DNA from: a virus
Lineage: Duplodnaviria > Caudoviricetes
IMG/VR virus record: IMGVR_UViG_3300027679_000366
Location: 21,854 to 85,853 of that record
Direction: 5' to 3' (one strand)
Length of the DNA: 64,000 nucleotides
Shown here: piece by piece, positions 1 to 64,000 of the stretch
How the letters are laid out: each line of letters opens with the position of its first letter
Numbering within the stretch: position 1 is the stretch's first letter
Position numbers and translations under genes: made by a program
Notes under the pieces: generated by a model
Database searches by the model: none
Seen by the model: the letters and a program-made list of their open reading frames with translations, nothing else
Told to the model about the DNA's origin: nothing

Positions 1-53
1 ATCGATATAAAAAGAAACTTGAAAAAGAGCAATTACCTAAAAAAATGTATTGA
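1..53 (+). CDS. rpsU: 3' end of ribosomal protein bS21 (copy A, truncated by window edge)
   Basis: Frame from base 3 reads RYKKKLEKEQLPKKMY*, matching [16 protein letters not shown] of the full copy at 16099..16329. Confidence 0.85.
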   Translation, partial: RYKKKLEKEQLPKKMY

Positions 54-78
54 CGTAGGCTAGTATACCTGTTATAAT
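50..78 (+). promoter_or_regulatory. sigma70 promoter (extended -10)
   Basis: TTGACG(50-55)-17 bp-TATAAT(73-78) with TG at 70-71; mirrored at 16074-16102. Confidence 0.85.
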
Positions 79-106
79 TTAAGTTCACAATTAAGAAAGA
101 ATTTAA

Positions 107-691
107 ATGGCCAATACGGATATTATGATTGACTTGGAAACACTGGCAACATCTACTGATGCTACGATCCTAACAATTGGTGCTGTGAAGTTTGACCCTT
201 TTGGGAAAGACATCGAAGAACCCGCAATGGATTCTTTCTATGTTAGAGTAGACTTGGATAGCTGTGACGAACTTGGACTTGCAGTTAACGATGACACTAT
301 AGCATGGTGGGCACAACAAAGCCAAGAAGCACAGGACGAAGCCTTTGGAACAGAGGGCCGTATTCACATCCGCGAAGCTATGGAAAAACTTTACAAGTTT
401 TGCTGGGGCGCCAAGCGTGTATGGGCTAATGGTGCTTGCTTTGACATTCCAATTTGCGAAACTGCATATCGCAAACTTAACAAAGCAATCCCATGGAGTT
501 TCTGGCAAATACGTGATGTGCGCACTGCCTTTGACTTGGGTATCGATCCTCGTCGTCCAACTGTAACAGCACACCACGCATTGCAAGATGCATACAATCA
601 AGCAGTAGGAATACAAAATGTATATACACTTTTGCGTAGCAGTACGACAAGAGAAGGTAATTACATTACACCTTTTAAAAATGAAAGATAA
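107..691 (+). CDS. DEDDh 3'-5' exonuclease (Rv2179c/DexA-like), copy A
   Basis: MIDLETL, WANGACFD, RDVRT, HHALQDA motifs. Confidence 0.85.
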   Translation: MANTDIMIDLETLATSTDATILTIGAVKFDPFGKDIEEPAMDSFYVRVDLDSCDELGLAVNDDTIAWWAQQSQEAQDEAFGTEGRIHIREAMEKLYKFCWGAKRVWANGACFDIPICETAYRKLNKAIPWSFWQIRDVRTAFDLGIDPRRPTVTAHHALQDAYNQAVGIQNVYTLLRSSTTREGNYITPFKNER

Positions 692-693
692 AA

Positions 694-978
694 ATGGACT
701 CACAAACTAAAGAAGTAATGGACATTCTCCAGGAAGAATGTGCTGAAGTAATTCAAGCGGTAAGTAAAATCAGCCGTTTTGGTATTGACAATTTCAAACC
801 AGGTAAACCTAAAACCAACAGAGAACATCTTGAAGAAGAACTTGGCGATTTACAAGCTATGGTGGAAATCCTACAAGAGCTTGATATTGTAAGCTGGACT
901 AATATTGAACGTGCGGCCGAAGCCAAACGTGAAAAACTCAAAATTTGGTCCAATATCTTTAAAACAGAGAACGTCTGA
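694..978 (+). CDS. MazG-like NTP pyrophosphohydrolase, copy A
   Basis: LQEECAEVIQ...LEEELGDL all-alpha NTP-PPase motif. Confidence 0.8.
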   Translation: MDSQTKEVMDILQEECAEVIQAVSKISRFGIDNFKPGKPKTNREHLEEELGDLQAMVEILQELDIVSWTNIERAAEAKREKLKIWSNIFKTENV

Positions 979-1045
979 GATAAATAAATTTGTAGTGCGC
1001 CGTAAGGGCCTACATATTCTTGCTTAATTAAAGGAGAACAATATG
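979..1045 (+). promoter_or_regulatory. TAAATA promoter plus ROSE-like structured 5' UTR of dnaK (copy A)
   Basis: GATAAATA 979-986; hairpin 991-1014; TTCTTGCTT (1017-1025) pairs with AAGGAGAA (1031-1038) leaving a bulged G. Confidence 0.7.
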
Positions 1046-2953
1046 AGCAAAATCATCGGTATCGATTTAGGTACAACAAATAGCTGTGTAGCAATCCTAG
1101 AAAACGGAGTTGCCAAAGTAATTGAAAATAGCGAAGGTGCTAGAACAACACCATCAATCGTGGCTTACACCAAAGGCGAGATTCTCGTTGGTGCTACAGC
1201 TAAACGACAAGCAGTAACAAACCCAAAAAATACAATCTACGCCAGCAAGCGCCTTATTGGCCGCAAGTTTAGCGAGAAAGAAGTACAGAAAGACATTGGT
1301 CTAATGCCTTACGGTATTGTCCAAGCAGACAACGGTGACGCATGGATTGAAGCCAATGGCGAGAAATTGGCTCCACAACAAGTGTCAGCTGAAGTACTTC
1401 GCAAAATGAAAAAGACTGCTGAAGACTATTTAGGTTATGAAGTAACGCAGGCAGTTATTACTGTACCAGCTTACTTTAACGACAGTCAGCGTCAAGCAAC
1501 CAAAGATGCAGGACGTATTGCCGGCTTGGAAGTACTGCGTATTATCAACGAACCAACTGCGGCCGCACTGGCATACGGTGTAGACAAACAAGACAAGAAG
1601 GATCGCAAGATTGCAGTATACGACTTGGGTGGTGGTACATTTGATATCAGTATTATTGAAATTGCCAACATTGACGGCGACAAACAAATTGAAGTGTTAT
1701 CAACAAACGGCGACACATTCCTTGGTGGTGAAGACTTCGATCAAGCCATTATGGATCATTTGGTTGCAGTTTTTAAGAAAGAGTCTGGCATTGACTTGAA
1801 GAAAGATATGCTTGCCCTACAACGTTTGAAAGACTCAGCTGAAAAGGCCAAGATTGAATTGTCCAGTGCGGCCAGTACAGATGTTAACTTGCCATACATC
1901 ACAGCAGACGCAAGTGGCCCTAAGCATTTGAACGTTAAATTAACTCGTGCTAAGTTTGAACAAATGGTCGAAGACTTGATTACTCGTTCAATTGAACCGT
2001 GTAAGACAGCCATGTCAGATGCTAATGTCACTGCCGCAGACATCGACGAAGTTATCCTTGTTGGTGGACAAACACGTATGCCCAAAGTACAAGAAGCAGT
2101 TGAGAAACTGTTTGGCAAGGCTCCACGCAAAGACGTTAACCCAGACGAAGCAGTGGCCGCTGGTGCCGCCATCCAGGGTGCTGTGTTGGCCGGCGACAAG
2201 ACAGATGTGCTGTTGCTAGACGTTACACCATTGAGTTTGGGTATTGAAACAATGGGTGGAGTGTTTACCAAAGTTATTCAAAAGAACACAACTATCCCAA
2301 CCAAAGCTAGCCAAACGTTCAGTACTGCTGAAGACAATCAACCAGCTGTAACTATCAAAGTTGGTCAAGGCGAACGTGAACTATTCAAGTTTAATAAGAT
2401 ACTGGGCGAATTCAATCTCGACGGCATTGCCCCAGCACCACGTGGCATGCCACAAGTTGAAGTTACCTTTGACATTGATGCCAATGGTATCATGCATATC
2501 AGTGCTAAAGATAAAGGCACTGGTAAGGAAAATAAGATTACAATCAAATCCGATAGCGGATTGACGGAAGCTGAAATCCAACGCATGGTACAAGAAGCTG
2601 AACAAAACGCAGAGTCTGATAAGAAAGCCAAAGAGCTCATTGAAGCACGTAATCAAGCTGATGGTGCCACACACAGCTTCAAGAAAGACTTTGAAGAAGT
2701 TAAAGAACAGTTGACTGAAGAAGAAAAGACAGCCGTTGAAACTGCACTTAAAGGTGTAGACGATGCAGTAGTTGGAGAAGATCCAGAAGCTATTCAAAAA
2801 TCAGTCCAAGCAGTTTTCGAAGCAGGCAAACCTGTATTTGAAAAGAAGCAGGCCGCTGAGGCCGCAAAGAGTGCCGCACCAGCTGACCAGCCTGCCGAAG
2901 GGCAAACAGTGGATGCGAGCTTCACAGAAGTTGACACACAGACAGCAAAGTAA
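1043..2953 (+). CDS. dnaK: Hsp70 chaperone DnaK, copy A
   Basis: [32 protein letters not shown] motifs; 636 aa. Confidence 0.98.
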
Positions 2954-2959
2954 TATAAT
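2931..2959 (+). promoter_or_regulatory. sigma70 promoter for hsp20, embedded in dnaK 3' end
   Basis: TTGACA(2931-2936)-17 bp-TATAAT(2954-2959); conserved in copy B (13203-13231). Confidence 0.85.
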
Positions 2960-2965
2960 GTAAAC

Positions 2966-3022
2966 ATGCAGGATGCCTACGGGGTCCTGCAAAGTTCTTG
3001 CTTAAAAGGAGAAACTAAAATG
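2966..3022 (+). promoter_or_regulatory. ROSE-like RNA thermometer upstream of hsp20 (copy A)
   Basis: Hairpin GCAGGA-TGCC-TACG-GGG-TCCTGC, then TTCTTGCTT pairing with SD AAGGAGAA. Confidence 0.75.
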
Positions 3023-3448
3023 CAACAACTAAGAACTATTGACACAGCCGCTCTAGCACAATTGAGCAAAGCACTAGTAGGATTTGATCGATACTTTAAT
3101 GTACCACATCATGTAAACAGTAACTATCCTCCACATAATATTGTGAAGTATAGTGATGATACATACGCAATTGAAGTAGCTGTAGCAGGCTTCACTAAAG
3201 AAGAAGTCACAGTTGAAGTGGATCAAGACCAACTAACAATCCGTGGTGTAAAAGATCGTCCAAACGAAAATACTGGACAGATTGAATATCTACATCGTGG
3301 ATTGGCCGCACGTGACTTCGAGCAAATATTTACTCTAGCAGAGTATATGATTGTAAGGGGTGCTAAAGTGGAGAATGGTATGCTACAAATTGATATTCAA
3401 CGTGTAGTACCAGACGCACTAAAACCACGTCAAATCACAATTAAATAA
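3020..3448 (+). CDS. small heat-shock protein Hsp20 (IbpA-like), copy A
   Basis: YPPHNI, AVAGF, YLHRGLAARDF, GAKVENGML; start moved to ATG 3020 behind the SD. Confidence 0.95.
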   Translation: MQQLRTIDTAALAQLSKALVGFDRYFNVPHHVNSNYPPHNIVKYSDDTYAIEVAVAGFTKEEVTVEVDQDQLTIRGVKDRPNENTGQIEYLHRGLAARDFEQIFTLAEYMIVRGAKVENGMLQIDIQRVVPDALKPRQITIK

Positions 3449-3480
3449 AGTAAATAACAATGGAGGGGGCGACTCCTCCA
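3449..3480 (+). promoter_or_regulatory. TAAATA promoter followed by GNRA-capped hairpin ahead of clpS
   Basis: GTAAATA then TGGAGGGG-GCGA-CTCCTCCA; copy B has GGGGGAG-GCAA-CTCCCCC. Confidence 0.6.
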
Positions 3481-3498
3481 TTAACCCGGAGAACTAAA

Positions 3499-3801
3499 AT
3501 GGCAGGCACTGATATCCAACTAGACGAGAAAATTAAGGTCACTGTACAAGAACCTAAACGTTGGAAAGTCATAGTACTTAATGACGACGCAACTCCTATG
3601 GATTTTGTAGTTGGCGTACTTGTTGAAATCTTCAAGCATACAGACACAACTGCTAGAGATATAATGATCACTGTACACGAGCAAGGCGCTGGCATTGCAG
3701 GTGTATACAGTTTTGAAATTGCAGAAGCCAAAGCAGTTGAATCAACTCAACTTGCTAGGTCTAACGGATTTCCGCTACAGATAAAATTGGAAGAAGAATG
3801 A
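3499..3801 (+). CDS. clpS: Clp protease adaptor ClpS, copy A
   Basis: WKVIVLNDDATPMDFV, VHEQG, FPLQIKLEEE; start at ATG 3499 after GGAGA. Confidence 0.93.
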   Translation: MAGTDIQLDEKIKVTVQEPKRWKVIVLNDDATPMDFVVGVLVEIFKHTDTTARDIMITVHEQGAGIAGVYSFEIAEAKAVESTQLARSNGFPLQIKLEEE

Positions 3802-4343
3802 GCTTAAAAGACCTAACATGGGAACATCACAAGTACGCTGAAACACGCCCGTTTGTTAAGGTATTGTTTTCAGGTAAGATTACTCCAGAAGCATACGCTA
3901 CATATCTTTATAATCAGCACAAGTGTTATGACTTGTTAGAAGCTATGGCCATGATGCATGGCCTAATGAATGACTATCCTGCAATACGCAGAGCTCCTGC
4001 CATTCATGCAGACTTTTTAGAACTATGGACTGATAAGAAAAAACTACCAAATCAAGTGCCATCGGTACAGGCGTATCACGACCATTTACTATCTATCAAA
4101 GACGATCCTAAAAAGATTCTAGCACACTTGTATGTTAGACACTTTGGAGATTTGAGTGGTGGACAGATGATTGCCAAGCGTGTTCCAGGCAGTGGAAAAT
4201 ATTATCAGTTCGACGGCGACACAACAGAAATTAAAAACATCCTACGTGCCAAACTAGATGACAGTCTAGCAGAAGAAGCGGCTGTGTGCTTTAAGTTTGC
4301 GGCTGACATGTTTGACGACTTGGAAAAGGCTGTCAATGAGTAA
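3798..4343 (+). CDS. hemO: heme oxygenase, copy A
   Basis: N-terminal proximal His helix, YVRHFGDLSGGQMI motif. Confidence 0.92.
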   Translation: MSLKDLTWEHHKYAETRPFVKVLFSGKITPEAYATYLYNQHKCYDLLEAMAMMHGLMNDYPAIRRAPAIHADFLELWTDKKKLPNQVPSVQAYHDHLLSIKDDPKKILAHLYVRHFGDLSGGQMIAKRVPGSGKYYQFDGDTTEIKNILRAKLDDSLAEEAAVCFKFAADMFDDLEKAVNE

Positions 4344-5016
4344 AGTCTGGGATACGCTAATAGGTATACAGCAGTTACTAGAAGAAAGTTTTGATGCTAC
4401 TGGGAAGGAAACCTTTGAGCCAGGCATGGATCGTTTCAATCAGCCCGGTTGGGTTAACAGAGTGTGGACTAGCGAATCCTATCGTAGAGCACACGTTGAT
4501 GTTGTAGATGCCCGTGAGTCAAAAGGACTTTGGATGATGCACTGTTGCATATTTCCACATACACACAATCCAGCACCAATATACGGATTTGACGTTATAG
4601 CTGGTAAGAATAAGATTACTGGATGCTTTCATGATTACTCAAAAGCCGGAGATGCTGGCCATCCAATGATGGCTTGGTTCCACGACGAAGTAGCCAAACT
4701 GGAATGGCGCAGAGAACGTGCGCTACCTGAATGGGCCACTAACATATTCAGCGGCAGTATGGTGGCCGCGGCCAATGTACAAGATGAAGAAGAACTGGAG
4801 CAGATTACAAATCTAGCACGTACCACAGTTGCTCACTATCTAAGCACAGTAGCAGAAACTAACAATACTGCTGAAAACACTACAGAAGCACAAAACTACT
4901 ACGCACAGAATCAGAAATGTAACCCTCATACACCACGTGTAATGGTTAGTTTGGGACTAAGTGAGGCGGATGTACAGCATTTCATACAGGAATGCCTGTT
5001 CCCTGAAATAGTATAA
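4336..5016 (+). CDS. pcyX: ferredoxin-dependent bilin reductase, PcyX-type, copy A
   Basis: EPGMDRFN, RRAHVDVVDARESKGLWMMH, PIYGFDVIAG, QKCNPHT; adjacent to hemO. Confidence 0.85.
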   Translation: MSKVWDTLIGIQQLLEESFDATGKETFEPGMDRFNQPGWVNRVWTSESYRRAHVDVVDARESKGLWMMHCCIFPHTHNPAPIYGFDVIAGKNKITGCFHDYSKAGDAGHPMMAWFHDEVAKLEWRRERALPEWATNIFSGSMVAAANVQDEEELEQITNLARTTVAHYLSTVAETNNTAENTTEAQNYYAQNQKCNPHTPRVMVSLGLSEADVQHFIQECLFPEIV

Positions 5017-5019
5017 ATA
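5012..5019 (+). promoter_or_regulatory. T4-type late promoter TATAAATA, 7 nt before ATG
   Basis: Exact TATAAATA, no SD before ATG 5027. Confidence 0.7.
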
Positions 5020-5026
5020 TTACACT

Positions 5027-6703
5027 ATGCGTGTAATTGACATTTTAACTGAATCCGTTTTAACAGAAGCTGGCTTAACAGCTAGAGACTTTTATGAGCG
5101 CGGTAGGCTGGATAATTTTATTAAGAAATTAGTTGCCAAAGAACCTTTTTTTACTGTGGACGGCGAACAGATTGAAATTCCTGCTACCGGTTCCGAAATA
5201 AGCTGGCTCAAAACTCAACTCAAAACAAACTTTGATTCTAAAGATCCTCTAGCAAGAGCAGTACAGACTCTTAATATTTTTCCAAAGATCGGAGGAATCA
5301 GACTAAGTTCCTTGGCCAAAACTAAAGAATTTGGGGGAACATTCAGTGTGAACTCCAGTGGCAAGATGGATACTAGCAAAGCCAATATAGGGCCAACTGT
5401 TGAAGCTTTGAAAGCATTTGCTATATTTGCAAGATTGGTAATACGAAATAAGGCAACACTCACTGCTCAAGACGTTATGAAAGTTGCACAGATGGCTCAA
5501 AAGAATTCTAGTATAGTTTACCTAACAAATGAAAAAACGGGAAAACCCTCTAAAAATCCTACCACTCAGGTGACAGTTGTAAGAAAAGTACCTGACAAGA
5601 ATGGAACTGTAAAAGATGAATTTACATTAAATGTATCTTTAAGCACACCTTCTTTCGTTCGTGCAATAAATGTAACAGAAAAAGACAAGGCAGCTTGGGG
5701 ACATTTAAACGGTGTTGTGAAATATATCAATTCGGAAGGCGACTTGGCAAAATATTCTAGATACTTTGCTAATAACAACAAAAAAGATCCTGTTAAAATT
5801 GCAGTGATTGGTATTGAGTTAGGCAAAGTTGATATCTCATCATCATATACTGATCCGGTCAGTGGAGAAGAACGTCCTCTAGAAAACTTAACAATGAGTA
5901 TCAAGAGCGAAGATGCTCCTTGGTTCCATCAAACATCCGGTGGAAAATTAACCGGTATATATCAAATGTATCAAGCAATAGGTTTGACAGATGCTGAAGT
6001 AGACGAAGACATGGTCACTGCTGGCTACCAAGAAACAGGAAAGAAGAATTCCCGTGCGCAATTCCAACAGACTGTGAAGGCTGTTGAAGCCATATATGAT
6101 CTTGCTTTTGACCGACTGGGTTCAGCAATGGCCAAGTTAAACGATAAAGGCGAAGCTGACTATATTCATAACTTTTTAAACACGTTAAAACACAATATTG
6201 CAGGCGATGACAAATTAGTCTATGTAAAATTTAATGCACGTGGAGCATACTCAAAATTAAAACCCAACATGTTATGGCATCTATCTGAAGTCATCGAACT
6301 GGGCGTTAATCAAGGCACAGGCCAACGCCGCGCAATCTACTGGATTGACCAAAAAACAGGTAAAACACTGATGGAAGTGAGGATGTTAATAAATGCTCCA
6401 AATCACAGAATTACCAATCAATTTAATTTAGGCAAAGACTTCTTTTCGTTAATTAAAGAATCTGAAAAGATTTACAATGTTAACAGTACCAAAGCGGCAC
6501 CTGCTACTACCCCTACAACGGACAAGCAAGTGACCCAAGTAGAACCAACTGAACCTATCGCTAAAAAGGCAGTTCCAGCAAATATTAAAAAATCAGCGGC
6601 AACTGCTGTGCCAACCGCTAACATTGATACCAATCCCAATCAATCATTAAACCGTGCTGTTCCTAGCACAAATCCAAACGACAATATTCCGTTCGCAACA
6701 TAA
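5027..6703 (+). CDS. 558-aa putative internal head protein, possible PD-(D/E)XK-like core, P/T/A-rich tail
   Basis: N-terminus MRVIDILTE; KVDI...MSIK motif; distant homolog of 9280..11127. Confidence 0.45.
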   Translation: MRVIDILTESVLTEAGLTARDFYERGRLDNFIKKLVAKEPFFTVDGEQIEIPATGSEISWLKTQLKTNFDSKDPLARAVQTLNIFPKIGGIRLSSLAKTKEFGGTFSVNSSGKMDTSKANIGPTVEALKAFAIFARLVIRNKATLTAQDVMKVAQMAQKNSSIVYLTNEKTGKPSKNPTTQVTVVRKVPDKNGTVKDEFTLNVSLSTPSFVRAINVTEKDKAAWGHLNGVVKYINSEGDLAKYSRYFANNNKKDPVKIAVIGIELGKVDISSSYTDPVSGEERPLENLTMSIKSEDAPWFHQTSGGKLTGIYQMYQAIGLTDAEVDEDMVTAGYQETGKKNSRAQFQQTVKAVEAIYDLAFDRLGSAMAKLNDKGEADYIHNFLNTLKHNIAGDDKLVYVKFNARGAYSKLKPNMLWHLSEVIELGVNQGTGQRRAIYWIDQKTGKTLMEVRMLINAPNHRITNQFNLGKDFFSLIKESEKIYNVNSTKAAPATTPTTDKQVTQVEPTEPIAKKAVPANIKKSAATAVPTANIDTNPNQSLNRAVPSTNPNDNIPFAT

Positions 6704-6766
6704 TCCACGTACTTAGAATACCTTATTAGTAGTAAATACTAATAACGATATACCGGGAGCGAAACC

Positions 6767-7381
6767 GTGGATCCAATCACGATAGGTCTGGCATTTGCCG
6801 CCGCCCAATCAGCAGTTAGTCATATAAAGCAAGCCGTAGCTCTGGGTAAGGACATCAACAGTCTAGTAGGGCAATTCAGCAAATTCTTTGAAAGTTCAGA
6901 TTCTATACATCGTGAACGAACAAAGTTAAAAGCCAAAGCTAACCTACTGGGCAAAACTGATGCTGAGTTGGGGCACGAAGCCCTACAAATTGCCATGCAC
7001 AGTGATGCCCTACGTCAAGCAGAGCGCGATCTCAAAGACATGATTCTTTGGCAATTGGGTAAACCGCAGATTTGGGAACAAATGATTGCCGAGCGCACCA
7101 GACTATTCAAAGCCCGTGCAGAAGCCCAACGTGCAGAAGAAGAACGTGAACTAGCACACAAGAAAAAAATGGCTGATACGTTTATTTTTGGCATGTATTT
7201 CCTAGCAGGGTCAGTGATTGTATTTGCATTTGCCATGGGCGGTGTTGGCATTTACGGCCAGATGGAAGAAAAACGAATTTATGAAGAAAAGGTTGTCAAG
7301 AGAAATCTAGTTATTCGTCAACAACAAAAAGAACGCGAAGCTCGTGAAAAGAAAGAACGCGAAGATTATGCTAAAAATTAA
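6767..7381 (+). CDS. membrane-anchored coiled-coil protein (MDP-helix family)
   Basis: GTG start after GGGAG; amphipathic N-helix, coiled coil, one TM near C-terminus. Confidence 0.6.
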   Translation: MDPITIGLAFAAAQSAVSHIKQAVALGKDINSLVGQFSKFFESSDSIHRERTKLKAKANLLGKTDAELGHEALQIAMHSDALRQAERDLKDMILWQLGKPQIWEQMIAERTRLFKARAEAQRAEEERELAHKKKMADTFIFGMYFLAGSVIVFAFAMGGVGIYGQMEEKRIYEEKVVKRNLVIRQQQKEREAREKKEREDYAKN

Positions 7382-7392
7382 CAAAGGAACGT

Positions 7393-7506
7393 ATGTACTT
7401 CAACATTATTATCACATTCAATGATCTGCTGTTCTTATTGTCAATGACTCCATTAGTGGCTATATTTTGTGTCATGTTTAAAGATTGGCTCAAAGATAGA
7501 AAATGA
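7393..7506 (+). CDS. 37-aa hydrophobic microprotein
   Basis: AAAGGA SD; MYFNIIITFNDLLFLLSMTPLVAIFCVMFKDWLKDRK; ATGA overlap with next ORF. Confidence 0.55.
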   Translation: MYFNIIITFNDLLFLLSMTPLVAIFCVMFKDWLKDRK

Positions 7507-7664
7507 TCATGTACGAATGGATATTGATGCTAGCCCTTGCACAAGAACCAGTTAAGAAATGGCCAGAGTGGGAGTGTGTGCGTTGGACATGGACCGGTGA
7601 CGTTTACAATCGCACAGTGATATGTTTAGAATGGCGCAAGAGAGAAAATAGATGGAAACCCTAA
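7503..7664 (+). CDS. small protein with CVRxxWxGDVxNRTxxCxE motif
   Basis: Manual translation ...WECVRWTWTGDVYNRTVICLEWRKR...; paralog of 7652..7897. Confidence 0.65.
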   Translation: MIMYEWILMLALAQEPVKKWPEWECVRWTWTGDVYNRTVICLEWRKRENRWKP

Positions 7665-7897
7665 ACAGAATAATTGTGGTCCTGGCATTATCGACTCTGT
7701 GTGTTTCTACGATAGTGTCAAGTTCACCCATGTACGGCGGTGATCGTCCCAATGTAGCTAGAGAATTACCCAGTCGAGAACGTGAAGTAACGCTCAATCA
7801 GGGTGTTGCCCAATGTGTTAGAACTGCTTGGATTGGTGATGTCAGCAATAGAACATTGATTTGTGTTGAATATCGCTATCGGAAAGAGGTCAAGTAA
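7652..7897 (+). CDS. small exported protein with CVRxxWxGDVxNRTxxCxE motif
   Basis: Signal-peptide-like N-terminus; QCVRTAWIGDVSNRTLICVEYRYR. Confidence 0.65.
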   Translation: METLNRIIVVLALSTLCVSTIVSSSPMYGGDRPNVARELPSREREVTLNQGVAQCVRTAWIGDVSNRTLICVEYRYRKEVK

Positions 7898-8679
7898 TGG
7901 ATCCCTTAACACTCTTTGCACTGGCCAATGCCGCAGTGTCCGCAGTCAAGGCTGGCTGTAAACTTTATAAAGATATCAAAGGTGCGGCGGGTGATGTCAA
8001 GGATGTACTCAAAGATCTTGATGCACAGTTCCAAAAACTTCACCCGGCTGAAAAACCAGCCACAGTAGAGCAACGTAATCAATACATTCGTACAAAAAAC
8101 GAAGTTGTCGAGTTAAACAAAAAGGCTAACTCGGGCGAGCATACCGGTGTTTACACAGAGATTGGCAATCATCTTGGCGCATATTACGATAACTTAAACA
8201 AGTGTATGGCAATCTTTGCTGAAGAAGAACGTCGCAGTAAAACACAAGTTTATACTGGAGATGACAGCCTAGGTAAACGTGCCTTACAACGTGTGTTGAT
8301 GCGCAAGCAATTGGAACAAATGGGCACTGAACTGCGTGAGATAATGGTGTATCAAAGCCCTAAAGAACTGGGTGCGCTTTATACAGAAGTAGAAGAGATG
8401 ATGAGAGAAATGGGTAAGGAACAAAAAGTTCTCATCATCAAGCAAATGAAAATTCAGGAGGTACAGGATCGTAGACGTGCGGCCCGTATGAAACAGCTGA
8501 GAGAAGAGTTGATCATCGGTGTAGCAATCATGATCATCATCATTATCATGGGCGGAGTGTTCATGTGGGTAGCACATGATCGCCAGCAAAAATACCCACA
8601 ATACGGCAACGAGTTATTTCCCAAGTCTGAAAAACAGCGACAATCTGAAGCAGAGCCTAAAGTATATATAGGACGCTAG
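7897..8679 (+). CDS. membrane-anchored coiled-coil protein (MDP-helix family)
   Basis: MDPLTLFALANAAVSAVK, RALQ..LRE motif, C-terminal TM. Confidence 0.6.
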   Translation: MDPLTLFALANAAVSAVKAGCKLYKDIKGAAGDVKDVLKDLDAQFQKLHPAEKPATVEQRNQYIRTKNEVVELNKKANSGEHTGVYTEIGNHLGAYYDNLNKCMAIFAEEERRSKTQVYTGDDSLGKRALQRVLMRKQLEQMGTELREIMVYQSPKELGALYTEVEEMMREMGKEQKVLIIKQMKIQEVQDRRRAARMKQLREELIIGVAIMIIIIIMGGVFMWVAHDRQQKYPQYGNELFPKSEKQRQSEAEPKVYIGR

Positions 8680-8686
8680 GTGTTAA

Positions 8687-8767
8687 TTACTTCAATTGCC
8701 ATTCCATCCATATCAAGAACGCAGTGACTAATAATGTTAATATCAGAACAATTTGTGGCAATCTCAT
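8687..8767 (-). CDS. 26-aa single-TM microprotein
   Basis: MRLPQIVLILTLLVTAFLIWMEWQLK; ATGA overlap with 8764..9195. Confidence 0.45.
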   Translation of the reverse strand: MRLPQIVLILTLLVTAFLIWMEWQLK

Positions 8768-9195
8768 ATTTTGTATAGTTTAAAAAAGTAAGTAACTAAT
8801 GTGCCAGCTACAAAACACCAGCACAACACATCAATTTGTTTTTGTCGGTCGCGATCCATTGCAGATAATTCAGCTTTATATTCTTTTTCTATAACAGCTT
8901 TTTCAGCTTCTACTTTGATCCACGCATCCTTGCCGTATTTTTGAATAGTTTCAGCCTTTAGTCTAGCTACATCTCGCTCGTACTTCATCTTAGTCTCAAA
9001 TTTTTCAAGAGCTCTATACTCAAGAGTTGATTTTCGATGTTGCTCTGCTAGTTTAGATTTTATACGGGATTCATGCTCGCGCTGAACGGTAGCTTCCATA
9101 TCAGCCTGTTGGCTTGATACAACTGCTCCTAATTCCTTGCCTGCACTTTGCGCAGATTTAAGGGTAGTTGTGGCGGACTTAATTCCGTCTAACAT
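8764..9195 (-). CDS. coiled-coil protein with C-terminal TM (third, distant member of MDP-helix family)
   Basis: RALE...LK..I..YG..AW motif; start reassigned to ATG 9195 after GGGAG. Confidence 0.55.
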   Translation of the reverse strand: MLDGIKSATTTLKSAQSAGKELGAVVSSQQADMEATVQREHESRIKSKLAEQHRKSTLEYRALEKFETKMKYERDVARLKAETIQKYGKDAWIKVEAEKAVIEKEYKAELSAMDRDRQKQIDVLCWCFVAGTLVTYFFKLYKI

Positions 9196-9279
9196 TTTTC
9201 GCTCCCGAGGTTCCTCACCAGTATTTACTATGAGGTGGGGAATCATTAAATGACTGCTTTTTCTTGTTCTAAAACAAAC

Positions 9280-11127
9280 TTAGTGTGAGTATTTTGCTAA
9301 ATGTAACATGCGTTGTAATTCACTTACATGTTCATCTTTGTGGGGTTGCCATTTGTGTTGTTCTGCAACCTTTTCTTCATCGTTAGCTAGTTGCGATTGC
9401 TGTGAAACGTCTGCAGGTTGTTGTGATGTAGGAACAGTTGGCATTGGTGCTTGTGTAGTAGTTGCTTTAACTGCGGCATTTGGCTCTGTTTTTGTTTTTG
9501 CAGGGCTAGTTGCCGTTGGTTGGTCAAATACTGGTTTAGCCCGTGTATCAAACGTTGATGCAGTATCTGCACCTTCTTGTTGAGTTATGTCAGTAAGTTT
9601 CTTCAACAAACCGCCCATTTCAACTACGTTGCGTGTAGTTTTGTCTTGGTTATATGTACGTAGTTGTACAAACATACTATCACCATTATTAATGCGTTTT
9701 CCTAAATCAGTTACAGCAAAACCGTAAATCTTTAAGATACAAGTTTTTTCAGAGATTGTTAATTCGTGTGTTAGATTGTAATTTTTTAGTGCTTCATGAA
9801 ATTCCGGGCCAAACGATAATTCTTTATATGCTTCTTTAGCTGAAGGGCTAATAACTACTACACGAACATCTTGTCCTAGAGTTGCATGATGTACCACTCC
9901 GGTTGTCACTTCTTTAACAAAATCATACTCATTAGCACTACCGGACAATAATTTCTTTAGTTCTTTATCCATGTACTTATAGGCCGCAGGAATAGCAATT
10001 CTAGAATTATAATCGCGTGCCGCTTTAGCGATAGGTTCTCTTTCTTTAGAATATAAGTATCCTTCTGGAGCAGGATCACCTTTCTTCCAATCCGGAAACA
10101 ATAGATTACCAGTTTCGTCTGTTGGAGGATTCTTTGGTGAAAACTGCAACGGCACCATCTTAAACTTTTTCTTTATTTCTTCGGGTAAGTGTATGCCTAA
10201 TACACTGTTTAAGAATGTATCAATTTTATCAAACTCATAACCAGCATATCCGCCAATATGCTTAACTGTGCTTGTTTTAATACTTAATAGTTTTTCTTTA
10301 GTTCCATTAAGAGCAATCCATAAGTCTGCTTTTGTACTATGTTGGGCTTCGTGTGTTGCGCCATCAGCTGTAACTGAGATTACATCTTTAGTATCGGCAT
10401 TTTTAATTTTTTCTAATGCAGATTTAACAGCACTTGATTGATTAACGTATGTTGCGCAATCACTAAACATTTTGTATACTTGTTTTGAATTTTCATATTT
10501 TAAAAATTCTTGAGGATTACGTGCAGACATTATAAATGCTTTAAAGTCTTCACCTGCCAGTGCAATATTAAGTTCTATAGCTTTACCAAATGCTGTGCTT
10601 TTAATACTTGTACCTTCAATGCGTTGTGCTGTACCAAATACATCCTTGGCTTCTAATTCAGCACCCTCTTTTTCAAATTTTGTTAGTACAGCAGATGCCA
10701 TAATAGCTTCTGCAACGTTGCCGTCATTCCACCATTTACTGTAAGTTTTCTCACCTGGTTTTTCGCCTACTTTTTGCTTGATAGCGCCAGTCTTTTCAAT
10801 TTGGTTAACTCGATATTCGCCACCGCCTTTAGCTGGTAATAAAACTGTTTTGATTTGTTCTAGCTGTTCGCCATCAGGTGACTCTAATCTGTCGCGGCCA
10901 GTTGGATTCCAAATAGCTTCTAATCTGTCTGCGGCCTCTGGGGAAAATTTAATAGTCTTTACTAACTTAGGACTTGTTTTAGTCTTATCAAGAGTAACTT
11001 GTATCTCGTCGCCTGCTCGTATTGAGTTGATTAAGTTTCGATAATAGTTCGAATTACCCGGTCTAGCGATAGATACGGGCTGGAGTGTTTCTTCAGAAAC
11101 CAGGTATTTAAAATCATTAAATCTCAT
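9280..11127 (-). CDS. 615-aa putative internal head protein, possible PD-(D/E)XK-like core
   Basis: Start MRFNDFKYLVSEE 7 nt after TAAATA; GNVAE, KADL...LSIK motifs; positional equivalent of 5027..6703. Confidence 0.45.
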   Translation of the reverse strand: MRFNDFKYLVSEETLQPVSIARPGNSNYYRNLINSIRAGDEIQVTLDKTKTSPKLVKTIKFSPEAADRLEAIWNPTGRDRLESPDGEQLEQIKTVLLPAKGGGEYRVNQIEKTGAIKQKVGEKPGEKTYSKWWNDGNVAEAIMASAVLTKFEKEGAELEAKDVFGTAQRIEGTSIKSTAFGKAIELNIALAGEDFKAFIMSARNPQEFLKYENSKQVYKMFSDCATYVNQSSAVKSALEKIKNADTKDVISVTADGATHEAQHSTKADLWIALNGTKEKLLSIKTSTVKHIGGYAGYEFDKIDTFLNSVLGIHLPEEIKKKFKMVPLQFSPKNPPTDETGNLLFPDWKKGDPAPEGYLYSKEREPIAKAARDYNSRIAIPAAYKYMDKELKKLLSGSANEYDFVKEVTTGVVHHATLGQDVRVVVISPSAKEAYKELSFGPEFHEALKNYNLTHELTISEKTCILKIYGFAVTDLGKRINNGDSMFVQLRTYNQDKTTRNVVEMGGLLKKLTDITQQEGADTASTFDTRAKPVFDQPTATSPAKTKTEPNAAVKATTTQAPMPTVPTSQQPADVSQQSQLANDEEKVAEQHKWQPHKDEHVSELQRMLHLAKYSH

Positions 11128-11137
11128 AGTAGAGTAT

Positions 11138-11818
11138 TTATCGGATTTCTGGGAACAAACATTCCTGAATGAAGTGCTGTACATCGTCCTCACTTAGCCC
11201 CAAACTAACCATCACACGCGGTGTATGGGGGTTGCACTTCTGATTTTGTGCATAATAGTTCTGTGCTAGTGTTGTATCTTCAGCTGTGTTGTTTGTTTCC
11301 GCTACTGTGCTTAGATAGTGTGCTACTGTAGTTTTAGCTAGATTTGTAATTTGTTCTAGTTCTGCTTCATCTTGTACGTTACCCGCGGCCACCATACTAC
11401 CACTGAATATGTTAGTAGCCCATTCAGGCAAAGCACGTTCTCTGCGCCATTCTAATTTGGCTACTTCATCATGGAACCACGCCATCATTGGATGGTCAGC
11501 ATCGCCTGCTTTTGAGTAATCGTGAAAACAACCGGTAATCTTGTTCTTACCAGCTATAACATCAAATCCATAGATAGGTGCAGGGTTATGAGTATGTGGA
11601 AAGATGCAACAATGCATCATCCATAATCCTTTAGAGTCTCTTGCGTCTACAACATCAACGTGAGCGCGGCGGTAACTATCAGAAGTCCATACGCGATTAA
11701 TCCACCCTGGTTGATTAAAGCGATCCATACCCGGTTCAAATACTTCTGTGCCAGTGTTATCAAAACTGTTCTCCAATAGATGTTGTATTTCTATTAACGT
11801 ATCCCATACCTTGCTCAT
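11138..11818 (-). CDS. pcyX: ferredoxin-dependent bilin reductase, PcyX-type, copy B
   Basis: 17 differences in 226 aa from copy A by manual count. Confidence 0.85.
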   Translation of the reverse strand: MSKVWDTLIEIQHLLENSFDNTGTEVFEPGMDRFNQPGWINRVWTSDSYRRAHVDVVDARDSKGLWMMHCCIFPHTHNPAPIYGFDVIAGKNKITGCFHDYSKAGDADHPMMAWFHDEVAKLEWRRERALPEWATNIFSGSMVAAGNVQDEAELEQITNLAKTTVAHYLSTVAETNNTAEDTTLAQNYYAQNQKCNPHTPRVMVSLGLSEDDVQHFIQECLFPEIR

Positions 11819-12366
11819 ACATCTCCGTACAACTTAACAATAGGCATCATGTCTTGAAAGAAACGTTTAGCAAAGTCAAAACACACTTTAGCTTCGTCTG
11901 CCATGTCATCGCTGATGCGTTCTCGGATAGCGGCTTTTAACACATCTGGATTTTCAAATTGATAATACTTACCCGAACCCGGAACACGTTTAGCAATCAT
12001 TTGTCCGCCTGCAAGGTCGCCCATGTGCCGTACATATATGTGTGCCATTAATTTCTTAGGATCATCTTTAATACTTAAAATATACTTGGTATATTCTTCA
12101 ACTGCTGGTGTCATAGCCGGCATGTCTTCATGCGGCCACAATTCAATAAAGTCCGCTAAGATAGCAGGTGCTCTACGAATATCAGGCAGACCGTGTAACA
12201 ACTGATGCGGCATCGCACATACTTCTAACACTTCATACATTGGGTGTTGGTTCTTTAAGTATGTTGCATATAGCTCTGGATTAATGTTTCCAGAAAACAA
12301 TATTTTTACAAAGGGCTGAGTCTCAGCGTCTCTGTGTGCATCGTGTGTAAGGTCTTTTAAGCTCAT
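11815..12366 (-). CDS. hemO: heme oxygenase, copy B
   Basis: YVRHMGDLAGGQMI motif. Confidence 0.92.
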   Translation of the reverse strand: MSLKDLTHDAHRDAETQPFVKILFSGNINPELYATYLKNQHPMYEVLEVCAMPHQLLHGLPDIRRAPAILADFIELWPHEDMPAMTPAVEEYTKYILSIKDDPKKLMAHIYVRHMGDLAGGQMIAKRVPGSGKYYQFENPDVLKAAIRERISDDMADEAKVCFDFAKRFFQDMMPIVKLYGDV

Positions 12367-12665
12367 TCTTCTTCCAGTTTAATTTGTAACGGATAGCCAT
12401 TTGCTCTAGCTTGATTAGTTGCTTCAACTGCTTTAGCTTCAGCAATTTCAAAACTATAGATTCCAGCTATGCCGGAGCCAGTTTCGTGTACTTGGAACAT
12501 AATCGCTTGGGCTGTTTCATGAGTATGTTTGAAGATTTCAATTAGCAATGAGATTACAAATTCCATGGGGGTTGAATCATCGTTGAGTAAAATAACCTTC
12601 CAATTTTTTGGTTCGGATACTTTAATTTTAATCTTTTCTTCTAGTTGAATATCAGTGCTAGCCAT
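12363..12665 (-). CDS. clpS: ClpS, copy B
   Basis: WKVILLNDDSTPMEFV, YPLQIKLEEE. Confidence 0.93.
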   Translation of the reverse strand: MASTDIQLEEKIKIKVSEPKNWKVILLNDDSTPMEFVISLLIEIFKHTHETAQAIMFQVHETGSGIAGIYSFEIAEAKAVEATNQARANGYPLQIKLEEE

Positions 12666-12718
12666 TGTTATCTCTTTTTTAAAATTGGGGGAGTTGCCTC
12701 CCCCGGGTTTATTTACAC

Positions 12719-13144
12719 TTATTTAATTTCGATAGTACGAGGTTTGAGTGCATCTGGAACAATACGCTCAATTTCAATCACAAGCATACCATCCTTTACT
12801 TCTGCTCCTTTAACCTCCATATACTCAGCAAGAGTAAATGTTTGTTCAAAGTCCCTAGCGGCTAAGCCACGATGTAGATATTCAAAACGACTATCTGCTT
12901 GATTTAGTTTACATCCTTTTACGGTGAGTTGATCTTGGTCAACTTCTACTGTAATTTCTTCTTTACTAAAACCTGCTACTGCTACTTCGATACCATAATG
13001 CGTATCGCTATACTTCACGATGTTATGTGGAGGATAGTTTCCATTTTGGTGATGCGGCGCTGTAAAATAGCGATCAAATCCCACTAGTGCTTTGCTCAGT
13101 TGTGCTAGAGCGGCTGTGTCAATTGTTCTTAATTGGTGTGTCAT
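12719..13144 (-). CDS. Hsp20, copy B
   Basis: YPPHNI, YLHRGLAARDF; start MTHQLRT after AAGGAGA. Confidence 0.95.
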   Translation of the reverse strand: MTHQLRTIDTAALAQLSKALVGFDRYFTAPHHQNGNYPPHNIVKYSDTHYGIEVAVAGFSKEEITVEVDQDQLTVKGCKLNQADSRFEYLHRGLAARDFEQTFTLAEYMEVKGAEVKDGMLVIEIERIVPDALKPRTIEIK

Positions 13145-13198
13145 TTTAGATCTCCTTATTAGCAAGAACATTTGTAGGGCCCCGGAGGCACCCTACGT
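13142..13198 (-). promoter_or_regulatory. ROSE-like RNA thermometer upstream of hsp20 (copy B)
   Basis: GTAGGG-TGCC-TCCG-GGG-CCCTAC hairpin, TTCTTGCT, AAGGAGA. Confidence 0.75.
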
Positions 13199-13202
13199 TG
13201 TT

Positions 13203-13231
13203 ATTATATTACTTTTTTTCTGTAGAGTCAA
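13203..13231 (-). promoter_or_regulatory. sigma70 promoter for hsp20 copy B
   Basis: TTGACT-17 bp-TATAAT on minus strand. Confidence 0.8.
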
Positions 13232-15110
13232 CTTCTGTGAAGCTTGCATCTACTGTTTGTTCACCGGTTTGCGGAGCCTGTTGTTTGGCTTGCTCTGCGG
13301 CTTGTTTCTTTTCAAACACAGGAGTTGCTGATTCAAAAAGTGTCTGTACAGATTTTGTGATTGCTTCCACATCATCACCTGCATGGGCTGTGTCCATTGC
13401 TGTGAGTGCTTCTTCAATCTTACTCTTCTCTTCATCAGTTAATTGGTCTTTAACTTCGTCAAAGTCCTTTTGGAACTGATGACGTTGAGCATCGGCTTGA
13501 TTACGAGCTTCAATAAGCTCACGAGCCTTTTTATCAGACTCTGCATTTTCTTCAGCTTCACGAACCATACGTTCAATTTCAGCTTCAGTTAATCCAGAAT
13601 CAGATTTGATAGTAATCTTATTTTCTTTGCCAGTGTTTTTATCTTTGGCACTTACATTAAGAATACCGTTTGCGTCAATGTCTAGTGTAACTTCAATTTG
13701 CGGTGTGCCACGCGGTGCTGGAGCAATACCTTCTAAATTAAACTCACCTAACGATTTGTTGTACTTAAACAATTCACGTTCGCCCTGCGCCACTTTGATA
13801 GTAACTGCTGGCTGATTGTCGTCCGCTGTTGAAAATGTTTGACTATGCTTAGTTGGAATAGTTGTATTCTTTTTAATCAACTTGGTCATTACACCACCCA
13901 TTGTTTCAATACCTAGTGTCAATGGAGTAACGTCTAGTAATAGAACATCTGTCTTATCGCCAGCTAGCACAGCACCTTGTATGGCGGCGCCTGCGGCAAC
14001 TGCTTCGTCTGGATTAACATCCTTACGTGGTGCTTTACCAAAGAACTTTTCAACTGCTTCTTGTACTTTAGGCATACGTGTTTGGCCACCAACAAGAATA
14101 ATTTCGTCAATGTCAGCATTAGTAACACCTGCGTCTTTCATAGCAATTTTACATGGCTCAATTGAACGTTTGATTAATTCTTCAACCATTGATTCAAACT
14201 TAGCACGATTAATAGTTACATTCATGTGCTTGGGACCACTAGCATCTGCGGTAATGTATGGTAAGTTAACGGCTGTGCTAGTTGTGCTAGACAATTCAAT
14301 CTTAGCTTTTTCAGCGGATTCTTTCAAACGCTGTAGAGCCAACATGTCTTGTTTAAGATCAATGCCGTTATCTTTCTTAAATTCTGCAACTAGGTAATCC
14401 ATTAACACTTGGTCAAAGTCTTCACCGCCCAAGAATGTATCACCGTTTGTTGATAGTACTTCAATTTGTTTGTCGCCATCGATGTTGGCAATTTCAATAA
14501 TGGAGATATCAAATGTACCACCACCTAAGTCGTAAACTGCAATCTTGCGATCCTTCTTGTCTGTCTTATCAACCCCATAACTCAATGCCGCCGCTGTTGG
14601 CTCATTGATAATACGCAACACTTCTAAGCCAGCAATGCGTCCAGCATCTTTCGTTGCTTGACGTTGGCTATCATTAAAATATGCCGGAACAGTAATAACG
14701 GCTTGTGTTACTTCGTGGCCCAAATAGTCTTCAGCAGTCTTTTTCATTTTGCGAAGTACTTCAGCAGACACCTGTTGTGGTGCTAGCTTTTCGCCGTTAG
14801 CCTCAATCCACGCATCGCCATTGTCAGCCTTGACAATAGTATATGGCATTAAGTCTATATCTTTTTGTACTGCGGCTTCGTCAAACTTGCGACCAATAAG
14901 GCGCTTGCTGGCGTAGATTGTATTTTTGGGGTTTGTGACTGCTTGTCGTTTTGCTGTTGCACCTACTAGGATGTCGTCCTTTGTATATGCAATGATTGAT
15001 GGCGTTGTTCTTGCGCCCTCGCTGTTTTCAATTACTTTAGCAACTCCGTTTTCTAGGACTGCTACACAGCTATTTGTTGTACCTAAATCGATACCGATGA
15101 TTTTGCTCAT
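13209..15110 (-). CDS. dnaK: DnaK, copy B
   Basis: All Hsp70 signature motifs; 633 aa. Confidence 0.98.
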
Positions 15111-15174
15111 ATTGTTCTCCTTTAATTAAGCAAGAATATGTAGACCCTTACGGCATTCTACAAATTTATTTATC
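15108..15174 (-). promoter_or_regulatory. TAAATA promoter plus ROSE-like 5' UTR of dnaK (copy B)
   Basis: TGTAGA-ATGCC-GTAA-GGG-TCTACA hairpin, then TTCTTGCTTAATTAAAGGAGAA identical to copy A. Confidence 0.7.
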
Positions 15175-15459
15175 TCAGATATTCTCTAAATTAGGAATAT
15201 TTGACCACTTTTTTAACTTCTCTATTTTAGCACGTTTAGCCGCATGTAAGCTACTCCAACTAACAACATTGTTAATCATTAGAATATCAATCATAGCTAA
15301 CATATCGCCCAGTTCTTCTTCTAAATGCTCTTTGTTAGTTTGGTTAGTTCCATGTTTTCCATTATCCATGCCAAATCTACGAATCTTACTTACTGCCTGT
15401 ATTACTTCTGCGGCTTCCTCTTGGAGGATATCCATTACTTCGTTGTTGTTTGTTTCCAT
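15175..15459 (-). CDS. MazG-like NTP-PPase, copy B
   Basis: LQEEAAEVIQ...LEEELGDM; start METNNN. Confidence 0.8.
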   Translation of the reverse strand: METNNNEVMDILQEEAAEVIQAVSKIRRFGMDNGKHGTNQTNKEHLEEELGDMLAMIDILMINNVVSWSSLHAAKRAKIEKLKKWSNIPNLENI

Positions 15460-15460
15460 T

Positions 15461-16045
15461 TTAGTTTGTCTTTGCAAAAGGTGCGATGTATGTTCCACCG
15501 CTAGTTGTACTGGTACGCAATGTGTTGTATACATTTTGAATACCTACTGCTTGATTCCACGCATCTTCTAACGCATGGTGTGCTGTAACTGGTGGACGCA
15601 GTGGATTGATACCCAAATCAAATGCTGTGCGTACATCACGCACTTCCCAAAACTTCCAAGGAACAGCACGATTAATTTTACGGAAAACATGTTCGCAAAT
15701 GATAATGTCAAAACAACTGCCATTACTCCAAACACGTTTTGCGCCCCAGCAGAATTTGTACAGGCGAGCAAATGCTTCTTCTATATCAATTCTATCATTG
15801 GGATCAAAAGCGGCTTCTTGCGCTTCTTTACTTTGTTGAGCCCACCATGCAATGGTATCGTCACTTGTTGTTAACCCAATCCTGTCACAGCTATCAACAT
15901 CTACTCGACAGTAAAAACTATCCATTTTAGGTTCTTGTAGTTCTTTTCCAAACGGATCAAACTTTACTGCACCAATTGTAAGGATAGTTGAATCTGGTGT
16001 AGTATTTAGAGTTTCTAAATCGATCATTACATCTGTATTCGCCAT
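15461..16045 (-). CDS. DEDDh 3'-5' exonuclease, copy B
   Basis: MIDLETL, WSNGSCFD, HHALEDA. Confidence 0.85.
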   Translation of the reverse strand: MANTDVMIDLETLNTTPDSTILTIGAVKFDPFGKELQEPKMDSFYCRVDVDSCDRIGLTTSDDTIAWWAQQSKEAQEAAFDPNDRIDIEEAFARLYKFCWGAKRVWSNGSCFDIIICEHVFRKINRAVPWKFWEVRDVRTAFDLGINPLRPPVTAHHALEDAWNQAVGIQNVYNTLRTSTTSGGTYIAPFAKTN

Positions 16046-16073
16046 TTAAGTTCTTTCTTTATTGTGAACTTAA

Positions 16074-16102
16074 AGTATAACACAGATATAACGCAATGTC
16101 AA
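16074..16102 (-). promoter_or_regulatory. sigma70 promoter
   Basis: TTGACA-17 bp-TATACT. Confidence 0.8.
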
Positions 16103-16329
16103 TACATTTTCTTTGGTAAACTCTCTTTTTCGAGCTTCTTGCGCCAACGTGCTTTGGCCGCACCTTTGGCACGTTTACGAGCAGTTGTTGGTTTCTCGTA
16201 AAACTCTTTCGCACGTAGGTCGTCTAAAATGCCTGCATCTTCAACTTTACGTTTGAAACGGCGTAGTGCTTGATTAATATTCTCGTTATCTCTAACGGTA
16301 ATACCTGTACCTTTACTCTTCTGATTCAT
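16099..16329 (-). CDS. rpsU: ribosomal protein bS21
   Basis: [19 protein letters not shown]...[12 protein letters not shown]. Confidence 0.95.
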
Positions 16330-16729
16330 CTGAGTCCTCATCATCTTCTGGGTCAGTAAGTTGTTCAACAATACTGTCCAGGTTATAAATCCTGTTTTTT
16401 GAAATTAAATTATATGGTGTAATTTCATCACTAGTTATATAGTATGCATTTGGTTGTGCTATTAGAAATGTGATAAACTGTCTTGTGATTGGATCACAGT
16501 TATCAACATCTACTATTACCACATCTACCTGCTGTGAAACACTTAACATCCAACTAATATCAGTTTCTTCATGCTCGTACATGAATATGTTTAAATCATC
16601 TATGCTTTTACTCAATATTGCTTGAAACTGTTGTTTTACATATATCGATGGCTTAACTAACAGATAACTTAAATTCAAATTGAATAGTTTATCCGGCGGT
16701 GTTATTACTGTTATTTTTCCTAAGTTCAT
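16313..16729 (-). CDS. hypothetical phage protein
   Basis: [16 protein letters not shown] with acidic tail; AGGA SD. Confidence 0.6.
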
Positions 16730-17030
16730 ATATCCTGCTTGCAAAGTATTCGATGTCTGATGGCCCATAGTCGTCAAACTTATGTGTACCATCTTGTATA
16801 GCTTTAATAAATCGATCTATCTCTAATTCCTGTGATGCATCTATACCTTCAAATCGATCTTTATCAAACTCTATGTAAAGACGATCCATTGGTTTGAATA
16901 TATCAACTGAACTTCGATCTTGTATTCTTGCCCAAAGTGTATCAGCACCTTGCTCGGCATTTTGTACGTATCCTATTACTCCCGTGTCTTCACTTGCAAC
17001 TGTCCGTCCGGGTTCTTGATCATGTAAGTC
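16689..17030 (-). CDS. -1 frame extension of the 401-aa membrane protein (no convincing own start)
   Basis: Open from slippery A_AAA_AAG (17036-17030) to stop at 16689: DLHDQEPG...GYVQNAEQ..TLWARI...MDRLYIEF. Confidence 0.6.
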   Translation of the reverse strand, partial: DLHDQEPGRTVASEDTGVIGYVQNAEQGADTLWARIQDRSSVDIFKPMDRLYIEFDKDRFEGIDASQELEIDRFIKAIQDGTHKFDDYGPSDIEYFASRIYELRKNNSNNTAG

Positions 17031-18181
17031 TTTTTTTTAGACTCGTCTTCCTGGCCCCATAGTTCAGCTAGTGAAATTGTTTTTGCCGGTGTATCGTTAG
17101 CAATAGGTAGTTGGGCATCGGCTTCTACTTTTAAAAGGTGTTCACCCCTATTAAGTTCAGCTTCAATTTTTTCAGCCTCAACTGCTTTCTCAGCTTCTTC
17201 TATCATTGTATTCCATTTTTCTAGCTCTGACTCTGTAGGTACTTCTTCTACAGGTTCCTCCGGCGCTGTTATATCACCTCCTAGTGCAGTCGACGGTGTT
17301 TCGCTTGGAACTTCTTCTGTGTGTGTTTGTTTAATTTCTGTGTTTGGTTCTTGAATAATAGGAGGAACAATGCCTACTATAGTATTATCTTTATCTACTA
17401 GTAATGCACCATCTTTAGATTCTTCTTTACGCCAGCCAAATGTCATTTGTGCGGCCAGCAACATGATAACTGCTAACGGATCAAATACAACAACAATCAT
17501 TATGATGATCCATGTTACTGCTTTTTCCAACATGTTTTCATCTGCGCCATGATCACCGTAGATGAATTTGGCAATGTATTTGATTGGTCCTACTTCAGCT
17601 TCTACTTTTCGAACTTCTGCGGCAATTGGAGAACGTTCTTCATTTAAGGCAACAATTGACTTTTGAGATTTAGCAATGTCAGCCTGTATTTGAGTTCTTT
17701 CTTTAGACTGTCGCTGACGCATAGCATTGGCATTAACAGCACCTTGATCTGTTTTACTACGAGCAATCGTTTCGTCAATCGTAGCATCCATTTGCTTGAG
17801 TGCTTTACGATTGGCTTCAATGTTTTCTCGTTCTGTTTTAATTTTTTCGTCGTATATGGCAATCTTACTTTGGACATCACCACTGACTAGATTTTGGTCG
17901 TTGTGTGCTTTGGAAAGGAATCCAAAAATACCCATACTAGTAATAAGCATGAGAATAGCCACTGCCAAAATCATGTAATACTTCATGTAAGCAGGAGCAC
18001 GTTCCCAATTGGCTTTAAGCCAGCTAGCACATACTAGTTTGCCAACCTCTAGGGCTGATCCCATTACAATGATAGGAATGACTGCCGCGGAAAAGATAGC
18101 AGTCAAACCTACTACAGAGTAGTAAATTGCGACTACAGAAATGGTGAGACCAGTAAGTAGTAATAACCAGGCTAAAATCAT
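16976..18181 (-). CDS. multi-TM membrane protein with long coiled coil
   Basis: 3 N-terminal TMs, coiled coil, EVGPIKYIA, VFDPLAV TM, acidic tail ending ESKKK. Confidence 0.7.
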   Translation of the reverse strand: MILAWLLLLTGLTISVVAIYYSVVGLTAIFSAAVIPIIVMGSALEVGKLVCASWLKANWERAPAYMKYYMILAVAILMLITSMGIFGFLSKAHNDQNLVSGDVQSKIAIYDEKIKTERENIEANRKALKQMDATIDETIARSKTDQGAVNANAMRQRQSKERTQIQADIAKSQKSIVALNEERSPIAAEVRKVEAEVGPIKYIAKFIYGDHGADENMLEKAVTWIIIMIVVVFDPLAVIMLLAAQMTFGWRKEESKDGALLVDKDNTIVGIVPPIIQEPNTEIKQTHTEEVPSETPSTALGGDITAPEEPVEEVPTESELEKWNTMIEEAEKAVEAEKIEAELNRGEHLLKVEADAQLPIANDTPAKTISLAELWGQEDESKKKTYMIKNPDGQLQVKTRE

Positions 18182-18183
18182 TA

Positions 18184-18759
18184 TTAAGCGTTAATTACAG
18201 TGACAGTATCAATTAATGAAACAGTAACAGTACCAAGTGTATTGGTAGCTGTACTGGCGGCTGAGACTGTAAGGCTTAGTTGTGTACCTTCAGCAGTAGT
18301 TGGATCATATACTCTACATGAAGCTGATGTTTCTTGACGAATTGCATTAGCAACTGTGTTTTTAACGTATAGTGCTTTTGTAGTAATTGATCCACCGGCA
18401 ATATCAGTTCCAGTAGTTGGAATGTATGCATCGCGCTCAAATTTAACTGTGAACGTACATGATGTAGCTTGGTCATCGCCTACAGTTTCGCCTGCCATAG
18501 TAACATCTAAAATCTGGCAGTCGGTTAATCCTGTTAAGGCGTTGATAATGTTGCGGAAACGCATATTACCCCTAGCACGGGCTTTACCCTTGACTAGTGT
18601 GGTTGGTGCAGTTGCAAGTGCGTCCCAGCCGTTTGAAGTAATACCACCGTTGGTATTACCGTCAGCAGTTGGGTAATAGGTAGCTGAGCTAGTATCGATC
18701 GCTACTCTATAGAAGTTTGGTTGTAATTGGTTTGAATCTTGTTGGAATCCTGATGGCAT
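18184..18759 (-). CDS. probable virion structural protein
   Basis: T/A/G-rich, GGAG SD, TAAATA promoter near 18783-18788. Confidence 0.5.
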   Translation of the reverse strand: MPSGFQQDSNQLQPNFYRVAIDTSSATYYPTADGNTNGGITSNGWDALATAPTTLVKGKARARGNMRFRNIINALTGLTDCQILDVTMAGETVGDDQATSCTFTVKFERDAYIPTTGTDIAGGSITTKALYVKNTVANAIRQETSASCRVYDPTTAEGTQLSLTVSAASTATNTLGTVTVSLIDTVTVINA

Positions 18760-18847
18760 TGTATGCTCCTTAATATCTTATATTTATCAGTAAAACACCT
18801 GTTAGCTGATTATATACTAACAGGGTTTCACTTTACAATCTTTTTGA

Positions 18848-19195
18848 CTACTTAAACACAATTAAAGCAAGTAAACTTGCTTGGACAAAAAATCCAAGCC
18901 CGATTGTTACGATATTGAGTAAATCCTTTTGAATTGTTGCTTTAACAAAAAATAAGAACAAACCTAGCCAGCTAAACAAGACCATGTCAACTGGTGGCAT
19001 TTTCTCTGTTAATCCAGTCATAACAGCAATCATTGTGGGGATTGTTGCTAAGTGCAATAGCACTACAGCAATCCATCCTGCGGTTTCTGCACTAATTTGC
19101 GGTGCATGTTCTTTAATGTTTTTAACCCAAAGATCTAAATTAAATAAATCCTGTGTATATTTCTTAAATTGTGATGTATTCATTTTAATCCTCAT
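18848..19195 (-). CDS. 3-TM membrane protein (SemiSWEET/PQ-loop-like or holin)
   Basis: Three hydrophobic helices; overlaps the cell-wall hydrolase gene. Confidence 0.45.
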   Translation of the reverse strand: MRIKMNTSQFKKYTQDLFNLDLWVKNIKEHAPQISAETAGWIAVVLLHLATIPTMIAVMTGLTEKMPPVDMVLFSWLGLFLFFVKATIQKDLLNIVTIGLGFFVQASLLALIVFK

Positions 19196-19722
19196 TTGTA
19201 AAAAATATGTCGACCAACTTTAGCTACTTTTTCTTTATTCCACTTTGGATTGATATAGTCCCCGTGAAAGTAAAGTGCGTTTTTAATGGAAGGTAATCTA
19301 AAGCCCTCTAATAGAACTTTCTTTGCTACTTCCATACTTTCTGTGTATACTGCACCATTCATTGGTTTCTTTAATGTTGCAGTTTCACAGTACCAGCTGA
19401 ACTGGCATAATACTTTTTCGTATACTATATTCTTTTGGTATACTACTTGGCAAATGTCACTGGGAAATTGCCCACTTTCTGCTCTGTTGATTGTAACTTG
19501 GGCTACTGCGACCTTGCCTTCAAAAGGTTCGTAACCTGCTTCATAGTATATGTTACGAGCTAGACAGTCTAGTTGTTTCTGTCTTAATTCTGCTGTAACC
19601 GGACTCGCATATTGGCGAGCTGTTTTTAGGGTATCCAGTTTGTAATTAACTGCCTTATACCCTGCTAGTCCTACTAGCACCATTGCTAAAATAAAGACTA
19701 TTGTTTTGATAATGCGTATCAT
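19192..19722 (-). CDS. SleB-like cell wall hydrolase with N-terminal TM
   Basis: CLARNIYYEAGYEPFEGKVAVAQVTINR, QFSW, ALYFH, GRHIFY. Confidence 0.9.
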   Translation of the reverse strand: MIRIIKTIVFILAMVLVGLAGYKAVNYKLDTLKTARQYASPVTAELRQKQLDCLARNIYYEAGYEPFEGKVAVAQVTINRAESGQFPSDICQVVYQKNIVYEKVLCQFSWYCETATLKKPMNGAVYTESMEVAKKVLLEGFRLPSIKNALYFHGDYINPKWNKEKVAKVGRHIFYK

Positions 19723-19904
19723 ATGTTTTTCTCCTTTACGCTGGATCACGAAATCGCTAGTTCCGTCATTATAAAATATGGCTCTGATACATCTCCTTGT
19801 GCGTTAAAAGCCTCACTGCTTTTGGTACCCCAAACCTATGAGGTACAATAAGTAATTATCCAAAAAATACTCCTGAATAACTACTACTTTATACTTAGCA
19901 TCAG

Positions 19905-20297
19905 TTATCTCCGCATTCGAGAAATATCTACTGCCTGTTCATCACTAAACACTGGCACTGCATTACTCTTATGCATGGTAGCAATGCCTTTTACCATGGT
20001 ACCTGTATAAACTTTTGGGGGCTTAACAGTACATGCTCCACCACTAAATGGTAAACTTGGATGTTTGACATCGGTACCGTATCTACTGTATGGTTTGTTA
20101 TCCGGTTTCCAAACTTCACTAGTCATAGCACGTTTGCGTTTCTTTTCTTCAGCTTCAATGCCCCAACGCTTTTGAAATTCTTTCCAACTTTCTTCTTGCT
20201 CACGAGCCTTCCTTGCGTGATCAGCGGAAGCGAATTTCTTTTTACCTTTTTTCTTGCCAGTGGTACTGAGCCACGGCCCTTCTAAATGCATACTCAT
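19905..20297 (-). CDS. conserved basic phage protein
   Basis: KVYTG...GIATMHKSNAVPV C-terminal motif. Confidence 0.6.
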   Translation of the reverse strand: MSMHLEGPWLSTTGKKKGKKKFASADHARKAREQEESWKEFQKRWGIEAEEKKRKRAMTSEVWKPDNKPYSRYGTDVKHPSLPFSGGACTVKPPKVYTGTMVKGIATMHKSNAVPVFSDEQAVDISRMRR

Positions 20298-20328
20298 AAT
20301 TTTATCCTAAGATATCGAACATAGGACT

Positions 20329-20357
20329 ATTATATAATTACTTTTGGTATTTGTCAA
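20329..20357 (-). promoter_or_regulatory. sigma70 promoter
   Basis: TTGACA-17 bp-TATAAT. Confidence 0.85.
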
Positions 20358-21006
20358 CCAGTATTTTTTCGTTATGCCAAACTTCACTCATCGGTGTGTT
20401 TTTGAACTCTTCAAAGCAAGGCGTTCCCAATGTGTAGTGGATTAATTTGGCGGCTTTGTTGGATCCAAACTCATCTGCTAACCAATTCCATTCTATCGGA
20501 AGCTCGCCAATTAGATCATCAGCTAACCAACTAAATCGATGCACTTCCGGCCCAGTTGCTGTTTGAATAAATTCAGGAGTTATCACTCGATTAGCAATGT
20601 GGCCGCAATTCCAAAGTATAACGCTACTCCAATTTTTTCTAGGATAGTCTTCGTTCTTTGCTCCTAGATATTTTTGAGATTGTTTAGTTTTATAATTGTG
20701 TTTGACTACCATTACTGCTTTTGATTCGTCTTTTAAATTCCATAGTTTATCAATATCATCTTGTAACACCATGTCACCGTCAATAAAAATAGCCCAACCT
20801 TTATAATTCATTAAGTTTGGAACTAAAAATCTAGTATATACAAACTCATTGCTACCGTCAGTGTGGGTTTCTACGTAGTTTGCCAATAATGTTAAAGACA
20901 ACGGAATGATGTTAATAGGTTTTGTAGCATGTCTAATTATGCTGTTAGAGCATACATGATATGCTATTGTCTCATTGGTATCATACCCAATAAAAATTGA
21001 AATCAT
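20338..21006 (-). CDS. GT-A glycosyltransferase (GT8-like)
   Basis: IFIGYD, SNEFVYTRFLVP, FIDGDM, YPRKNWSS, HYTLGTP. Confidence 0.85.
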   Translation of the reverse strand: MISIFIGYDTNETIAYHVCSNSIIRHATKPINIIPLSLTLLANYVETHTDGSNEFVYTRFLVPNLMNYKGWAIFIDGDMVLQDDIDKLWNLKDESKAVMVVKHNYKTKQSQKYLGAKNEDYPRKNWSSVILWNCGHIANRVITPEFIQTATGPEVHRFSWLADDLIGELPIEWNWLADEFGSNKAAKLIHYTLGTPCFEEFKNTPMSEVWHNEKILVDKYQK

Positions 21007-21857
21007 GTTATCACCGTTTTAGGCGGATCAACTTTGACCTTATGATTGACTATTAAAGTGTCTGATGCAAATGATTTACCAATTATTGCTAAAATTAGAG
21101 CTTTGCATATTAGGCCGGGCATATCTTGTATCAATGATTCGTTGTTAAAATATATTTGTATGCTTGCATCTTTTTCGCTAGTGTACCAAGGCTTAAGAAC
21201 ATCAATATTAGAAAATACAGTAAAAGACGAACTCTGAAGTCGCTGATGTATAAACTGTTGCCATGTTGATGTATTAGGACTTACGGAAAACGCATCGAGA
21301 TTAATGTGTGGAATTATTGAACAGTGATCTGCTACTAATTGAAATTCTAACGTATTATTTTCTAACAACTTGTCTTTATCAAACAGTTGCATCGACTTGA
21401 GAAAATCAAAATCAACGCCGCCTGTATTGAAATATAAACAGTTTATTGGCGTGGTGTTGTGGAATAGTTTTATAATATGGCCACGAGCTGTACCCGGGTG
21501 TACTACATTTTGTTGTATTCTTGGATTGTAATGAACAGCTATCGGGTGAGTAAATCCGTTCTTTAAAAAAGAATAGGCTAGCCAACATATTTTAGGAAAC
21601 ACATGGTTGGTACCTGCGGATTTAGAATTATCTTGGAGATAATGTTTAGCCTGAAAAAATTGCTTTATAGGATTTAACAGATCAACAGAATCTCTCAATA
21701 ACAAATGACTCTTATCAATGTCACCTATATATAAATTTTCTGTTGTTCTCTTATATTTGTAAAAAAACTCTATCCGTTCTGTTATACCAGCAATTGGAAT
21801 TAGTTCGTGATTAAACTGACTACGATCTAGTATAGTGTAAGGATAGAACTTTTTCAT
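21003..21857 (-). CDS. hypothetical protein
   Basis: 284-aa AT-rich ORF overlapping the glycosyltransferase. Confidence 0.55.
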   Translation of the reverse strand: MKKFYPYTILDRSQFNHELIPIAGITERIEFFYKYKRTTENLYIGDIDKSHLLLRDSVDLLNPIKQFFQAKHYLQDNSKSAGTNHVFPKICWLAYSFLKNGFTHPIAVHYNPRIQQNVVHPGTARGHIIKLFHNTTPINCLYFNTGGVDFDFLKSMQLFDKDKLLENNTLEFQLVADHCSIIPHINLDAFSVSPNTSTWQQFIHQRLQSSSFTVFSNIDVLKPWYTSEKDASIQIYFNNESLIQDMPGLICKALILAIIGKSFASDTLIVNHKVKVDPPKTVIT

Positions 21858-21864
21858 TCAGCAT

Positions 21865-22059
21865 TTATTTAACAGCTGGTTTACGAGCGTTTTTAGTTGC
21901 TGTAACATCGTTACGAATGTCTTTACATAACTTGGCCAATTCTTGGCAATGCTTACGAACGCGAGTACCAGCGGCACCAACTTCCTTATCGTAAAACTTT
22001 TCAAAGTCGCCTTCCATTGCCTCTACTAACGCTGTGAATTCTTGATATCTATTAGCCAT
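21865..22059 (-). CDS. histone H1-like Hc1-family small protein
   Basis: DFEKFYDK..AAGTRVRK..QEL.K..KDIR. Confidence 0.7.
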   Translation of the reverse strand: MANRYQEFTALVEAMEGDFEKFYDKEVGAAGTRVRKHCQELAKLCKDIRNDVTATKNARKPAVK

Positions 22060-22102
22060 TTTTAATTCTCCTTTAATGGTGAGTAATTTTTACTCTACTA
22101 CT

Positions 22103-22131
22103 AATTTAGCAGATGTAATGTGTGTTGTCAA
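22103..22131 (-). promoter_or_regulatory. promoter
   Basis: TTGACA-17 bp-TAAATT. Confidence 0.6.
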
Positions 22132-22140
22132 TCTTTTTGA

Positions 22141-22410
22141 TTAAGGGCCGGCAAATACGTTTGAACTAGCTAGACCAATTGTAAAACCTTTTGCGGTTAC
22201 TGATCCCACCACTGCCACTGGCTGATTTTCAGCGAATACTTTCATTGACGGAGTACTAACTATGACATCGCCAGCATTTGGAGGGCCGCCAATTGTACTA
22301 CCGTTTATCACAGCAGTTGCTCTATTATTAACTTGTACTGAATCTGCGCCGGTTGCAATCAATCCACCTGCATGATCTATATTAATTCGACCTACGCCTT
22401 TCTTTGCCAT
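22141..22410 (-). CDS. PAAR-like spike-tip protein (gp5.4-like), degenerate
   Basis: GADSVQVNNRATAV, KVFAENQPVAVVGS, ASSNVFAG repeats. Confidence 0.65.
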   Translation of the reverse strand: MAKKGVGRINIDHAGGLIATGADSVQVNNRATAVINGSTIGGPPNAGDVIVSTPSMKVFAENQPVAVVGSVTAKGFTIGLASSNVFAGP

Positions 22411-22411
22411 A

Positions 22412-23083
22412 CTATAAGCCGCCTTTTATCTTAGCCCATAGAGATTGAGCAGACGAGCTAATTTGCGCACCGATAGTATCGATAGAGTCTGATATCCATT
22501 TGGCCACAGTTTTGTATGCATTAGATCCTGTTATCCAAGTTCCCACTTCGGCAACACTACTGCTAACAAATCCAATTGCTAATCCAGAAGCTCTAGAAGC
22601 TGATTGTATTAAGTTACCGTTTATTATAGCAGTTTTGAATTGGTCGTCTAGCGGTTTCATAACTGGCTTATCGGGTGAGGCCGCCTGATAAAAATTATTA
22701 ATTTCTATTTGACTTGCGGCAGCTATTGTTAATGTTGCACCGTGTGTAGATTTAGTAGTGGCAACACTTCCAGTTGCGATATTAAGGTCGCTTAAAAACT
22801 TTGCTATTTCTTTTTTCCTATCAGCCATGCTTGCTAGACTGTCATTAACTCCAGACAATACTCCAGCTATAGTTAATGGGGTTACACCGTTTCCTAATTG
22901 TAGCATTAAACTGGCAATCAATGAAGATAACACCAAAGCCTCAGCTTCAATTCTAGCGGCATAATCGTTAGTAACGGTAACTTGAACTGGAACAAACGGA
23001 GGCAACGGCCCAATTGAATAAGGTTGATTACTTGTACCGGGTTGTGGACTAGCAACAAAAACTTGTTTTTGACCGTAAGCCAT
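22412..23083 (-). CDS. Ala-rich helical protein, paralog 2
   Basis: Colinear with 23083..23718 (LSDLNxxTGSVA, AASQIE.NNF, GTWI.G..AY). Confidence 0.6.
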   Translation of the reverse strand: MAYGQKQVFVASPQPGTSNQPYSIGPLPPFVPVQVTVTNDYAARIEAEALVLSSLIASLMLQLGNGVTPLTIAGVLSGVNDSLASMADRKKEIAKFLSDLNIATGSVATTKSTHGATLTIAAASQIEINNFYQAASPDKPVMKPLDDQFKTAIINGNLIQSASRASGLAIGFVSSSVAEVGTWITGSNAYKTVAKWISDSIDTIGAQISSSAQSLWAKIKGGL

Positions 23084-23718
23084 TATGCAGAAGATCCGCC
23101 CTTGGCTTTGGCAAACAGTGATGATACACTAGGTGGCAACACTCCAAGAATTGAGTCAGCGGCATCAGATAACCAACCTGCAACGGTAGTATATGCTTTA
23201 GTCCCGGCAATCCAAGTACCTAGCGCCGCTGTATTAGTTGTGATATAGTCTGTGACTATGCCACCTACAACTGCGGCTTGGTTAAGTGATATGCCATTGA
23301 TCACGCTGGTTTTTATTTGTGCAGGTAGTGTAGGCAGTACTGGCTCAGGCAAGTCTGCACGTTTTAATGCGTCCAGTGTGGCCTGCTTTTGAAAGTTATT
23401 CTGCTCAATCTGACTTGCGGCGGCCATTGCTGTTACCGCAGTTAGCGACGATTGTGCGACTGCTACTGATCCTGTGGAAACATTAAGATCGCTAAGTTTT
23501 TTAGCAATCAATTTATCAGCATCGGCAATATTAGCAAGACTACTGTTAATACCAGATAAAATAGCAAGTAGTGTGCCGGGTGCTTCAGTGTTACCAATTT
23601 GCAAAATAATAGAATTAAAAGCAGCCTGTTGTGCTAGTGTTTGGTTAAAGATAGCAACGGCTGCATCGTCGGTTACTGTAGCCGTTCCAGGCCCTGTCAT
23701 GGTTACTACACTTGGCAT
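23083..23718 (-). CDS. Ala-rich helical protein, paralog 1
   Basis: Late TAAATA promoter and AGGAGA SD upstream; paralog of 22412..23083. Confidence 0.6.
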   Translation of the reverse strand: MPSVVTMTGPGTATVTDDAAVAIFNQTLAQQAAFNSIILQIGNTEAPGTLLAILSGINSSLANIADADKLIAKKLSDLNVSTGSVAVAQSSLTAVTAMAAASQIEQNNFQKQATLDALKRADLPEPVLPTLPAQIKTSVINGISLNQAAVVGGIVTDYITTNTAALGTWIAGTKAYTTVAGWLSDAADSILGVLPPSVSSLFAKAKGGSSA

Positions 23719-23740
23719 GTCATATCTCCTAAATTAATAT

Positions 23741-24031
23741 TTATATCAGCTTAATGCCCGATGTTGATTCGATAAATTGTTTAGCGAATTGCTTGTCAGT
23801 TGCTTCTGCTACTGTAACTGTGGATTTTGACAATTTAACTTCTTTGTCTGGATGTACTGTAAACAAGTAAGGCATTAAGCCCGGGCCCTTTTCGCCCATA
23901 CCAATAACCATTGGACGGCTTAGTTTATAATAAAGAGCACCATCTTCTATTAGTTTAGCAACTAGCTCTTCACCGCTTGTTAGTTTAAAGGTGACTACTT
24001 CACCTTCGCATACGCCTTTGTCAATTAACAT
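23741..24031 (-). CDS. small conserved phage protein (Sm-like beta barrel?)
   Basis: VVTFKLTSGEELVAK motif. Confidence 0.5.
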   Translation of the reverse strand: MLIDKGVCEGEVVTFKLTSGEELVAKLIEDGALYYKLSRPMVIGMGEKGPGLMPYLFTVHPDKEVKLSKSTVTVAEATDKQFAKQFIESTSGIKLI

Positions 24032-24033
24032 GT

Positions 24034-24276
24034 TTATCCTTTGAGTGTGTTAAAAAATTCTTCGTCTTTGCCAGCTAGGCCTTGATAGCCTCCTGGTAGG
24101 AGAACGCCGTCCTTGAAAATCTGTGGAACGCTACGCAACCCTTGCTCCGTTAGGAACTCACGTGCGCTTGGTTCGTCTTCCATTTTAATAACTTTAAATG
24201 GAATTTCTTTGCTTTCTAATAATGCCATTGCTCTATCGCAAAATGGGCAATTATTTTTACTGTAAACTGTAATCAT
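24034..24276 (-). CDS. glutaredoxin
   Basis: CPFC, SVPQIF, GGY. Confidence 0.93.
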   Translation of the reverse strand: MITVYSKNNCPFCDRAMALLESKEIPFKVIKMEDEPSAREFLTEQGLRSVPQIFKDGVLLPGGYQGLAGKDEEFFNTLKG

Positions 24277-24285
24277 ATTTCTCTC

Positions 24286-25386
24286 TTATAATGCTGGTAA
24301 CTCATTGTAGTCAATAGCATCACCCATGACTCCAATAACGTAATTGGTTGATTCACTTTCCTGTAGTGCAGTTTGTTTCTTGCTGGTATCAACGTGTTTG
24401 TTGAACCAAGGAATAGGAGTTGACTTTGGAGCAGGGTTATTGTATTTGATGCCAATATCTTTAAGTGCGCCCACTGCTGTATAGTCCACAAAGTCTTTTA
24501 AAATATTAGCATTCAAACCAATCACTGGTCCTTTGTTAAACAAATAAGTTGCCCAGTCCTTCTCTTCACGAATGACATCCATGTACAATGCATATACTTC
24601 TGCTTGACATTCGTCTCGAGCTTCAGCGAACCTGGGGTCTTCTTTAACCACTTGATTGATCAAGTAAGCAGTCCAGCCCTTGTGTAGCAGTTCGTCTTGT
24701 AGAATCAAACTGATAATATTGCCATTACCGATAAAGATTTTATTCTCTACCATGGCCAAACTTGTAGCAAAGCTAACCATAAAGCGGAACGCTTCTAGAG
24801 CATAACTGGCGTGAAGTGCCAGGTAGATTGCTTTAACATGTTCTTTTTCAGTAACTGCTTCGCCTAGTTGTTTACGACAGTTGACCATATGTAATGCTTC
24901 GTAGTAGTTGCCAACGCTTGAAGCCATTTCTACAATTTCTTTAGTGTCATGGATTGTATTAAACACATCCTTAGGTACATTGTAGATGTTACGGATAATG
25001 TGGCTATAACTCTTGCTGTGAATGTTAGTTTCAAAGAACGTCCAGTTATAAACTAATGCTTCTAGTTCAGGCAAGCTAATTACTGGCATAAAGATTTGGC
25101 TTGGGCCACGTCCCTGTAAACTATCTAATGCGGTCTGGCGTAGCAAGTTGCTAGTAAAGATGTGCTTGACCGCATCACTGGCATCCTTAAAGTCATTTGA
25201 ATCTTTCGTTAGGCTAATCTCTTCTGGTTGCCAAAAGAAACCACGTGCCGTTGCTTCAAAATCTGCGATCTTTTTATACTTGACTTCTTCGAATCGTTGT
25301 ATGGTTACTGGACCTGCAGGATCCAGAAACATTTTGCGATTAAGATAGTCTGTCTTTGTTGTTAAATTATATTGTTGTTTACTCAT
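24286..25386 (-). CDS. nrdB: ribonucleotide reductase class Ia beta subunit
   Basis: FFWQPEEI, LDSLQGR, ETNIHSKSY, DELLH, ALQESE..Y. Confidence 0.95.
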   Translation of the reverse strand: MSKQQYNLTTKTDYLNRKMFLDPAGPVTIQRFEEVKYKKIADFEATARGFFWQPEEISLTKDSNDFKDASDAVKHIFTSNLLRQTALDSLQGRGPSQIFMPVISLPELEALVYNWTFFETNIHSKSYSHIIRNIYNVPKDVFNTIHDTKEIVEMASSVGNYYEALHMVNCRKQLGEAVTEKEHVKAIYLALHASYALEAFRFMVSFATSLAMVENKIFIGNGNIISLILQDELLHKGWTAYLINQVVKEDPRFAEARDECQAEVYALYMDVIREEKDWATYLFNKGPVIGLNANILKDFVDYTAVGALKDIGIKYNNPAPKSTPIPWFNKHVDTSKKQTALQESESTNYVIGVMGDAIDYNELPAL

Positions 25387-25387
25387 T

Positions 25388-26044
25388 TTAATATTTTCCT
25401 GATGCAAGTACTATCTTGCAAATGTGTTCTAATCTTTCTATGTGCTCATAGGCACGCCAAGGAGTGTTACCAATGGCTACTACACCGTGTCCTTTGATTC
25501 CTACTATATCAAACTTGATGTTACCTTCGCGGTCAAGTCCCAAGTTACGATGACACGCTTCGCCCAATTCTTCACTGATCGGAGCAACGTCTCCCACATT
25601 AGATGCTACTTTAGTATAACGATTAAGTTCGGGAAAACTATCACTGACAGTGCCCAAGTCGATGCCGGCATGCATGGCCGCAATGCAGTAAGTTGGATGA
25701 ACGTGTACAACTACCCGCACATCGTCTTTGTGCTGTCCTAATTCTTTCTGTAGTCCAAAATGCAAAGGCATCTCACCACTAGGTTCCAAGTTGCCTGATA
25801 AGTCTGTTTGTTCAATGACTTCCCAATTATAGTTAAAAGCACCATTGCCAACACCACTGTTAATTGTTCTCCAGATTTTAATCTTCTTGAACATCTCTGG
25901 TTGCATCTGTTGTTTACGCACACCACTTGGTGTTACATAAAAATGATCACGGTCATGATGGCGTATAGAAATGTTACCATCTCTACTAGTAATCCAATTA
26001 CGCTTGTAAGCGTCTACTAAAATATCACAACAAGTTTCTAACAT
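25388..26044 (-). CDS. class II aldolase/adducin family protein
   Basis: DGNISIR, TPSG, PSGEMPLH, VVHVHP, GHG. Confidence 0.88.
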   Translation of the reverse strand: MLETCCDILVDAYKRNWITSRDGNISIRHHDRDHFYVTPSGVRKQQMQPEMFKKIKIWRTINSGVGNGAFNYNWEVIEQTDLSGNLEPSGEMPLHFGLQKELGQHKDDVRVVVHVHPTYCIAAMHAGIDLGTVSDSFPELNRYTKVASNVGDVAPISEELGEACHRNLGLDREGNIKFDIVGIKGHGVVAIGNTPWRAYEHIERLEHICKIVLASGKY

Positions 26045-26052
26045 TATTATCC

Positions 26053-26379
26053 CTATACTCTAAAACTTTCACCACAGCCGCAACGGTCACGCTCGTTAGG
26101 ATTGACAAAATCAAAGCCTTCATTAAGTCCATTACGTACCCAATCCATAGTCAACCCGTCTAGATAGGCTAGACTTTTGGCATCTACTAGCACAACAAAC
26201 CCGTCGTGTGCAAAATTAGTCACTCCTACTTCGGCTTCGTAACTATCTACATATTCTAACACATAAGCTAATCCAGAGCAACCGGTAGTTTTCACACCAA
26301 TCCTAATACCAACGCCCTTACCACGTTTAGCTAATGTTTGTTTAATTCGGTTACTGGCTGTGTCGGTTACGGTAATCAT
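26053..26379 (-). CDS. iscA: Fe-S cluster A-type carrier
   Basis: GCSGLAY, CGCGESF. Confidence 0.95.
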   Translation of the reverse strand: MITVTDTASNRIKQTLAKRGKGVGIRIGVKTTGCSGLAYVLEYVDSYEAEVGVTNFAHDGFVVLVDAKSLAYLDGLTMDWVRNGLNEGFDFVNPNERDRCGCGESFRV

Positions 26380-26737
26380 TCACTGCCGCCTTGATAGCAT
26401 CTTCTGCCAATATACTACAATGTATTTTAACCGGAGGAAGAGCCAGTTCTTCTGCTATTTCTTTGTTTTTGATTGTTCCGGCTTCGTCGAGGGTTTTTCC
26501 CTTGAGCCATTCTGTAACGAGGCTCGAACTCGCGATAGCCGATCCGCAGCCATACGTTTTAAATTTTGCATCTGTAATAATACCTGTATCATCGTCTACC
26601 TTTATCTGTAGTTTCATTACATCACCGCAAGCAGGGGCGCCTACCATGCCTGTGCCTACGGTAGGATCATCTTTAGCAAATGAGCCTACATTTCTTGGAT
26701 TTTCATAATGGTCAATAACTTTTTCGGAATAACTCAT
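26351..26737 (-). CDS. iscU: Fe-S scaffold protein
   Basis: DHYENPRNVG, APACGD, GCGSAIAS, LPPVKIHC. Confidence 0.97.
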   Translation of the reverse strand: MSYSEKVIDHYENPRNVGSFAKDDPTVGTGMVGAPACGDVMKLQIKVDDDTGIITDAKFKTYGCGSAIASSSLVTEWLKGKTLDEAGTIKNKEIAEELALPPVKIHCSILAEDAIKAAVNDYRNRHSQ

Positions 26738-29079
26738 AGTTTACATGCCTCACAGTCGTCTTCTAAATCTTCATAATGAAATCCGTTTACTTGAACTCCA
26801 TTTATATGTGTTTGTTCGGGTGTTGGTTCTGCAATTGCCTTACTACCTTGCTTGTTAATCAAACTATAGTAGAATGTTTTCAATCCCCACATGTGTGCTT
26901 GCATCAAGTTTCTAGCAATCAATGTAGTTGGAACTTTACGATCTGCCCAGTGTGCTGGATTGTAGAATGTGTTAGTGCTAATTGATTGGTCGGTATACGC
27001 CGCAATGATTGCCGCAGTCTTTAAATAACCATCACAATCTTTTTGTTCCCACATGAGCTGATATTTGTTTTTTAGTTTATGGTATTCTGGCACTACTTGT
27101 ACAAACGATCCTGCTTTTGATTCTTTAGTACTAATCAAACTCATAGGCATTTCAATACCATTAGTACTGTTAATAACAACACTACTAGATTCAACAGGGG
27201 CAACAGCCATTTGTGTAGCATTGCGAACTCCATACTCTTTCATGTTAGTGCGTAGTGTTTCCCAATCAAGTTCGGGAGTGAAGTTTGCAAGCTCGTTAAC
27301 ACCCTTGGCACGTAATTCCCAGGGGAACGTACCTTTACCATAACGAGTATGCTCAGAACCCAAGCAAGCACCTCGTTCTTTAGCAAGCTCAACACTTGCT
27401 TCTGTTAGGTAAAATGCTTGATGCTCCATCCAAGATTTAACTTCACCCAGTGCGTCTTTCTCACCGTACTTTAAACTACGCTTGGCATGCCAGTAGGCTA
27501 GATTTGTGATGCCAATGCCTAGTGGACGGATTTCATCGTTGCTTAGTTTGGATTGTATGCTTAGAAAGTCTTGATAATCAAGTATGTTGTTAAGGCTACG
27601 GTGTAGAATACGGCAAGCACGGCGCATGTCTTCTGGGTTACGGAATGCACCCCAATTGATAGATCCTAGTGTACATAACGCAATGCGTCCCTCTGCATCA
27701 TCAAGACGTTTGAATGACTTAGTTGGTAATAGGATTTCACAGCACAAGTTACTTTGATAAATCGTATGGTACTCTGGATCAAATGGGCCTTGGTTCATGA
27801 CATTGTCAATGAACACCAAATAGATACGACCTGTATCAGTTCTCTCTTTTAATATGCCTGACTTGAATACTTCTTCAGCACTCATTGTCTTAGTGCGTAG
27901 GTCTTTACGCTTTTCGTATTTTACATATAGCTCTTCGAAGCGTTCTGTATTTTGATAGAACGCTTCATACAAATCTGGTACTTCATTGGGGTCAAAGAAT
28001 GTTATGTCTTCTTTGTTTTTAAATCTTCTCCAGAAGAAGGCACTAAGCACAACCCCATAATCCATATGACGGACTCGGGTTTCTTCTGTTCCTTGGTTGT
28101 TCTTAAGTACAATAAGGTCATCAAACTGATGATGCCAAATAGGATAGAATACAGTAGCACTAGCATTACGGATACCTCCTTGTGAACATGATCGCAAATC
28201 GCCAAACCATTTCTTCAGGAATGGTATCATACCTGTGTGCATGATCTCTCCGCCACGGATGGGACTACCTAGTGGACGTAGTCGTCCAATCTCTAAGCCA
28301 ATGCCAGCACGTTTGCTGGCATACTTGGCCATCATTTCTCCTGAAGCAAATATACTATCCAAGTCATCATCGCTACGTATAAGAACACAACTCGAAAATT
28401 GCTTTGTAGGAGTGCCGAGTCCAGCAAGTACAGGAGTAGCAAGAGTAAAGAGACCGTCTGAAGCCGCTTGGTAATACTCTTTGATAAATCGCATACGAGC
28501 TGAGTTAGGTTCTTCTTTATGGAACACAGTGGCCGCCGCAACCATATATCTAATCTGTGGAGTTTCATATGTTTGTTTTGTACTACGATTTTTAACCAAG
28601 TACTTCTCTATTAATTGTTCAATGGCCGCATAACCATATTGCTCGTCTTTTTCGTGTTCGAGCATGTCGTTCATTCGGTTCCAGTCTTCTTCTGTGTACC
28701 ACTCTAATAGCTCGTTAGTATACAATCCAGTAGCAACATTTGTCTTCACTATCTCATAAAGGTGCGGAACTTGATATGATCCATACACATCTTTTCTCAA
28801 CATTGATAATCGTTGTTTGCCTGCAACAAATTGGTAATTGGTATGACCTACATCGGGATTTGATTCTACGTCGATAAGGTCGACTATTGCTCGAAGTGTA
28901 ATTCCGTCAATTTCTTGTGTTGTTATGCCGTCATAAAAATGCGGTTGACTTTTGATTTCAATCATACTCTGACTGACATCTGCAATTCCTGCACATACTT
29001 TTGCTATTTGAGCTTGCCATTTCTCTACTGCAAGTGATTCTCTGTTTCCGTTTCTTTTTATAACTGTAATTTTATTCAT
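26734..29079 (-). CDS. nrdA: ribonucleotide reductase class Ia alpha subunit
   Basis: ATP cone, FSSCVL, SNLCCEI, KTFYY, C-terminal CEAC. Confidence 0.97.
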   Translation of the reverse strand: MNKITVIKRNGNRESLAVEKWQAQIAKVCAGIADVSQSMIEIKSQPHFYDGITTQEIDGITLRAIVDLIDVESNPDVGHTNYQFVAGKQRLSMLRKDVYGSYQVPHLYEIVKTNVATGLYTNELLEWYTEEDWNRMNDMLEHEKDEQYGYAAIEQLIEKYLVKNRSTKQTYETPQIRYMVAAATVFHKEEPNSARMRFIKEYYQAASDGLFTLATPVLAGLGTPTKQFSSCVLIRSDDDLDSIFASGEMMAKYASKRAGIGLEIGRLRPLGSPIRGGEIMHTGMIPFLKKWFGDLRSCSQGGIRNASATVFYPIWHHQFDDLIVLKNNQGTEETRVRHMDYGVVLSAFFWRRFKNKEDITFFDPNEVPDLYEAFYQNTERFEELYVKYEKRKDLRTKTMSAEEVFKSGILKERTDTGRIYLVFIDNVMNQGPFDPEYHTIYQSNLCCEILLPTKSFKRLDDAEGRIALCTLGSINWGAFRNPEDMRRACRILHRSLNNILDYQDFLSIQSKLSNDEIRPLGIGITNLAYWHAKRSLKYGEKDALGEVKSWMEHQAFYLTEASVELAKERGACLGSEHTRYGKGTFPWELRAKGVNELANFTPELDWETLRTNMKEYGVRNATQMAVAPVESSSVVINSTNGIEMPMSLISTKESKAGSFVQVVPEYHKLKNKYQLMWEQKDCDGYLKTAAIIAAYTDQSISTNTFYNPAHWADRKVPTTLIARNLMQAHMWGLKTFYYSLINKQGSKAIAEPTPEQTHINGVQVNGFHYEDLEDDCEACKL

Positions 29080-29250
29080 CTCATGTGTCGCTCTTTATTA
29101 TAAATGGCTGTACTACTATTGTCTAGGAAGTATTTAGTACCACTACTCAATCGTTGAAAACATCCTGGCACTCAACGTCTGCGGCGTCGATTTCGCGTAG
29201 TAATCGATTGGTTTTATAGTGGCGAAAATCTTATCACGGTAGCATATTAA

Positions 29251-29279
29251 ATTATATGCGCAGTTATCAAATAAGTCAA
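29251..29279 (-). promoter_or_regulatory. sigma70 promoter of nrdA operon
   Basis: TTGACT-17 bp-TATAAT; a second TAAATA near 29131-29136. Confidence 0.75.
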
Positions 29280-29309
29280 ATGACTTGAGCAATAATAATA
29301 CTGCCAATT

Positions 29310-31526
29310 TTAAAAGTTAGCAATATATGAGTATGAAAATACACCCGAGTCTGAATTTGATACAGCTGGGGTTGTTAATGTATTTGAATATTGGATAGCA
29401 ATGCTTGTTGGAATATCGCCAACACCGCCTAATGGGTTCCCAACTTCATTCAACAGCACCGCAGAGATATCAAGCTTCAATGCGTTCTCATCGCTAATAC
29501 CAGTCACATTGTATTCGTCTGTTAATTGAGCTTTGGTTGCATTGGCCGCTATACTTGCATCTATATCAACTACTAGTGTTATTTGGCCTCTTCTACTAAA
29601 ATTGTTATTTGTGCTTCGATACACGTATTCAATTTTATAACTGATAGTTCTAGTAGGCGTGCCGGATGCTCCGGTTGATACTGGTAGTGTGAACAACAGT
29701 GACGGACTAGTAATGTAGCCAACTTGTATTTGACGAGTAGCATATGACGTATATGTACCATAGCCAGACACTTCTGGAATGTATGGAATTAGCACTAGTT
29801 CACTTACCGCAGTTGGGTGGGTAGTTGGATTAAAGGATGCAATTGATGTTCCAGACGATGCTGTTAAATTTCTACGGGCGCCGCCTAGCGTATTGGCAAT
29901 TGAAAAGTTTGTACTACCACTAATGCTTTGTACATAGTATGTTGTGCCAGCAGTGATCCCGCCAATTGAACCGGTAAATTGAATAGCAGTTCCAACCAAC
30001 AAGTCATCAGTTGAGTCAGAGGTAATAAACTCAGTAGTAGTTGCTGATGTGATAGCAATCGTTGTTAAGTTACCGGGAGTGGCATTAAAGTCAATGCCAA
30101 CTGTACTTACTGGATCAATTGACAAATTACTAAAGTTATTAAATGGTGTTGTGTAACGAGTAACAATTGTAATGTTTGAAGCTGATGTATAGTTTTGTTT
30201 CAATGTACCTTGTACATTGGTTGTGGTTTGTTTAATCTTATCATTTTTAAATGCAGTGATTGGTTGACTCAATGTAAGGTTAACTGTAAATGAATTTGAC
30301 GATAGTGTTTCTTCTCTATCAGATTGCACATTCAAACATGCATTGCCAACTTCACCAAAGTAAATTTGCGGGTATTCTGGAAAGTACACTCCTGAACCAT
30401 TGTTACCAACGTCAACTAGTTTCCAATCACGGATAGTGTTGTTGTTACCGCGATGAATAATTAAGGCATGTTGTTTAATGTTATTAAACTTAGCTCTAGA
30501 GATTTGTGTGTATCTTGGACCATATTGTTGTCCGGGAGTTGTTCCGTCTGTATTTTCACCAAATACAAATCCTTGGCGACAATCTGTTACAGCAATGTCT
30601 TGGAATGTGTTGTTAGTAATGTCTTGTTGTGCCCATACTGCATAACTAAATCCAGAGATAACAACATTACTAAACAAGTTGTCACTACAGGTAACTAGTG
30701 CCGAAATTGCATTAAGGCTAATAGCTTTACTGTCAGCATTGCCAACACCATTCCAGTTGCCTGCAATGATAAGGTCTGTAAACTGGCTGTCTCTAACTGC
30801 ATCTAACTGCAAACCTGTTTGATTGTATGTATCTGAATAAACTGTTAATCCACTAAACACAATCTTTCTAGGTTGCGTATTACCAAGAGTATTGTCAATG
30901 GAACTAGGACTGCCAATAGTTGATAAGTCGTTTACAAATTGTATTGCTGGGCCAACACCCGTGTAACTAATAATAGTTTTGTCCGGACCAGAGCCAACAA
31001 TAGTTGCATAACTAGGAATGTACAATGTTTCAGTAGTTTTGTAAATGCCGGGCCCTAACTCTAATACTACTCGAGTACTGGTACCGTCTGCTGTGTTAAT
31101 ACTAGATGGACTAGTTGGGTTTAAAAACAATTGGTCTATAGCTCGCTGTAGTGCCGCAGTATCATCTACTGCACCATCTGCTTTTGAACCAAAGTCAGCG
31201 GCAGTAACTCGATCATCTAAACGATCTTGTGTTGAACGACTAACCGGATCATTACGTGTTGGCCCTGTTGAAATAGCAGGGTCATTGGTTTTATAAATGT
31301 GGTATAGTAGGTTGAGTAAATTACCTCTAACAGTAAGATCTCGTTCTGTTAGTATTTTAGTATTACCAACAGCCGGGCTACCTTCCGCAACTGAGCCGTT
31401 ACCAATGTATAGTTCTTGGGTGTCTAGAGACCAAGCTAGTTCACCAGACGCAAGTTGCGGTAAACCTGTACCACCAAGCGATTTTCCTCTACGTACTTGA
31501 ATACGGCTAATTTGCACTACGGCCAT
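29310..31526 (-). CDS. tail fiber/spike protein with beta-helix (pectate-lyase-like) domain
   Basis: IQVRRG..LPQLASGELAW..DTQELYIGNG N-terminus; DFG.KADG.VDDTAALQRAID. Confidence 0.75.
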   Translation of the reverse strand: MAVVQISRIQVRRGKSLGGTGLPQLASGELAWSLDTQELYIGNGSVAEGSPAVGNTKILTERDLTVRGNLLNLLYHIYKTNDPAISTGPTRNDPVSRSTQDRLDDRVTAADFGSKADGAVDDTAALQRAIDQLFLNPTSPSSINTADGTSTRVVLELGPGIYKTTETLYIPSYATIVGSGPDKTIISYTGVGPAIQFVNDLSTIGSPSSIDNTLGNTQPRKIVFSGLTVYSDTYNQTGLQLDAVRDSQFTDLIIAGNWNGVGNADSKAISLNAISALVTCSDNLFSNVVISGFSYAVWAQQDITNNTFQDIAVTDCRQGFVFGENTDGTTPGQQYGPRYTQISRAKFNNIKQHALIIHRGNNNTIRDWKLVDVGNNGSGVYFPEYPQIYFGEVGNACLNVQSDREETLSSNSFTVNLTLSQPITAFKNDKIKQTTTNVQGTLKQNYTSASNITIVTRYTTPFNNFSNLSIDPVSTVGIDFNATPGNLTTIAITSATTTEFITSDSTDDLLVGTAIQFTGSIGGITAGTTYYVQSISGSTNFSIANTLGGARRNLTASSGTSIASFNPTTHPTAVSELVLIPYIPEVSGYGTYTSYATRQIQVGYITSPSLLFTLPVSTGASGTPTRTISYKIEYVYRSTNNNFSRRGQITLVVDIDASIAANATKAQLTDEYNVTGISDENALKLDISAVLLNEVGNPLGGVGDIPTSIAIQYSNTLTTPAVSNSDSGVFSYSYIANF

Positions 31527-31552
31527 AATAATATCCTCTTATGGGATATTTA

Positions 31553-32269
31553 TCAGTTTTCTCGGTAGTACTGTTCCACTCTGTTCCACCATTGCTTTTC
31601 CCAATGCCCAAACATGTCCGGAGTAAGGATAAACTCTTGATAAGCAGGATCTCCCCATATCATGGGCGTAATTTCTGGTGGTTTTACACACATAAACACT
31701 ACACCTTTTTGTATATTAGTTCCGTGTACTTTATTGTGCGCAAGTGCATAAGCGACCATTTGCAAGTAGTAGTCTTCAATCCACTCATGCTTTTTAGGCT
31801 TGTTGGTTTGCTTATGGTCCATGATTGCGCCTTCATTCAAATGAAGTCCAACACAATCAGTAGTTCCTGCATATAGACCGGGATAGTAAAGTCCAACTTC
31901 TACTCCCCATACTTCATCAACATTCTTAAGCCCGTGTTCAATAATATGTTTGGCCATTTTGTGGCTTTGCACACTATATGGGTTTGATCCCGGATCATTA
32001 AGCGTACCTTGCACAATGTAGTCTTCTAAATACTTGTGCATACGTGTGCCACGGCTTGCGGCTTCTGTAACAATCTCAGTGGCTTTCTTTTCACCCACAG
32101 CTCTGCGCCATGCTTGTAGTGCGGCAACTTTTTCTGCTGGTTTAGTTTTGTCTAGGATTGTTGTAACGGATGGTAGTTTACCTCCGTCTGGCGTGGCGTA
32201 TAAACGCTTGCCTTCTACGCTTTCCCTGTTTAAGGGAGTGTAGTCATATCGTTCTTTGAGTAAGGTCAT
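31553..32269 (-). CDS. PD-(D/E)XK exonuclease
   Basis: PSVTTIL, RGTRMH, AGTTD, MDHK, YYLQMVAY. Confidence 0.85.
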   Translation of the reverse strand: MTLLKERYDYTPLNRESVEGKRLYATPDGGKLPSVTTILDKTKPAEKVAALQAWRRAVGEKKATEIVTEAASRGTRMHKYLEDYIVQGTLNDPGSNPYSVQSHKMAKHIIEHGLKNVDEVWGVEVGLYYPGLYAGTTDCVGLHLNEGAIMDHKQTNKPKKHEWIEDYYLQMVAYALAHNKVHGTNIQKGVVFMCVKPPEITPMIWGDPAYQEFILTPDMFGHWEKQWWNRVEQYYREN

Positions 32270-32275
32270 AGGACT

Positions 32276-32304
32276 ATTTTACTACAAATAGCCCTATGTG
32301 TCAA
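32276..32304 (-). promoter_or_regulatory. sigma70 promoter giving a leaderless transcript
   Basis: TTGACA-17 bp-TAAAAT, ATG 6 nt downstream. Confidence 0.75.
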
Positions 32305-32311
32305 TTAGTTA

Positions 32312-32644
32312 TTAAGCCAAATCACCACGCTTAGTAGCACTCATAGCCATTTTGCTAACTTCACTTTGGCCAGCATCTTGCTGTTGGACAGGTTCATCCG
32401 TGTTAGCATCTGTCTTGAGCGTTAAGCCAACACCGTCAAACTTGTCTACTTTATTGTGCAATGTTTGTTGCTCGGGCGGAAGACTTGCTTCTTGTTCCCA
32501 TCGACGAGCAAACGTTCTATAAGAAATTGGGATGCCCATATTTCTAAGGGCAACCCAAGTCAGTTGTGATGCGGTACCTTGATTATCGGCTGCGCTTTGT
32601 GTTGTAAAAAGGAGCCTATCTAACGGTTCAATTGTTTCTATTAC
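32312..32644 (-). CDS. -1 frame extension of 32641..33654
   Basis: Open from A_AAA_AAG (32650-32644): VIETIEPLDRLLF...LRNMGIPISY...; no start codon in this frame upstream of the site. Confidence 0.65.
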   Translation of the reverse strand, partial: VIETIEPLDRLLFTTQSAADNQGTASQLTWVALRNMGIPISYRTFARRWEQEASLPPEQQTLHNKVDKFDGVGLTLKTDANTDEPVQQQDAGQSEVSKMAMSATKRGDLA

Positions 32645-33654
32645 TTTTTTTTTGAGTTGAGTAACATGCCTAAACGACGGCTGTAGTCTACCGACTCACG
32701 CTTTTCTCTGCCTGCTTCTGCCGACATTGGTGTTTCTTCGTCCATGCCTGGCTCACCGCCTGGTGCTGGTGGCATTGGTAGTTCTGGTAGTCCGCCTGCT
32801 GGTTCTTCGCCTGGCAACCCGCCCATTCCGCCTGCTGGTGTGCCCATTGTAGGAGCCTCACCACCTGATACAATTGCTAATGCGCTTGACAAGCCTTGAC
32901 GACTTGTTTCTAATGATGTATAAATTGCCTCTAGAGCCGGCTTAACTGAATCTTGGTAACGTTGTGCAACGTCACTGCCTTGGGTTTCTCTTATAGAGTC
33001 TAATAGTTCTAGTAGCTGTTCTGCTTTCATAGCCGCAACATCTTCTAGCCAGCCTGTAATACGGTCTACCATATCTTTAGTAGCCATAATAGTTTCAGCT
33101 TTAGTTTCTTCGCCTTCTAGTAGGATCCAACTTGCTTGTGCTTCATTTAGGTCATAACGTAATGACAGTTCTGCCTTAAGTTCTTCTGTATCTGATTCGC
33201 CTAATCTCATTCTGCTAAGTGCTGAGTCAATCCAGCTATCTGGCACTGCCGACTTTCGAGCACGGTGACGGATAAATGCTGTGATGTTGTTGCTTTCGTT
33301 TGTTTTTGCTTTAGTTTTCATAGGCTTTTCTTCTTTATCTTCCTCTTCGTCGCATTCACATGGGCTACAATCACACTCTGAACAAGTGCTTTCTGCTAAT
33401 TGATCACGCTCTAGGATAGCTTGGTTGATGCAATCTAGCATCAAACGTGTTTTTTGATATTGTGCGCTTTCAAGAACAGATTCATAGCTTTCTGATAGTT
33501 CCATTTGACTTAAACGTGTGCGCAACTTGTTACGTGCGTCTTCTAATTGTACATCGCTAAACTGCTCAAAGTTAATCTTATAGCCAAACTTCTGTGCTAG
33601 GCTTTCGTTAAGCTGTTTGCTTGTAATGGGTTTTGACAATTCTCTAATTTGCAT
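32641..33654 (-). CDS. putative prohead core/scaffold-like protein
   Basis: MQIREL tag, acidic coiled coils, P/G/E-rich linker, ends SKKK*. Confidence 0.5.
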   Translation of the reverse strand: MQIRELSKPITSKQLNESLAQKFGYKINFEQFSDVQLEDARNKLRTRLSQMELSESYESVLESAQYQKTRLMLDCINQAILERDQLAESTCSECDCSPCECDEEEDKEEKPMKTKAKTNESNNITAFIRHRARKSAVPDSWIDSALSRMRLGESDTEELKAELSLRYDLNEAQASWILLEGEETKAETIMATKDMVDRITGWLEDVAAMKAEQLLELLDSIRETQGSDVAQRYQDSVKPALEAIYTSLETSRQGLSSALAIVSGGEAPTMGTPAGGMGGLPGEEPAGGLPELPMPPAPGGEPGMDEETPMSAEAGREKRESVDYSRRLGMLLNSKKK

Positions 33655-33695
33655 GATCTATTCCTAGAAATCTTATAGTGTATTTATACTTTTCA

Positions 33696-34154
33696 TTATA
33701 CGAACGACCACTTAAACATACGTGAAATTGTTTCTTTGTAATATTGGGTCTTTTGCTCGCTGTCTTCTAGTTTATTTAACAAGATCACATATCGGTCAAA
33801 TTCTTTTGCAGTTTTAATGTTATTACGATATACTTGATTATCGCAGTAGTTAGACCAGTACCTATTGTCTAAACGTTTGATTTCAAAAAACTTGTCTAAG
33901 CTAGTTGTACTGTATGCTTTAGCGGCCATTAGGGCACAGGTTTTAAGGAAGTATTGTTCAATTAGTGTTTGATTTCTATAATTGTACATACACCAGATAC
34001 CGGCACTATTTTGTTTAATTAGATAGTTCTTATAAACTGCGGCGCCGCCTGGCAATACAGTTATAGGTAACTTGCGGTCAAGCTCAGTCTGAAAGTGTTC
34101 AGCTAGCTCTTTTACTACTTGTTTTTTGTTTGATTTTTTATTAAATTTTTTCAT
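33696..34154 (-). CDS. hypothetical protein
   Basis: ORF overlapping 34141..34344. Confidence 0.55.
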   Translation of the reverse strand: MKKFNKKSNKKQVVKELAEHFQTELDRKLPITVLPGGAAVYKNYLIKQNSAGIWCMYNYRNQTLIEQYFLKTCALMAAKAYSTTSLDKFFEIKRLDNRYWSNYCDNQVYRNNIKTAKEFDRYVILLNKLEDSEQKTQYYKETISRMFKWSFV

Positions 34155-34344
34155 TTGCAACTACCGTAGGATTATCCATCCCTACTTTAGTTACCAAACT
34201 TTTGCGGATCATGGCCTCAACTCTGAACTGATCGTGTTCATCGAGCTGACTAAGTTTGATGGGAGTCTTTAACTTCTTTAGTAGTTCTGCTTCTTCGTTA
34301 GTAGTCCAAACTGTAAAATCGTTAATTAATTCGTTTATTTTCAT
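34141..34344 (-). CDS. small protein with capsid-targeting-like N-terminus
   Basis: MKINELI. Confidence 0.55.
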   Translation of the reverse strand: MKINELINDFTVWTTNEEAELLKKLKTPIKLSQLDEHDQFRVEAMIRKSLVTKVGMDNPTVVANEKI

Positions 34345-35108
34345 CTTAGGCCTGCAATAGTTAGCATCTTGTCTAACAGTGCATTATCTGATTCTTCTAA
34401 CTTGTGTATCTCAGATGGTTTCATGCGTTGGTTTGGCTGTGGTAACGGTTGGCTCCTGCTGTCAAAACTTGGAGCAGGATTTCTTGTTGCAGGCAGATGC
34501 ATTATGCCTGTGATTTCAGCAAATGCGTTTGGCCCAATTTTCCATTTGTGTCCAGTGTTTAATGCTAGATATTTTTTGCCTTTAAAAACAACATAACCCA
34601 TTCTGTTACCTGCATTAGCCGGATCTGCAATGTATGCCTGATCAACTTCTTTTCTAGTGCTGGTGATTTCAATAGGGTCGCCATCCGATGCAAATAGTTG
34701 CGCACCTTTTTTGATTGCATTAACTGTATTTGAACTGTTAGATGGTTCTAATTCTTCCGCCATTGGTCTTGCAGGAGCTCCCATAGTCTGTTGTGGGGCT
34801 TGATTACTTATTGCAATCTTTGTACCAGCGGCTAGACGTTGTTGAGGTGTTTGTTGTGTAGTTGGATTTGTTGGACTGCCCGGCTGTGTTGTCATGTTAA
34901 ACACATCGTTGCCTTGGGCATCTTGTGTAATAGCACCAAGCAAGTCTTTCTTGATTTGTGTGCCGTCTGGCATTTGAACCGTAATACTTTTGTCGTCACT
35001 TGCTACAATAGTACCTTCTTGGTCATTGCCGGTAGTAGAAGGCATTTCTTCTGGCACTGGCATTGTTTTTCCTGGTACTAAAGGTTTAACAATTTGTTTA
35101 ACTTTCAT
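34341..35108 (-). CDS. hypothetical, probably virion protein
   Basis: GGAGA SD, P/Q-rich linkers, C-terminal LDKMLTIAGLR (compare LQRMLHLAK of 9280). Confidence 0.5.
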   Translation of the reverse strand: MKVKQIVKPLVPGKTMPVPEEMPSTTGNDQEGTIVASDDKSITVQMPDGTQIKKDLLGAITQDAQGNDVFNMTTQPGSPTNPTTQQTPQQRLAAGTKIAISNQAPQQTMGAPARPMAEELEPSNSSNTVNAIKKGAQLFASDGDPIEITSTRKEVDQAYIADPANAGNRMGYVVFKGKKYLALNTGHKWKIGPNAFAEITGIMHLPATRNPAPSFDSRSQPLPQPNQRMKPSEIHKLEESDNALLDKMLTIAGLR

Positions 35109-35811
35109 TATATTCTCCAAGGCTTAATTCAGCACTTTGTAATTTGTTTATGTAACGTCTGAACTTATCAATTTTACCTCTAGCACGTAACAGTTTAAAT
35201 GCTAGATTTTCTACACTATACTCACCGCCTTGTTCTAAGCCAGCTTGTCGTAAGCGTCTAATTTCAGACATAGTTTCCTTACAAGTATTTAAGTCATTTG
35301 AGCGCATCGCTTGGTTAATTCTGCTAGCATAGTTTCTAGCTTTTTTAGTAACATCTGCATCTCTAATTGTAGGAGGTTGATGTTTTGGTTTACTTAACCA
35401 CTTATCATTTAGTAAACTATAGATTCCAGCTGAACGATGCGGTTGCTGTACGTCTTGTACATACAACTCAACATCAATGCCTTTGATCTTAATGTCGTGT
35501 GTGAAGTTATATTCGTTTTTCTTAGCAGAGTACAACTCGCCCAGTGCAACTTGGTTGCGCGGCATATCTACAACAAGGTGTAGATCTAAGTCACTGCTTT
35601 CAGCGTACCCGTAGGCCGCATTACTTCCGCTAATGGTAATATCTCTCAAGTTCAACTTAGGTACATTAAGGAACTTGGCAAAGTGCATGGCTATTGCCAT
35701 GAGCTTATAGCGTACTTCGATTATTAGTTTATTGTTTTCCCAGATTTTTGGGTTAAGATTGTCGTGGTATACGACTGGGTTGATTGATTCTTCGAATTCT
35801 ATGATCTGCAT
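35098..35811 (-). CDS. Pol-beta superfamily nucleotidyltransferase
   Basis: GSNA...SDLDLH, VELYVQ; N-terminus MQIIEFEE. Confidence 0.8.
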   Translation of the reverse strand: MQIIEFEESINPVVYHDNLNPKIWENNKLIIEVRYKLMAIAMHFAKFLNVPKLNLRDITISGSNAAYGYAESSDLDLHLVVDMPRNQVALGELYSAKKNEYNFTHDIKIKGIDVELYVQDVQQPHRSAGIYSLLNDKWLSKPKHQPPTIRDADVTKKARNYASRINQAMRSNDLNTCKETMSEIRRLRQAGLEQGGEYSVENLAFKLLRARGKIDKFRRYINKLQSAELSLGEYNES

Positions 35812-35829
35812 TTGTCATTATTTAACAGA

Positions 35830-36132
35830 TTATAAACCGACAAATTTTAAAAGTGTTGCCATACTAGGATTACCAATCCATCCTGCACCAGCGGCAAATG
35901 CTAATGCTATCATTCCGTATTTCATCCACTTGTCTTTGATCTGCTGTAGATCTTTAATCTTCTCTGCCATCTCGGCATGCTGATTAGTTGATGCATCACG
36001 CATCTCTCTAAGTGTTCCAACTAACGAAGTTTGATTGGTTGTGATGTCCTGGCGGATATCATCAAACTTTTCATTAAAGTTATCAACTTTTGTCTCAAGT
36101 ACGCTTACTCGCTCTGTTACTGTAGCCATCAT
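35830..36132 (-). CDS. coiled-coil plus C-terminal TM protein (XhlA/holin-like topology)
   Basis: ERVSVLETKV coiled coil, C-terminal hydrophobic helix. Confidence 0.5.
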   Translation of the reverse strand: MMATVTERVSVLETKVDNFNEKFDDIRQDITTNQTSLVGTLREMRDASTNQHAEMAEKIKDLQQIKDKWMKYGMIALAFAAGAGWIGNPSMATLLKFVGL

Positions 36133-36175
36133 GGCATCTCCAATGTTATAAGTCAGGGACTCGCTCCGAGTCATG

Positions 36176-36219
36176 TGCCTAGTGTATGATTGAATGCCTA
36201 ATGGGTAATGCTATGCCTA
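36176..36219 (-). repeat. three TAGGCA direct repeats at exact 19-bp period in a 5' leader
   Basis: TGCCTA on + strand at 36176, 36195, 36214. Confidence 0.75.
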
Positions 36220-36232
36220 GTACTCTATTTAG

Positions 36233-36634
36233 TCACTTTTTGGCAAAAACAATATTACGTCCGGGCCCGCCTGTGACAAAAACTGCATAGTGCTGTTCCA
36301 TTAACTCGTCTAGCCCTTGTATATAGGGTATCAAGTTAAAGTCTTCTTTTAAATTGCCAACTGGGTCGCCGTCTGCTTCAAACAAGAAGTCACGTTCTGT
36401 ACCAAAGTCAAAGCGCCATACTCTAATAACTTCATCAGTGTCAAAGCCTATAATTTTGCCCTTGACTTCTAGCACTTCGGGATTGTATGCAAATGCTACG
36501 TTGGCTCTAATTCCCAGTGTTTGCAATACCGTGTTGAAGTTTTGTTCCTTCCAACGTGCATGTTCTTTGCCTGCTTCAGGTCTGTATTGTCCAGTGTGCG
36601 TAATATCTACGAGGGTGTATAATTTGTATTCCAT
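36233..36634 (-). CDS. conserved phage protein
   Basis: YTLVDITHTG...QNFNTVLQTLGIRAN; leaderless after TAAATA. Confidence 0.6.
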   Translation of the reverse strand: MEYKLYTLVDITHTGQYRPEAGKEHARWKEQNFNTVLQTLGIRANVAFAYNPEVLEVKGKIIGFDTDEVIRVWRFDFGTERDFLFEADGDPVGNLKEDFNLIPYIQGLDELMEQHYAVFVTGGPGRNIVFAKK

Positions 36635-36653
36635 GGTAGTATTTAACCGTCGT

Positions 36654-36680
36654 AAAAAAGCCTACTGTGAAAGTAGGCTT
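36654..36680 (-). terminator. intrinsic terminator
   Basis: AAGCCTAC-loop-GTAGGCTT followed by T-run on minus strand. Confidence 0.8.
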
Positions 36681-36710
36681 AGTCTTCCCATCCCTGAGAA
36701 ATAAAACTAA

Positions 36711-37124
36711 TTAACCGCTAAATGGAGCAACACAACCAGCTACTACTGTAACTGTAGCGGCTACACCACCGTTACCGGCTGCGATTGCTGTTTCTAAAAT
36801 ACCAAAGTTTGCAGTTGGTGCTAAACCACCTGATGGAATTGCTGTACGGCTAGTTTCTGTATCACCAACGTATTGTGTGTCAGTTGCAATGATAACATTG
36901 AAGCTGTCTGTTCCAGCGTCTACTGGCGTAAACACTGCCCATACTTCAGCTGTTTGTTGCAATGCACGAACTGACTTGCTGAACAAGCTGTTTGCTAATG
37001 CGTGATCAACAAATACATCAGCGATAGCGATGTTTAATACGCTAAGTTGGCGTGTACCAAATTGTGTGGTTGGTGTTGTTTTTAAGTAGTTTGCGGCTAC
37101 TGTGTTTCCGACTAATGATGGCAT
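36711..37124 (-). CDS. probable virion structural protein
   Basis: A/T/G/V-rich; strong GAGGAG SD; late promoter and hairpin CTCGCA-GAG-TGCGAG in leader. Confidence 0.5.
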   Translation of the reverse strand: MPSLVGNTVAANYLKTTPTTQFGTRQLSVLNIAIADVFVDHALANSLFSKSVRALQQTAEVWAVFTPVDAGTDSFNVIIATDTQYVGDTETSRTAIPSGGLAPTANFGILETAIAAGNGGVAATVTVVAGCVAPFSG

Positions 37125-37209
37125 AATAATCTCCTCTGAATATGCTTATCAAATACTCGCACTCTGCGAGCTTTGTATATGTATTTAGTATCTGAGTTTA
37201 AAAACTAGT

Positions 37210-38052
37210 TCAAATCGCCAATTTTTGACGGATGTTTTTAAACCAATCTACAGTACCTTCCTTAAGATGAGGGTACTTTTTAGCCATGTCATCACGGAAT
37301 TGTTCTAATCTAGGGCTATCAATACCGCCTACTGCTTGAATCATGCTTTCAACATTGCCTAACATTTCAGCAGTTGCGCCTTTGCCCAGTACAATCTCCG
37401 CTACTTTATCAATGTTGTGTGTAATTACTTTACCTGTGCTACGATCTTGTAAAGCACCGCCAAATCCGTTGTACTGGAATGTCTTGGGAGGATGTCCTGG
37501 AATCGTGTTAACTAAACTGCTCAGTGCAAACTGCTGATCTTGCCCTCCGTATGGGCTATCTTTAACTGAGTAGTCATGCTCGTGATGCTGGCCAATTTCG
37601 TGTGCATTAGCCATGGTCATCAAGTCTACTTGAAAGTACGCCGGCAAGCCTTGAATGTCTTGTCCCATAGGATAGCCTATGTGTACGTTCTTACCTATTT
37701 GCAATGTTGGATATTGCTGTGACATTTGTTGTGCTACTACTTTACGAACAGCACCGTCATCCATTTGAGGATCTAAGTTTAACTTTTGTTTAATCTTATC
37801 TGTATCTAAGAATATATCAATATCGCCAGAGTCGATCTTTGTGGTACCTTTGCTAGCATATCTATGTTCTGGATCAAACGAGCCTGCGCCGCCTGCTCTC
37901 CAGAAGCCTGCATCACCAATGCCGTCAAGTACTGGTTGTAGGTCTTGTTTAACTTGCAAGAACTGCTTAGGTGATAAACGTACTAGCACACCCTTAGTTG
38001 GGTTGTTTTCTAAGTAGTCAATTCCTAGCTTTTTAAGGGCATTACCGCTCAT
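37210..38052 (-). CDS. nucleotidyltransferase-fold protein
   Basis: GAGSF...DSGDIDIFLD, FQVDLM. Confidence 0.65.
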   Translation of the reverse strand: MSGNALKKLGIDYLENNPTKGVLVRLSPKQFLQVKQDLQPVLDGIGDAGFWRAGGAGSFDPEHRYASKGTTKIDSGDIDIFLDTDKIKQKLNLDPQMDDGAVRKVVAQQMSQQYPTLQIGKNVHIGYPMGQDIQGLPAYFQVDLMTMANAHEIGQHHEHDYSVKDSPYGGQDQQFALSSLVNTIPGHPPKTFQYNGFGGALQDRSTGKVITHNIDKVAEIVLGKGATAEMLGNVESMIQAVGGIDSPRLEQFRDDMAKKYPHLKEGTVDWFKNIRQKLAI

Positions 38053-38300
38053 TCTTTATCTTCCTGTATACGTTTGATGCCACGCTTGAACTTGGTGCCA
38101 TCACCAGACTTAATGCTGTTGATAAAGCGGCGTTCTAGTTCGGCGGCAGTTTCAATGTCGTAGTTTTCCTTGATGAGATTAATTAGATTAATAGCACTTT
38201 GAATTATGTTTGAACCGCGGCTTTCAACTACTAGGTCAGTGTCTCGACTGATACCTAGGTCGCTAAGTTCCTGCAAAATTGATCTGGTACTTTTACGCAT
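38049..38300 (-). CDS. conserved phage protein
   Basis: MRKSTRSILQEL...ELERRFINSIK. Confidence 0.6.
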   Translation of the reverse strand: MRKSTRSILQELSDLGISRDTDLVVESRGSNIIQSAINLINLIKENYDIETAAELERRFINSIKSGDGTKFKRGIKRIQEDKE

Positions 38301-38444
38301 ATTTTTATTCTTCCAAGTGTATTTATAGTATACACGGATTGAATAATAATATCAATTAACTTGGTAAATGTTGCAGTGCCGTGTATACTTGCTAAATACT
38401 AAGTAGAAACCATGAGTAACTACACCAACACACAGGAAAGCAAA

Positions 38445-38624
38445 ATGAAATATCTATCAGAAAAGATGCAGTCTATACTGGAACGTTTAAGTGAAATGTT
38501 CCCAGGTAGCAGTTATCAATCAAGTCTAGATGCTTATCTAGCAGACAAAGGCATTACCGATGCCGCTCAACTCGAAAACTATGTTCGCGAGTTCAACTAC
38601 TCTCAAAAAGGGAATTATCTATGA
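38445..38624 (+). CDS. small protein (DUF3563-like)
   Basis: LDAYLA....DAAQLENYVREF; AGGA SD. Confidence 0.45.
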   Translation: MKYLSEKMQSILERLSEMFPGSSYQSSLDAYLADKGITDAAQLENYVREFNYSQKGNYL

Positions 38625-38746
38625 AAACAATCATCAACTCAATCTGGTCATTTTTAGAAGCATTTGGCCAAGCACGTTATGCGGCTAGCCTTGCTCGTCA
38701 AGGTCGCGTGGAAGAATCCAAAGCTGTGTACAATGGACGAGCATGA
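38621..38746 (+). CDS. 41-aa small protein
   Basis: MKTIINSIWSFLEAFGQARYAASLARQG; ATGA coupling. Confidence 0.5.
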   Translation: MKTIINSIWSFLEAFGQARYAASLARQGRVEESKAVYNGRA

Positions 38747-38846
38747 TCCAGTAGAATCAGTGGTCAAACACGTACACATCGTGCTACCCATTGTGGGAGC
38801 AGTATTGATGTTTATGTTGGCTTTCATTGCCATCACTATGGCTTGA
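38733..38846 (+). CDS. 37-aa single-TM protein
   Basis: VLPIVGAVLMFMLAFIAITMA. Confidence 0.5.
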   Translation: MDEHDPVESVVKHVHIVLPIVGAVLMFMLAFIAITMA

Positions 38847-38874
38847 CGCTGTACAACACCTGATAAATATTGGC

Positions 38875-39447
38875 ATGAACTTGGTGTACATTCATGGAGC
38901 AAATGCCACAAGCGAAAGCTTCAACTATATTAAAAGTAAACTGGGCACGGGCTTAGACCTTAATTATGACAGTCGAAATGGGTTTGAAAACAATCTAAAA
39001 GACATGCAGTCAACGTTGCAAAACTATAAGAACCTAGTGTTTGTTGCACACAGCTTGGGCGGTATATACGCATTGCATTTGGCCAACTCAATGCCCGAGT
39101 CCGTTAAGGGTGCTGTTACATTGAGCACACCATATGGTGGTGCTGAAGTAGCGGACTATGCTCAATACTTTTTACCATTCAGCAGACTGATGCGTGACAT
39201 TGGACCCAGTTCGTGGGTAATGAAGCAGGCCAACCGTATCAAGATACAGCATCCGTGGACAAACATTGTTACTGTGAAAGGACAAAGTCCGTTCATGCAT
39301 GGGCCCAACGATGGTGTGGTAACTATTGCCAGTCAACGGCATCATGGGGACATGGAACTGGTGGAAGTGGACTGTAACCACTATGAAGTTGTGCTGAGTG
39401 ATGCAGTTGTTAAACTTGTGGAAGAAAGAGTAAACAAGTTTCGCTAA
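38875..39447 (+). CDS. alpha/beta hydrolase
   Basis: YIHG, AHSLGG nucleophile elbow, NDGVV, NHYEV. Confidence 0.85.
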   Translation: MNLVYIHGANATSESFNYIKSKLGTGLDLNYDSRNGFENNLKDMQSTLQNYKNLVFVAHSLGGIYALHLANSMPESVKGAVTLSTPYGGAEVADYAQYFLPFSRLMRDIGPSSWVMKQANRIKIQHPWTNIVTVKGQSPFMHGPNDGVVTIASQRHHGDMELVEVDCNHYEVVLSDAVVKLVEERVNKFR

Positions 39448-39460
39448 TAAGTCATTCAGC

Positions 39461-39494
39461 TTTACACACAGTTATGTATACTGTATAATAAATA
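39461..39494 (+). promoter_or_regulatory. overlapping sigma70 and TAAATA promoters
   Basis: TTTACA-17 bp-TATAAT overlapping TAAATA; hairpin GACAGCAA-AG-TTGCTGTC follows. Confidence 0.65.
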
Positions 39495-39545
39495 CATGGA
39501 CAGCAAAGTTGCTGTCAATACAGACATTACACACAGGAGATTATT

Positions 39546-39815
39546 ATGTCACAATTCGAAACACCAAAACTACCAGAAGTTAAATTCAGCAAGAACGGTT
39601 ACGAGATCCGCACAGACGTGCTGTCCATGGCCAAAGACGCTGTTATGGAAGAATACCACTCAAAGTTCCGCGGTTGGGAAATGTCAGTGGCCAAAGACGA
39701 AAAGACTGGTCAAGTTGTTACCAGAGTAGATATGCCAGAGTTTCCAGGCTTAGACAAGATCATGGAAGCGGCTGAAAAGTTCTATGGGTTCGTTAATACG
39801 GGCACAAAGAAGTAA
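39546..39815 (+). CDS. conserved small phage protein
   Basis: KNGYEIRTDVLSMAK...IMEAAEKFYGFV; AGGAGA SD. Confidence 0.65.
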   Translation: MSQFETPKLPEVKFSKNGYEIRTDVLSMAKDAVMEEYHSKFRGWEMSVAKDEKTGQVVTRVDMPEFPGLDKIMEAAEKFYGFVNTGTKK

Positions 39816-39851
39816 GCATAGCTTTTAGTAGGTTGATACTATAAAAACACT

Positions 39852-39876
39852 AAAGGACTCTTCGGAGTCCTTTTTT
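39852..39876. terminator. intrinsic terminator between convergent genes (UUCG loop)
   Basis: AAAGGACTC-TTCG-GAGTCCTTTTTT. Confidence 0.88.
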
Positions 39877-40228
39877 ATGCTTGTCTATATATTAGGTTTG
39901 ATTTTATACTTGTAGGACTAAAGAATTCTTCTACAGTATGTATTGCTTGGCTTGTATCAAAATCCTTACAACTAAACACATCGATATAAGCGGCCTTTGT
40001 TGAATTAACAAAGTGTGCTGTTATATTGCTAGTTGTTATCATTTGCAGTAGACTATAGCCTTCGTTGTCAGTACCAACCAGCATGAGTTCTATTTGTGGA
40101 CTACCATATGCTGTCATATTAATTCGTTCAATTAATGTAACAACAAAATTATTAATAGTTGTTCTATCAGTAATAGATTCTAGATTGCAATCGCTACAAT
40201 CTAATATTAAGTGGTAACCCCAGCTCAT
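39875..40228 (-). CDS. speD: S-adenosylmethionine decarboxylase-like proenzyme
   Basis: GYHLILD, ITTSNITAH, YIDVFSCK. Confidence 0.75.
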   Translation of the reverse strand: MSWGYHLILDCSDCNLESITDRTTINNFVVTLIERINMTAYGSPQIELMLVGTDNEGYSLLQMITTSNITAHFVNSTKAAYIDVFSCKDFDTSQAIHTVEEFFSPTSIKSNLIYRQA

Positions 40229-40635
40229 GCAACGCTTTCTTGTCCAAAGTACGATGGATGTGCTTTACCCCAGTTGCGCATGATTACTGCCGCTCGGGCA
40301 TTGGCTTCATTTTCTTGTGGTGATCCTGTAGATCCTGCTTCATCATCTTCTAGCTCATTGTCTAAGTCTTGCTTGTAGTGTACAAGTTCATGTGCTAATG
40401 TACGGCATACATCCATGATGTGACGATTCTTTACTGTGATAGTAATATGTTCGTCGCCCGGAGCATATCCACCAAAGCTTCTACGTTCCATAGACTCTTT
40501 GTTATCAAACACAAAGTCAAACTTAGGCAAGCTGGTTAGCTCTAAGTCTTTGGCGGCAAAACGGATAAAGTCCAATAGGATTGGATAGGTATCCTTCTTG
40601 TTTAGACTTTCAGTTAGGAGTTCTTTAATCTTCAT
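40225..40635 (-). CDS. zincin metallopeptidase-like protein with capsid-targeting-like tag
   Basis: RTLAHELVH...ENEANA; MKIKELLTE. Confidence 0.75.
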   Translation of the reverse strand: MKIKELLTESLNKKDTYPILLDFIRFAAKDLELTSLPKFDFVFDNKESMERRSFGGYAPGDEHITITVKNRHIMDVCRTLAHELVHYKQDLDNELEDDEAGSTGSPQENEANARAAVIMRNWGKAHPSYFGQESVA

Positions 40636-40646
40636 ATATGTACTTA

Positions 40647-41855
40647 TTAGAAGCCGTTAGTGGAAGTTCTGTAAAAGATTTTACCAGTAAAGTCTGATGT
40701 CTTGGCCTGTCCTGGATACTCATAACTGACAGTTAGCACTCCTGGACCGTCTGGACCATTACCAAACATCACACGCAAGGGAATGTATGTGCCTGCTGTT
40801 AGAGCGACTGTAGTTGACACTTCACTCTCGCCGTGTAGACCGCCGTTTGATATAATCACGTTAGTTAATGTATCACCGCTTCGCCAGTTGGTAATAGCAT
40901 TGTCGCCAAACCACAAGTAAGCACCGTCATCACAACTCAAATATATTGTGTAGTTGCCAGTGTATGTTACTCGTAAGTAACCTTTCAGCATCATACTAGT
41001 GGAGTTGGGTAGGTCTGGTTCGTTGATGTCATTGTCAGCAGCGTCAAAGTTATTAGGAGCAGCCTTTAAGGCAGCAGTATCAAAGAAGTTAGCACTTTCA
41101 TAATGATAACCTTCATAGTTAGTACGCCATATACCTGGGCTTACTTCAATAACTTCACCGTTGTATGTTGCTTCGGTGTTTGGATCGTACCAAGGACGAC
41201 CTTGTAATAATCCGCTGGTGTTGGCGTTGTCAACAATATCGGTACCATCATATTGTGTTGGCAAAAATGCAAGATCGTAAGTATTTTTAGCACGATAGTA
41301 CGGTTTGGTAGCATCTAAACTACCAGTAATGGTGCCATCTCTAGCAACTACCTTGCCCTGACGTTTAGCTTCAGCTATGTCAAGTTTAGCAATCTGCCTA
41401 GCCTCTTTGTCTGCTCCGCCGCCGCCACCTAACTCAGTTGCGTATATGACAAATGATGTGCCGTTGGGAATTAACGATGTATTAAGTTCACCAGCACCAC
41501 TGCCTGCAAGGGCTAGTGAATTTGCTGTGGTGATAGTCCAAATGTCAACACCAGACTCACTAGGATCATTGGATTCACCTGTGCCATCAGGTTGGTTCAT
41601 TGATCTTGTAAAACTGGGTTGGCCGTTGGCTGGCACAAAAGTCCAGTTCCTAGCACCAGCACCCAGGGCAATTACCTGTGCCATGTAAGTGTCTAAGGTG
41701 CCACTGTCTTTTCTAGTGGCTAGGGTTCCTACTCCGTATGCGTCATAGTTGAACGTGCCCACTGCCACTAGATAACTGCTGGCGCCGCCCCCGTTAAAAC
41801 TGGTTGCTGTTAAGCCAGTTGGTATTGTCAGTGTTGATATTCCGTTTAGGGCCAT
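40647..41855 (-). CDS. virion adhesin-like protein with C-terminal PA14/GLEYA domain
   Basis: GY....TGNYT..L.CDDGAYLWFG...NGGLHG...LTAG.YIPLRVMFGN. Confidence 0.7.
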   Translation of the reverse strand: MALNGISTLTIPTGLTATSFNGGGASSYLVAVGTFNYDAYGVGTLATRKDSGTLDTYMAQVIALGAGARNWTFVPANGQPSFTRSMNQPDGTGESNDPSESGVDIWTITTANSLALAGSGAGELNTSLIPNGTSFVIYATELGGGGGADKEARQIAKLDIAEAKRQGKVVARDGTITGSLDATKPYYRAKNTYDLAFLPTQYDGTDIVDNANTSGLLQGRPWYDPNTEATYNGEVIEVSPGIWRTNYEGYHYESANFFDTAALKAAPNNFDAADNDINEPDLPNSTSMMLKGYLRVTYTGNYTIYLSCDDGAYLWFGDNAITNWRSGDTLTNVIISNGGLHGESEVSTTVALTAGTYIPLRVMFGNGPDGPGVLTVSYEYPGQAKTSDFTGKIFYRTSTNGF

Positions 41856-41883
41856 TATTTGTATCCTCTAACAATATTTATGC

Positions 41884-41891
41884 TATAAATA
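41884..41891 (+). promoter_or_regulatory. TATAAATA late promoter, back-to-back with a minus-strand TAAATA at 41875-41880
   Basis: 7 nt before hemA ATG, no SD. Confidence 0.7.
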
Positions 41892-41898
41892 CGTTACT

Positions 41899-43104
41899 AT
41901 GATAAACATCGAACCATTCGAAAAACTAATTACAGATCTTAAAGAAAACGGCAAATACCGTGTATTCAACGATATTCTGCGTGAAAATGGCAAGTTCCCA
42001 CAGGCTATTTGGTATGGCCCTTACAACATTAAGAACATAACCAACTGGTGTAGCAACGACTACTTGGGCATGGGACAAAGCAAGGTAGTACTAGATGCCA
42101 TGCACACCGCATTAGACATGACTGGCGCCGGGTCAGGCGGCACACGAAACATTGGTGGTACCAGTCACTATCACGTGGCGCTAGAGCACGAGTTAGCTAC
42201 TTTACATAAGAAAGAAAAAGCCTTGTTGTTTAGTTCAGCTTATGTGGCCAACGAGTGGACCTTGATTGCTCTGGCTAAAATTATTCCCAACATTGAATAC
42301 ATCAGCGATGAAAACAATCACAACAGTATCATTGTAGGCATTCAACACAGTAAGGCTAAGAAAGTTGTGTTTAAACACAATGACTTAGCAGATCTAGATC
42401 AGAAACTCAAGATCAGTTTTGCACAGGGCAATGTACCGTGTGTGGTATTTGAATCAGTATACTCAATGGACGGTGATTGTGGACATATTAAAGAGATATG
42501 TGAGTTAGCTAAAAAGTACAAAGCCATTACCTACATTGACGAAGTACATGCTGTTGGCCTGTATGGTGAGAAAGGTGCTGGCAAGTTAGAGCAGTTGGGA
42601 CTACAAGACAAAGTTGACATAGTCAACGGTACCTTGGGAAAGGCCTTTGGAGTCCAGGGCGGTTACATTGCTTGTAAGGCTGTTGTAGCAGATGCTATTC
42701 GTAGTGTTGCCGCTGGTTTTATCTTTACAACAAGCATGAGTCCTGTTACTTGTGCTGGCGCATTGGCCGCTATCAAGTATTTGAAGGATCATAATGAAGT
42801 GCGTGAAAAGCATCAAGAACGTGCTCGTAAACTAAAGCATCGTTTAGGTGTTGCCGGCATTACTGTTATGCCATGTGCTAGTGAACATATCGTTCCTGTA
42901 CTAGTAGGAGATGCTAAACGTGCCAAAGCAATGAGTGATGCATTATTAAACGATCACAACATCTATGTGCAGGCAATTAACTATCCTACAGTTGATGTAG
43001 GCACTGAACGATTACGTTTTGCGCCTACTCCGTTTCATGATGATGGAATGATTGAAGATCTAGTTAAAGCACTTAAAATAGTCTTTGAGAAGACAGGTAC
43101 TTAA
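41899..43104 (+). CDS. hemA: 5-aminolevulinate synthase (C4/Shemin pathway)
   Basis: [53 protein letters not shown]. Confidence 0.95.
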
Positions 43105-43915
43105 CATATTCTGCAATACCATCTGCGGGAGTTAGAAAGCTATCAACATCTACTCCGGCAGAGTATAAGTTAGTAACATCAGCACGAGTATTGAGTTGGT
43201 ACTGAGCTTTTAAATCTTTGGGCATAGGGATATATTCTTTATGCCCGTTCTTATGATTGCTTATAATAAGATCTGCAATAGACTCAAAGCTATAACTAGA
43301 TCCAGTGCCTACATCATAAGTTCCGGGTTTATAGTTGTTAACAAAATGATAGATAGTCTTGGCAACATCTTCTACCCAAATAAAGTCTCTGCAATAGTTG
43401 TTGCTATTTTCAAATATCTTTATAGTGTTAGTGTCTACCAGTTGATTGTACCAATGATAGATAGTACTGGCCATACGACCTTTGTGTGATTCATTAGGAC
43501 CATACACATTAAACAGTCTTAGTATAACTCCATCCATGTCTTGTTCGCTAGTTTGTTTACTGTTTGCATACAAGTTTAATGGCCCAGTACCGTTGCCGTA
43601 TACTGCCGCAGTGCTGGTAAAGATAAACGGAATGTTATTCTCTTTACAAATAGTATTCCAATGGTGAGTTGGACTTATGTTAGTTAAGTTAATGCTTTCT
43701 TGATTAGTTTCAAGTGTGCTAGAGTTTGCGCCAATATGTATAACGCATGTTGGATCTGTAATGTTACCATTAAACGATCTATACTTCTTACCTTCTAAGT
43801 AGCGGCTGGGTATAGGTTCTATTTCAACTAGGGCAATATCATCTATGCCTTGTTTGTTTAAGTAACCAAGTACAACGCTTCCAATAAACCCATTTGCACC
43901 TGTTAAGACAATCAT
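43073..43915 (-). CDS. hldD: ADP-glyceromanno-heptose 6-epimerase-like SDR
   Basis: [39 protein letters not shown]. Confidence 0.85.
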
Positions 43916-44664
43916 AGTAGTTGATCCAACCGTGGAGCATATACTCCAACATGCTGTACTGTGATGCCGCTAGCTCTAATAGCAAACTTAATTGCGGCTT
44001 GTACATATTCTTGTATTAGATACTCATAAGCAAATGCCGCAAGGAATGTATCTCCAGCACCAGTGACATCAGTAACATCGCCCACTACTTCTGCCGGGAA
44101 CACCCAGCCGTTCCAAACTGCACCATCACTACCATGTGTAACAATTAGCCATCTGTCGTCGGGTAAACTTGTAGCACGTTTATGCTCTAGTTTGTTAATC
44201 TTTATATAACATCCGTTGAATCTAGCTAGGTCTGTTTTCTTTGTGTCAATAAAGATTGGGCCTTTGAATCTACTGCGTAGATCTTCAACTAGTTCGTAAG
44301 TAACTGCGCCTTTGTTATAGTCACTTATCACAATGGCATCGTATGCCGGCAATTCACTTTCAATTGTTATAGGATCGCTAGCTGTGTCATTGTCTATGCG
44401 AAGTAATTGTTGTTTACTACGTTGATCAATTATACGCTTCTTCTTACTAGTACTGCCGTGTAAAAATTTTACATCACATCCTAACGCTTCCAAATTCTTA
44501 CGCACATTGCCTGCCATGCCGTCTAAGACTATTTCATACTTAGGTTCAAACACCGGCACGGGAGCTTCTGGACTAATACGATCAACAGTTCCGTAGACAT
44601 AAGTGTCTACGCAATCATCACCGATTAGTAATATCTTTAATTGTGTTAGTGGTCGAGTATTCAT
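43912..44664 (-). CDS. heptose-7-phosphate kinase (RfaE domain I, PfkB)
   Basis: RISPEAPVPV, ISDYNKG, DVTGAGDTF. Confidence 0.88.
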   Translation of the reverse strand: MNTRPLTQLKILLIGDDCVDTYVYGTVDRISPEAPVPVFEPKYEIVLDGMAGNVRKNLEALGCDVKFLHGSTSKKKRIIDQRSKQQLLRIDNDTASDPITIESELPAYDAIVISDYNKGAVTYELVEDLRSRFKGPIFIDTKKTDLARFNGCYIKINKLEHKRATSLPDDRWLIVTHGSDGAVWNGWVFPAEVVGDVTDVTGAGDTFLAAFAYEYLIQEYVQAAIKFAIRASGITVQHVGVYAPRLDQLL

Positions 44665-45007
44665 TTATTCTCTCAAAAAATTCTATACGTTTACAATGCT
44701 CTTCACCGACTATAGGTTTACCCTTCCAGTCAGATCCTTTAACCATTATATCGCATTCTTTTATTAATTCAATTAGCTCTTCATCTGTATTAAAGATACA
44801 TACTTCTTCTACATCCTTTAGTGCAGACAGTATGCAAGCACGTTCAAACTCGCCCTTAATTGGTCTACTAGGACCTTTAAGTGATTGTACACGATCGTCA
44901 CTGTCAATGCCTACTAACACAGTATCACCCAGACTACGAGCATAGGCAATCAATGCAAGATGCCCTAAGTGCAGTATATCAAATGTTCCGTTAACGAATA
45001 CTTTCAT
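44618..45007 (-). CDS. heptose-1-phosphate adenylyltransferase (RfaE domain II)
   Basis: NGTFDILHLGH, LKGPSRP, VKGSD, YSTT. Confidence 0.88.
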   Translation of the reverse strand: MKVFVNGTFDILHLGHLALIAYARSLGDTVLVGIDSDDRVQSLKGPSRPIKGEFERACILSALKDVEEVCIFNTDEELIELIKECDIMVKGSDWKGKPIVGEEHCKRIEFFERINEYSTTNTIKDITNR

Positions 45008-45606
45008 TCTAGTGACTCTACAAATTGTGCTAGGTTATCAAATATTACTACACGCCGTTTGATTTCTTTATTTGAATAACGACCTAGCTCTTGTTCTGTT
45101 TCTTTACCGTATCCTGTACGTACTAACACAGGCTTAGCACCCATACGAACTGCGGCTTTGAGATCTTTCATCTTGTCGCCAACATAGTAACCTTCTTTAA
45201 ACTTGATTGCTTTGTTTTCTTTCTCACAGCGTTTGAACATGCCCGTGTTGGGTTTAGCAAACGGATCATCTTTACGACTGCTAGCAGAGTAGTACAATGC
45301 ATCAATAGTAAAGCATCCTGCTTGTCCTAACAGTTCATACATGTAGTCGTGGACTGCATCTACGTCTGCTTCTGTAAACAATCCTTTTTCAATGCCGCCT
45401 TGATCAGTGATGATTGCAATCTTATAACCCTTACGGCGCAGTTCAGCCATGGCTTCAATACTACCAGGAATGGGTTTAAATGCATCAGCTTTAAAACAGT
45501 ATGTGCCAAGGTCCTCGTTGATAACACCGTCACGGTCCAATCCAACTACACATTTAGATCCAATCTCCGAACCTCCACCGGTCCAGATAATATTAGGTTG
45601 GCTCAC
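45004..45606 (-). CDS. gmhB: heptose-1,7-bisphosphate phosphatase (HAD)
   Basis: LDRDGVIN, TDQGGI, KPNTGM, VGDK..D, LVRTGYG. Confidence 0.88.
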   Translation of the reverse strand: MSQPNIIWTGGGSEIGSKCVVGLDRDGVINEDLGTYCFKADAFKPIPGSIEAMAELRRKGYKIAIITDQGGIEKGLFTEADVDAVHDYMYELLGQAGCFTIDALYYSASSRKDDPFAKPNTGMFKRCEKENKAIKFKEGYYVGDKMKDLKAAVRMGAKPVLVRTGYGKETEQELGRYSNKEIKRRVVIFDNLAQFVESLE

Positions 45607-45961
45607 GTTGGTTATCTCCGGGCATTACTCGATAGTTGTCTTCTACGCTGTCTGCTGTTGACACTTCCAGAATTGTGCCGGCTTCTAAACAAACTATTTG
45701 ATGAGGATGTAACGGTGCAATATGGAATACATCTCCGGCAATTCCTTCATACTCAAAGATTTTTGCATCACTAGTTTGAATAAATCTAAGCATAAACTTA
45801 CCACTCATTACCCGCCAAGTTTCTTCTTTGACACTATGAAAGTGCATACTGAACTTTGCACCCTGATTGAAGTGCATAAACTTACTACAGTATTTGTCAT
45901 TGGTTGCCCAAATCTCTTCACTGCCCCAACCTTTAGTTACAATACCTGTTAATCTTGTCAT
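45593..45961 (-). CDS. cupin sugar-phosphate isomerase-like protein
   Basis: KGWGSE, SMHFH..KEETW, EVST....DNYR. Confidence 0.7.
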   Translation of the reverse strand: MTRLTGIVTKGWGSEEIWATNDKYCSKFMHFNQGAKFSMHFHSVKEETWRVMSGKFMLRFIQTSDAKIFEYEGIAGDVFHIAPLHPHQIVCLEAGTILEVSTADSVEDNYRVMPGDNQREPT

Positions 45962-45978
45962 TGTCAGTCCTTTAGTAT

Positions 45979-46007
45979 ATTTTATACTATAACGACCGTA
46001 AGGTCAA
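45979..46007 (-). promoter_or_regulatory. sigma70 promoter of heptose cluster
   Basis: TTGACC-17 bp-TAAAAT. Confidence 0.7.
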
Positions 46008-46017
46008 CTAGATTTGA

Positions 46018-46248
46018 CTAATAAAGGGAAATTAATTGAGTAACGCCAAATACCAAAGCGGCACGGGCTTGTTGGTCGGCGGCCGCTTCTTCTAGTTTAT
46101 CTGTACTGATTAAATCTTGTAAGATCTCTTTGGCTTCGCTGGCGCTTAGTTGTCCAGCACCCACAGCTTGGTGTACTTGTAGTGCATACTGGGCACGTTC
46201 TGCGGCCCAAGTGTTACCACTGTTCATTAACTCTGCTAATGCACTCAT
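46018..46248 (-). CDS. hypothetical protein
   Basis: TAATG-coupled to the lipoprotein. Confidence 0.55.
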   Translation of the reverse strand: MSALAELMNSGNTWAAERAQYALQVHQAVGAGQLSASEAKEILQDLISTDKLEEAAADQQARAALVFGVTQLISLY

Positions 46249-46631
46249 TAGAATCTCCCTTGTACTGATTTAGCCAGTATGTCTGCTTGTTGTTGTATAA
46301 TCTTCTTCTTTAGGTCACAGTATAATGGACTCACCGGACCTTTGGCTACACGCTCTTGCAATTCTTTAACAGTATCTTTGATAGTGCCTGTTAGTTTGTT
46401 TATGTCACGTGTGGGTTTGGTCTGACTGTAGATGTCAAACCATTCTACATTCTTGGCCAGCTGATCAACTTGTGGTTTCAAGTCTGTTTTACAATCAAAG
46501 TGTCTAACCTGTTGTTGTATATCTGTTATGCTCTTGGCTTGATTAACATCCCAACTGCTGGGAATGTATTCCATAATGCTGGCACAGCCTGTTAAACTTA
46601 AAAATGCCGCAATCAATAATAGTTTTTTCAT
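46248..46631 (-). CDS. lipoprotein
   Basis: MKKLLLIAAFLSLTGC lipobox. Confidence 0.75.
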   Translation of the reverse strand: MKKLLLIAAFLSLTGCASIMEYIPSSWDVNQAKSITDIQQQVRHFDCKTDLKPQVDQLAKNVEWFDIYSQTKPTRDINKLTGTIKDTVKELQERVAKGPVSPLYCDLKKKIIQQQADILAKSVQGRF

Positions 46632-47554
46632 TTCTTTTTTGCCCTTCCTGCTTTCATATTGGCTAGCCAGTGTGCTAGTTGTCCCTTGCGTCCACCTTGC
46701 TTGGCAGTTTTACGCAAGCTACTTACTGATGCTTTGGTATTGACACCGTGGCGTTTGGCATCGCCTTTGTCTTGGGGATTCTTTCCATCAGCAAAGTTTT
46801 CATTCTTAATGCTTTCTCCACCGCCACCATCACCGCCACCAGCGTCTCCACTACTGTCGCTGTTGCCATAGTTTGAGAAATATCCGTAACCACCATATAG
46901 ACTAGGACCATATGCGGCTCTGCGAGGTTTGCGTTTTTTCTTACGTTCTTCTAAAGTCTGATCTTCATTAGTACGGTGATACTCACTTGCTTCACCTTCT
47001 AAGCTCACCTGCCACGCATAGAATTTAGTTTGTGGATATTCATCTTTGAGTTCTACAAATGATTCCAAATTAGGCACAGCATCATCGTACATAATAGCTT
47101 TGGTATAATTGCCTTTGTTTAATAAATCACGTATAATAATCTTTTTCTTTTCTTCTGTTTGCATCTTACCTTGCATGTTACCTGCACGATAAACATGGAC
47201 CTTGCCCATGTCAACACCATACTTGCGGAACGTGTCTAAGAATAATTCGCGGTCATCAAAGTCAGCACGGGCAGTAACCATAACAACTTTATTGCCTGTA
47301 GCAATATCATTCTTAAGTTGATTAAGCATAGGTATGATTGGTTTAGCATTGTTGAAGAATTCTTTTGCATTGGCAAAGTCTCCAAAATCAAACTTCTCAC
47401 CGTCTTGTAATTTGTAGTGTGTAAAATTGTGGCTGTTTAGACTGTTAATGACCCGCCTGTCTTTAACAACATGAACTTTTGTTTGTGTGTGAACTAGGGT
47501 GTCATCTATGTCAAAGATAACTAATTTACGTGGAGTAAATTCTTGCACTCTCAT
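46628..47554 (-). CDS. HAD phosphatase (PNK/RNA-repair-like) with basic C-terminal modules
   Basis: FDIDDTL, VTAR, MYDD; N-terminus MRVQEF. Confidence 0.75.
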   Translation of the reverse strand: MRVQEFTPRKLVIFDIDDTLVHTQTKVHVVKDRRVINSLNSHNFTHYKLQDGEKFDFGDFANAKEFFNNAKPIIPMLNQLKNDIATGNKVVMVTARADFDDRELFLDTFRKYGVDMGKVHVYRAGNMQGKMQTEEKKKIIIRDLLNKGNYTKAIMYDDAVPNLESFVELKDEYPQTKFYAWQVSLEGEASEYHRTNEDQTLEERKKKRKPRRAAYGPSLYGGYGYFSNYGNSDSSGDAGGGDGGGGESIKNENFADGKNPQDKGDAKRHGVNTKASVSSLRKTAKQGGRKGQLAHWLANMKAGRAKKK

Positions 47555-47555
47555 T

Positions 47556-48233
47556 TTATTTCAAGCCTTCAGTCACACTTTGTTTCTCTAAATGTTTTTT
47601 AACTTGTTGTAACTCTGATTGGTCTAAGTCATCCAAGTGCTCTTTGCCCGTTAATCGTTTGGTAAGACGAAGGAAACTGGGTTCATTATCCCATTTAACG
47701 CCCTTACGGTCTGCCAATTTGTGTATAGTGTTAGGTGTTATGCTTTCAGTTACATTATCTAAAAATGTACTGGCAAATTTCTTACACTTATCTCGTAATG
47801 ATGAATCTGTTGTTTCTAACAGAGTAAATTGTCTTGCGTCATCATCTTCTTTTTCTGTAGGATCTATATATCCACAGTAGACTTTCTTTACATTAGATTG
47901 ATTCACAACATTGGTACAACTTTCACCATAACGCTCATCCGTATGTGTTTGATCACAAGGACTCAGTGTAGTGATTATAATACTGCCGCTTGGAATTGAA
48001 CCATGTTGTTTCTCATATGCTTCCATGGCAGCACGTTCTGCATGAATTCTTTTTCCGTTGCTAGCAGGACGATTTAATCTAGCAACTAATTTGTTATTGG
48101 GATCTAACACAGCAGACGCAACCATACCATAATCTTTATTACTGGATTGTCCTTTTTCAACTAGGTCACAGAGTTTAGATAATATTGCATCTAACTTAGA
48201 ATAGTTGCTGATTTCAAAATCACTAGCTCTCAT
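47556..48233 (-). CDS. Zn-dependent nucleoside/nucleotide deaminase
   Basis: IHAE...TLSPC...C; N-terminus MRASDFE. Confidence 0.75.
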   Translation of the reverse strand: MRASDFEISNYSKLDAILSKLCDLVEKGQSSNKDYGMVASAVLDPNNKLVARLNRPASNGKRIHAERAAMEAYEKQHGSIPSGSIIITTLSPCDQTHTDERYGESCTNVVNQSNVKKVYCGYIDPTEKEDDDARQFTLLETTDSSLRDKCKKFASTFLDNVTESITPNTIHKLADRKGVKWDNEPSFLRLTKRLTGKEHLDDLDQSELQQVKKHLEKQSVTEGLK

Positions 48234-48907
48234 TTTTTCTTACCTGCACAATGCGCCTTTTGAGAGAATCCCTTAGGGCTAGCACAGTTGATTGAGCTCT
48301 TATACTTCTGTGTCCATTTTTCTTCTAGGGCGGCTTCATCTATTGCTTTCTTAAATCCTTTGCCCGGAACCCAACCAGCAATAGGTTTACATTTACAGGT
48401 ACCTGGTTTACAGCTACAGTTAGTCATACCACATTGTAGACAGCGTTTTTTTTCGCTTTCCGATACACTTTCGTTAGGTACACAGTTATTAACACGAACA
48501 CCGCCTTTGATCTTGGTGCCTTCTTTATGTTTACCCTTCCAGCATTTGGGATCCAGTCTCTGTTTCAATTCTGCAATGTGTGTTTCGCCTAACATGATTA
48601 ACTCTTGCATTTGTTCAATGCTTTCACAGTTCCAGCGGCGTAAGGCCAACGCTTTAGGAGTAGGCTTACCATTAGGCTTTTTCATAGGACCTTTGTTGCC
48701 GCCCATCCTAGCACAAAAACTCTTGCGGCGCTTGGCTGCTTTACTACCAGCTTTTAATTTACTAGGTTTGGTAGTAACAGCAGTTTTTAATTTGCTGCCT
48801 GGATTCTCTCTGCGATAAGCATTGACAGCTTTTTGACTTAGACCATCTGTCTTGTCTTTCTTGTTGACCTTGTTCCAGTCTTCGTTAAGTAATTCGGATA
48901 TTTTCAT
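48230..48907 (-). CDS. basic Cys-rich modular protein
   Basis: MKISELLNE; modules RRKSFCARM, CWKG...NNCV, CxxC..CxC...CxC, INC..PKGFSQKAHC. Confidence 0.6.
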   Translation of the reverse strand: MKISELLNEDWNKVNKKDKTDGLSQKAVNAYRRENPGSKLKTAVTTKPSKLKAGSKAAKRRKSFCARMGGNKGPMKKPNGKPTPKALALRRWNCESIEQMQELIMLGETHIAELKQRLDPKCWKGKHKEGTKIKGGVRVNNCVPNESVSESEKKRCLQCGMTNCSCKPGTCKCKPIAGWVPGKGFKKAIDEAALEEKWTQKYKSSINCASPKGFSQKAHCAGKKK

Positions 48908-48908
48908 A

Positions 48909-49541
48909 TTAAGTATTTGGAAGTTTCATTGGGTTTAGATTACGATCAAGGCGCTGGCTTCCCATGCCACCACCGCTAGTCATTCTGTTAGTAAAATTGC
49001 CGCTATTCTGATTTGTTGGCAACGGCGGAGTTGGTAATGCGCTTGGACTTTTCTCTTTGTTAACTAACGGCACATGTTTTTGGGCAGGTTGAGCTCTAGT
49101 AAGGGCAAACCTGGTTCCATCAGGGCCATCTGCTATGCGAGTACCTATTAACCCCATTGTTGGTGCCAGTCGATCTATCATACGTAGATATGCTTTAGTT
49201 CTACTAGGTTCTACACTGGTAAAATAAAGTGAATTTATATCTGGTCTTGTATCAAGGTAATGTTTGAGATTTCGAACTACTCCTGTTAGAATCTTTGGCG
49301 TTGCACCACTACTGTCGCCGGAGATATCAAAGTTTTTATTTCTATTAAACTCTACACTAACGCCATCTTTTGCTTGTGGGGAGGAATAGTGGATTGGTGA
49401 TATCACAGTTTGTATTTCTTTACCAGTATCATCTGTCCACTTAGCTACTGTACTACCGCTGTCCTTACTGGTATGCCACTTAGTCTCAGGTGCAGGCCCA
49501 GTTATATCTAAAACCTCGCTAATGATCTCAGATATTTTCAT
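48909..49541 (-). CDS. hypothetical with capsid-targeting-like tag
   Basis: MKISEIISE. Confidence 0.55.
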   Translation of the reverse strand: MKISEIISEVLDITGPAPETKWHTSKDSGSTVAKWTDDTGKEIQTVISPIHYSSPQAKDGVSVEFNRNKNFDISGDSSGATPKILTGVVRNLKHYLDTRPDINSLYFTSVEPSRTKAYLRMIDRLAPTMGLIGTRIADGPDGTRFALTRAQPAQKHVPLVNKEKSPSALPTPPLPTNQNSGNFTNRMTSGGGMGSQRLDRNLNPMKLPNT

Positions 49542-49741
49542 TTGTTATTCTCCGGTGGGCAACAGAATCTAGGATCGCACCAATCATAGTTTGTATCATA
49601 AGTTTGTCCAATGTATCCAGCATAAGCTAGGCTCATGCCAATACCATAAATGGCTAGGCCTGTGATAAATTTATTACACAGGACTGTAAGGGTTGCGCGG
49701 TCTATCATATCCATCGTCCTCTGGGTATACTGGGTAGTCAT
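49538..49741 (-). CDS. small membrane protein
   Basis: One TM, C-terminal WCDPRFCC. Confidence 0.45.
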   Translation of the reverse strand: MTTQYTQRTMDMIDRATLTVLCNKFITGLAIYGIGMSLAYAGYIGQTYDTNYDWCDPRFCCPPENNK

Positions 49742-49750
49742 TAGGGTTCA

Positions 49751-50185
49751 TCAGTTACACCAACTTTGTTTAGCATCACCATAATATTCTCTCGCAAATC
49801 CGTTAGCAATTAATTGAGCACGTAAGCTCTGTCCGTTTAGAATGAGGTCGCCCAAAACACGACCACCAAATTTATCCCAACCATATAGAATGACTTGTCG
49901 CTGTTGGCTGGCATTAATGAGACCTTTAGTGAAAACGGAAGCGGCTTCACCACGTTGCTTTTCGCTGTCGCATTGACCTCTAAATCCTTTTTCCGGAGTA
50001 TCGACTCCATAGACTCGTACCGCAAGTTCGGGCTTAAGGGGTGCAGGTAGAAAGGGTGCGGCGATAACAACTGTATCGCCATCCGTTACTCTGATAATTT
50101 GTGCGTCATATGTAACGCCTTGGGGTGTTTTTTGTGCAAATGCTAGTACTGGGACTAACAATAATACTGCTAATAGCTTCTTCAT
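49751..50185 (-). CDS. secreted thermonuclease (SNase family)
   Basis: Signal peptide, DGDT, VRVYGVDTPE, DKFGGRVLG. Confidence 0.9.
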   Translation of the reverse strand: MKKLLAVLLLVPVLAFAQKTPQGVTYDAQIIRVTDGDTVVIAAPFLPAPLKPELAVRVYGVDTPEKGFRGQCDSEKQRGEAASVFTKGLINASQQRQVILYGWDKFGGRVLGDLILNGQSLRAQLIANGFAREYYGDAKQSWCN

Positions 50186-50212
50186 ATAAACTCCGTGTTA
50201 ACAGAGTATTTA

Positions 50213-50650
50213 TTAGAAATTATTGTTAAACCAGCCTATCTTGCGGCCTTCTGCAATACGTTGGTCGTGTTCTTCTACACTGCCAGGCCAGCGCCACGCC
50301 CATACTGCTACAAACAACATGAAGATGCCTGTACTTAATATACCAATAGGTTTAACCCCTGTAAACCACATGATCAGCAAACTTGATGTCATCATGGCTA
50401 GCATGAAGTATTTCATCTTATTAGGGAATACACGCTTGGTATTCCAGTTGGTTAGGAACGGGCCAAACAGTTTGTGATTGTATAGCCAGGCGTGCATCTT
50501 AGGCGAACCTTTGGCAAAACAATAGGCGGCGGCCACTACAAAAATACTGTAGGGTATGCCGGGTGTAATTAACCCAACATACGCCATACCTAAACTAATG
50601 AATCCTAGGACTTTCCATAGGAAACGCTTTACCGGATGAATTGTAACCAT
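50213..50650 (-). CDS. YbaN/DUF454 inner-membrane protein
   Basis: G.ITPGIP..F...AA.CFAKGSP..HAWL..H..FGP.L.NW. Confidence 0.8.
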   Translation of the reverse strand: MVTIHPVKRFLWKVLGFISLGMAYVGLITPGIPYSIFVVAAAYCFAKGSPKMHAWLYNHKLFGPFLTNWNTKRVFPNKMKYFMLAMMTSSLLIMWFTGVKPIGILSTGIFMLFVAVWAWRWPGSVEEHDQRIAEGRKIGWFNNNF

Positions 50651-51144
50651 TCTTCGAACCTCACATTGAATTCTTGTTTCTTGCGCTTATTTACAAGATC
50701 ATAGAAGTCGGGCTTGTAAGGTTTGACTTTAGGCTTCCATCCTTTGGTCTTGTCGGCCTTGGCCGCATTACATGGAGCACACGCTGTACATGTGTTTTCC
50801 CATGTGGTCTTGCCACCTTGGCTAACTGGAATCACGTGATCCAGCGTTGCTTCTTTGCGTTCAATACTTGTACTGCAATATTGACACTTGCCACTGTCTC
50901 GTAGGTATACATTAGCCCGACTGAAACGTACTGCGTTCTTTGGCTTCATATACTCACGTAACATGATAACTGATGGAACTTGGGTTTCCCAACGGGCTGA
51001 ATGCACAATCCAATTCTCGTGATAAAGCAATACATCGGCCTTGTCTAAAACCATGTATTTGATTGACTCTTCCCATGTGATTGTGCTTAACGGAAGGACG
51101 CTTACCGGCAACCCGTCTGCATTTAATACTAAAGTATCTGCCAC
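50629..51144 (-). CDS. HNH endonuclease
   Basis: LVLNA, RD...CQYC, TLDHVIP...GG..WEN...AC..CN..K. Confidence 0.9.
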   Translation of the reverse strand: MADTLVLNADGLPVSVLPLSTITWEESIKYMVLDKADVLLYHENWIVHSARWETQVPSVIMLREYMKPKNAVRFSRANVYLRDSGKCQYCSTSIERKEATLDHVIPVSQGGKTTWENTCTACAPCNAAKADKTKGWKPKVKPYKPDFYDLVNKRKKQEFNVRFEEWLQFIR

Positions 51145-51195
51145 TTTGAACCTCTTTCTGTGTTGTGTTTTACAGACCCAACCAGTTAAGTGTAC

Positions 51196-51224
51196 ATTGT
51201 ACGCTCAATTTGTATTTACGTCAA
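51196..51224 (-). promoter_or_regulatory. sigma70 promoter
   Basis: TTGACG-17 bp-TACAAT. Confidence 0.7.
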
Positions 51225-51764
51225 TATGCTTTGAGCGAACTCTAAACCACTTCGATCAAGGGCATTGCACCATTGATCCTTAGTGTCTGACCCGTATACT
51301 AGTTCGTAATCGGCACTGGCCAAACACCAACTTGTTTCTTCATTCCAGGGGGTTTGACCTTTGATCTCGCCAACTAACTGCCCCGGACTCCAACCGCACA
51401 TGCCCAAAAATAAACGCCATTGCTCCGGGCGGTCTCCCATAGCTAGTCTAGGTAATATATCATCTGCTGAACTTATACTAAACTCATCGTTTATTTGCAT
51501 TGTGTTCTTGCAGGTCCATTCGTTACTGTGTAAGAAGCTCAGGCTCTTAACATTAACAGGGCCACCTAGATAAACAAATCCAGGAACATCAACTTGATGT
51601 CCTAGTTGTTCACCAAACTCTACAATGCTCATTTGACTACGCTTGTTCAACACTAGTCCTACACTGCCTTGGGAGTGATGTTCTGTTACCATGATAACAG
51701 TCTTGTGCCAGAAGTTACCTTTTACAGCAGGCGGCGCGATTATTAAATTACCAACAATATTCAT
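51216..51764 (-). CDS. YqgE/AlgH family protein
   Basis: GLVLNK, YLGGPV, FLG..GW..GQL..EI. Confidence 0.88.
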   Translation of the reverse strand: MNIVGNLIIAPPAVKGNFWHKTVIMVTEHHSQGSVGLVLNKRSQMSIVEFGEQLGHQVDVPGFVYLGGPVNVKSLSFLHSNEWTCKNTMQINDEFSISSADDILPRLAMGDRPEQWRLFLGMCGWSPGQLVGEIKGQTPWNEETSWCLASADYELVYGSDTKDQWCNALDRSGLEFAQSILT

Positions 51765-51779
51765 ATGAGATATTTATTG

Positions 51780-52514
51780 TTACTTACTATAGAGTTGCGC
51801 TTCTTTGGCACGTTCTCTTCCCTTTGCCTCTTTATCTTGTGGACGTTCAAACTCTACGCAAAACCAGTACGTTGCTTCTTCAGGTGATTTAAATGTTCTA
51901 GCGGCAAATGCTGGCCCTTTTCCTATACGTGATGACAAGGCAAAATCAATTTGTCCTTGCCAGTTAGTTTGCCACTTGCCGGGGCCGCCACAGGCTTGCG
52001 CCATTGAACTAAAGAACCCCTTACCACTAAAGGTAAGATCGTGAAACATAAACAATCCACCACTTGGTCCTTGGCTAGCATCACTGTGTACCCAACGACC
52101 CGGTTGCCAACCGCTTTCCCATTTACAGTTTACTACCATAGCGACTGCATGGTTAAAACTTAGCTTGTTTGCTATGTAAGAACGCATTTCTCTCCAGTTG
52201 ATCTTGTCTTTAGAACTAGGACCAAACTGTTTCATTTGTTCTGGTGTGGCACCTTTAGGAGTATAACCATTTGACACTGTGACTGATGTTTGGGGTTCAG
52301 GAGTAGTTGGCTTTTCAGTACTAGGAGTAGTTGGCTTTTCCGTACTGGGAGTAGTTGGCTTTTCCGTACTAGGAGTAGCTGGCTTGTCAGCGGCAGCTAG
52401 TTTGTCAGTCTCAGTTTTATTGAAGGCCGCAACGTTTACTCCAGCTTTACCCATGATGGCATTAAGTATGCCGTCTAAGTCCTCGTTGATCTTTTTAAAT
52501 TCTGAATATCGCAT
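51780..52514 (-). CDS. phage tail-lysozyme-like peptidoglycan hydrolase
   Basis: N...ESG, GLF.., QIDF, F...FERP; MRYSEFKKINE tag. Confidence 0.7.
   Translation of the reverse strand: MRYSEFKKINEDLDGILNAIMGKAGVNVAAFNKTETDKLAAADKPATPSTEKPTTPSTEKPTTPSTEKPTTPEPQTSVTVSNGYTPKGATPEQMKQFGPSSKDKINWREMRSYIANKLSFNHAVAMVVNCKWESGWQPGRWVHSDASQGPSGGLFMFHDLTFSGKGFFSSMAQACGGPGKWQTNWQGQIDFALSSRIGKGPAFAARTFKSPEEATYWFCVEFERPQDKEAKGRERAKEAQLYSK
52300..52388. repeat. 24-bp in-frame tandem repeat (KPTTPSTE x ~3.7)
   Basis: GGAGTAGTTGGCTTTTCMGTACTR units at 52300, 52324, 52348, partial at 52372. Confidence 0.9.
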
Positions 52515-52516
52515 AA

Positions 52517-53077
52517 TTATCCTATATACTTCATTGGGTCTACTGGACGGCCGGCAACATATTTTTCCCAGTGTAAGTGAGGACCAGTAGAATTTCCACT
52601 GTTGCCGCTCAGTGCTACTACATCGCCTTTTCTAACCAGTTGTCCTAGTTTAACTTTTACTTGTGACAAATGTAATAGTCGATGTTTTAATCGTCCGGCA
52701 CCATCAGTTAAATTAACATGTAATCCGGCTATACTATTGTTGTCAATAGATCCAACAAAACAATCTTCAGGAGCTTTGACTGGTGTTCCAACCGGTACTG
52801 CAATGTCAGTTCCCCAATGCATGCCTCTTGCACGTTGTCCAAATGGGCTAGTTAGTGAGCCGTTTGCAGGCATTTCAATGCCTGTTGATGTTCGTAATGT
52901 TATCCCTGGATGAGCTTTAAATGTTGTATCGCTGGCTGGCTTATTTACATCCATAGATATATTATTTGCATCTGTTGTCTTATTGCCAGCTGTGATATCT
53001 ATACCAGCTTTGCCCATTATAGCGCCAAGTATATTATCTAGGTTTTCGTTAACATTTTTAAATTCGTTGAATCGCAT
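52517..53077 (-). CDS. M23 family peptidase
   Basis: TSPFG.R, HWGTD, LHL, STGPHLHWE; MRFNEFKNVNE tag. Confidence 0.9.
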   Translation of the reverse strand: MRFNEFKNVNENLDNILGAIMGKAGIDITAGNKTTDANNISMDVNKPASDTTFKAHPGITLRTSTGIEMPANGSLTSPFGQRARGMHWGTDIAVPVGTPVKAPEDCFVGSIDNNSIAGLHVNLTDGAGRLKHRLLHLSQVKVKLGQLVRKGDVVALSGNSGNSTGPHLHWEKYVAGRPVDPMKYIG

Positions 53078-53078
53078 A

Positions 53079-53450
53079 TTAACTCCAGTCAGGCAAGGGA
53101 CCTCCGTACTTCTGTCCTTTGATACGGTGCCCTCCTACTTTAATACGACTCTTTTTATCTTTGCCTAGCTTATGTGATTTCTCACCATCACGGGCACGTA
53201 GGCCTTGTGACTTACAACTTGACAGCATACTAGCACCTAAGTCTGCGTCGGGCTTAGAACTTTTACATAGTTCACGTGATGCTTTACCATGCTCGTCTAA
53301 AACTTTATCGTGTGATGTACCACAGTATTCACATACTGTTTTATATCGAGATTCTGTAGTATGCCCTCGATCAGGACGGCTTCCAGGACGAGCCGGGCGT
53401 TTAGGGTGTGTGCCGATGGCACCTTCGGTGGTGAATTCTTTTGCTCTCAT
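53079..53450 (-). CDS. basic protein with capsid-targeting-like tag
   Basis: MRAKEFTTE; CEYC; KGQKYGGPLPDWS. Confidence 0.55.
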   Translation of the reverse strand: MRAKEFTTEGAIGTHPKRPARPGSRPDRGHTTESRYKTVCEYCGTSHDKVLDEHGKASRELCKSSKPDADLGASMLSSCKSQGLRARDGEKSHKLGKDKKSRIKVGGHRIKGQKYGGPLPDWS

Positions 53451-53469
53451 AGTTATGTATTTATTGTTC

Positions 53470-54288
53470 TTACTGGGCTAAGAACTCAAATACATTTAAC
53501 CATTTACGCTTGCCTATAGTGGCTTTTAACTTGGTTAGATCAGCCTTTGTAGTGTGTCGCATACGCTGTTTTTCAGCATCTGGCACAGGTTCAAACTCTA
53601 ACTCTACACTCTCTTGTTCTGCTATTTCTTCTGCAATATCTAGAAAGCTGTGGGTTAACCCTGCACCACAATTCCATATACCGGAACCGTTAACCTCTTT
53701 GATAAAGTCTATGTGTAAACGACATACATCACCAACCCAAGTCCAATCTCGACGGATATGTTCAGCATTTTCCCATACTGTGATCTTGCCTTCTTTGCGG
53801 GCTTGTGTGCGCCACTTGACAATAGCATTGGCACGTTTGCCTCGTAGATGCATCCACTTGCCGTAGACATTAAAGTAACGGAACCCCTGTACATATATGT
53901 TTACATTCTGTTGTGGCCACCAACGATCAAAGAGGTACTTAGACCATGCATAAGGTGTTTGTGGATGACAAGGAGCATATTCACTAAAGTCTTTACTATC
54001 ACCGTAGACACTACTTGAGCTAGCATACTGTAAGTTTACCCCGTGCAAATTGCACTCGTTGAACAACCACTGGGAGAACTCGTAGTTTTGTTTGAGTATG
54101 GCTTCTACATCATTACAAGTCATATCAGCAATAGCACCCAGGTGTATTACCCAGTCATAGCCACTTACGTCAGGACGTTCTGTTGGATGCCATTCATAGC
54201 CGTCAATGTGCCAACCTTCTTCTTGATTGAGCCAGGCAAGCATATTGCGGCCAATAAATCCCTCATGGCCGGTTACTAGTATTCTCAT
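53470..54288 (-). CDS. second HldD-like NAD-dependent epimerase
   Basis: TGHEGFIG, YASSSSVYG, YAWSK, GFRYFNVYG. Confidence 0.85.
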   Translation of the reverse strand: MRILVTGHEGFIGRNMLAWLNQEEGWHIDGYEWHPTERPDVSGYDWVIHLGAIADMTCNDVEAILKQNYEFSQWLFNECNLHGVNLQYASSSSVYGDSKDFSEYAPCHPQTPYAWSKYLFDRWWPQQNVNIYVQGFRYFNVYGKWMHLRGKRANAIVKWRTQARKEGKITVWENAEHIRRDWTWVGDVCRLHIDFIKEVNGSGIWNCGAGLTHSFLDIAEEIAEQESVELEFEPVPDAEKQRMRHTTKADLTKLKATIGKRKWLNVFEFLAQ

Positions 54289-54296
54289 GCTAGTAT

Positions 54297-54641
54297 TTAA
54301 TCAGGTAGGTCTTGTGTAAAGTTCCACTCTGGCACAATGAGTTTTAGTCTAAAGTGTCGCTCTGCAATTAAACTTTCTACATACTCTTGTAACTGAATCA
54401 TAGGCACAGTATCATTTAACCACTCTGTTTCCCAATCATCAATAGTCCAGATGTTGTCTACATATTGTGTTTTAATTGTTCGCTCCAATGCTTTAGCATG
54501 GGCTCTCAATCCTCCATAGATCCGCATGTTAACAATTCCGCCCATATGTGAACAGTATTGTTTATTGCGTTCCTTTGGAGTTTGCATGATGCCAAACCCA
54601 GGACGCCCAAACGGGCTTTGGATTAGGTATAGGTAGTACAT
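54297..54641 (-). CDS. possible degenerate GIY-YIG-like protein
   Basis: YLYLI...GFGI...ER...; ALE..IK. Confidence 0.35.
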   Translation of the reverse strand: MYYLYLIQSPFGRPGFGIMQTPKERNKQYCSHMGGIVNMRIYGGLRAHAKALERTIKTQYVDNIWTIDDWETEWLNDTVPMIQLQEYVESLIAERHFRLKLIVPEWNFTQDLPD

Positions 54642-55771
54642 TATTCAGCTAGGTTCAAAATGTCTTGGTCAAAAAACTCAATAAGTCCGTCGAAGTGGTC
54701 AAGTAAAGTAGGTGCGACTCGTTCCTTGCCACCAAAATGTTGATATAGTTGAATCAACGCACAAGCATAGGCATCGTCGTCCCATGCGGCTTGATAACCA
54801 TATCGCTGTACAGTCCAACGGCGATGTGCTTCTGTAACAGACTCTTGGAACTGTGACAAGTTACCAAAGCAACTTTGTACCATTGCGGCTAGTTCTTCTT
54901 GGAACTTAGGAGTCAACTTGATCTTAGCACTATCAAACTGGCGGCACAAGTCACGGAACACAAAGAACAGACTAACGTGAACGTTTTCGTAGTGAAAATA
55001 CTTATGGTGCCATTCACATGATTGTTCTACTTCGTCATCATTAAGAGTTTTAAACGTAGCAATGTTAGTAAATGTTCCGGGATACTTAGCCAAGTCACTT
55101 TCGGTCTCAACCGGAAAGCACTCGTACTTTTCAGCAACACTAACCTTCTTTTCAAGATCAACGTCTTCCTGATCAGACTTGTCTTTGTCAATGCGCACGA
55201 TGAAGATACTATTACGCATCTGTTGGTATGCTGACTGCTTTTTCTTGCCCTTGCCGTTAAGAATACTAAATGCACGTCGAGCATAGGCTAGATTATTAGT
55301 TTCAATGTATTGGAATGGAAATTCAAATTCTCTCCAGTCAGTGTGGCCCGGTACTAGACCAGCATCAATTAATGCGGCAACTGTACTAACAGTATGTTGA
55401 CTGTCAATACTAATAAACTTACCTTTGGTAGTTTTAATACACTGAGCTGTTTGTAGCAATGCCGGGTCAAACAAGCCTGGGTCAGCAATGCGATTAGCAC
55501 AATGCTTGTCATCTAATGCACGTTGGATGTCTTCATCAATATCAATCGATCCAAGTTTCTCCATTGAGACTTTTGGCAAGCGTGTAAGGTCAAACTGTTT
55601 GCTTTGGTTAGTCCAAGCCTTGATTGTTTTCTTCCAAGCCGCACTCTTGTTAAGAGTATTAACTCGATCTTGAAGATTAACAGTCTTACCAGATCCACGT
55701 TTGAGAGGATTGATTTTAACCATTGGATTTGGTTTTTTAGTAACGTCCTCGTATTTGAACTTGAATGTCAT
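54641..55771 (-). CDS. ParB/Srx-like (DGQH-type) domain protein
   Basis: IQRALD, ISIDSQHT, AF..LNG. Confidence 0.5.
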   Translation of the reverse strand: MTFKFKYEDVTKKPNPMVKINPLKRGSGKTVNLQDRVNTLNKSAAWKKTIKAWTNQSKQFDLTRLPKVSMEKLGSIDIDEDIQRALDDKHCANRIADPGLFDPALLQTAQCIKTTKGKFISIDSQHTVSTVAALIDAGLVPGHTDWREFEFPFQYIETNNLAYARRAFSILNGKGKKKQSAYQQMRNSIFIVRIDKDKSDQEDVDLEKKVSVAEKYECFPVETESDLAKYPGTFTNIATFKTLNDDEVEQSCEWHHKYFHYENVHVSLFFVFRDLCRQFDSAKIKLTPKFQEELAAMVQSCFGNLSQFQESVTEAHRRWTVQRYGYQAAWDDDAYACALIQLYQHFGGKERVAPTLLDHFDGLIEFFDQDILNLAE

Positions 55772-55799
55772 ACATGCCTCTGTGTGTTAATATGTGTTT

Positions 55800-55828
55800 A
55801 TTATAATGCCATTCCAGAAAGTTGTCAA
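55800..55828 (-). promoter_or_regulatory. sigma70 promoter
   Basis: TTGACA-17 bp-TATAAT. Confidence 0.85.
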
Positions 55829-55832
55829 CTCA

Positions 55833-56057
55833 TTAGAACGCTGATCGATTGTAGACAACGGGCATTTCGCAAATGTATTTCCCATTCCAAAGATGTTTGA
55901 TAGTATTGCAGTCACCGCCTGAAACGGTTGACCCTGCGTGATCGCCAATACTCTTACCTGTGACAGCGTAACTGCCTATACTGGCCACGTTATAAACGGC
56001 ACAGCCGTTTAAGCAACCAAGGCAAAGAATCGCGATAAGAACGCTTCTTGTCTGCAT
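55833..56057 (-). CDS. small lipoprotein
   Basis: LNGC lipobox; TGKS..DH..S...G.DC. Confidence 0.6.
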   Translation of the reverse strand: MQTRSVLIAILCLGCLNGCAVYNVASIGSYAVTGKSIGDHAGSTVSGGDCNTIKHLWNGKYICEMPVVYNRSAF

Positions 56058-56175
56058 GAATAACTTTCCAATGTCTGTGTGTTTTCGTAAAGAACCCATG
56101 GGTCATTATCCCTAAGCTCTATTCCTGTTACTTTAAATAGTAATCCTGATGCGGTACTGAATAAATCACCTAACT

Positions 56176-56460
56176 TCATTGTGTAATCATCCTAATGTAG
56201 GCTACAACATCAATAGTTGAGATTAGCATGTAATTGGCAATCATACCAGTTGAACCTCTAGTCCAAGCGGCCCACGCAAATATACAACATTGTATAATGA
56301 ACAGCGGATATAAAAATATAAACGGAGGATTTGGTAATGTATAACCCATCCATATTGTACAACTGATACTCATGAACCATGCAACTAACTCCAAACTAAA
56401 TCGCAACGGGTACTCATTATAATCTTGTTTAATCCAATTTATAGTGTTTTTAATAGTCAT
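56176..56460 (-). CDS. 3-TM membrane protein
   Basis: Three hydrophobic helices. Confidence 0.6.
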   Translation of the reverse strand: MTIKNTINWIKQDYNEYPLRFSLELVAWFMSISCTIWMGYTLPNPPFIFLYPLFIIQCCIFAWAAWTRGSTGMIANYMLISTIDVVAYIRMITQ

Positions 56461-56471
56461 AGTATAGTTAT

Positions 56472-56501
56472 AAAAAAAGCCCACGACTCTGTGGGCTTTT
56501 T
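56472..56501. terminator. bidirectional intrinsic terminator
   Basis: AAAAAAAGCCCAC-GACTCT-GTGGGCTTTTT. Confidence 0.85.
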
Positions 56502-56518
56502 GACTAAGCAGTATCTAA

Positions 56519-56791
56519 TTAAAGAGTAATGCCCATTGCCTTGGCTTTATAACCTAAGGCAATAATTTCACGTGATGGCTTACCCATAGCGTATTCAGTT
56601 ACCTGAACGCCATTGCCAGCTTTACGTGCATTAGCATAGATCGCATAACCGTTTGAACGGATACGGCTTACTTCTGCGCTAATGTTCTTAACGCCAAAAC
56701 GCTTTTCAGCTTGGCTAGCTGTCAATGTGTCGCCATTGTACAATGCGTTGAAGATCTTGTAAGTCTTAGTTTCTGGATTGAAAAATTTCAT
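56519..56791 (-). CDS. winged-helix DNA-binding protein
   Basis: LTASQAEKRFGVKNISAEVSRIR..GY. Confidence 0.7.
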   Translation of the reverse strand: MKFFNPETKTYKIFNALYNGDTLTASQAEKRFGVKNISAEVSRIRSNGYAIYANARKAGNGVQVTEYAMGKPSREIIALGYKAKAMGITL

Positions 56792-56868
56792 ATTGTTTCC
56801 TTTGTGTTTTATATCAGTGTGTCGGTGCGTATCACCAACGTTTTACTAGTATAGTACAACACAAGATA

Positions 56869-57237
56869 TTAAGCAAGTTCTTTGGCAGAATTTTCGTTAG
56901 ATATTTTTCCAAAAAACTTCTGTGTTGGAAAACGTTTATGGGCTTCAATCAGCAAGCTACTCAAATCTGGTGCTTGGGCAACAAATTGTTTGGTATCTTT
57001 AATGTAAGCATAAAGTCCGTTGCCAACTTGTTCAATGAACAATTCAGTGCCTTCTGCACTAACAATGCCATCGTCCTCTTCCTCGTTTATCTTTTTGATC
57101 TTGTTAAGCATGTCAATAACACGTTCTGGATTTTCGCTGATATTGGCTAGAAAGATAATACCCCTAGCATGCCAACCAATCCAAAATGCAACTACGGCCA
57201 CGACAATGTATATTAAAAAGTCCATAAGAATCTCCAA
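56869..57237 (-). CDS. membrane-anchored hypothetical protein
   Basis: N-terminal TM; C-terminal FVAQ motif. Confidence 0.55.
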   Translation of the reverse strand: MEILMDFLIYIVVAVVAFWIGWHARGIIFLANISENPERVIDMLNKIKKINEEEDDGIVSAEGTELFIEQVGNGLYAYIKDTKQFVAQAPDLSSLLIEAHKRFPTQKFFGKISNENSAKELA

Positions 57238-57246
57238 TTGGTAAGT

Positions 57247-57591
57247 TTATTTAATCAATTCTAAGTTAATAATTTTGGCTACCCTAGACCCTACATCTTC
57301 TCCGCTGGGGATCACGTAAGTTTGGCTATCGTGTCGATCCTTACGGTCGTCATATCTGCGCACATTCAAGATGCGGCCACCTACTGCTGATGTCAGTTCA
57401 AAGGTGATTCGATCTTGTCCTTCGGCATTGCCGCGTTCTACCATTGCTGTTGTACCCATACCTATTGCCATTTGTTTGTTATTTTTTAGCCAGCTGTTTT
57501 GTGGTTCTTCGTATTCGCATTTGTTTTCCCACATATGACGAACTTTGGTGTAAAGCCATTTATCAAAGATCTTCATCATCTGAGCTTTCAT
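57247..57591 (-). CDS. hypothetical protein
   Basis: AVGGRIL...YVIP motif. Confidence 0.55.
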   Translation of the reverse strand: MKAQMMKIFDKWLYTKVRHMWENKCEYEEPQNSWLKNNKQMAIGMGTTAMVERGNAEGQDRITFELTSAVGGRILNVRRYDDRKDRHDSQTYVIPSGEDVGSRVAKIINLELIK

Positions 57592-57763
57592 CTACGATTG
57601 CTACTTTTCCATGTCCTGATAGCAGATTATGGACTAGCTGTGTTTTACCTTCAGCCCATTCCTGATCACTCAGTCCATGCCATCCTACACATTTACCCGT
57701 TGGGCTACGGCCACAGCCGCAGTTACCAAACTCTTTGGGGTTTTCAGTTGCTCTTATTTGCAT
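57563..57763 (-). CDS. CDGSH-like iron-sulfur domain protein
   Basis: CGCGRSPTGKCVGWH resembles CxCxxS...CDGSH. Confidence 0.55.
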   Translation of the reverse strand: MQIRATENPKEFGNCGCGRSPTGKCVGWHGLSDQEWAEGKTQLVHNLLSGHGKVAIVDESSDDEDL

Positions 57764-57929
57764 TTTTAATCCTCTCTATAATTAGTTTTGCTTCGCTGAA
57801 CTCACCATCTTCAAGATAGTGTTCAATCAGTTGTTCCATTTGCTGGTGTAAGCCACGCAGGTACGGGCGTTGGTGCGCCGTTGAATATGGTTGTGTCCAT
57901 TTAATAGTGTATAAATGTCTAGGTTCCAT
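57744..57929 (-). CDS. hypothetical protein
   Basis: Overlapping ORF in operon. Confidence 0.45.
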   Translation of the reverse strand: MEPRHLYTIKWTQPYSTAHQRPYLRGLHQQMEQLIEHYLEDGEFSEAKLIIERIKNANKSN

Positions 57930-58392
57930 TAGTATGATCCTTTGTTAGTGCTGATACAAATAAAAACTTTTCGTATGCTTTACGAACAGTTGGGTTAGTT
58001 AACAGTTTGTCTGCCTCTACCTGCATGGCCTTGATACCGGCCTCGGCTGCTTCTCTATAACTACACCACTCAAGGGCATACTGATCTTTACCAAATGCCT
58101 TGGCCAATGCCTTCCATGCTTTTAACTGTGCTGGAGTTAATGGCTGATCACGTTCAGGAACACGCAACTTACTTGCCTCCATGATGCTGTTACTAATAGC
58201 ATCTTCGGCAACTCGGGCCGCGGCTATCATTGGAGCATAAGCTGGATCAATGTTGAACCTACGACTTGATCCACCAGGGTACACATCAACCAAGTGTGTG
58301 CCTTTGGGAAAGCTGTCGCAGAACTCCGAACTATAGGTACTGTGCGGAATGTACTTGCGACCTTTTTTGATATAGAAGATTGTTTCTGTCAT
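57919..58392 (-). CDS. hypothetical protein (leaderless)
   Basis: ATG 5 nt after TATAAT. Confidence 0.6.
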   Translation of the reverse strand: MTETIFYIKKGRKYIPHSTYSSEFCDSFPKGTHLVDVYPGGSSRRFNIDPAYAPMIAAARVAEDAISNSIMEASKLRVPERDQPLTPAQLKAWKALAKAFGKDQYALEWCSYREAAEAGIKAMQVEADKLLTNPTVRKAYEKFLFVSALTKDHTNGT

Positions 58393-58397
58393 GCTGT

Positions 58398-58426
58398 ATT
58401 ATACTATCATTATGATTATATGTCAA
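58398..58426 (-). promoter_or_regulatory. sigma70 promoter
   Basis: TTGACA-17 bp-TATAAT. Confidence 0.85.
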
Positions 58427-58772
58427 TCACAGTGTTGCCCCATTTGAGCGTCCACCAAGTGTAATCAACATCTTTGAGTTTGGCTACAATAGCATATTTG
58501 TATCCGTAACTAGCAACATCTGCCATTCGGTGCCATTCTGGAGTATCCACAGCCCGTTCCATTATCCATTCACCCATTTCACTTTGTTGCCAAGCCAATA
58601 ATGGTTCAGCCGCATACAAGTCTGGATCTTCAACATCGCCCATTCTAAATCGGTGTACAATAACTGTGTGTATTTCGTGTACCCGATCACCAAATACCAT
58701 AAACTTATCAATTACACGTTTTTCTTTTGGGCTGGCCATTGGGCCATTACTGGCTTGACTATAGTTGGCCAA
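58416..58772 (-). CDS. conserved phage protein, C-terminal WxLKW motif
   Basis: MGDVEDPDLYAAEP...TWWTLKWG. Confidence 0.6.
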   Translation of the reverse strand: MANYSQASNGPMASPKEKRVIDKFMVFGDRVHEIHTVIVHRFRMGDVEDPDLYAAEPLLAWQQSEMGEWIMERAVDTPEWHRMADVASYGYKYAIVAKLKDVDYTWWTLKWGNTVIDI

Positions 58773-59259
58773 GCTCTTTCTCTAACCACGGCTTGCAGTT
58801 AGTCCAAGTGGTATACACGTGGGCCTTGCCGCCTCGAGCTTCCCATTCTTCGCAATTTGAATGCCTGTCATCAATCAGGATATCTCCTGAGTTTTTACAG
58901 TGTCGCCATTTGTCGTAGCTGAATGGCCCGATGGTAACTGGTATGCCTGGGAAGTGTTGGTCTCCCCAATGTACTTTATCATACACCGCCAACGGCATTG
59001 AATAGTCGTGTGGTAGTGCTGTTAGGAATCGTAGTGTGTACTGCGGATTTTGAGCAATATATTCTTTGCACATGCCAACCAGCTCATGTGCGCCTTCCAT
59101 TAATGGCAAGTCACGATAAAAGCGCAGGTCTTCTTTGAGTTTATCCCATTCCGCTTGAGGAATACGGTCACTGTCTTTGTTAACACGTAGCTTCAATATA
59201 TCCTGTGCTCGTTCTTGCCAGGCGGCAACCACATCATCCATGTCTAAAAATATGTTCAT
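58759..59259 (-). CDS. 5'(3')-deoxyribonucleotidase (HAD)
   Basis: FLDMDDVV, ILIDDR..NC.EW...GG. Confidence 0.85.
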   Translation of the reverse strand: MNIFLDMDDVVAAWQERAQDILKLRVNKDSDRIPQAEWDKLKEDLRFYRDLPLMEGAHELVGMCKEYIAQNPQYTLRFLTALPHDYSMPLAVYDKVHWGDQHFPGIPVTIGPFSYDKWRHCKNSGDILIDDRHSNCEEWEARGGKAHVYTTWTNCKPWLEKELGQL

Positions 59260-59870
59260 AATTTTAATCTAGCGGCAAAGTCTCCTGAGCTGCCTAGTGT
59301 ACCTTTTATAAAAGAGTTAAAGCATAATACAATACGAGTTTCATCTAATTGGTTAGGGCCTGCGCTATGTTGTAAGTTGCTGGGAAATATAACCAGTGTA
59401 CCTGTGTCTACTGGAATCCACCAATCATCGCTGTTGTAAATATTATTTGTTTTTATATTATATGTGAACGGCCAGTGTTTTGTAAAGTGATTTTGTCCAT
59501 GCAGATTAAATTTATTATCTGGACTTGATTTCAAATACAAGCATCCACTAAACAAACTGTTTGGATGATTGTGTGGGGGATGATCAACACCCGGGGGATT
59601 ACGTGACATCCAACTGGTTGTTATACGTATATCGTTGTCATAGCCACATATATTTGACACATATAACTGTAAATGCTGTTCACATAGTTTGCGTATGTTA
59701 GCAAGATCTGGACGATCTAATACATCAATGTTTTGGCTCAATCCACAGTCAGGACCAAGGCCAGGTAGTTGTTCTAATTCTGTTAATGTACTGTCTAATA
59801 CACTAAGATTTAACCCAAACTGTACATATACCGGCGCAGAGAATAAAGGATATATTACTGGTGCTTGCAT
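59256..59870 (-). CDS. 2OG-Fe(II) oxygenase-like protein
   Basis: SW, HNHPNSLFSG.LY, FPS.LQH, RI..CFN. Confidence 0.8.
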   Translation of the reverse strand: MQAPVIYPLFSAPVYVQFGLNLSVLDSTLTELEQLPGLGPDCGLSQNIDVLDRPDLANIRKLCEQHLQLYVSNICGYDNDIRITTSWMSRNPPGVDHPPHNHPNSLFSGCLYLKSSPDNKFNLHGQNHFTKHWPFTYNIKTNNIYNSDDWWIPVDTGTLVIFPSNLQHSAGPNQLDETRIVLCFNSFIKGTLGSSGDFAARLKL

Positions 59871-61285
59871 TACATCCCCCATCGAAGTATAAACCAATCT
59901 CTCTTTGACGCGGTATTAAATTCAAGTAGACGATCATCTCTATTAACCTTAGCACCAAACTTTTCCAATACCCAACGATCTATTGTCATGTTAGGAAACT
60001 CTTTGTTCCAATGTATATTATCATAATAGTAATCAGCAATTTGATTCCATACGCTTTCTTCAAATCTAGTTGTTATCATAGCCACCTCAGTGCAAACCAA
60101 TTTGCATCTTCTTCCTGTTCAAATATCCAAACTAATCCCATGTTTTCAACTGGGCCTTTGATATGTTTTGCTGTCCACGCATCTACTTCAAGTCCCATTT
60201 CCCATGTCATTGGACTGAGTATAACCTTGCGCCACCCTAGTTCACAAAGCATATCGGCTAGAATTTGAAAGTCTATTTCATCAGCCATTCGTTTGCCAGC
60301 TCGATTAATAATATCTTCTTCTATATTCATTTCATATACTTTATTTGAAAAAATAAAAATCGTTTAGGATCCACAACATCGTAGTATTGTGTGTAGTTAC
60401 CTGATCCATCTAGACCCATGCGAAGTCCGTATTTTTGTTCTACCCAATAAGGCATTGTGGGGCCGGTCATTTCAGCATTGTTTCCCACAGCTTCTCTATA
60501 CTCGCTACGCACAGCATGTAGAGCTCCCCAATATTGTTTACGTTGTTCTGTCTTCATTCCATCCACCGTAATACAAACCAATTAAGATCTTTCTCTTCTA
60601 GAAACCAAAACTTACTGTCGTTAGCATACCAACGCTGATTTGGTTCTGGCGCAAGATTCTTCCGCTCTTTCCATAGACTGCCAGTAGGACCAAATCGTTG
60701 ATAGCACCACAGTTCCATGTCGGGCCAGTTGTAACAAAACATAGGCGGCATTATTGTATAGTATCGTTTTCCGTAAATAGTACCGTTACTTATTGCCCAA
60801 GCCATTGTCATACATCCTTAGGATCTGGTCTTGGAATGCTATCACTCCATTTGAGGATAAACCATTCTCTATGTGCTTCTTTTTTAAATGACCACAAACG
60901 ATCAGTCATGCTCATGCCAACACCTTCAGCATTGGCCCAAGCAATCATCTCCTCAAGTAGTTCAGGAGGCAATTGGTCTTTTTCAAATACAAGGCCCGGC
61001 AATCTAAACATGCCCACTTCACAGTTTTCCATCTTTATTCCCTATTACTTCACTAAACTTTAACAAGAACATTGTACGTTTGTTTTCACTATAAAAATCT
61101 AAATGTATTTGGTATTCACCATAACCACCGTCTGGTTTTATTACCCATTCATTATGCTCTCTGACTGTAAATCCTAATACACGTTTCATCTTATCCCTAA
61201 TCATAAACATAGTTTTAGGGTGTTCTGTTTGTAACTCTTTGCGAATTGTTTTCCATTGATCAACAGTTAGTATTACGGGTTTCAT
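59870..61285 (-). CDS. tandem array of six small paralog-like ORFs (59870-60079, 60076-60330, 60327-60557, 60554-60811, 60808-61032, 61019-61285)
   Basis: Shared C-terminal F...WFxL[RK]W-type motif; overlapping start/stop codons. Confidence 0.65.
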
Positions 61286-61692
61286 CGTGTTTGATTAGCA
61301 ATACTAGTGTAACCCTTGTGTGTGGGGTGTACTCGATCTGGACTAAGTTCATGATTACGAGCTTCGATAACATGATCGTGATATTTGTTAGCCACTGCCC
61401 ATACTGCCTTGCGCTTGTCTTCTTTGATAGCTGGCACAATCCAATAGACACGGTCTGCCTTGACCAATTGGCGTAGCGTATCAAGTTCTTCAAATGTATT
61501 AATGTTCTTAGTATCGTTACTGCCCAAACTGATAATAATAGTTTTAGCCTGATTGTTGCCGTTAGTGTGCCATAAATGTCGATTAACATAGTCGTAACTG
61601 TTGATACCACTCTTGGCACGAGTTGTACATTCCTGTCGAATCTGTCCTACACCCACTGCTAGGCTATCGCCCATGATCAAACAATCTAACAT
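61282..61692 (-). CDS. SGNH/GDSL hydrolase
   Basis: GDSLA, LGSND, DRVHP. Confidence 0.85.
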   Translation of the reverse strand: MLDCLIMGDSLAVGVGQIRQECTTRAKSGINSYDYVNRHLWHTNGNNQAKTIIISLGSNDTKNINTFEELDTLRQLVKADRVYWIVPAIKEDKRKAVWAVANKYHDHVIEARNHELSPDRVHPTHKGYTSIANQTR

Positions 61693-61937
61693 CTCATATC
61701 TCCATGACGTGTGTCGTATATACTTAATTCTAAACTGTAGCCTACAAGCCCTAACATGACAGACACACCCGGGTGGTCACCTGTAAATGACAAACTAAAA
61801 TTGATGTCAATTATGTGATGTGTTCGATATCCGTTAAACTCCCAGGCTTTGTGTTTGGCTAGTAGCCCTGACTTACCAAATAGAAAACGCCAACGTGTAC
61901 TCCACGGATTGGTTACGTTAAAGTTAAGATTGAACAT
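61686..61937 (-). CDS. hypothetical protein
   Basis: HKAWE...DHPG...YDTRH. Confidence 0.5.
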   Translation of the reverse strand: MFNLNFNVTNPWSTRWRFLFGKSGLLAKHKAWEFNGYRTHHIIDINFSLSFTGDHPGVSVMLGLVGYSLELSIYDTRHGDMRC

Positions 61938-62400
61938 ATTCCACCAGTGTAGCACTGCCGCCTGCTTGGGCCATGCGTTCAGCAAACCGTTCTAACATAG
62001 GAATGATACGCTCTGCATCACCTCCTGCTAGACCCATACCAATCATTGGAAGTCCGATGCGCCATTTGCCAAAGCGGCTGGCAATCTTGTCCAGCACACG
62101 TTCAAAGGCTGTGTATTCAAATACATCTCTTCCTGTGTTGCTTGTTCCATATTGGGTATAGGCATTAAGAATAACCAATCGACCACTCATGCCAATTGTG
62201 TACGTACCTAGCTTGCCAGGGTCACCACGTACAGTCTCAGCATCCGCTAAGTTCGCATCTGGAAACTGTTGTGCAATCTGTGCGGCGATACCTGCGCCCA
62301 TTGTACAAAAACAATTACACCCATGTACAATGATGTCAAAGTCGTTAGCCTTGCCCATGGCAATCAAGTTGCCCTTTACTACTGTTAAACTGCTAGCCAT
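61924..62400 (-). CDS. macrodomain (ADP-ribose-binding/hydrolase, T4 Tk.4-like)
   Basis: GNL, HGCNC...MGAGIA, NAYTQ, P.IG.GLAGG. Confidence 0.88.
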   Translation of the reverse strand: MASSLTVVKGNLIAMGKANDFDIIVHGCNCFCTMGAGIAAQIAQQFPDANLADAETVRGDPGKLGTYTIGMSGRLVILNAYTQYGTSNTGRDVFEYTAFERVLDKIASRFGKWRIGLPMIGMGLAGGDAERIIPMLERFAERMAQAGGSATLVEYVQS

Positions 62401-62448
62401 ACTAATCCTAAATAAGTTAATGAATGTGCCAATAAGATAAACAGGCTA

Positions 62449-62622
62449 TCAAACATTGTTTTTATATAACCTATAGTTGATGTATACCAGTGCAAAGTTA
62501 AACAGAGCAAAGCCGTAACTTTCACGTAACAGTGCATCAATGCCGGCAAACACTAGCCAGCCAATAATAAACCAAGTAATCTCTACGCTGTAACTGCGAT
62601 ACCATTGTACAAATTTATCCAT
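62449..62622 (-). CDS. small 2-TM protein
   Basis: Manual translation MDKFVQWYRSYSVEITWFIIGWLV... Confidence 0.5.
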   Translation of the reverse strand: MDKFVQWYRSYSVEITWFIIGWLVFAGIDALLRESYGFALFNFALVYINYRLYKNNV

Positions 62623-62777
62623 TATACATTCCTTTGTTGATGTCGATATTCTCGTTTGAGCCAGTACTTGTACATTTGAAAGTACCCGTCGGCAGTATAA
62701 GATGGAGTCTGCCCATAGGCTTCAAGCTCATCTTTATGCTCGAACCATTTTTCTCTGCACCACGTTCTAAAGTTCAT
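62622..62777 (-). CDS. small hypothetical protein
   Basis: AAGGAG SD; MNFRTWCREKWFEH...YWLKREYR. Confidence 0.55.
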   Translation of the reverse strand: MNFRTWCREKWFEHKDELEAYGQTPSYTADGYFQMYKYWLKREYRHQQRNV

Positions 62778-62800
62778 ACTGGCTCCTTTTACTTACTGTA

Positions 62801-62829
62801 ATTATACGGCCATTAGACCAGCTTGTCAA
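62801..62829 (-). promoter_or_regulatory. sigma70 promoter
   Basis: TTGACA-17 bp-TATAAT. Confidence 0.85.
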
Positions 62830-63055
62830 CATGTGAGAGCACCAAAAAGGTTGCCCATTTGTTGTTGCGACATCTAAGTGTATATGTGTCTTTGCCTGCA
62901 CTGACAATAAACCAATCTTTGTAACGCACACCCAAATGGTTGTCACACCATGAATAAAAGTCTTTGAACTCCGGTGAATAGCTCTTGCCTAATTTAACTT
63001 TGATCGAATAGTCAAACCGTTCTAAGTAATCTTGATTAGGCGGAAAGTTTATCAT
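62813..63055 (-). CDS. small hypothetical protein (array-like family)
   Basis: WC...G...W...ATFLVL. Confidence 0.5.
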   Translation of the reverse strand: MINFPPNQDYLERFDYSIKVKLGKSYSPEFKDFYSWCDNHLGVRYKDWFIVSAGKDTYTLRCRNNKWATFLVLSHVDKLV

Positions 63056-63401
63056 GTTCTACAAATCGGGCTAGTAACTCAAAGTCGTCTTGGGCCTTCT
63101 TTAACTTTTCCAATGCCTTCATCAGTGCTGGATTGTTTTGGGCCAGGGTAAGTCTGTTCATGGCCATGGTACGTTGTGCTCTGGCCCATTGCAATAAATC
63201 CTGTGTGTCTTGATCTAAACTCACAGTGGCATAACTGCTGGGTAGTGATTGCCAGCCTGTGCCATTGAATACTTCTAAGTCTGTGTTGTTAATACGTATC
63301 ATACCCTGGACAGGGTTGCTAGGATTTGCGCTAACGTAGGGCAAACTAGTATCACCACCTGATACTGTAACTCCGCAGGTGCCCATTAAGCCTTTAATCA
63401 T
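63036..63401 (-). CDS. conserved phage protein
   Basis: GMIR.N...LEVFNG..W...LLQWAR. Confidence 0.55.
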   Translation of the reverse strand: MIKGLMGTCGVTVSGGDTSLPYVSANPSNPVQGMIRINNTDLEVFNGTGWQSLPSSYATVSLDQDTQDLLQWARAQRTMAMNRLTLAQNNPALMKALEKLKKAQDDFELLARFVEHDKLSA

Positions 63402-63403
63402 TG

Positions 63404-63580
63404 TTACACCATCTCATCTATGTTGGCACCCTTGCCTGGATCCTTGGGACGCATCTGCTTTATTTCTTCCTGTCTATCAGTAATCACTTTGAGTTGTTGC
63501 TGTTTGATTGTTTGTTGTTGTGTCAGCTTGGCCAACTCAATGTTGTGTGCTACAGCTGGATCGATTCTGTCTACTTTCAT
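63404..63580 (-). CDS. small hypothetical protein
   Basis: MKVDRIDP...KGANIDEMV; ATGA coupling. Confidence 0.45.
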   Translation of the reverse strand: MKVDRIDPAVAHNIELAKLTQQQTIKQQQLKVITDRQEEIKQMRPKDPGKGANIDEMV

Positions 63581-63774
63581 TTCTTAAACCTCGGCATCAC
63601 ATTGTGTCCTGTGTATTGAAACGAGTCCAGCATGGGCAATAAGCCAGCCAAATCGTCGGCAGGATGTCGTTGTATCACAGGATGACGATCACCATCAGTC
63701 AGCATGAAGTACAGTTTCTCTGTGCCTTCTTCAATTTGATATTCAAAGATATATTCTAAGTCTTCAAGAGTCAT
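63577..63774 (-). CDS. small hypothetical protein
   Basis: ORF in operon. Confidence 0.45.
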   Translation of the reverse strand: MTLEDLEYIFEYQIEEGTEKLYFMLTDGDRHPVIQRHPADDLAGLLPMLDSFQYTGHNVMPRFKK

Positions 63775-64000
63775 GTTATTCGTCCCTGAGTTGTTTTGAT
63801 TTCAGCATCAATACAAGTACCTTCCAAAATGGTTATTTCACCTTTGGTGCCTTGTTTCTCTGCTTCTTTAACCAAATTTCGCATATGCTGTTTTTGCATG
63901 TCCAAACTGGCTACACATTGAGCTTCATTTTTGTAGTGTGTTTTGCCCTGCATAAATTCACAGTTGCCGTTAAGGCAAATAAACAGCACAGGTATAAAGA
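63771..64000 (-). CDS. small Cys-containing exported protein (5' truncated)
   Basis: VLFIC...C.F.......C...C pattern. Confidence 0.45.
   Translation of the reverse strand, partial: FIPVLFICLNGNCEFMQGKTHYKNEAQCVASLDMQKQHMRNLVKEAEKQGTKGEITILEGTCIDAEIKTTQGRIT

Follow-up and report, generated by a model that had tools for sequence, protein, structure and literature searches.

In T-even phages, the internal-protein genes encode diverse, injected anti-restriction proteins that have only the capsid targeting sequence (CTS) in common, according to excerpts of PMC3012670 and PMC9026906. The excerpted text of the latter describes the T4 internal proteins as basic, assigns residues 4 and 7 of the T4 CTS to targeting and residues 8 and 10 to processing, and gives L/I-X-E as the cutting motif of gp21. 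It also covers the phiKZ-like giants (201phi2-1, phiKZ, SPN3US), whose head and ejection propeptides are cut after Glu at S/A-X-E. In the T4 record, IPII and IPIII begin with MKTYQEFIAE and IPI with MKTFKEFTSTTTPVSTITE.

The locus studied here occupies a 64,000-nt window of an 85.9-kb contig (about 23% of a genome of about 370 kb) from an uncultured giant T4-type lake phage. A first-pass annotation of the window had reported 14 proteins with a T4 CTS-like N-terminal tag. The likeness holds: the tag has the feature order of both T4 sequences (Met, a basic residue, an aromatic or hydrophobic residue, any residue, Glu and Phe/Leu, then [ILV]-x-E), and T4 residues 4, 7, 8 and 10 map onto tag positions 3, 6, 7 and 9. 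We consider it probable, from the sequences and by analogy with T4, that the N-terminus common to these proteins is a T4-type CTS in shortened form, that is, a propeptide. Because the tag closely resembles the T4 head-loading tag, the tagged proteins are probably carried in the virus particle. The hydrophobic-x-Glu-Phe/Leu core would bind the prohead scaffolding core and the protein would be enclosed as the shell forms; in most tagged proteins a gp21-family protease would cut after the Glu of [ILV]-x-E (residue 9, 11, 12 or 17), freeing the mature protein inside the head. Mature proteins would remain with the DNA and would probably be ejected into the host on infection.

The tag is strongly enriched at protein N-termini

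The tag follows the pattern M-[KRQ]-h-x-[DE]-[FIL], and all 14 reported N-termini were found at their given coordinates, the one at 35108 being weak as the first-pass annotation had said. Among ORFs of at least 50 aa in the whole contig, the strict expression ^M[KRQ][IVFLYA].[DE][FIL] opens 14 of 144, or 15 with the start at 11127 corrected. Column independence predicts 1.23 tagged ORFs, and 5000 column shuffles gave a mean of 1.23 and a maximum of 7. The exact fold-enrichment is inflated because the expression was fitted after the instances had been seen, which does not affect the conclusion that the tag exists and is strongly over-represented. A single one of the 627 internal Met positions of the contig matches the expression: the 11127 start itself, which lies inside a longer frame opening with GTG; none of the genuinely internal Met positions does so. 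With a leave-one-out weight matrix, 17 ORFs score 3.2 or more and the next 2.1; on 596 internal Met positions, the top three scores are 6.7, 3.5 and 3.0. The 17 ORFs comprise 13 of the 14 reported and four arm-A ORFs at mirrored positions outside the window, within which no additional tagged ORF was found. The contig carries two such arms and may be a chimera joining two strains, so a count of 14 tags for a single phage may be too high by the number of arm-A genes. As the first-pass annotation had noted for metabolic genes, the tag is absent from contig ORFs that match chaperone or core-metabolism families in Pfam.

No head genes were found in the contig, and a PF03420 profile search of it gave no match. 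Since the contig covers so little of the genome, the link to a gp21 protease rests on a syntenic relative, G005 (a 185-kb contig), at about 61% amino acid identity. About 25 G005 orthologues are collinear with the window from 40.6 to 63.4 kb, and 29 of 213 G005 ORFs match the contig (mean identity 61%). G005 encodes the T4-type capsid protein Gp23 (E 2e-95) and a Peptidase_S77 protein (E 1e-26) that matches the T4 gp21 structure 5jbl (E 1e-14), which places the phage in a T4-type lineage with a predicted gp21-family protease. The tagged cargo content differs between the contig and G005.

Two large tagged families and the promoters of tagged genes

Two tagged families allowed the N-terminus to be followed at low identity. 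The 558-aa protein (5027..6703, plus strand; MRVIDILTE-SVLTE..., pI 9.3) has 74 homologues, 50 of which match the strict expression. Across the 59 rows of the alignment, with identities as low as 34%, the Glu that closes the tag and the Leu/Ile two residues before it are present in 59 of 59, and the residues just past this Glu are variable, with indels. The 615-aa protein (9280..11127, minus strand; MRFNDFKYLVSE...), whose gene lies at a mirrored position with TAAATA at -13, has 49 homologues, 40 with the strict tag; an alignment of 44 rows, reaching down to 31% identity, retains Glu12 in 42 rows and an [ILV] at the second position ahead of it in 43, and the tag alternates among 9-, 10- and 12-residue forms. 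In AlphaFold models (pLDDT 79.7 and 77.5, respectively) the tag is predicted to be disordered in front of a confident fold, residues 1-13 of the first and 1-9 of the second falling below 50. The 558-aa model resembles HinP1I/MspI-like restriction endonucleases behind the tag: Foldseek returned 2fkc_A (E 0.019, prob 0.95), and VIA returned 1ynm_A (Z 6.2, rmsd 4.5, 199 aligned) and 1sa3_A (Z 5.5). Alignment of the 615-aa and 558-aa families by hhalign (98.75%, E 1.5e-16) indicates that the two are distant homologues with a predicted restriction-endonuclease-like fold.

The putative cutting site forms a further, independent feature associated with the tag. An [ILV]-x-E ending at residues 8-17 occurs in 10 of 15 tagged and 17 of 129 untagged ORFs (p 1.8e-5); in the relatives' contigs alone, [ILVF]-x-E occurs in 31 of 43 tagged and 90 of 526 untagged ORFs (p 9e-14). 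In 5 of the 15 strict-pattern contig ORFs, [ILV]-x-E at residues 8-17 is absent.

A signal unrelated to the head, either a recognition or degron sequence for phage Hsp70, Hsp20 or ClpS or a pro-sequence holding dangerous enzymes inactive until cut, seems to us very unlikely. The contig does encode each of these three proteins twice, roughly half of the tags have [IV]-x-E at residues 3-5, and position 6 is F, L or I in 15 of 15, although this last count follows from the way the expression was built. ClpS reads N-terminal Phe or Leu, and a cut after the residue-5 Glu would expose such a residue, making a ClpS link a candidate. However, the aligned position in the 558-aa family is F in 38, I in 15, V in 4 and L in 2, and Ile and Val are not known to be read by ClpS. 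Moreover, it is the later Glu, at residue 9-12 and not residue 5, that is conserved, and acidic tag residues are ill-suited to DnaK binding.

A box reading TATAAATA, which we take to be the T4 late promoter consensus, lies at 5012..5019 (plus strand), 8-15 nt ahead of the start at 5027, and exemplifies a general arrangement: 31 of 68 TAAATA occurrences fall in upstream intervals making up 4.2% of the sequence. TAAATA is found within 50 nt upstream of 5 of the 14 tagged genes; the remaining nine belong to same-strand runs in which no gap exceeds 11 nt, and follow a start bearing TAAATA at a distance of one to five genes. The first-pass placement of most tagged genes behind such promoters or in their operons therefore extends to all 14, but 25 untagged ORFs likewise lie behind TAAATA, so tagged and untagged genes cannot be told apart by late expression.

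With TAAATA only 10-13 nt ahead of several start codons, the leaders of some late mRNAs may be very short, and the shared start could in principle reflect translation initiation, mRNA or DNA (A-rich early codons, short leaders, a recombination handle). The two arms are alignable through promoter and first codons and then diverge, and the 558- and 615-aa genes keep promoter and tag while their products are only 17% identical. We give this explanation hardly any credence. Tag codons vary freely among synonyms (AAA/AAG, AGA/CGT/CGA, GAA/GAG, TTA/CTT/CTC/TTG); the genes for IscU, an aminotransferase, an AlgH-like protein and an epimerase have the same promoter spacing and no tag; nine of the tagged genes are operon-internal; and the tag-final Glu and Leu/Ile are invariant at 34% protein identity. 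The hhalign result identifies the post-tag divergence of the arms as that of a fast-evolving homologue and not a swapped cassette. The tag, which orthologues as little as 31-34% identical still carry, is selected at the protein level and portable across mostly unrelated late families.

Predicted cargo

If the tag is a CTS, the cargo would include, besides the two diverged restriction-endonuclease-like proteins, a set of minus-strand products of which several have predicted enzymatic folds. The 237-aa protein (35098..35811; MQIIEFEE...) is a predicted pol-beta-type nucleotidyltransferase (phrog_36119, 1e-51). Homologues, of which one carries a nucleotidyl transferase annotation, occur in T4-like cyanophages; there they lie among replication genes, which counts against head cargo. 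The 308-aa HAD-type, PNK-like phosphatase (46628..47554; MRVQEF...) has DxDxT at residues 15-19, matches phrog_415 (polynucleotide kinase, 1.8e-10) and, below cut-off, Acid_phosphat_B (8.8e-5), and has a tagged orthologue in G005. A 225-aa protein (47556..48233; MRASDFE...) appears to have a cytidine/dCMP-deaminase fold (dCMP_cyt_deam_1, 2.4e-10, residues 20-121). The 244-aa protein (51780..52514; MRYSEFKKINE...) has a phage lysozyme domain (Phage_lysozyme2, 4e-10), and the 186-aa protein (52517..53077; MRFNEFKNVNE...), with tagged homologues in relatives, is a predicted M23 peptidoglycan peptidase (Peptidase_M23, 1e-23; NCBIfam DD-endopeptidase-type matches below cut-offs). Both might act in lysis instead of being virion proteins. 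They share an N-terminal domain (the first ~70 residues of the 244-aa protein); with the 558/615-aa pair, they qualify the first-pass description of the tagged proteins as unrelated, which otherwise mostly holds. Its cargo labels stand for all these proteins and for the basic Cys-rich ones below, except that the zincin, a 136-aa protein (40225..40635; MKIKELLTE...), comes down to HExxH and weak matches (Peptidase_M91, E 0.022; NF038145, 2.5e-5, below its cut-off).

Several basic proteins, some Cys-rich, complete the set. A second 225-aa protein (48230..48907; MKISELLNE|DWNKVN..., 12 Cys, pI 9.9) consists of DUF6321 (2e-16) and a second small module, DUF6321 beginning directly after the tag Glu. 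DUF6321 starts right after ...KLKE| and ...EFHE| in cyanophage proteins of 816 and 474 aa, and one of the two genes sits between the small terminase gene and a tail fibre gene; the tag marks the exact boundary of a module found inside cyanophage polyproteins. The 210-aa basic protein (48909..49541; MKISEIISE...) has no family match. The 123-aa protein (53079..53450; MRAKEFTTE..., pI 9.8, 4 Cys, TAAATA at -13) has tagged orthologues in G005 and L016/L017.

Three further products carry the tag. The 337-aa acidic protein (32641..33654; MQIRELSKPITSKQLNE...) has a long tag form with L-N-E ending at residue 17; its leave-one-out score is -0.6 because residues 7-9 of this tag differ. The tag is kept in nine orthologues among relatives, and a weak PHROG match (phrog_14154, "virion structural protein", 1.5e-7) was obtained. 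The 67-aa protein (34141..34344; MKINELINDF...) has 11 tagged orthologues and no [ILV]-x-E site. The 255-aa protein (34341..35108; MKVKQIV...) carries the weak tag (leave-one-out score 4.9). Its counterparts in arm A and relatives are cleanly tagged (MKVKEITLAE, MKIKEITEM, MKISDIVEH; only MKVKEITLAE lies in the contig), the arm-A protein being a counterpart by position, as BLASTP between the two gave no match at E<=1e-4.

Median pI is 9.0 for tagged and 6.0 for untagged ORFs (Mann-Whitney p 0.01), and several tagged proteins are acidic or small (pI 4.7-5.7). These last would suit assembly or maturation helpers, or filler later degraded and expelled in the manner of scaffold fragments, brought to the prohead core by the tag and not destined for the next host. 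We regard such a role as unlikely overall. It would agree with the excerpted statement that most T4 core proteins are cut to fragments leaving the head (PMC9026906), and a 79-aa G005 protein encoded between the portal and protease genes starts with the tag-like MILRELF. Yet most tagged proteins are predicted folded enzymes with a single N-terminal site and not many internal ones, no role inside a prohead is evident for peptidoglycan hydrolases or nuclease-like proteins, and the T4 internal proteins, with such a tag, stay in the head (PMC8442874, in excerpt). At 558-615 aa, the largest products are big for exit through the tail, a point counting against cargo. An anti-defence or host-takeover role, as proposed in the first pass, is speculation; overall, that annotation's observation is confirmed and its interpretation partly supported.

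Comparison with known head-processing systems

The principle of a head-loading tag is already in print for T-even phages; its proposed use on such a scale and with enzyme cargo was not found in print. As in T4, the tag is N-terminal, sits on unrelated, often basic late proteins in a T4-type lineage with a gp21-family protease, and varies in length (10 and 19 residues in T4; 9, 11, 12 and 17 here). It is one residue shorter ahead of the Glu-Phe core, hence the T4 tag is not a literal match to our expression. About 1 in 10 contig ORFs is tagged, as against three genes in T4; the predicted cargo includes enzymes of up to 615 aa, whereas that of T4 consists of small DNA-binding proteins; and the cutting motif is missing from a third of the tags.

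The T-even internal-protein genes likewise place a conserved leader before fast-changing cargo. However, the cargo families here are different and mostly enzymatic, with tagged genes spread over several operons, and anti-restriction activity is a feature of the T-even proteins. The phiKZ-like phages, as far as the excerpted source goes, also process many head-internal proteins after Glu with a diverged gp21 homologue and eject head enzymes; they differ in lineage, in cutting at S/A-X-E and in having long, non-uniform propeptides in place of one short shared tag. Finally, the T4-like cyanophages S-SCSM2R and MA01 also have DUF6321 and the second small Cys module, each preceded by h-x-Glu, but string them within proteins of 474-816 aa, whereas here the module directly follows the N-terminal tag.

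Distribution of the N-terminal tag

The 14 tagged N-termini reported by the first-pass annotation were all recovered at their positions in the window. The strict form of the pattern, M-[KRQ]-[IVFLYA]-x-[DE]-[FIL], opens 14 of the 144 contig ORFs of at least 50 aa; 12 of these lie in the window, whose remaining two tagged starts are the one at 11127, a corrected start, and the weak one at 35108. Shuffling the columns of the first six residues gave an expectation of 1.23 matches and a maximum of 7 in 5000 shuffles. Among 627 internal methionines the strict pattern occurs once, at the 11127 start itself, which has TAAATA 13 nt upstream of it. When residues 2-9 were scored with a leave-one-out weight matrix, 17 ORFs reached 3.2 or more, the next ORF scoring 2.1, and the top scores among 596 internal Met positions were 6.7, 3.5 and 3.0. 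The 337-aa protein (32641-33654, minus strand) is regex-positive with a matrix score of -0.6, because its tag is of the long form. The tag is at Met1 of the best start in all 14 proteins, and no tagged ORF overlooked in the first reading was found in the window.

The tagged proteins had been described as unrelated. This stands in that about 12 families are represented in the window, and needs correcting for two pairs, which are related. In 17 sources, 73 of 690 ORFs are tagged and fall into 16 clusters once the tag is stripped. On the IMG/VR contigs the tag is kept by orthologues and is also found on other, unrelated proteins. A 14-member cluster that joined the HAD, deaminase, DUF6321 and 136-aa proteins was discarded as a single-linkage effect of multi-domain proteins in the relatives; within the contig these proteins have nothing in common at E 1e-4. 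Separately, a 154-aa protein encoded between two tagged genes (33696-34160) has a Lys-rich start followed by VKELAE (IKELAE in the relative G002), a stretch that, to judge by its sequence, could be the tag in displaced or extended form.

Of the 68 TAAATA boxes, 31 fall inside the 50-nt upstream windows, which make up 4.2% of the sequence. Most tagged genes were said to sit behind such promoters or in their operons, and so they do: five of the 14 have a box directly upstream and the other nine lie 1-5 genes downstream of one, with gaps of at most 11 nt. TAAATA also precedes 25 untagged ORFs, including those for IscU, an aminotransferase, an epimerase and a fibre-like protein, and a check for enrichment of the tag behind a directly upstream promoter gave no useful separation (5/15 tagged vs 25/129 untagged). 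The claim that metabolic genes are free of the tag held up, no chaperone or core-metabolism ORF being tagged. At several sites (4990-5026, 11128-11180, 26738-26760, 41880-41898, 51765-51780 and 53451-53465) TAAATA lies only 10-13 nt before the start, which may leave some late transcripts with a very short leader or with no leader at all. That the recurrent start is a feature of translation or of the DNA is improbable; the codons of the tag differ synonymously among genes, and the tag is a protein signal.

The putative cutting motif and the end of the tag

The motif [ILV]-x-E is a feature outside the tag regex. Ten of the 15 tagged ORFs have it with its end within residues 8-17, vs 17 of the 129 without a tag (p 1.8e-5); in five tagged ORFs it ends exactly at residue 9, and another five lack it throughout residues 8-17. 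Most of the tags, though not all, thus end in the L/I-X-E motif of gp21. On the relatives' contigs alone, after de-replication, 31/43 tagged ORFs have [ILVF]-x-E, vs 90/526 untagged ones (p 9e-14), and its position peaks at residues 8-9.

Conservation was followed in the families of two long tagged proteins, of 558 aa (5027-6703, plus strand) and 615 aa (9280-11127, minus strand). Homologues are carried, among others, by contigs of 355 kb and 195 kb. Homologues of the 558-aa protein match the strict regex in 50 of 74 cases; most of the others are off at one position and one starts later. The 59 that were aligned (down to 34% identity) all have the tag-final Glu, preceded two residues earlier by Leu (53) or Ile (6), and the stretch directly after this Glu is variable, with indels. 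Forty of 49 homologues of the 615-aa protein carry the strict tag; two are truncated and the rest have variants, such as a 10-residue form. Here the Glu is present in 42 of 44 aligned rows and the tag alternates among 9-, 10- and 12-residue forms. AlphaFold models built from the family alignments (pLDDT 79.7 and 77.5 for the 558- and 615-aa proteins) score below 50 over residues 1-13 and 1-9, respectively, and continue into confident folds. About one fifth of the 558-aa family (window 5027-5071; homologues P0004-P0008 and P0035-P0049) shows a 5-residue duplication of the tag end, e.g. DILTE-SVLTE, which produces two consecutive h-x-E units.

The boundary also appears in the 225-aa basic protein (48230-48907, minus strand), where MKISELLNE is directly followed by a DUF6321 module (Pfam 2e-16). 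Two proteins of T4-like cyanophages, one of 816 and one of 474 aa, have this module as the last of several; it starts directly after ...KLKE in the first and after ...EFHE in the second. The gene for the 474-aa protein is flanked on one side by the small terminase gene and on the other by one for a tail fibre. The 225-aa window protein has a second small Cys module, which recurs inside the 816-aa cyanophage protein, again after h-x-E. The two cyanophage proteins (locus L036, 557-3004, and locus L037, 1340-2761) look like strings of small basic or acidic modules parted by h-x-E, with DUF6321 at the end, and may be head polyproteins.

The reading we favour, with some reserve, is that the tag is a shortened targeting propeptide of the T4 type, which would load proteins into the prohead and, in most of them, be cut off after the final Glu. 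For the tagged proteins we infer packaging, cleavage and injection alike. A different role could be imagined in a phage with chaperones of its own: the tag might be a signal for the chaperone/ClpS set that the contig encodes, or a pro-sequence.

Tagged proteins and their contig

Family matches were obtained for an M23 peptidase of 186 aa (Pfam 1e-23), a 244-aa lysozyme-domain protein (Phage_lysozyme2, 4e-10), a deaminase-fold protein of 225 aa (dCMP_cyt_deam_1, 2.4e-10) and the basic Cys-rich protein, likewise of 225 aa (DUF6321, 2e-16). A 308-aa HAD phosphatase matches phrog_415, "polynucleotide kinase" (1.8e-10), its Pfam match lying below the cut-off, and a 237-aa nucleotidyltransferase matches phrog_36119 (1e-51) and has cyanophage homologues, one of them annotated as a nucleotidyl transferase. 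The 136-aa possible zincin shows an HExxH motif and weak matches only. Tagged proteins have a median pI of 9.0, vs 6.0 for untagged ones (Mann-Whitney p 0.01). They might, less probably, serve the prohead as helpers or filler and not be injected.

The 558- and 615-aa proteins have no similarity in BLASTP (E 0.51), while their neighbours are 59-93% identical and the promoter and tag also stay similar. The BLASTP result and a DNA alignment had suggested a cassette swap behind a conserved tag, a possibility ruled out by the homology found with hhalign: since the two family profiles align (98.75% probability, E 1.5e-16, 435 columns, 17% identity), the proteins are, as judged from these profiles, very diverged homologues at mirrored positions. 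With the 558-aa model, Foldseek returned 2fkc_A as best match (E 0.019, prob 0.95) and nothing at or below 0.001. VIA-align matched it to HinP1I (1ynm_A; Z 6.2, rmsd 4.5, 199 aligned), MspI (1sa3_A; Z 5.5), a Cas4-family nuclease (Z 5.1), HhaI (6uke_X; Z 3.9) and other nucleases (Z 4-5), values below 8 being such as may mean merely a common arrangement. A protein atlas gave the same restriction-endonuclease lead (score 0.86), and the profile of the 558-aa family found nothing meaningful among PDB sequences (best E 0.47). Enzymes of the PD-(D/E)XK fold (HinP1I/MspI/HhaI type) have a catalytic Asp ... Glu/Gln/Ser-x-Lys motif on adjacent strands, for which D269, S291 and K293, invariant in the family alignment, are candidates; for HhaI, passages of PMC7026639 give the motif SD-X11-EAK. 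With these middling scores, the model makes the 558-aa protein probably restriction-endonuclease-like, of the monomeric type. This probably restriction-endonuclease-like protein, of 558 or 615 aa, evolves very fast.

The mirrored positions reflect the structure of the contig. Contig positions 1-26882 mirror 61538-32978, inverted and with 69-83% of nucleotides identical (window 1-6700, plus, vs 9280-39700, minus), and a second, diverged copy therefore exists of most genes between 9.3 and 39.5 kb of the window. This diverged inverted duplication of about 27 kb turns the contig into a giant imperfect palindrome. The reductase gene is present in one copy in the relatives G001-G003 vs two in the contig, and in G002, which has a single copy of the block, the bilin reductase is followed by other genes. 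Short contigs (Logan) from four independent sequencing runs do not span the whole centre; one contig from run X4 bridges 8303-10266, and none of the pieces listed for that run covers 6883-7106 or 7722-8303. The depth ratio of the two sides, for which contig depth is a poor measure, is about equal in run X8 and about three-fold in X13. Over 6700-8700 the summed contig depth is 2-4 times that of both flanks in all four runs, which suggests a repeat or a sequence common to other genomes; the ORFs at 6767-7381 and 7897-8679 have no family match. The contig may thus be an assembly chimera of two co-occurring strains or carry a real duplication. The 558-aa gene, and the tagged mirror ORFs outside the window in the contig part that mirrors the later one, may belong to a second strain. 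The tag itself is unaffected by this question.

The viral contig measures 85,853 bases, of which the window takes up 21854-85853. CheckV rates it 23% complete, corresponding to a genome of about 370 kb. Pfam matches on the contig include Hsp70, Hsp20, ClpS, heme oxygenase and bilin reductase; both ribonucleotide reductase subunits, glutaredoxin, IscU, IscA and sugar-nucleotide enzymes; and a fibre-like protein with an Mtd_N start. Hsp70, Hsp20, ClpS, heme oxygenase and ferredoxin-dependent bilin reductase form a cassette found at 1043-5016 (plus) and 11138-15110 (minus); G002 has an extra 515-aa gene between heme oxygenase and bilin reductase. A chlamydial-type histone-like Hc1 protein, a PAAR protein and an IscU/IscA pair are encoded at 21865-22410 and 26053-26737, the IscU/IscA pair being elsewhere in the contig's other arm. 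A tblastn search of GenBank phages with the 738-aa fibre-like protein and the 337-aa tagged protein gave no match. DNA near-identical to the central 7 kb occurs in runs that bear the label freshwater, lake water or crustacean metagenome; nineteen entries from about as many studies contain at least half of its words. The phage therefore belongs to lakes and not to the sea.

Head genes were not found on the contig, which represents about 23% of the genome, and the PF03420 profile had no match there. They are present in G005, a syntenic relative of 185 kb rated 50% complete. Of its 213 ORFs, 29 match the contig, at 61% identity on average, and about 25 of these are collinear with the 40.6-63.4 kb part of the window. 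G005 has tagged orthologues of the HAD, DUF6321, M23 and 123-aa proteins, and encodes a Gp23 capsid protein (E 2e-95) and a protease of the Peptidase_S77 family (E 1e-26); the protease also matches 5jbl, the structure of T4 gp21 (E 1e-14). Its head module runs portal, 79-aa protein, 319-aa protein, protease, scaffold-like protein, capsid protein. The putative link of the contig to a gp21-type protease is made through this relative. The 79-aa ORF between the portal and protease genes (locus L032, 120589-120828) starts MILRELF.

Possible relation to the T4 capsid targeting sequence

A bolder proposal, which we hold with rather more doubt than belief, is that a lineage of T4-type lake phages of about 370 kb uses a 9-residue tag to pre-pack ready-made enzymes that are injected with the DNA and act before phage transcription. 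The set would comprise fast-evolving restriction-endonuclease-like nucleases, a deaminase, a nucleotidyltransferase, a PNK-like phosphatase, an HExxH protein and two cell-wall hydrolases. As to the anti-defence role put forward in the first-pass annotation, only two things would speak for it, the kinds of enzyme and the fast divergence of the nuclease-like pair. These nuclease-like proteins diverge far faster than their neighbours, and such divergence often accompanies an arms race.

Co-injected proteins are the first weapons against host defences. If the tag works as in T4, sequence alone would suffice to list the proteins that uncultured giant phages inject with their DNA, and the list would here include enzymes not known to be packaged by any T-even phage; if the bolder proposal is true, the tag is a simple sequence key by which metagenomes would directly reveal what uncultured T4-type phages inject. 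The principle is published for T-even phages, as passages of PMC3012670 and PMC9026906 show, and reviews already propose that T4-like phages package varied proteins by such a tag. The advance would thus be one of scale, cargo type and predictive use, not of kind. Literature outside subscription journals yielded only reviews of T4 and of giant phages; for cyanophages and metagenomic phages, no article there describes such tags in comparable numbers or attached to enzymes.

Leaders of the T4 type are peptides of about 10-19 residues at the very N-terminus of the precursor. In the T4 record, IPII and IPIII start MKTYQEFIAE..., and IPI starts MKTFKEFTSTTTPVSTITE.... The same ten letters are given as the capsid targeting sequence (CTS) in a passage of PMC8442874, according to which about 1000 internal protein molecules, or any CTS-fused protein, stay in the capsid. 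Passages of PMC9026906 state that the first ten residues of IPIII are enough for head loading, that residues 4 and 7 serve targeting and residues 8 and 10 processing, that Asp at position 10 blocks processing and not targeting, and that gp21 cleaves after L/I-X-E. One G005 ORF (locus L029, 63365-63910) starts MKSFKEYLTE, with the exact spacing of the T4 tag. The T4 packaging tag already serves to load foreign proteins into T4 heads, and the tags described here would be short, naturally occurring variants of it. Tag and T4 CTS share the order of features and a hydrophobic-x-Glu-Phe core, a short-peptide resemblance in peptides too short for homology scoring, and the tag is one residue shorter before Glu-Phe. 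CTS positions 4, 7, 8 and 10 accordingly fall on tag positions 3, 6, 7 and 9, which are the defined positions of the tag.

Follow-up and report, generated by a model that had tools for sequence, protein, structure and literature searches.

A conserved A9 frame-slip cassette that very probably joins a helical protein to a second conserved domain in giant phages

How does a phage gene that ends directly behind a run of nine adenines relate to the open reading frame without a start codon that continues behind it in the -1 frame? The question is raised by a locus on the minus strand of a 64,000-nucleotide stretch of DNA (the window), taken from the 85.9 kb, 23% complete record of an uncultured giant lake phage. 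A preliminary description, made from the letters alone, had read the site as TCA AAA AAA AAG TAA followed by a -1 frame of 110 codons, and this reading is accurate. The minus-strand letters across the site are ...CTC AAC TCA AAA AAA AAG TAA TAG AAA..., with the A9 run at 32645-32653, the G at 32644 and the TAA at 32643-32641 (other features in Table 1). The -1 frame translates as ...KKKVIETIEPLDRLLF...SKMAMSATKRGDLA, closed by two stop signs. Its 110 codons are counted after the Lys codons, which gives a predicted long form of 337 + 110 = 447 aa. The preceding stop of this frame lies 16 codons upstream of the site, and the codons from there to the site (GTC GGT AGA CTA CAG CCG TCG TTT AGG CAT GTT ACT CAA CTC) contain no ATG, GTG or TTG, as had been claimed. 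The earliest start codon, ATG 32539, comes 35 codons in and is preceded by GGTTGCCCTTAGAAAT, in which we likewise found no Shine-Dalgarno-like run.

We consider programmed -1 recoding at the A9 site very probable. Most ribosomes would stop at the UAA and release the 337-aa helical protein, and a minority of products would read on in the -1 frame, yielding 447 aa with a conserved 110-residue domain across the fusion junction ...N-S-K-K-K-V-I-E-T... The frame-slip is a familiar kind of programmed recoding, here in a further gene. At the level of sequence the signal and its conservation are established; we infer that the long form is made, and also its share and its route.

Table 1. Features of the locus (positions within the window).
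Feature	Position	Strand	Remarks
N-terminal motif M-Q-I-R-E-L ("tag")	33637..33654	(-)	pattern M[KRQ..][ILVFM]x[EDQ][ILVFM], shared by the starts of about 17 ORFs
0-frame gene	32641..33654	(-)	337 aa, ends ...LLNSKKK; short form (ORF list)
Putative recoding cassette TCA AAA AAA AAG TAA	32641..32655	(-)	A9 run, in-phase heptamer A_AAA_AAG and adjoining 0-frame stop
-1-frame extension	32312..32644	(-)	110 codons + TAA; stop at 32312-32314; no start codon near the site
Place of the relatives' downstream hairpin	32612..32629	(-)	weak 5-pair stem here
Promoter-like TTGACA-17-TAAAAT	32276..32304	(-)	11/12 matches; bounds the unit

The promoter-like element stops 6 nt ahead of ATG 32269 of the next gene, an exonuclease by its phrog_298 match (E 4.8e-50), and the second copy has TTGACA-17-TATAAT-6-ATG at the same place. 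Further neighbors are a 738-aa protein and ribonucleotide reductase, with DnaK genes also nearby. A tail-chaperone frameshift was set aside in view of the first three of these neighbors.

The cassette is strongly conserved among relatives. In 79 of 80 related IMG/VR loci [T/C]CA AAA AAA AA[G/A/C] TAA is kept and followed by a homologous -1 ORF of 100–122 codons, the 80th locus being cut by a contig end. The window and a second copy on the same record (L003) likewise carry the cassette, giving 81 sequences in all. The record has two mirror-image arms, which may belong to one molecule or result from chimeric assembly. Three arrangements of the downstream domain had been envisaged for the relatives, and each has its place: throughout the close family it is frameshifted (the same 79 of 80), in distant phages it is a separate gene of about 100 aa that opens with its own M-[KR]-x-x-E-[FLV] start, and an in-frame fusion occurs in one protein cluster only (P0121) and in none of the 80 related loci. 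The proposal that a short form of 337 aa and a long form of 447 aa arise by a -1 shift at S-K-K-K is supported.

Although the 46 non-redundant fused products share only 48–90% identity (median 59%), almost no variation occurs at 14 of the 15 cassette positions. The cassette opens with TCA in 44 sequences and with CCA in 2, all 46 use AAA for both Lys codons and TAA for the stop, and position 12 has 40 G, 4 C and 2 A; elsewhere in the same genes TCA accounts for 31% of the Ser codons and AAA for 67.5% of the Lys codons. Runs of A8 or longer are below expectation (4 matches at 3 sites versus 12.9 in shuffles, with at least 4 in 100 of 100 shuffles). The A-run by itself is therefore no more than chance, and it is the conservation of the cassette together with the -1 ORF that exceeds chance. 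From codon 3 of the -1 frame onward the first two codon positions are fixed and the third varies freely, and a conserved motif x-x-E-x-x-[DE]-P-L opens 3 codons past the site (alignment A1, 46 sequences). For the extension we obtained a median dN/dS of 0.41, from the 293 of 1035 pairs that were usable, and for the N-terminal part, hereafter N-part, one of 0.245, from 479 of 1035. Judged from these alignments, purifying selection clearly acts on both.

Since homopolymers are error-prone and one fused record (P0121) exists, the frame break might be a miscall within a single 447-aa gene, or the gene might be broken by a frameshift. Both are extremely unlikely: 79 of 80 independent loci, as well as a separate DNA run, have the same run length and the same in-frame TAA, the cassette stays invariant at about 59% identity, and the extension is under purifying selection. 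The independent DNA run gave a 728-nt contig that spans the site with A9 and no gaps, which refutes the alternative run length that the preliminary description had proposed to check in the reads. Replication slippage could instead toggle the run among genomes, A9 coding for the short form only and A10 for the fused form only. Such phase variation is very unlikely. Rare assembled in-frame forms of the A10 type do occur, P0121 at the main site and L137 and L141 at a second site of the genome, but the frame relation is identical in all 81 sequences from many metagenomes and a DNA run at contig depth 77 (X12) follows a single A9 path. A single infecting genome could then not make both forms, though both parts are under selection.

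The contigs of two RNA-library runs (X16 and X17) also span the site with plain A9; contigs cannot reveal minority forms, so these only cap A10 below the majority. In a third RNA-library run (X5) two contigs stop exactly at the edges of the A9 run, 32653 and 32645, as would be expected in an assembly graph from a run of variable length. We did not count these ends as evidence, as they come from one study of three and RNA libraries can contain DNA.

The extension might also be a separate protein that is translated from its own -1-frame start or by re-initiation after the UAA, without any change of frame. Stand-alone genes for the domain, each with a start of its own, do exist in distant relatives, a small gene of Pseudomonas phage PA5oct starts at a GTG directly after the TAA, and the G-TAA geometry of the window is that of a 4-nt start/stop overlap. 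However, no ATG, GTG or TTG ever overlaps the stop, where GTA, CTA or ATA stands instead. The position of the first -1-frame start codon is not conserved: depending on the locus it falls anywhere from codon 1 to codon 107, and most of these starts would remove the conserved E-x-x-[DE]-P-L helix. With ATG 32539 of the window lacking a Shine-Dalgarno-like sequence as well, we regard independent translation as hardly probable.

Two cultured phages match the window in gene order. PA5oct (gp247/gp246) and E. coli phage vB_Ec-M-J (EcMJ_379/EcMJ_380) have a helical protein, a small gene of ~105–110 aa, an exonuclease and, further on, ribonucleotide reductase, and in the E. coli Asteriusvirus phages and PA5oct a separate small gene lies where the extension lies here. 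The small genes of PA5oct and vB_Ec-M-J resemble the extension in size, in their tag-like start and in a similar C-terminal motif, and EcMJ_379 also ends K-K-stop (AAA AAA TAA). They differ in having their own start codon and Shine-Dalgarno sequence and no A9 run. Profile comparison with hhalign gave low probabilities for homology of the extension to gp246 (6–18%) and EcMJ_380 (0.3–8%), too low to establish it.

If, as we think, the -1 frame is reached by programmed recoding, either the ribosome or the polymerase may slip, for the cassette is a classic example of both signals, the ribosomal heptamer and the polymerase slip run. On the ribosome tRNA-Lys would move back one base on A_AAA_AAG, either in a tandem slip or in a P-site slip while the slow-to-decode UAA occupies the A site; a tRNA scan of the window found no tRNA gene. 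The X_XXY_YYZ heptamer stands in phase with the 0 frame and has AAG as its last codon in 40 of 46 relatives, AAC in 4 and AAA in 2. In a review (PMC5009743), A_AAA_AAG is described as very shift-prone in E. coli, from which the host here may differ, and A_AAA_AAC and A_AAA_AAA as much less shifty there. We lean towards ribosomal slippage as the larger route, at about even odds and ahead of the polymerase. Polymerase slippage on the same A9 run would probably add A10 transcripts that lead to the same protein.

The polymerase is in our view an equally serious candidate beside the ribosomal frameshifting assumed earlier. By stuttering on the A9 run (T9 in the template) the host RNA polymerase would add one A to some of the transcripts, and these A10 transcripts would then be translated normally, as in Thermus thermophilus dnaX. 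That the 447-aa product is made mainly in this way we hold to be a real if tentative possibility. The A9 run is the sole element kept in all 81 sequences, and its conservation extends to synonymous positions, namely the third bases of the Ser/Pro codon and of the first Lys codon. Because A9 is kept at such synonymous positions outside the heptamer and the last base of the heptamer, the one after the run, varies, the pattern fits a polymerase signal better. Neither the window's site nor the second site has a hairpin, and the rare A10-type in-frame variants (P0121, L137/L141) also speak for slippage of this kind. The same review reports efficient slippage of bacterial polymerase in vivo on 9 A or T and names T. 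thermophilus dnaX as a user of such a run (PMC5009743).

Against the polymerase as the main route stands the second cassette at 17030. The preliminary description had pointed out its likeness, and it indeed reads TCT AAA AAA AAG in the same codon phase, with the heptamer kept; its run is A8, as in 5 of roughly 70 relatives examined at that site, and A8 is a poor polymerase slip site. Furthermore, polymerase slippage needs no codon phase, yet both cassettes share it, and the plain A9 contigs of the two RNA libraries speak against it as far as a majority of A10 transcripts is concerned. Slippage of the polymerase would also give no role to a downstream hairpin that appears to be selected in most lineages.

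This hairpin (dG<=-10 kcal/mol) is found in 34 of 46 non-redundant relatives and starts a median of 14 nt after the AAG (range 1–40). The usual spacer of frameshift stimulators is 5–9 nt, so that the spacer here is longer and more variable. The hairpin uses codons that are rare elsewhere: CCC occurs in 29 of 46 sequences versus 8% of the Pro codons elsewhere, and AGG makes up 26 of 27 Arg codons in it versus 3.8%. In its own register the named stem pairs in 75.4% of cells, a share that drops to 47.3% or less at slid positions, and 0 of 500 shuffles attained its covariation score. The number of pairs with changes on both sides did not exceed that in shuffles (351 of 500 reach it), and RNAalifold on the 46 sequences gave no single consensus structure. 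Mean folding energy has its strongest peak 10–60 nt past the site (-15.4 kcal/mol), compared with about -3 to -8 kcal/mol where AT-rich sequence adjoins the site and -12 to -14 in a G+C-rich linker 110–240 nt upstream. In the window the best local hairpin reaches just -1.3 kcal/mol, and shuffled sequences fold just as well as the 117 nt from the site (z +0.79); at the second site no downstream folding peak was seen. The hairpin would help ribosomal slippage in most related lineages, not in the window. The cassette is present in two copies per genome, some copies have a hairpin and others none, and A8, A9 and A10 forms exist in nature; this variation could separate the two mechanisms.

Among known systems E. 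coli dnaX (tau/gamma), a programmed -1 ribosomal frameshift, is close in its signal, with the same A_AAA_AAG in the same phase, read by tRNA-Lys, and two products that share their N-terminal part. It also has a hairpin, like most relatives here and unlike the window. The protein is unrelated, the run is A6 rather than A9, and the shift gives the shorter product, whereas here the 0 frame stops right behind the site and the longer product would come from the shift; for the dnaX of some other bacteria the reversed layout is mentioned in the review (PMC5009743). T. thermophilus dnaX resembles the present gene in its run of exactly nine and, as predicted here, in a set ratio of two proteins from one gene, but its 0 frame encodes the full-length protein, the short one stems from slipped transcripts, and RNA heterogeneity has been shown. 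The lambda G/GT tail assembly chaperone pair likewise makes a minor fused product by a -1 shift near the gene end. It lies between tail tube and tape measure genes, whereas the present gene has exonuclease and ribonucleotide reductase genes as neighbors and shows no likeness to the chaperone family.

The C-terminal extension of virion proteins by a frameshift near the stop codon, as would happen here, is already known outside the tail chaperones; a review lists gene 10A/10B of T7/T3, Lactobacillus phage A2 and the Listeria phages A118, A500 and PSA as non-chaperone cases. They use other slip sites (G_GU.. in T7). The T7, A2 and Listeria cases concern major capsid or tail proteins whose extensions are often Ig-like, in contrast to the helical carrier and small winged-helix-like domain described here.

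The N-part, which ends ...RRLGMLLNSKKK, is all-helical. Its AF2 model (mean pLDDT 75) consists of a long helical hairpin (182–262), a disordered stretch (264–318) and a terminal helix (320–333). It is a remote homologue of PA5oct gp247 (hhalign probability 94%, E 1.4e-7) and matches phrog_14154, annotated as "virion structural protein" (E 1.5e-7); this profile is matched by 43 of 46 N-parts (best E 7.4e-12), although only over positions 37–122 of 771, the helical hairpin, and not over most of the profile. The extension is modeled as a small alpha/beta domain with a disordered linker and a terminal helix (..VSKMAMSATK..; AF2 mean pLDDT 72), for which we obtained weak winged-helix-like matches only (VIA Z<=4.4, Foldseek E>=0.35). 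Other searches returned little. Neither the region nor the protein had a match among "phages" in Megablast or tblastn (E<=1e-5), Pfam gave nothing for N-part, extension or ten relatives, and in PHROGs both the extension and its stand-alone relatives remained without a hit. The best hit of profile A1 among PDB sequences had E 0.56, and neither model had a Foldseek match in the PDB at E<=0.001. The wide VIA search with the N-part found generic helical hairpins only (Z<=9.7), BFVD uncharacterized phage proteins only, and the ESM Atlas "hypothetical" viral clusters only, with a DUF3008 lead of 0.83 below the tool's bar.

The preliminary description had called the N-part a tagged, scaffold-like prohead protein whose two forms would occur in a fixed ratio. 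The tag is real as a motif and recurs at the start of about 17 ORFs of the record, and a tag-like start is also common to the stand-alone relatives of the extension. We infer that M-Q-I-R-E-L may be analogous to the capsid-targeting propeptide of T4, whose targeting sequence counts 10 residues versus 5 for M-Q-I-R-E-L here (T4 review). Two relatives of 94–96% completeness (G001 and G002) are T4-like giant phages that encode Peptidase_S77 (92 bits) and Gp23 (268–274 bits), both over the cut-offs; a T4-type prohead protease and Gp23 capsid protein were not found in the present 23% complete record. In PA5oct both gp247 and the small gp246 carry an ESI-MS/MS note, a flag for virion mass spectrometry. 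A head or virion role of the N-part is plausible given the recurring tag-like motif, the protease and Gp23 of the relatives, the phrog_14154 matches and the note on gp247. Speaking against it, the PA5oct proteome also lists 7 "virion-unrelated enzymes", and the gene sits among exonuclease, ribonucleotide reductase and DnaK genes.

A further-reaching reading concerns the junction. In K-K-V-I-E-T the Lys codons of the slip site together with [VLI]-x-E recreate a motif like M-[KR]-x-x-E-[FLV], and the frame-slip might now stand in for the start codon and the targeting tag of a small capsid-targeted protein that was formerly encoded on its own, the long form being a polyprotein with protease-released cargo. 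As a whole we consider this improbable. If it were true, the slip would set the ratio at which the helical carrier brings the winged-helix-like domain into the prohead, a T4-type prohead protease would cut after V-x-E, right behind the slip site, and the freed domain would be ejected with the DNA. A long form that is packaged and released in this way would tie recoding to how T4-like giant phages dose the proteins they eject, and the presence of the A-run cassette twice per genome would suggest a lineage-wide dosing of packaged proteins.

The family is large. At E<=0.001 the N-part has 2740 homologues, and among the 120 matches listed all have 285–346 aa; most of the 150 listed matches of the extension have 47–134 aa. 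Gene callers report the short form only, or shortened pieces of the extension that begin at chance start codons inside it, and giant-phage annotations thereby miss a conserved protein isoform.

The 337-aa protein encoded on the minus strand of the window ends in the cassette TCA AAA AAA AAG TAA, and a shift into the -1 frame on its run of nine A's (A9) would give a long form of 447 aa. The -1 frame is closed 16 codons upstream of the cassette and the intervening codons contain no ATG, GTG or TTG. Its earliest start codon is ATG 32539, 35 codons into the extension, before which no Shine-Dalgarno-like sequence was seen. The preliminary description, which had reported a slip site within 32312-32660 leading into a start-less -1 frame of 110 codons with ATG 32539 lacking a Shine-Dalgarno sequence, was right in all these details. 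A long A-run alone is nothing out of the ordinary. Runs of at least eight A's are rarer than chance in the window (3 sites vs 12.9 matches expected), and four of the five long A-runs in the whole 85.9-kb record are the two copies of two candidate recoding sites. At the window's third A8 run, which also contains an in-phase heptamer, A_AAA_AAA, the -1 frame stays open for only about 8 codons, so that a slip would just truncate the protein.

Features of the window and the record (window positions unless contig C1 or locus L003, the second copy on the same record, is named)
Feature	Position	Strand	Details
0-frame ORF, 337 aa	32641-33654	minus	3' end ...CTC AAC TCA AAA AAA AAG TAA
Nine-A run (A9)	32645-32653	minus	sequence read
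-1-frame extension, 110 codons	TAA at 32312-32314	minus	K-K-K-V-I-E-T-I-E-P-L...; sequence read
Site 2, TCT AAA AAA AAG (A8)	17030-17041	minus	near 3' end of 401-aa gene 16976-18181; sequence read
Third A8 run	48446-48453	minus	GAA AAA AAA CGC, inside ORF 48230-48907
Tag-like ORF starts, examples	33654, 34344, 35108, 35811, 40635, 47554, 48907, 49541, 53077		pattern match
Cys-rich stretch and acidic run	~33340-33385	minus	C-x2-C-x-C-x2-C-x-C; residues ~90-105 of 337-aa protein
Promoter-like element	32276-32304	minus	TTGACA-17-TAAAAT
Promoter-like element, other copy	L003 3069-3097		TTGACA-17-TATAAT
DnaK (Hsp70) paralogue, 636 aa	1043-2953	plus
DnaK (Hsp70) paralogue, 633 aa	13209-15110	minus
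First arm	C1:1275-26869	plus	~26 kb
Second arm	C1:32991-60153	minus	~26 kb
Arms in window positions	about 11138-38300		plus record sequence ahead of the window

Scanning IMG/VR with the 337-aa protein yielded 80 loci with 55-71% identity in the best tblastn segment. Seventy-nine of them carry [T/C]CA AAA AAA AA[G/A/C] TAA at the end of the gene, followed by a homologous -1 frame of 100-122 codons; the remaining locus (L079) ends with its contig before reaching the site. Of the arrangements considered beforehand for relatives (separate gene, in-frame fusion or frameshift) it is thus the frameshift by which the downstream domain is reached in these 79 loci. Neither an in-frame fusion of the two parts nor a conserved start codon for the extension was found among the 80 loci, the first ATG, GTG or TTG of the -1 frame ranging from codon 1 to codon 107. 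The second copy on the same record is an independent homologue that retains the cassette, whatever the origin of the record's two arms.

After removal of sequences at least 90% identical, 46 remained (pairwise identity median 59%, minimum 48%). In this non-redundant set the first cassette codon is TCA in 44 sequences and CCA in 2, the following two Lys codons are AAA and the stop is TAA in all 46, and base 12 is G in 40, C in 4 and A in 2. In the rest of the same genes TCA makes up 31% of Ser codons and AAA 67.5% of Lys codons, and we therefore conclude that selection acts on the nucleotides of the A-run, beyond the amino acids. The extension itself bears the marks of coding sequence right from the slip site: the motif x-x-E-x-x-[DE]-P-L opens at its codon 3, variation in the 25 loci sharing one register falls on codon position 3, with positions 1 and 2 fixed, and the median dN/dS is 0.41 (293 of 1035 pairs usable), next to 0.245 for the 337-aa part (479 of 1035).

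The A9 frame break is not an assembly error. The stretch is contained in 20 public sequencing runs, of which four were examined as contigs, X12 (DNA) and X5, X16 and X17 (RNA libraries). In X12, which is not flagged as a possible source, a 728-nt contig (depth 77.5) spans the site without difference or gap, so that the A9 length, for which a read check had been proposed, recurs at the contig level in an independent DNA run. Contigs of X16 and X17 also span the site with A9. A length-variable run would yield contig ends at both run edges in an assembly graph, and contigs conceal minority run-length forms. Two contigs of X5 stop exactly at the edges of the A-run (32653 and 32645), an observation given no evidential weight here, since it comes from a single study and RNA libraries may hold DNA. 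A search for longer proteins containing the extension gave one cluster (P0121, 445 aa), whose sequence ...N-S-K-K-K-V-S-E-T-I-D-P-L... matches the predicted junction exactly; it may stem from DNA with A10, from an A10 transcript that was assembled, or from an error.

Judged from the cassette, the mechanism would be divided between two known routes, ribosomal and RNA-polymerase slippage; both suit the same letters, the same protein results either way, and both probably contribute. We see about an even chance that a ribosomal slip on the in-phase A_AAA_AAG dominates. [quoted passage not shown] The same section describes nine A or T as an efficient slippage site of bacterial RNA polymerase, employed by Thermus thermophilus dnaX (PMC5009743). 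Polymerase slippage on A9 as the dominant route is a serious if tentative possibility: the nine A's are the sole feature kept in all 81 sequences, including positions outside the heptamer's needs, and the last base of the heptamer is free to be G, C or A. Against it stands, to a small extent, site 2 of the same genome, which has only A8 with the heptamer in the same phase. The preliminary description had recognized the shared context TCN AAA AAA AAG. Since the heptamer is common to both sites of the genome, we lean to ribosomal slippage. All other explanations together appear improbable.

About 70 of 80 related loci (L085-L164) retain site 2, as TCA AAA AAA AAG (A9) in most and as A8 in five loci besides the window. 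Here the 0 frame continues for about 18 codons and the -1 frame for about 107-116; L137 and L141 carry A10 and are fused in frame. No downstream folding peak was seen at this site.

At the first cassette, ribosomal slippage is further favored by a hairpin of -10 kcal/mol or better shortly 3' of the site in 34 of the 46 non-redundant relatives, typically of the form ...GTAGACCCCTTAGT-loop-ACTAAGGGCTCTAC... Its Pro codon is CCC in 29 of 46 relatives (8% elsewhere in these genes) and its Arg codon AGG in 26 of 27 (3.8% elsewhere). The named stem pairs in 75.4% of cells vs at most 47.3% with the partner slid, and its covariation score was matched by none of 500 shuffles. Mean folding energy in 50-nt windows is strongest 10-60 nt past the site (-15.4 kcal/mol vs about -3 to -8 in adjoining AT-rich sequence); the G+C-rich linker region upstream folds to -12 to -14 kcal/mol. 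However, the spacer to the hairpin varies (median 14 nt, range 1-40), RNAalifold found no single consensus structure, and pairs changed on both sides were not above shuffle counts. In the window's own lineage the hairpin has been lost: the window's best local stem reaches -1.3 kcal/mol, and its 117 nt from the site onward do not fold more stably than shuffles (z +0.79).

The record, a fragment of a giant phage, is 23% complete. Relatives on records of 345 and 356 kb (94-96% complete) have a single copy of the 337-aa gene and encode a T4-type prohead protease (Peptidase_S77) and a Gp23-type major capsid protein. The 337-aa protein is predicted to be all-helical, with a long helical hairpin, a disordered Pro/Gly/Glu-rich linker and a final helix; no specific structural match was found for the model. 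The PHROGs family phrog_14154 ('virion structural protein') was matched by 43 of 46 family members, in the hairpin region only. DUF3008 came up as an unconfirmed Atlas lead at 0.83. The Cys-rich stretch lies in the variable middle region and is replaced by a D-K-D-G-type insertion in some relatives.

Low-stringency tblastn with the 337-aa protein picked up Pseudomonas phage PA5oct as well as ten giant phages of E. coli, among them vB_Ec-M-J, classed as Asteriusvirus. In PA5oct the 337-aa protein has a remote homologue, gp247 (hhalign probability 94%, E 1.4e-7). The order in the window (337-aa gene, extension, exonuclease, 738-aa gene, reductase) agrees with that in PA5oct (gp247, 395 aa; gp246, 104 aa; gp245; exonuclease; two genes; ribonucleotide reductase) and in vB_Ec-M-J (EcMJ_379; EcMJ_380, 109 aa; exonuclease; reductase further on). 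Both gp247 and gp246 are annotated with the note ESI-MS/MS, which is suggestive but short of proof because the 93 PA5oct products linked to virions include 7 'virion-unrelated enzymes', as the PA5oct paper reports (PMC7318152). The role of the recoded protein is probably virion-linked.

The 'tagged prohead protein' of the preliminary description is a fair hypothesis by analogy, because the tag is similar to that of T4 and relatives encode a T4-type protease. M-[KRQ..]-[ILV]-x-[ED]-[ILF] opens about 17 ORFs of the record, including the 337-aa protein and four upstream neighbors, vs roughly one expected from a rough estimate by residue frequencies. It resembles the capsid-targeting propeptides of T4, whose internal proteins are directed to the prohead by their first 10 residues, which the gp21 protease then cuts off after Glu in a short motif (part of PMC9026906). 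A cut of the long form after V-x-E just behind the slip site seems unlikely. The tag-like motif is far commoner at ORF starts than within proteins of the record.

The extension is predicted to form a small alpha/beta domain (residues 5-78, block-mean pLDDT 80-90), a disordered stretch and a terminal helix. Its best structural matches are nearly all winged-helix domains, and weak (Z<=4.4, Foldseek E>=0.35). Its profile retrieved 408 relatives at E<=0.001 from 1.84 billion representatives. Among the 150 matches listed, most are 47-134-aa fragments of the kind that gene calling in the -1 frame would produce; a group of stand-alone proteins (about 113-119 aa, starting M-R-L-F-E-V or similar) is more distant, and in four longer proteins (261-771 aa) the domain is N-terminal. 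Pfam gave nothing for the scanned stand-alone and longer relatives, and PHROGs a single marginal hit, of unknown function (E 0.0074). The alignment places the junction S-K-K-K-V-x-E of the frameshift forms opposite M-R-x-x-E, with which the stand-alone proteins begin. PA5oct gp246 starts with GTG directly after the gp247 TAA and has its own Shine-Dalgarno sequence, and EcMJ_379 ends in GTT AAA AAA TAA with the EcMJ_380 start 16 nt downstream. Putative homology of both downstream proteins to the extension is suggested by position, size and a shared C-terminal motif; the hhalign probability is only 0.3-18%. Two adjacent genes with their own starts likely became one recoded unit once the second lost its start.

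The cassette is real and conserved, and represents a known kind of recoding in a new protein family. Programmed -1 recoding by which a phage protein gains a C-terminal domain is a familiar phenomenon (gene 10 of T7 and T3, Lactobacillus phage A2, Listeria phages), as are A_AAA_AAG and A9 recoding signals (PMC5009743). In the literature on jumbo or huge phages and frameshifting we found no description of recoding in the family of the 337-aa protein, and the word 'frameshift' is absent from the accessible part of the PA5oct paper (PMC7318152).

The two mirror-image arms of the record enclose a 6-kb unique centre, on which the transcription of both converges. They are paralogous gene by gene (36-97% aa identity), with two DnaK, two RNR, two exonucleases and both recoding genes. 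Because near-complete relatives have single copies, the arms may have arisen by a genuine inverted duplication, or two related phages may have been joined in a chimeric assembly. In both copies the promoter-like element ends 6 nt 5' of the exonuclease ATG, which suggests a leaderless exonuclease transcript, since there is no space for a Shine-Dalgarno sequence. Amino-acid identity is 85% between the two DnaK paralogues, and each shares 56-70% with DnaK matches in phage records.
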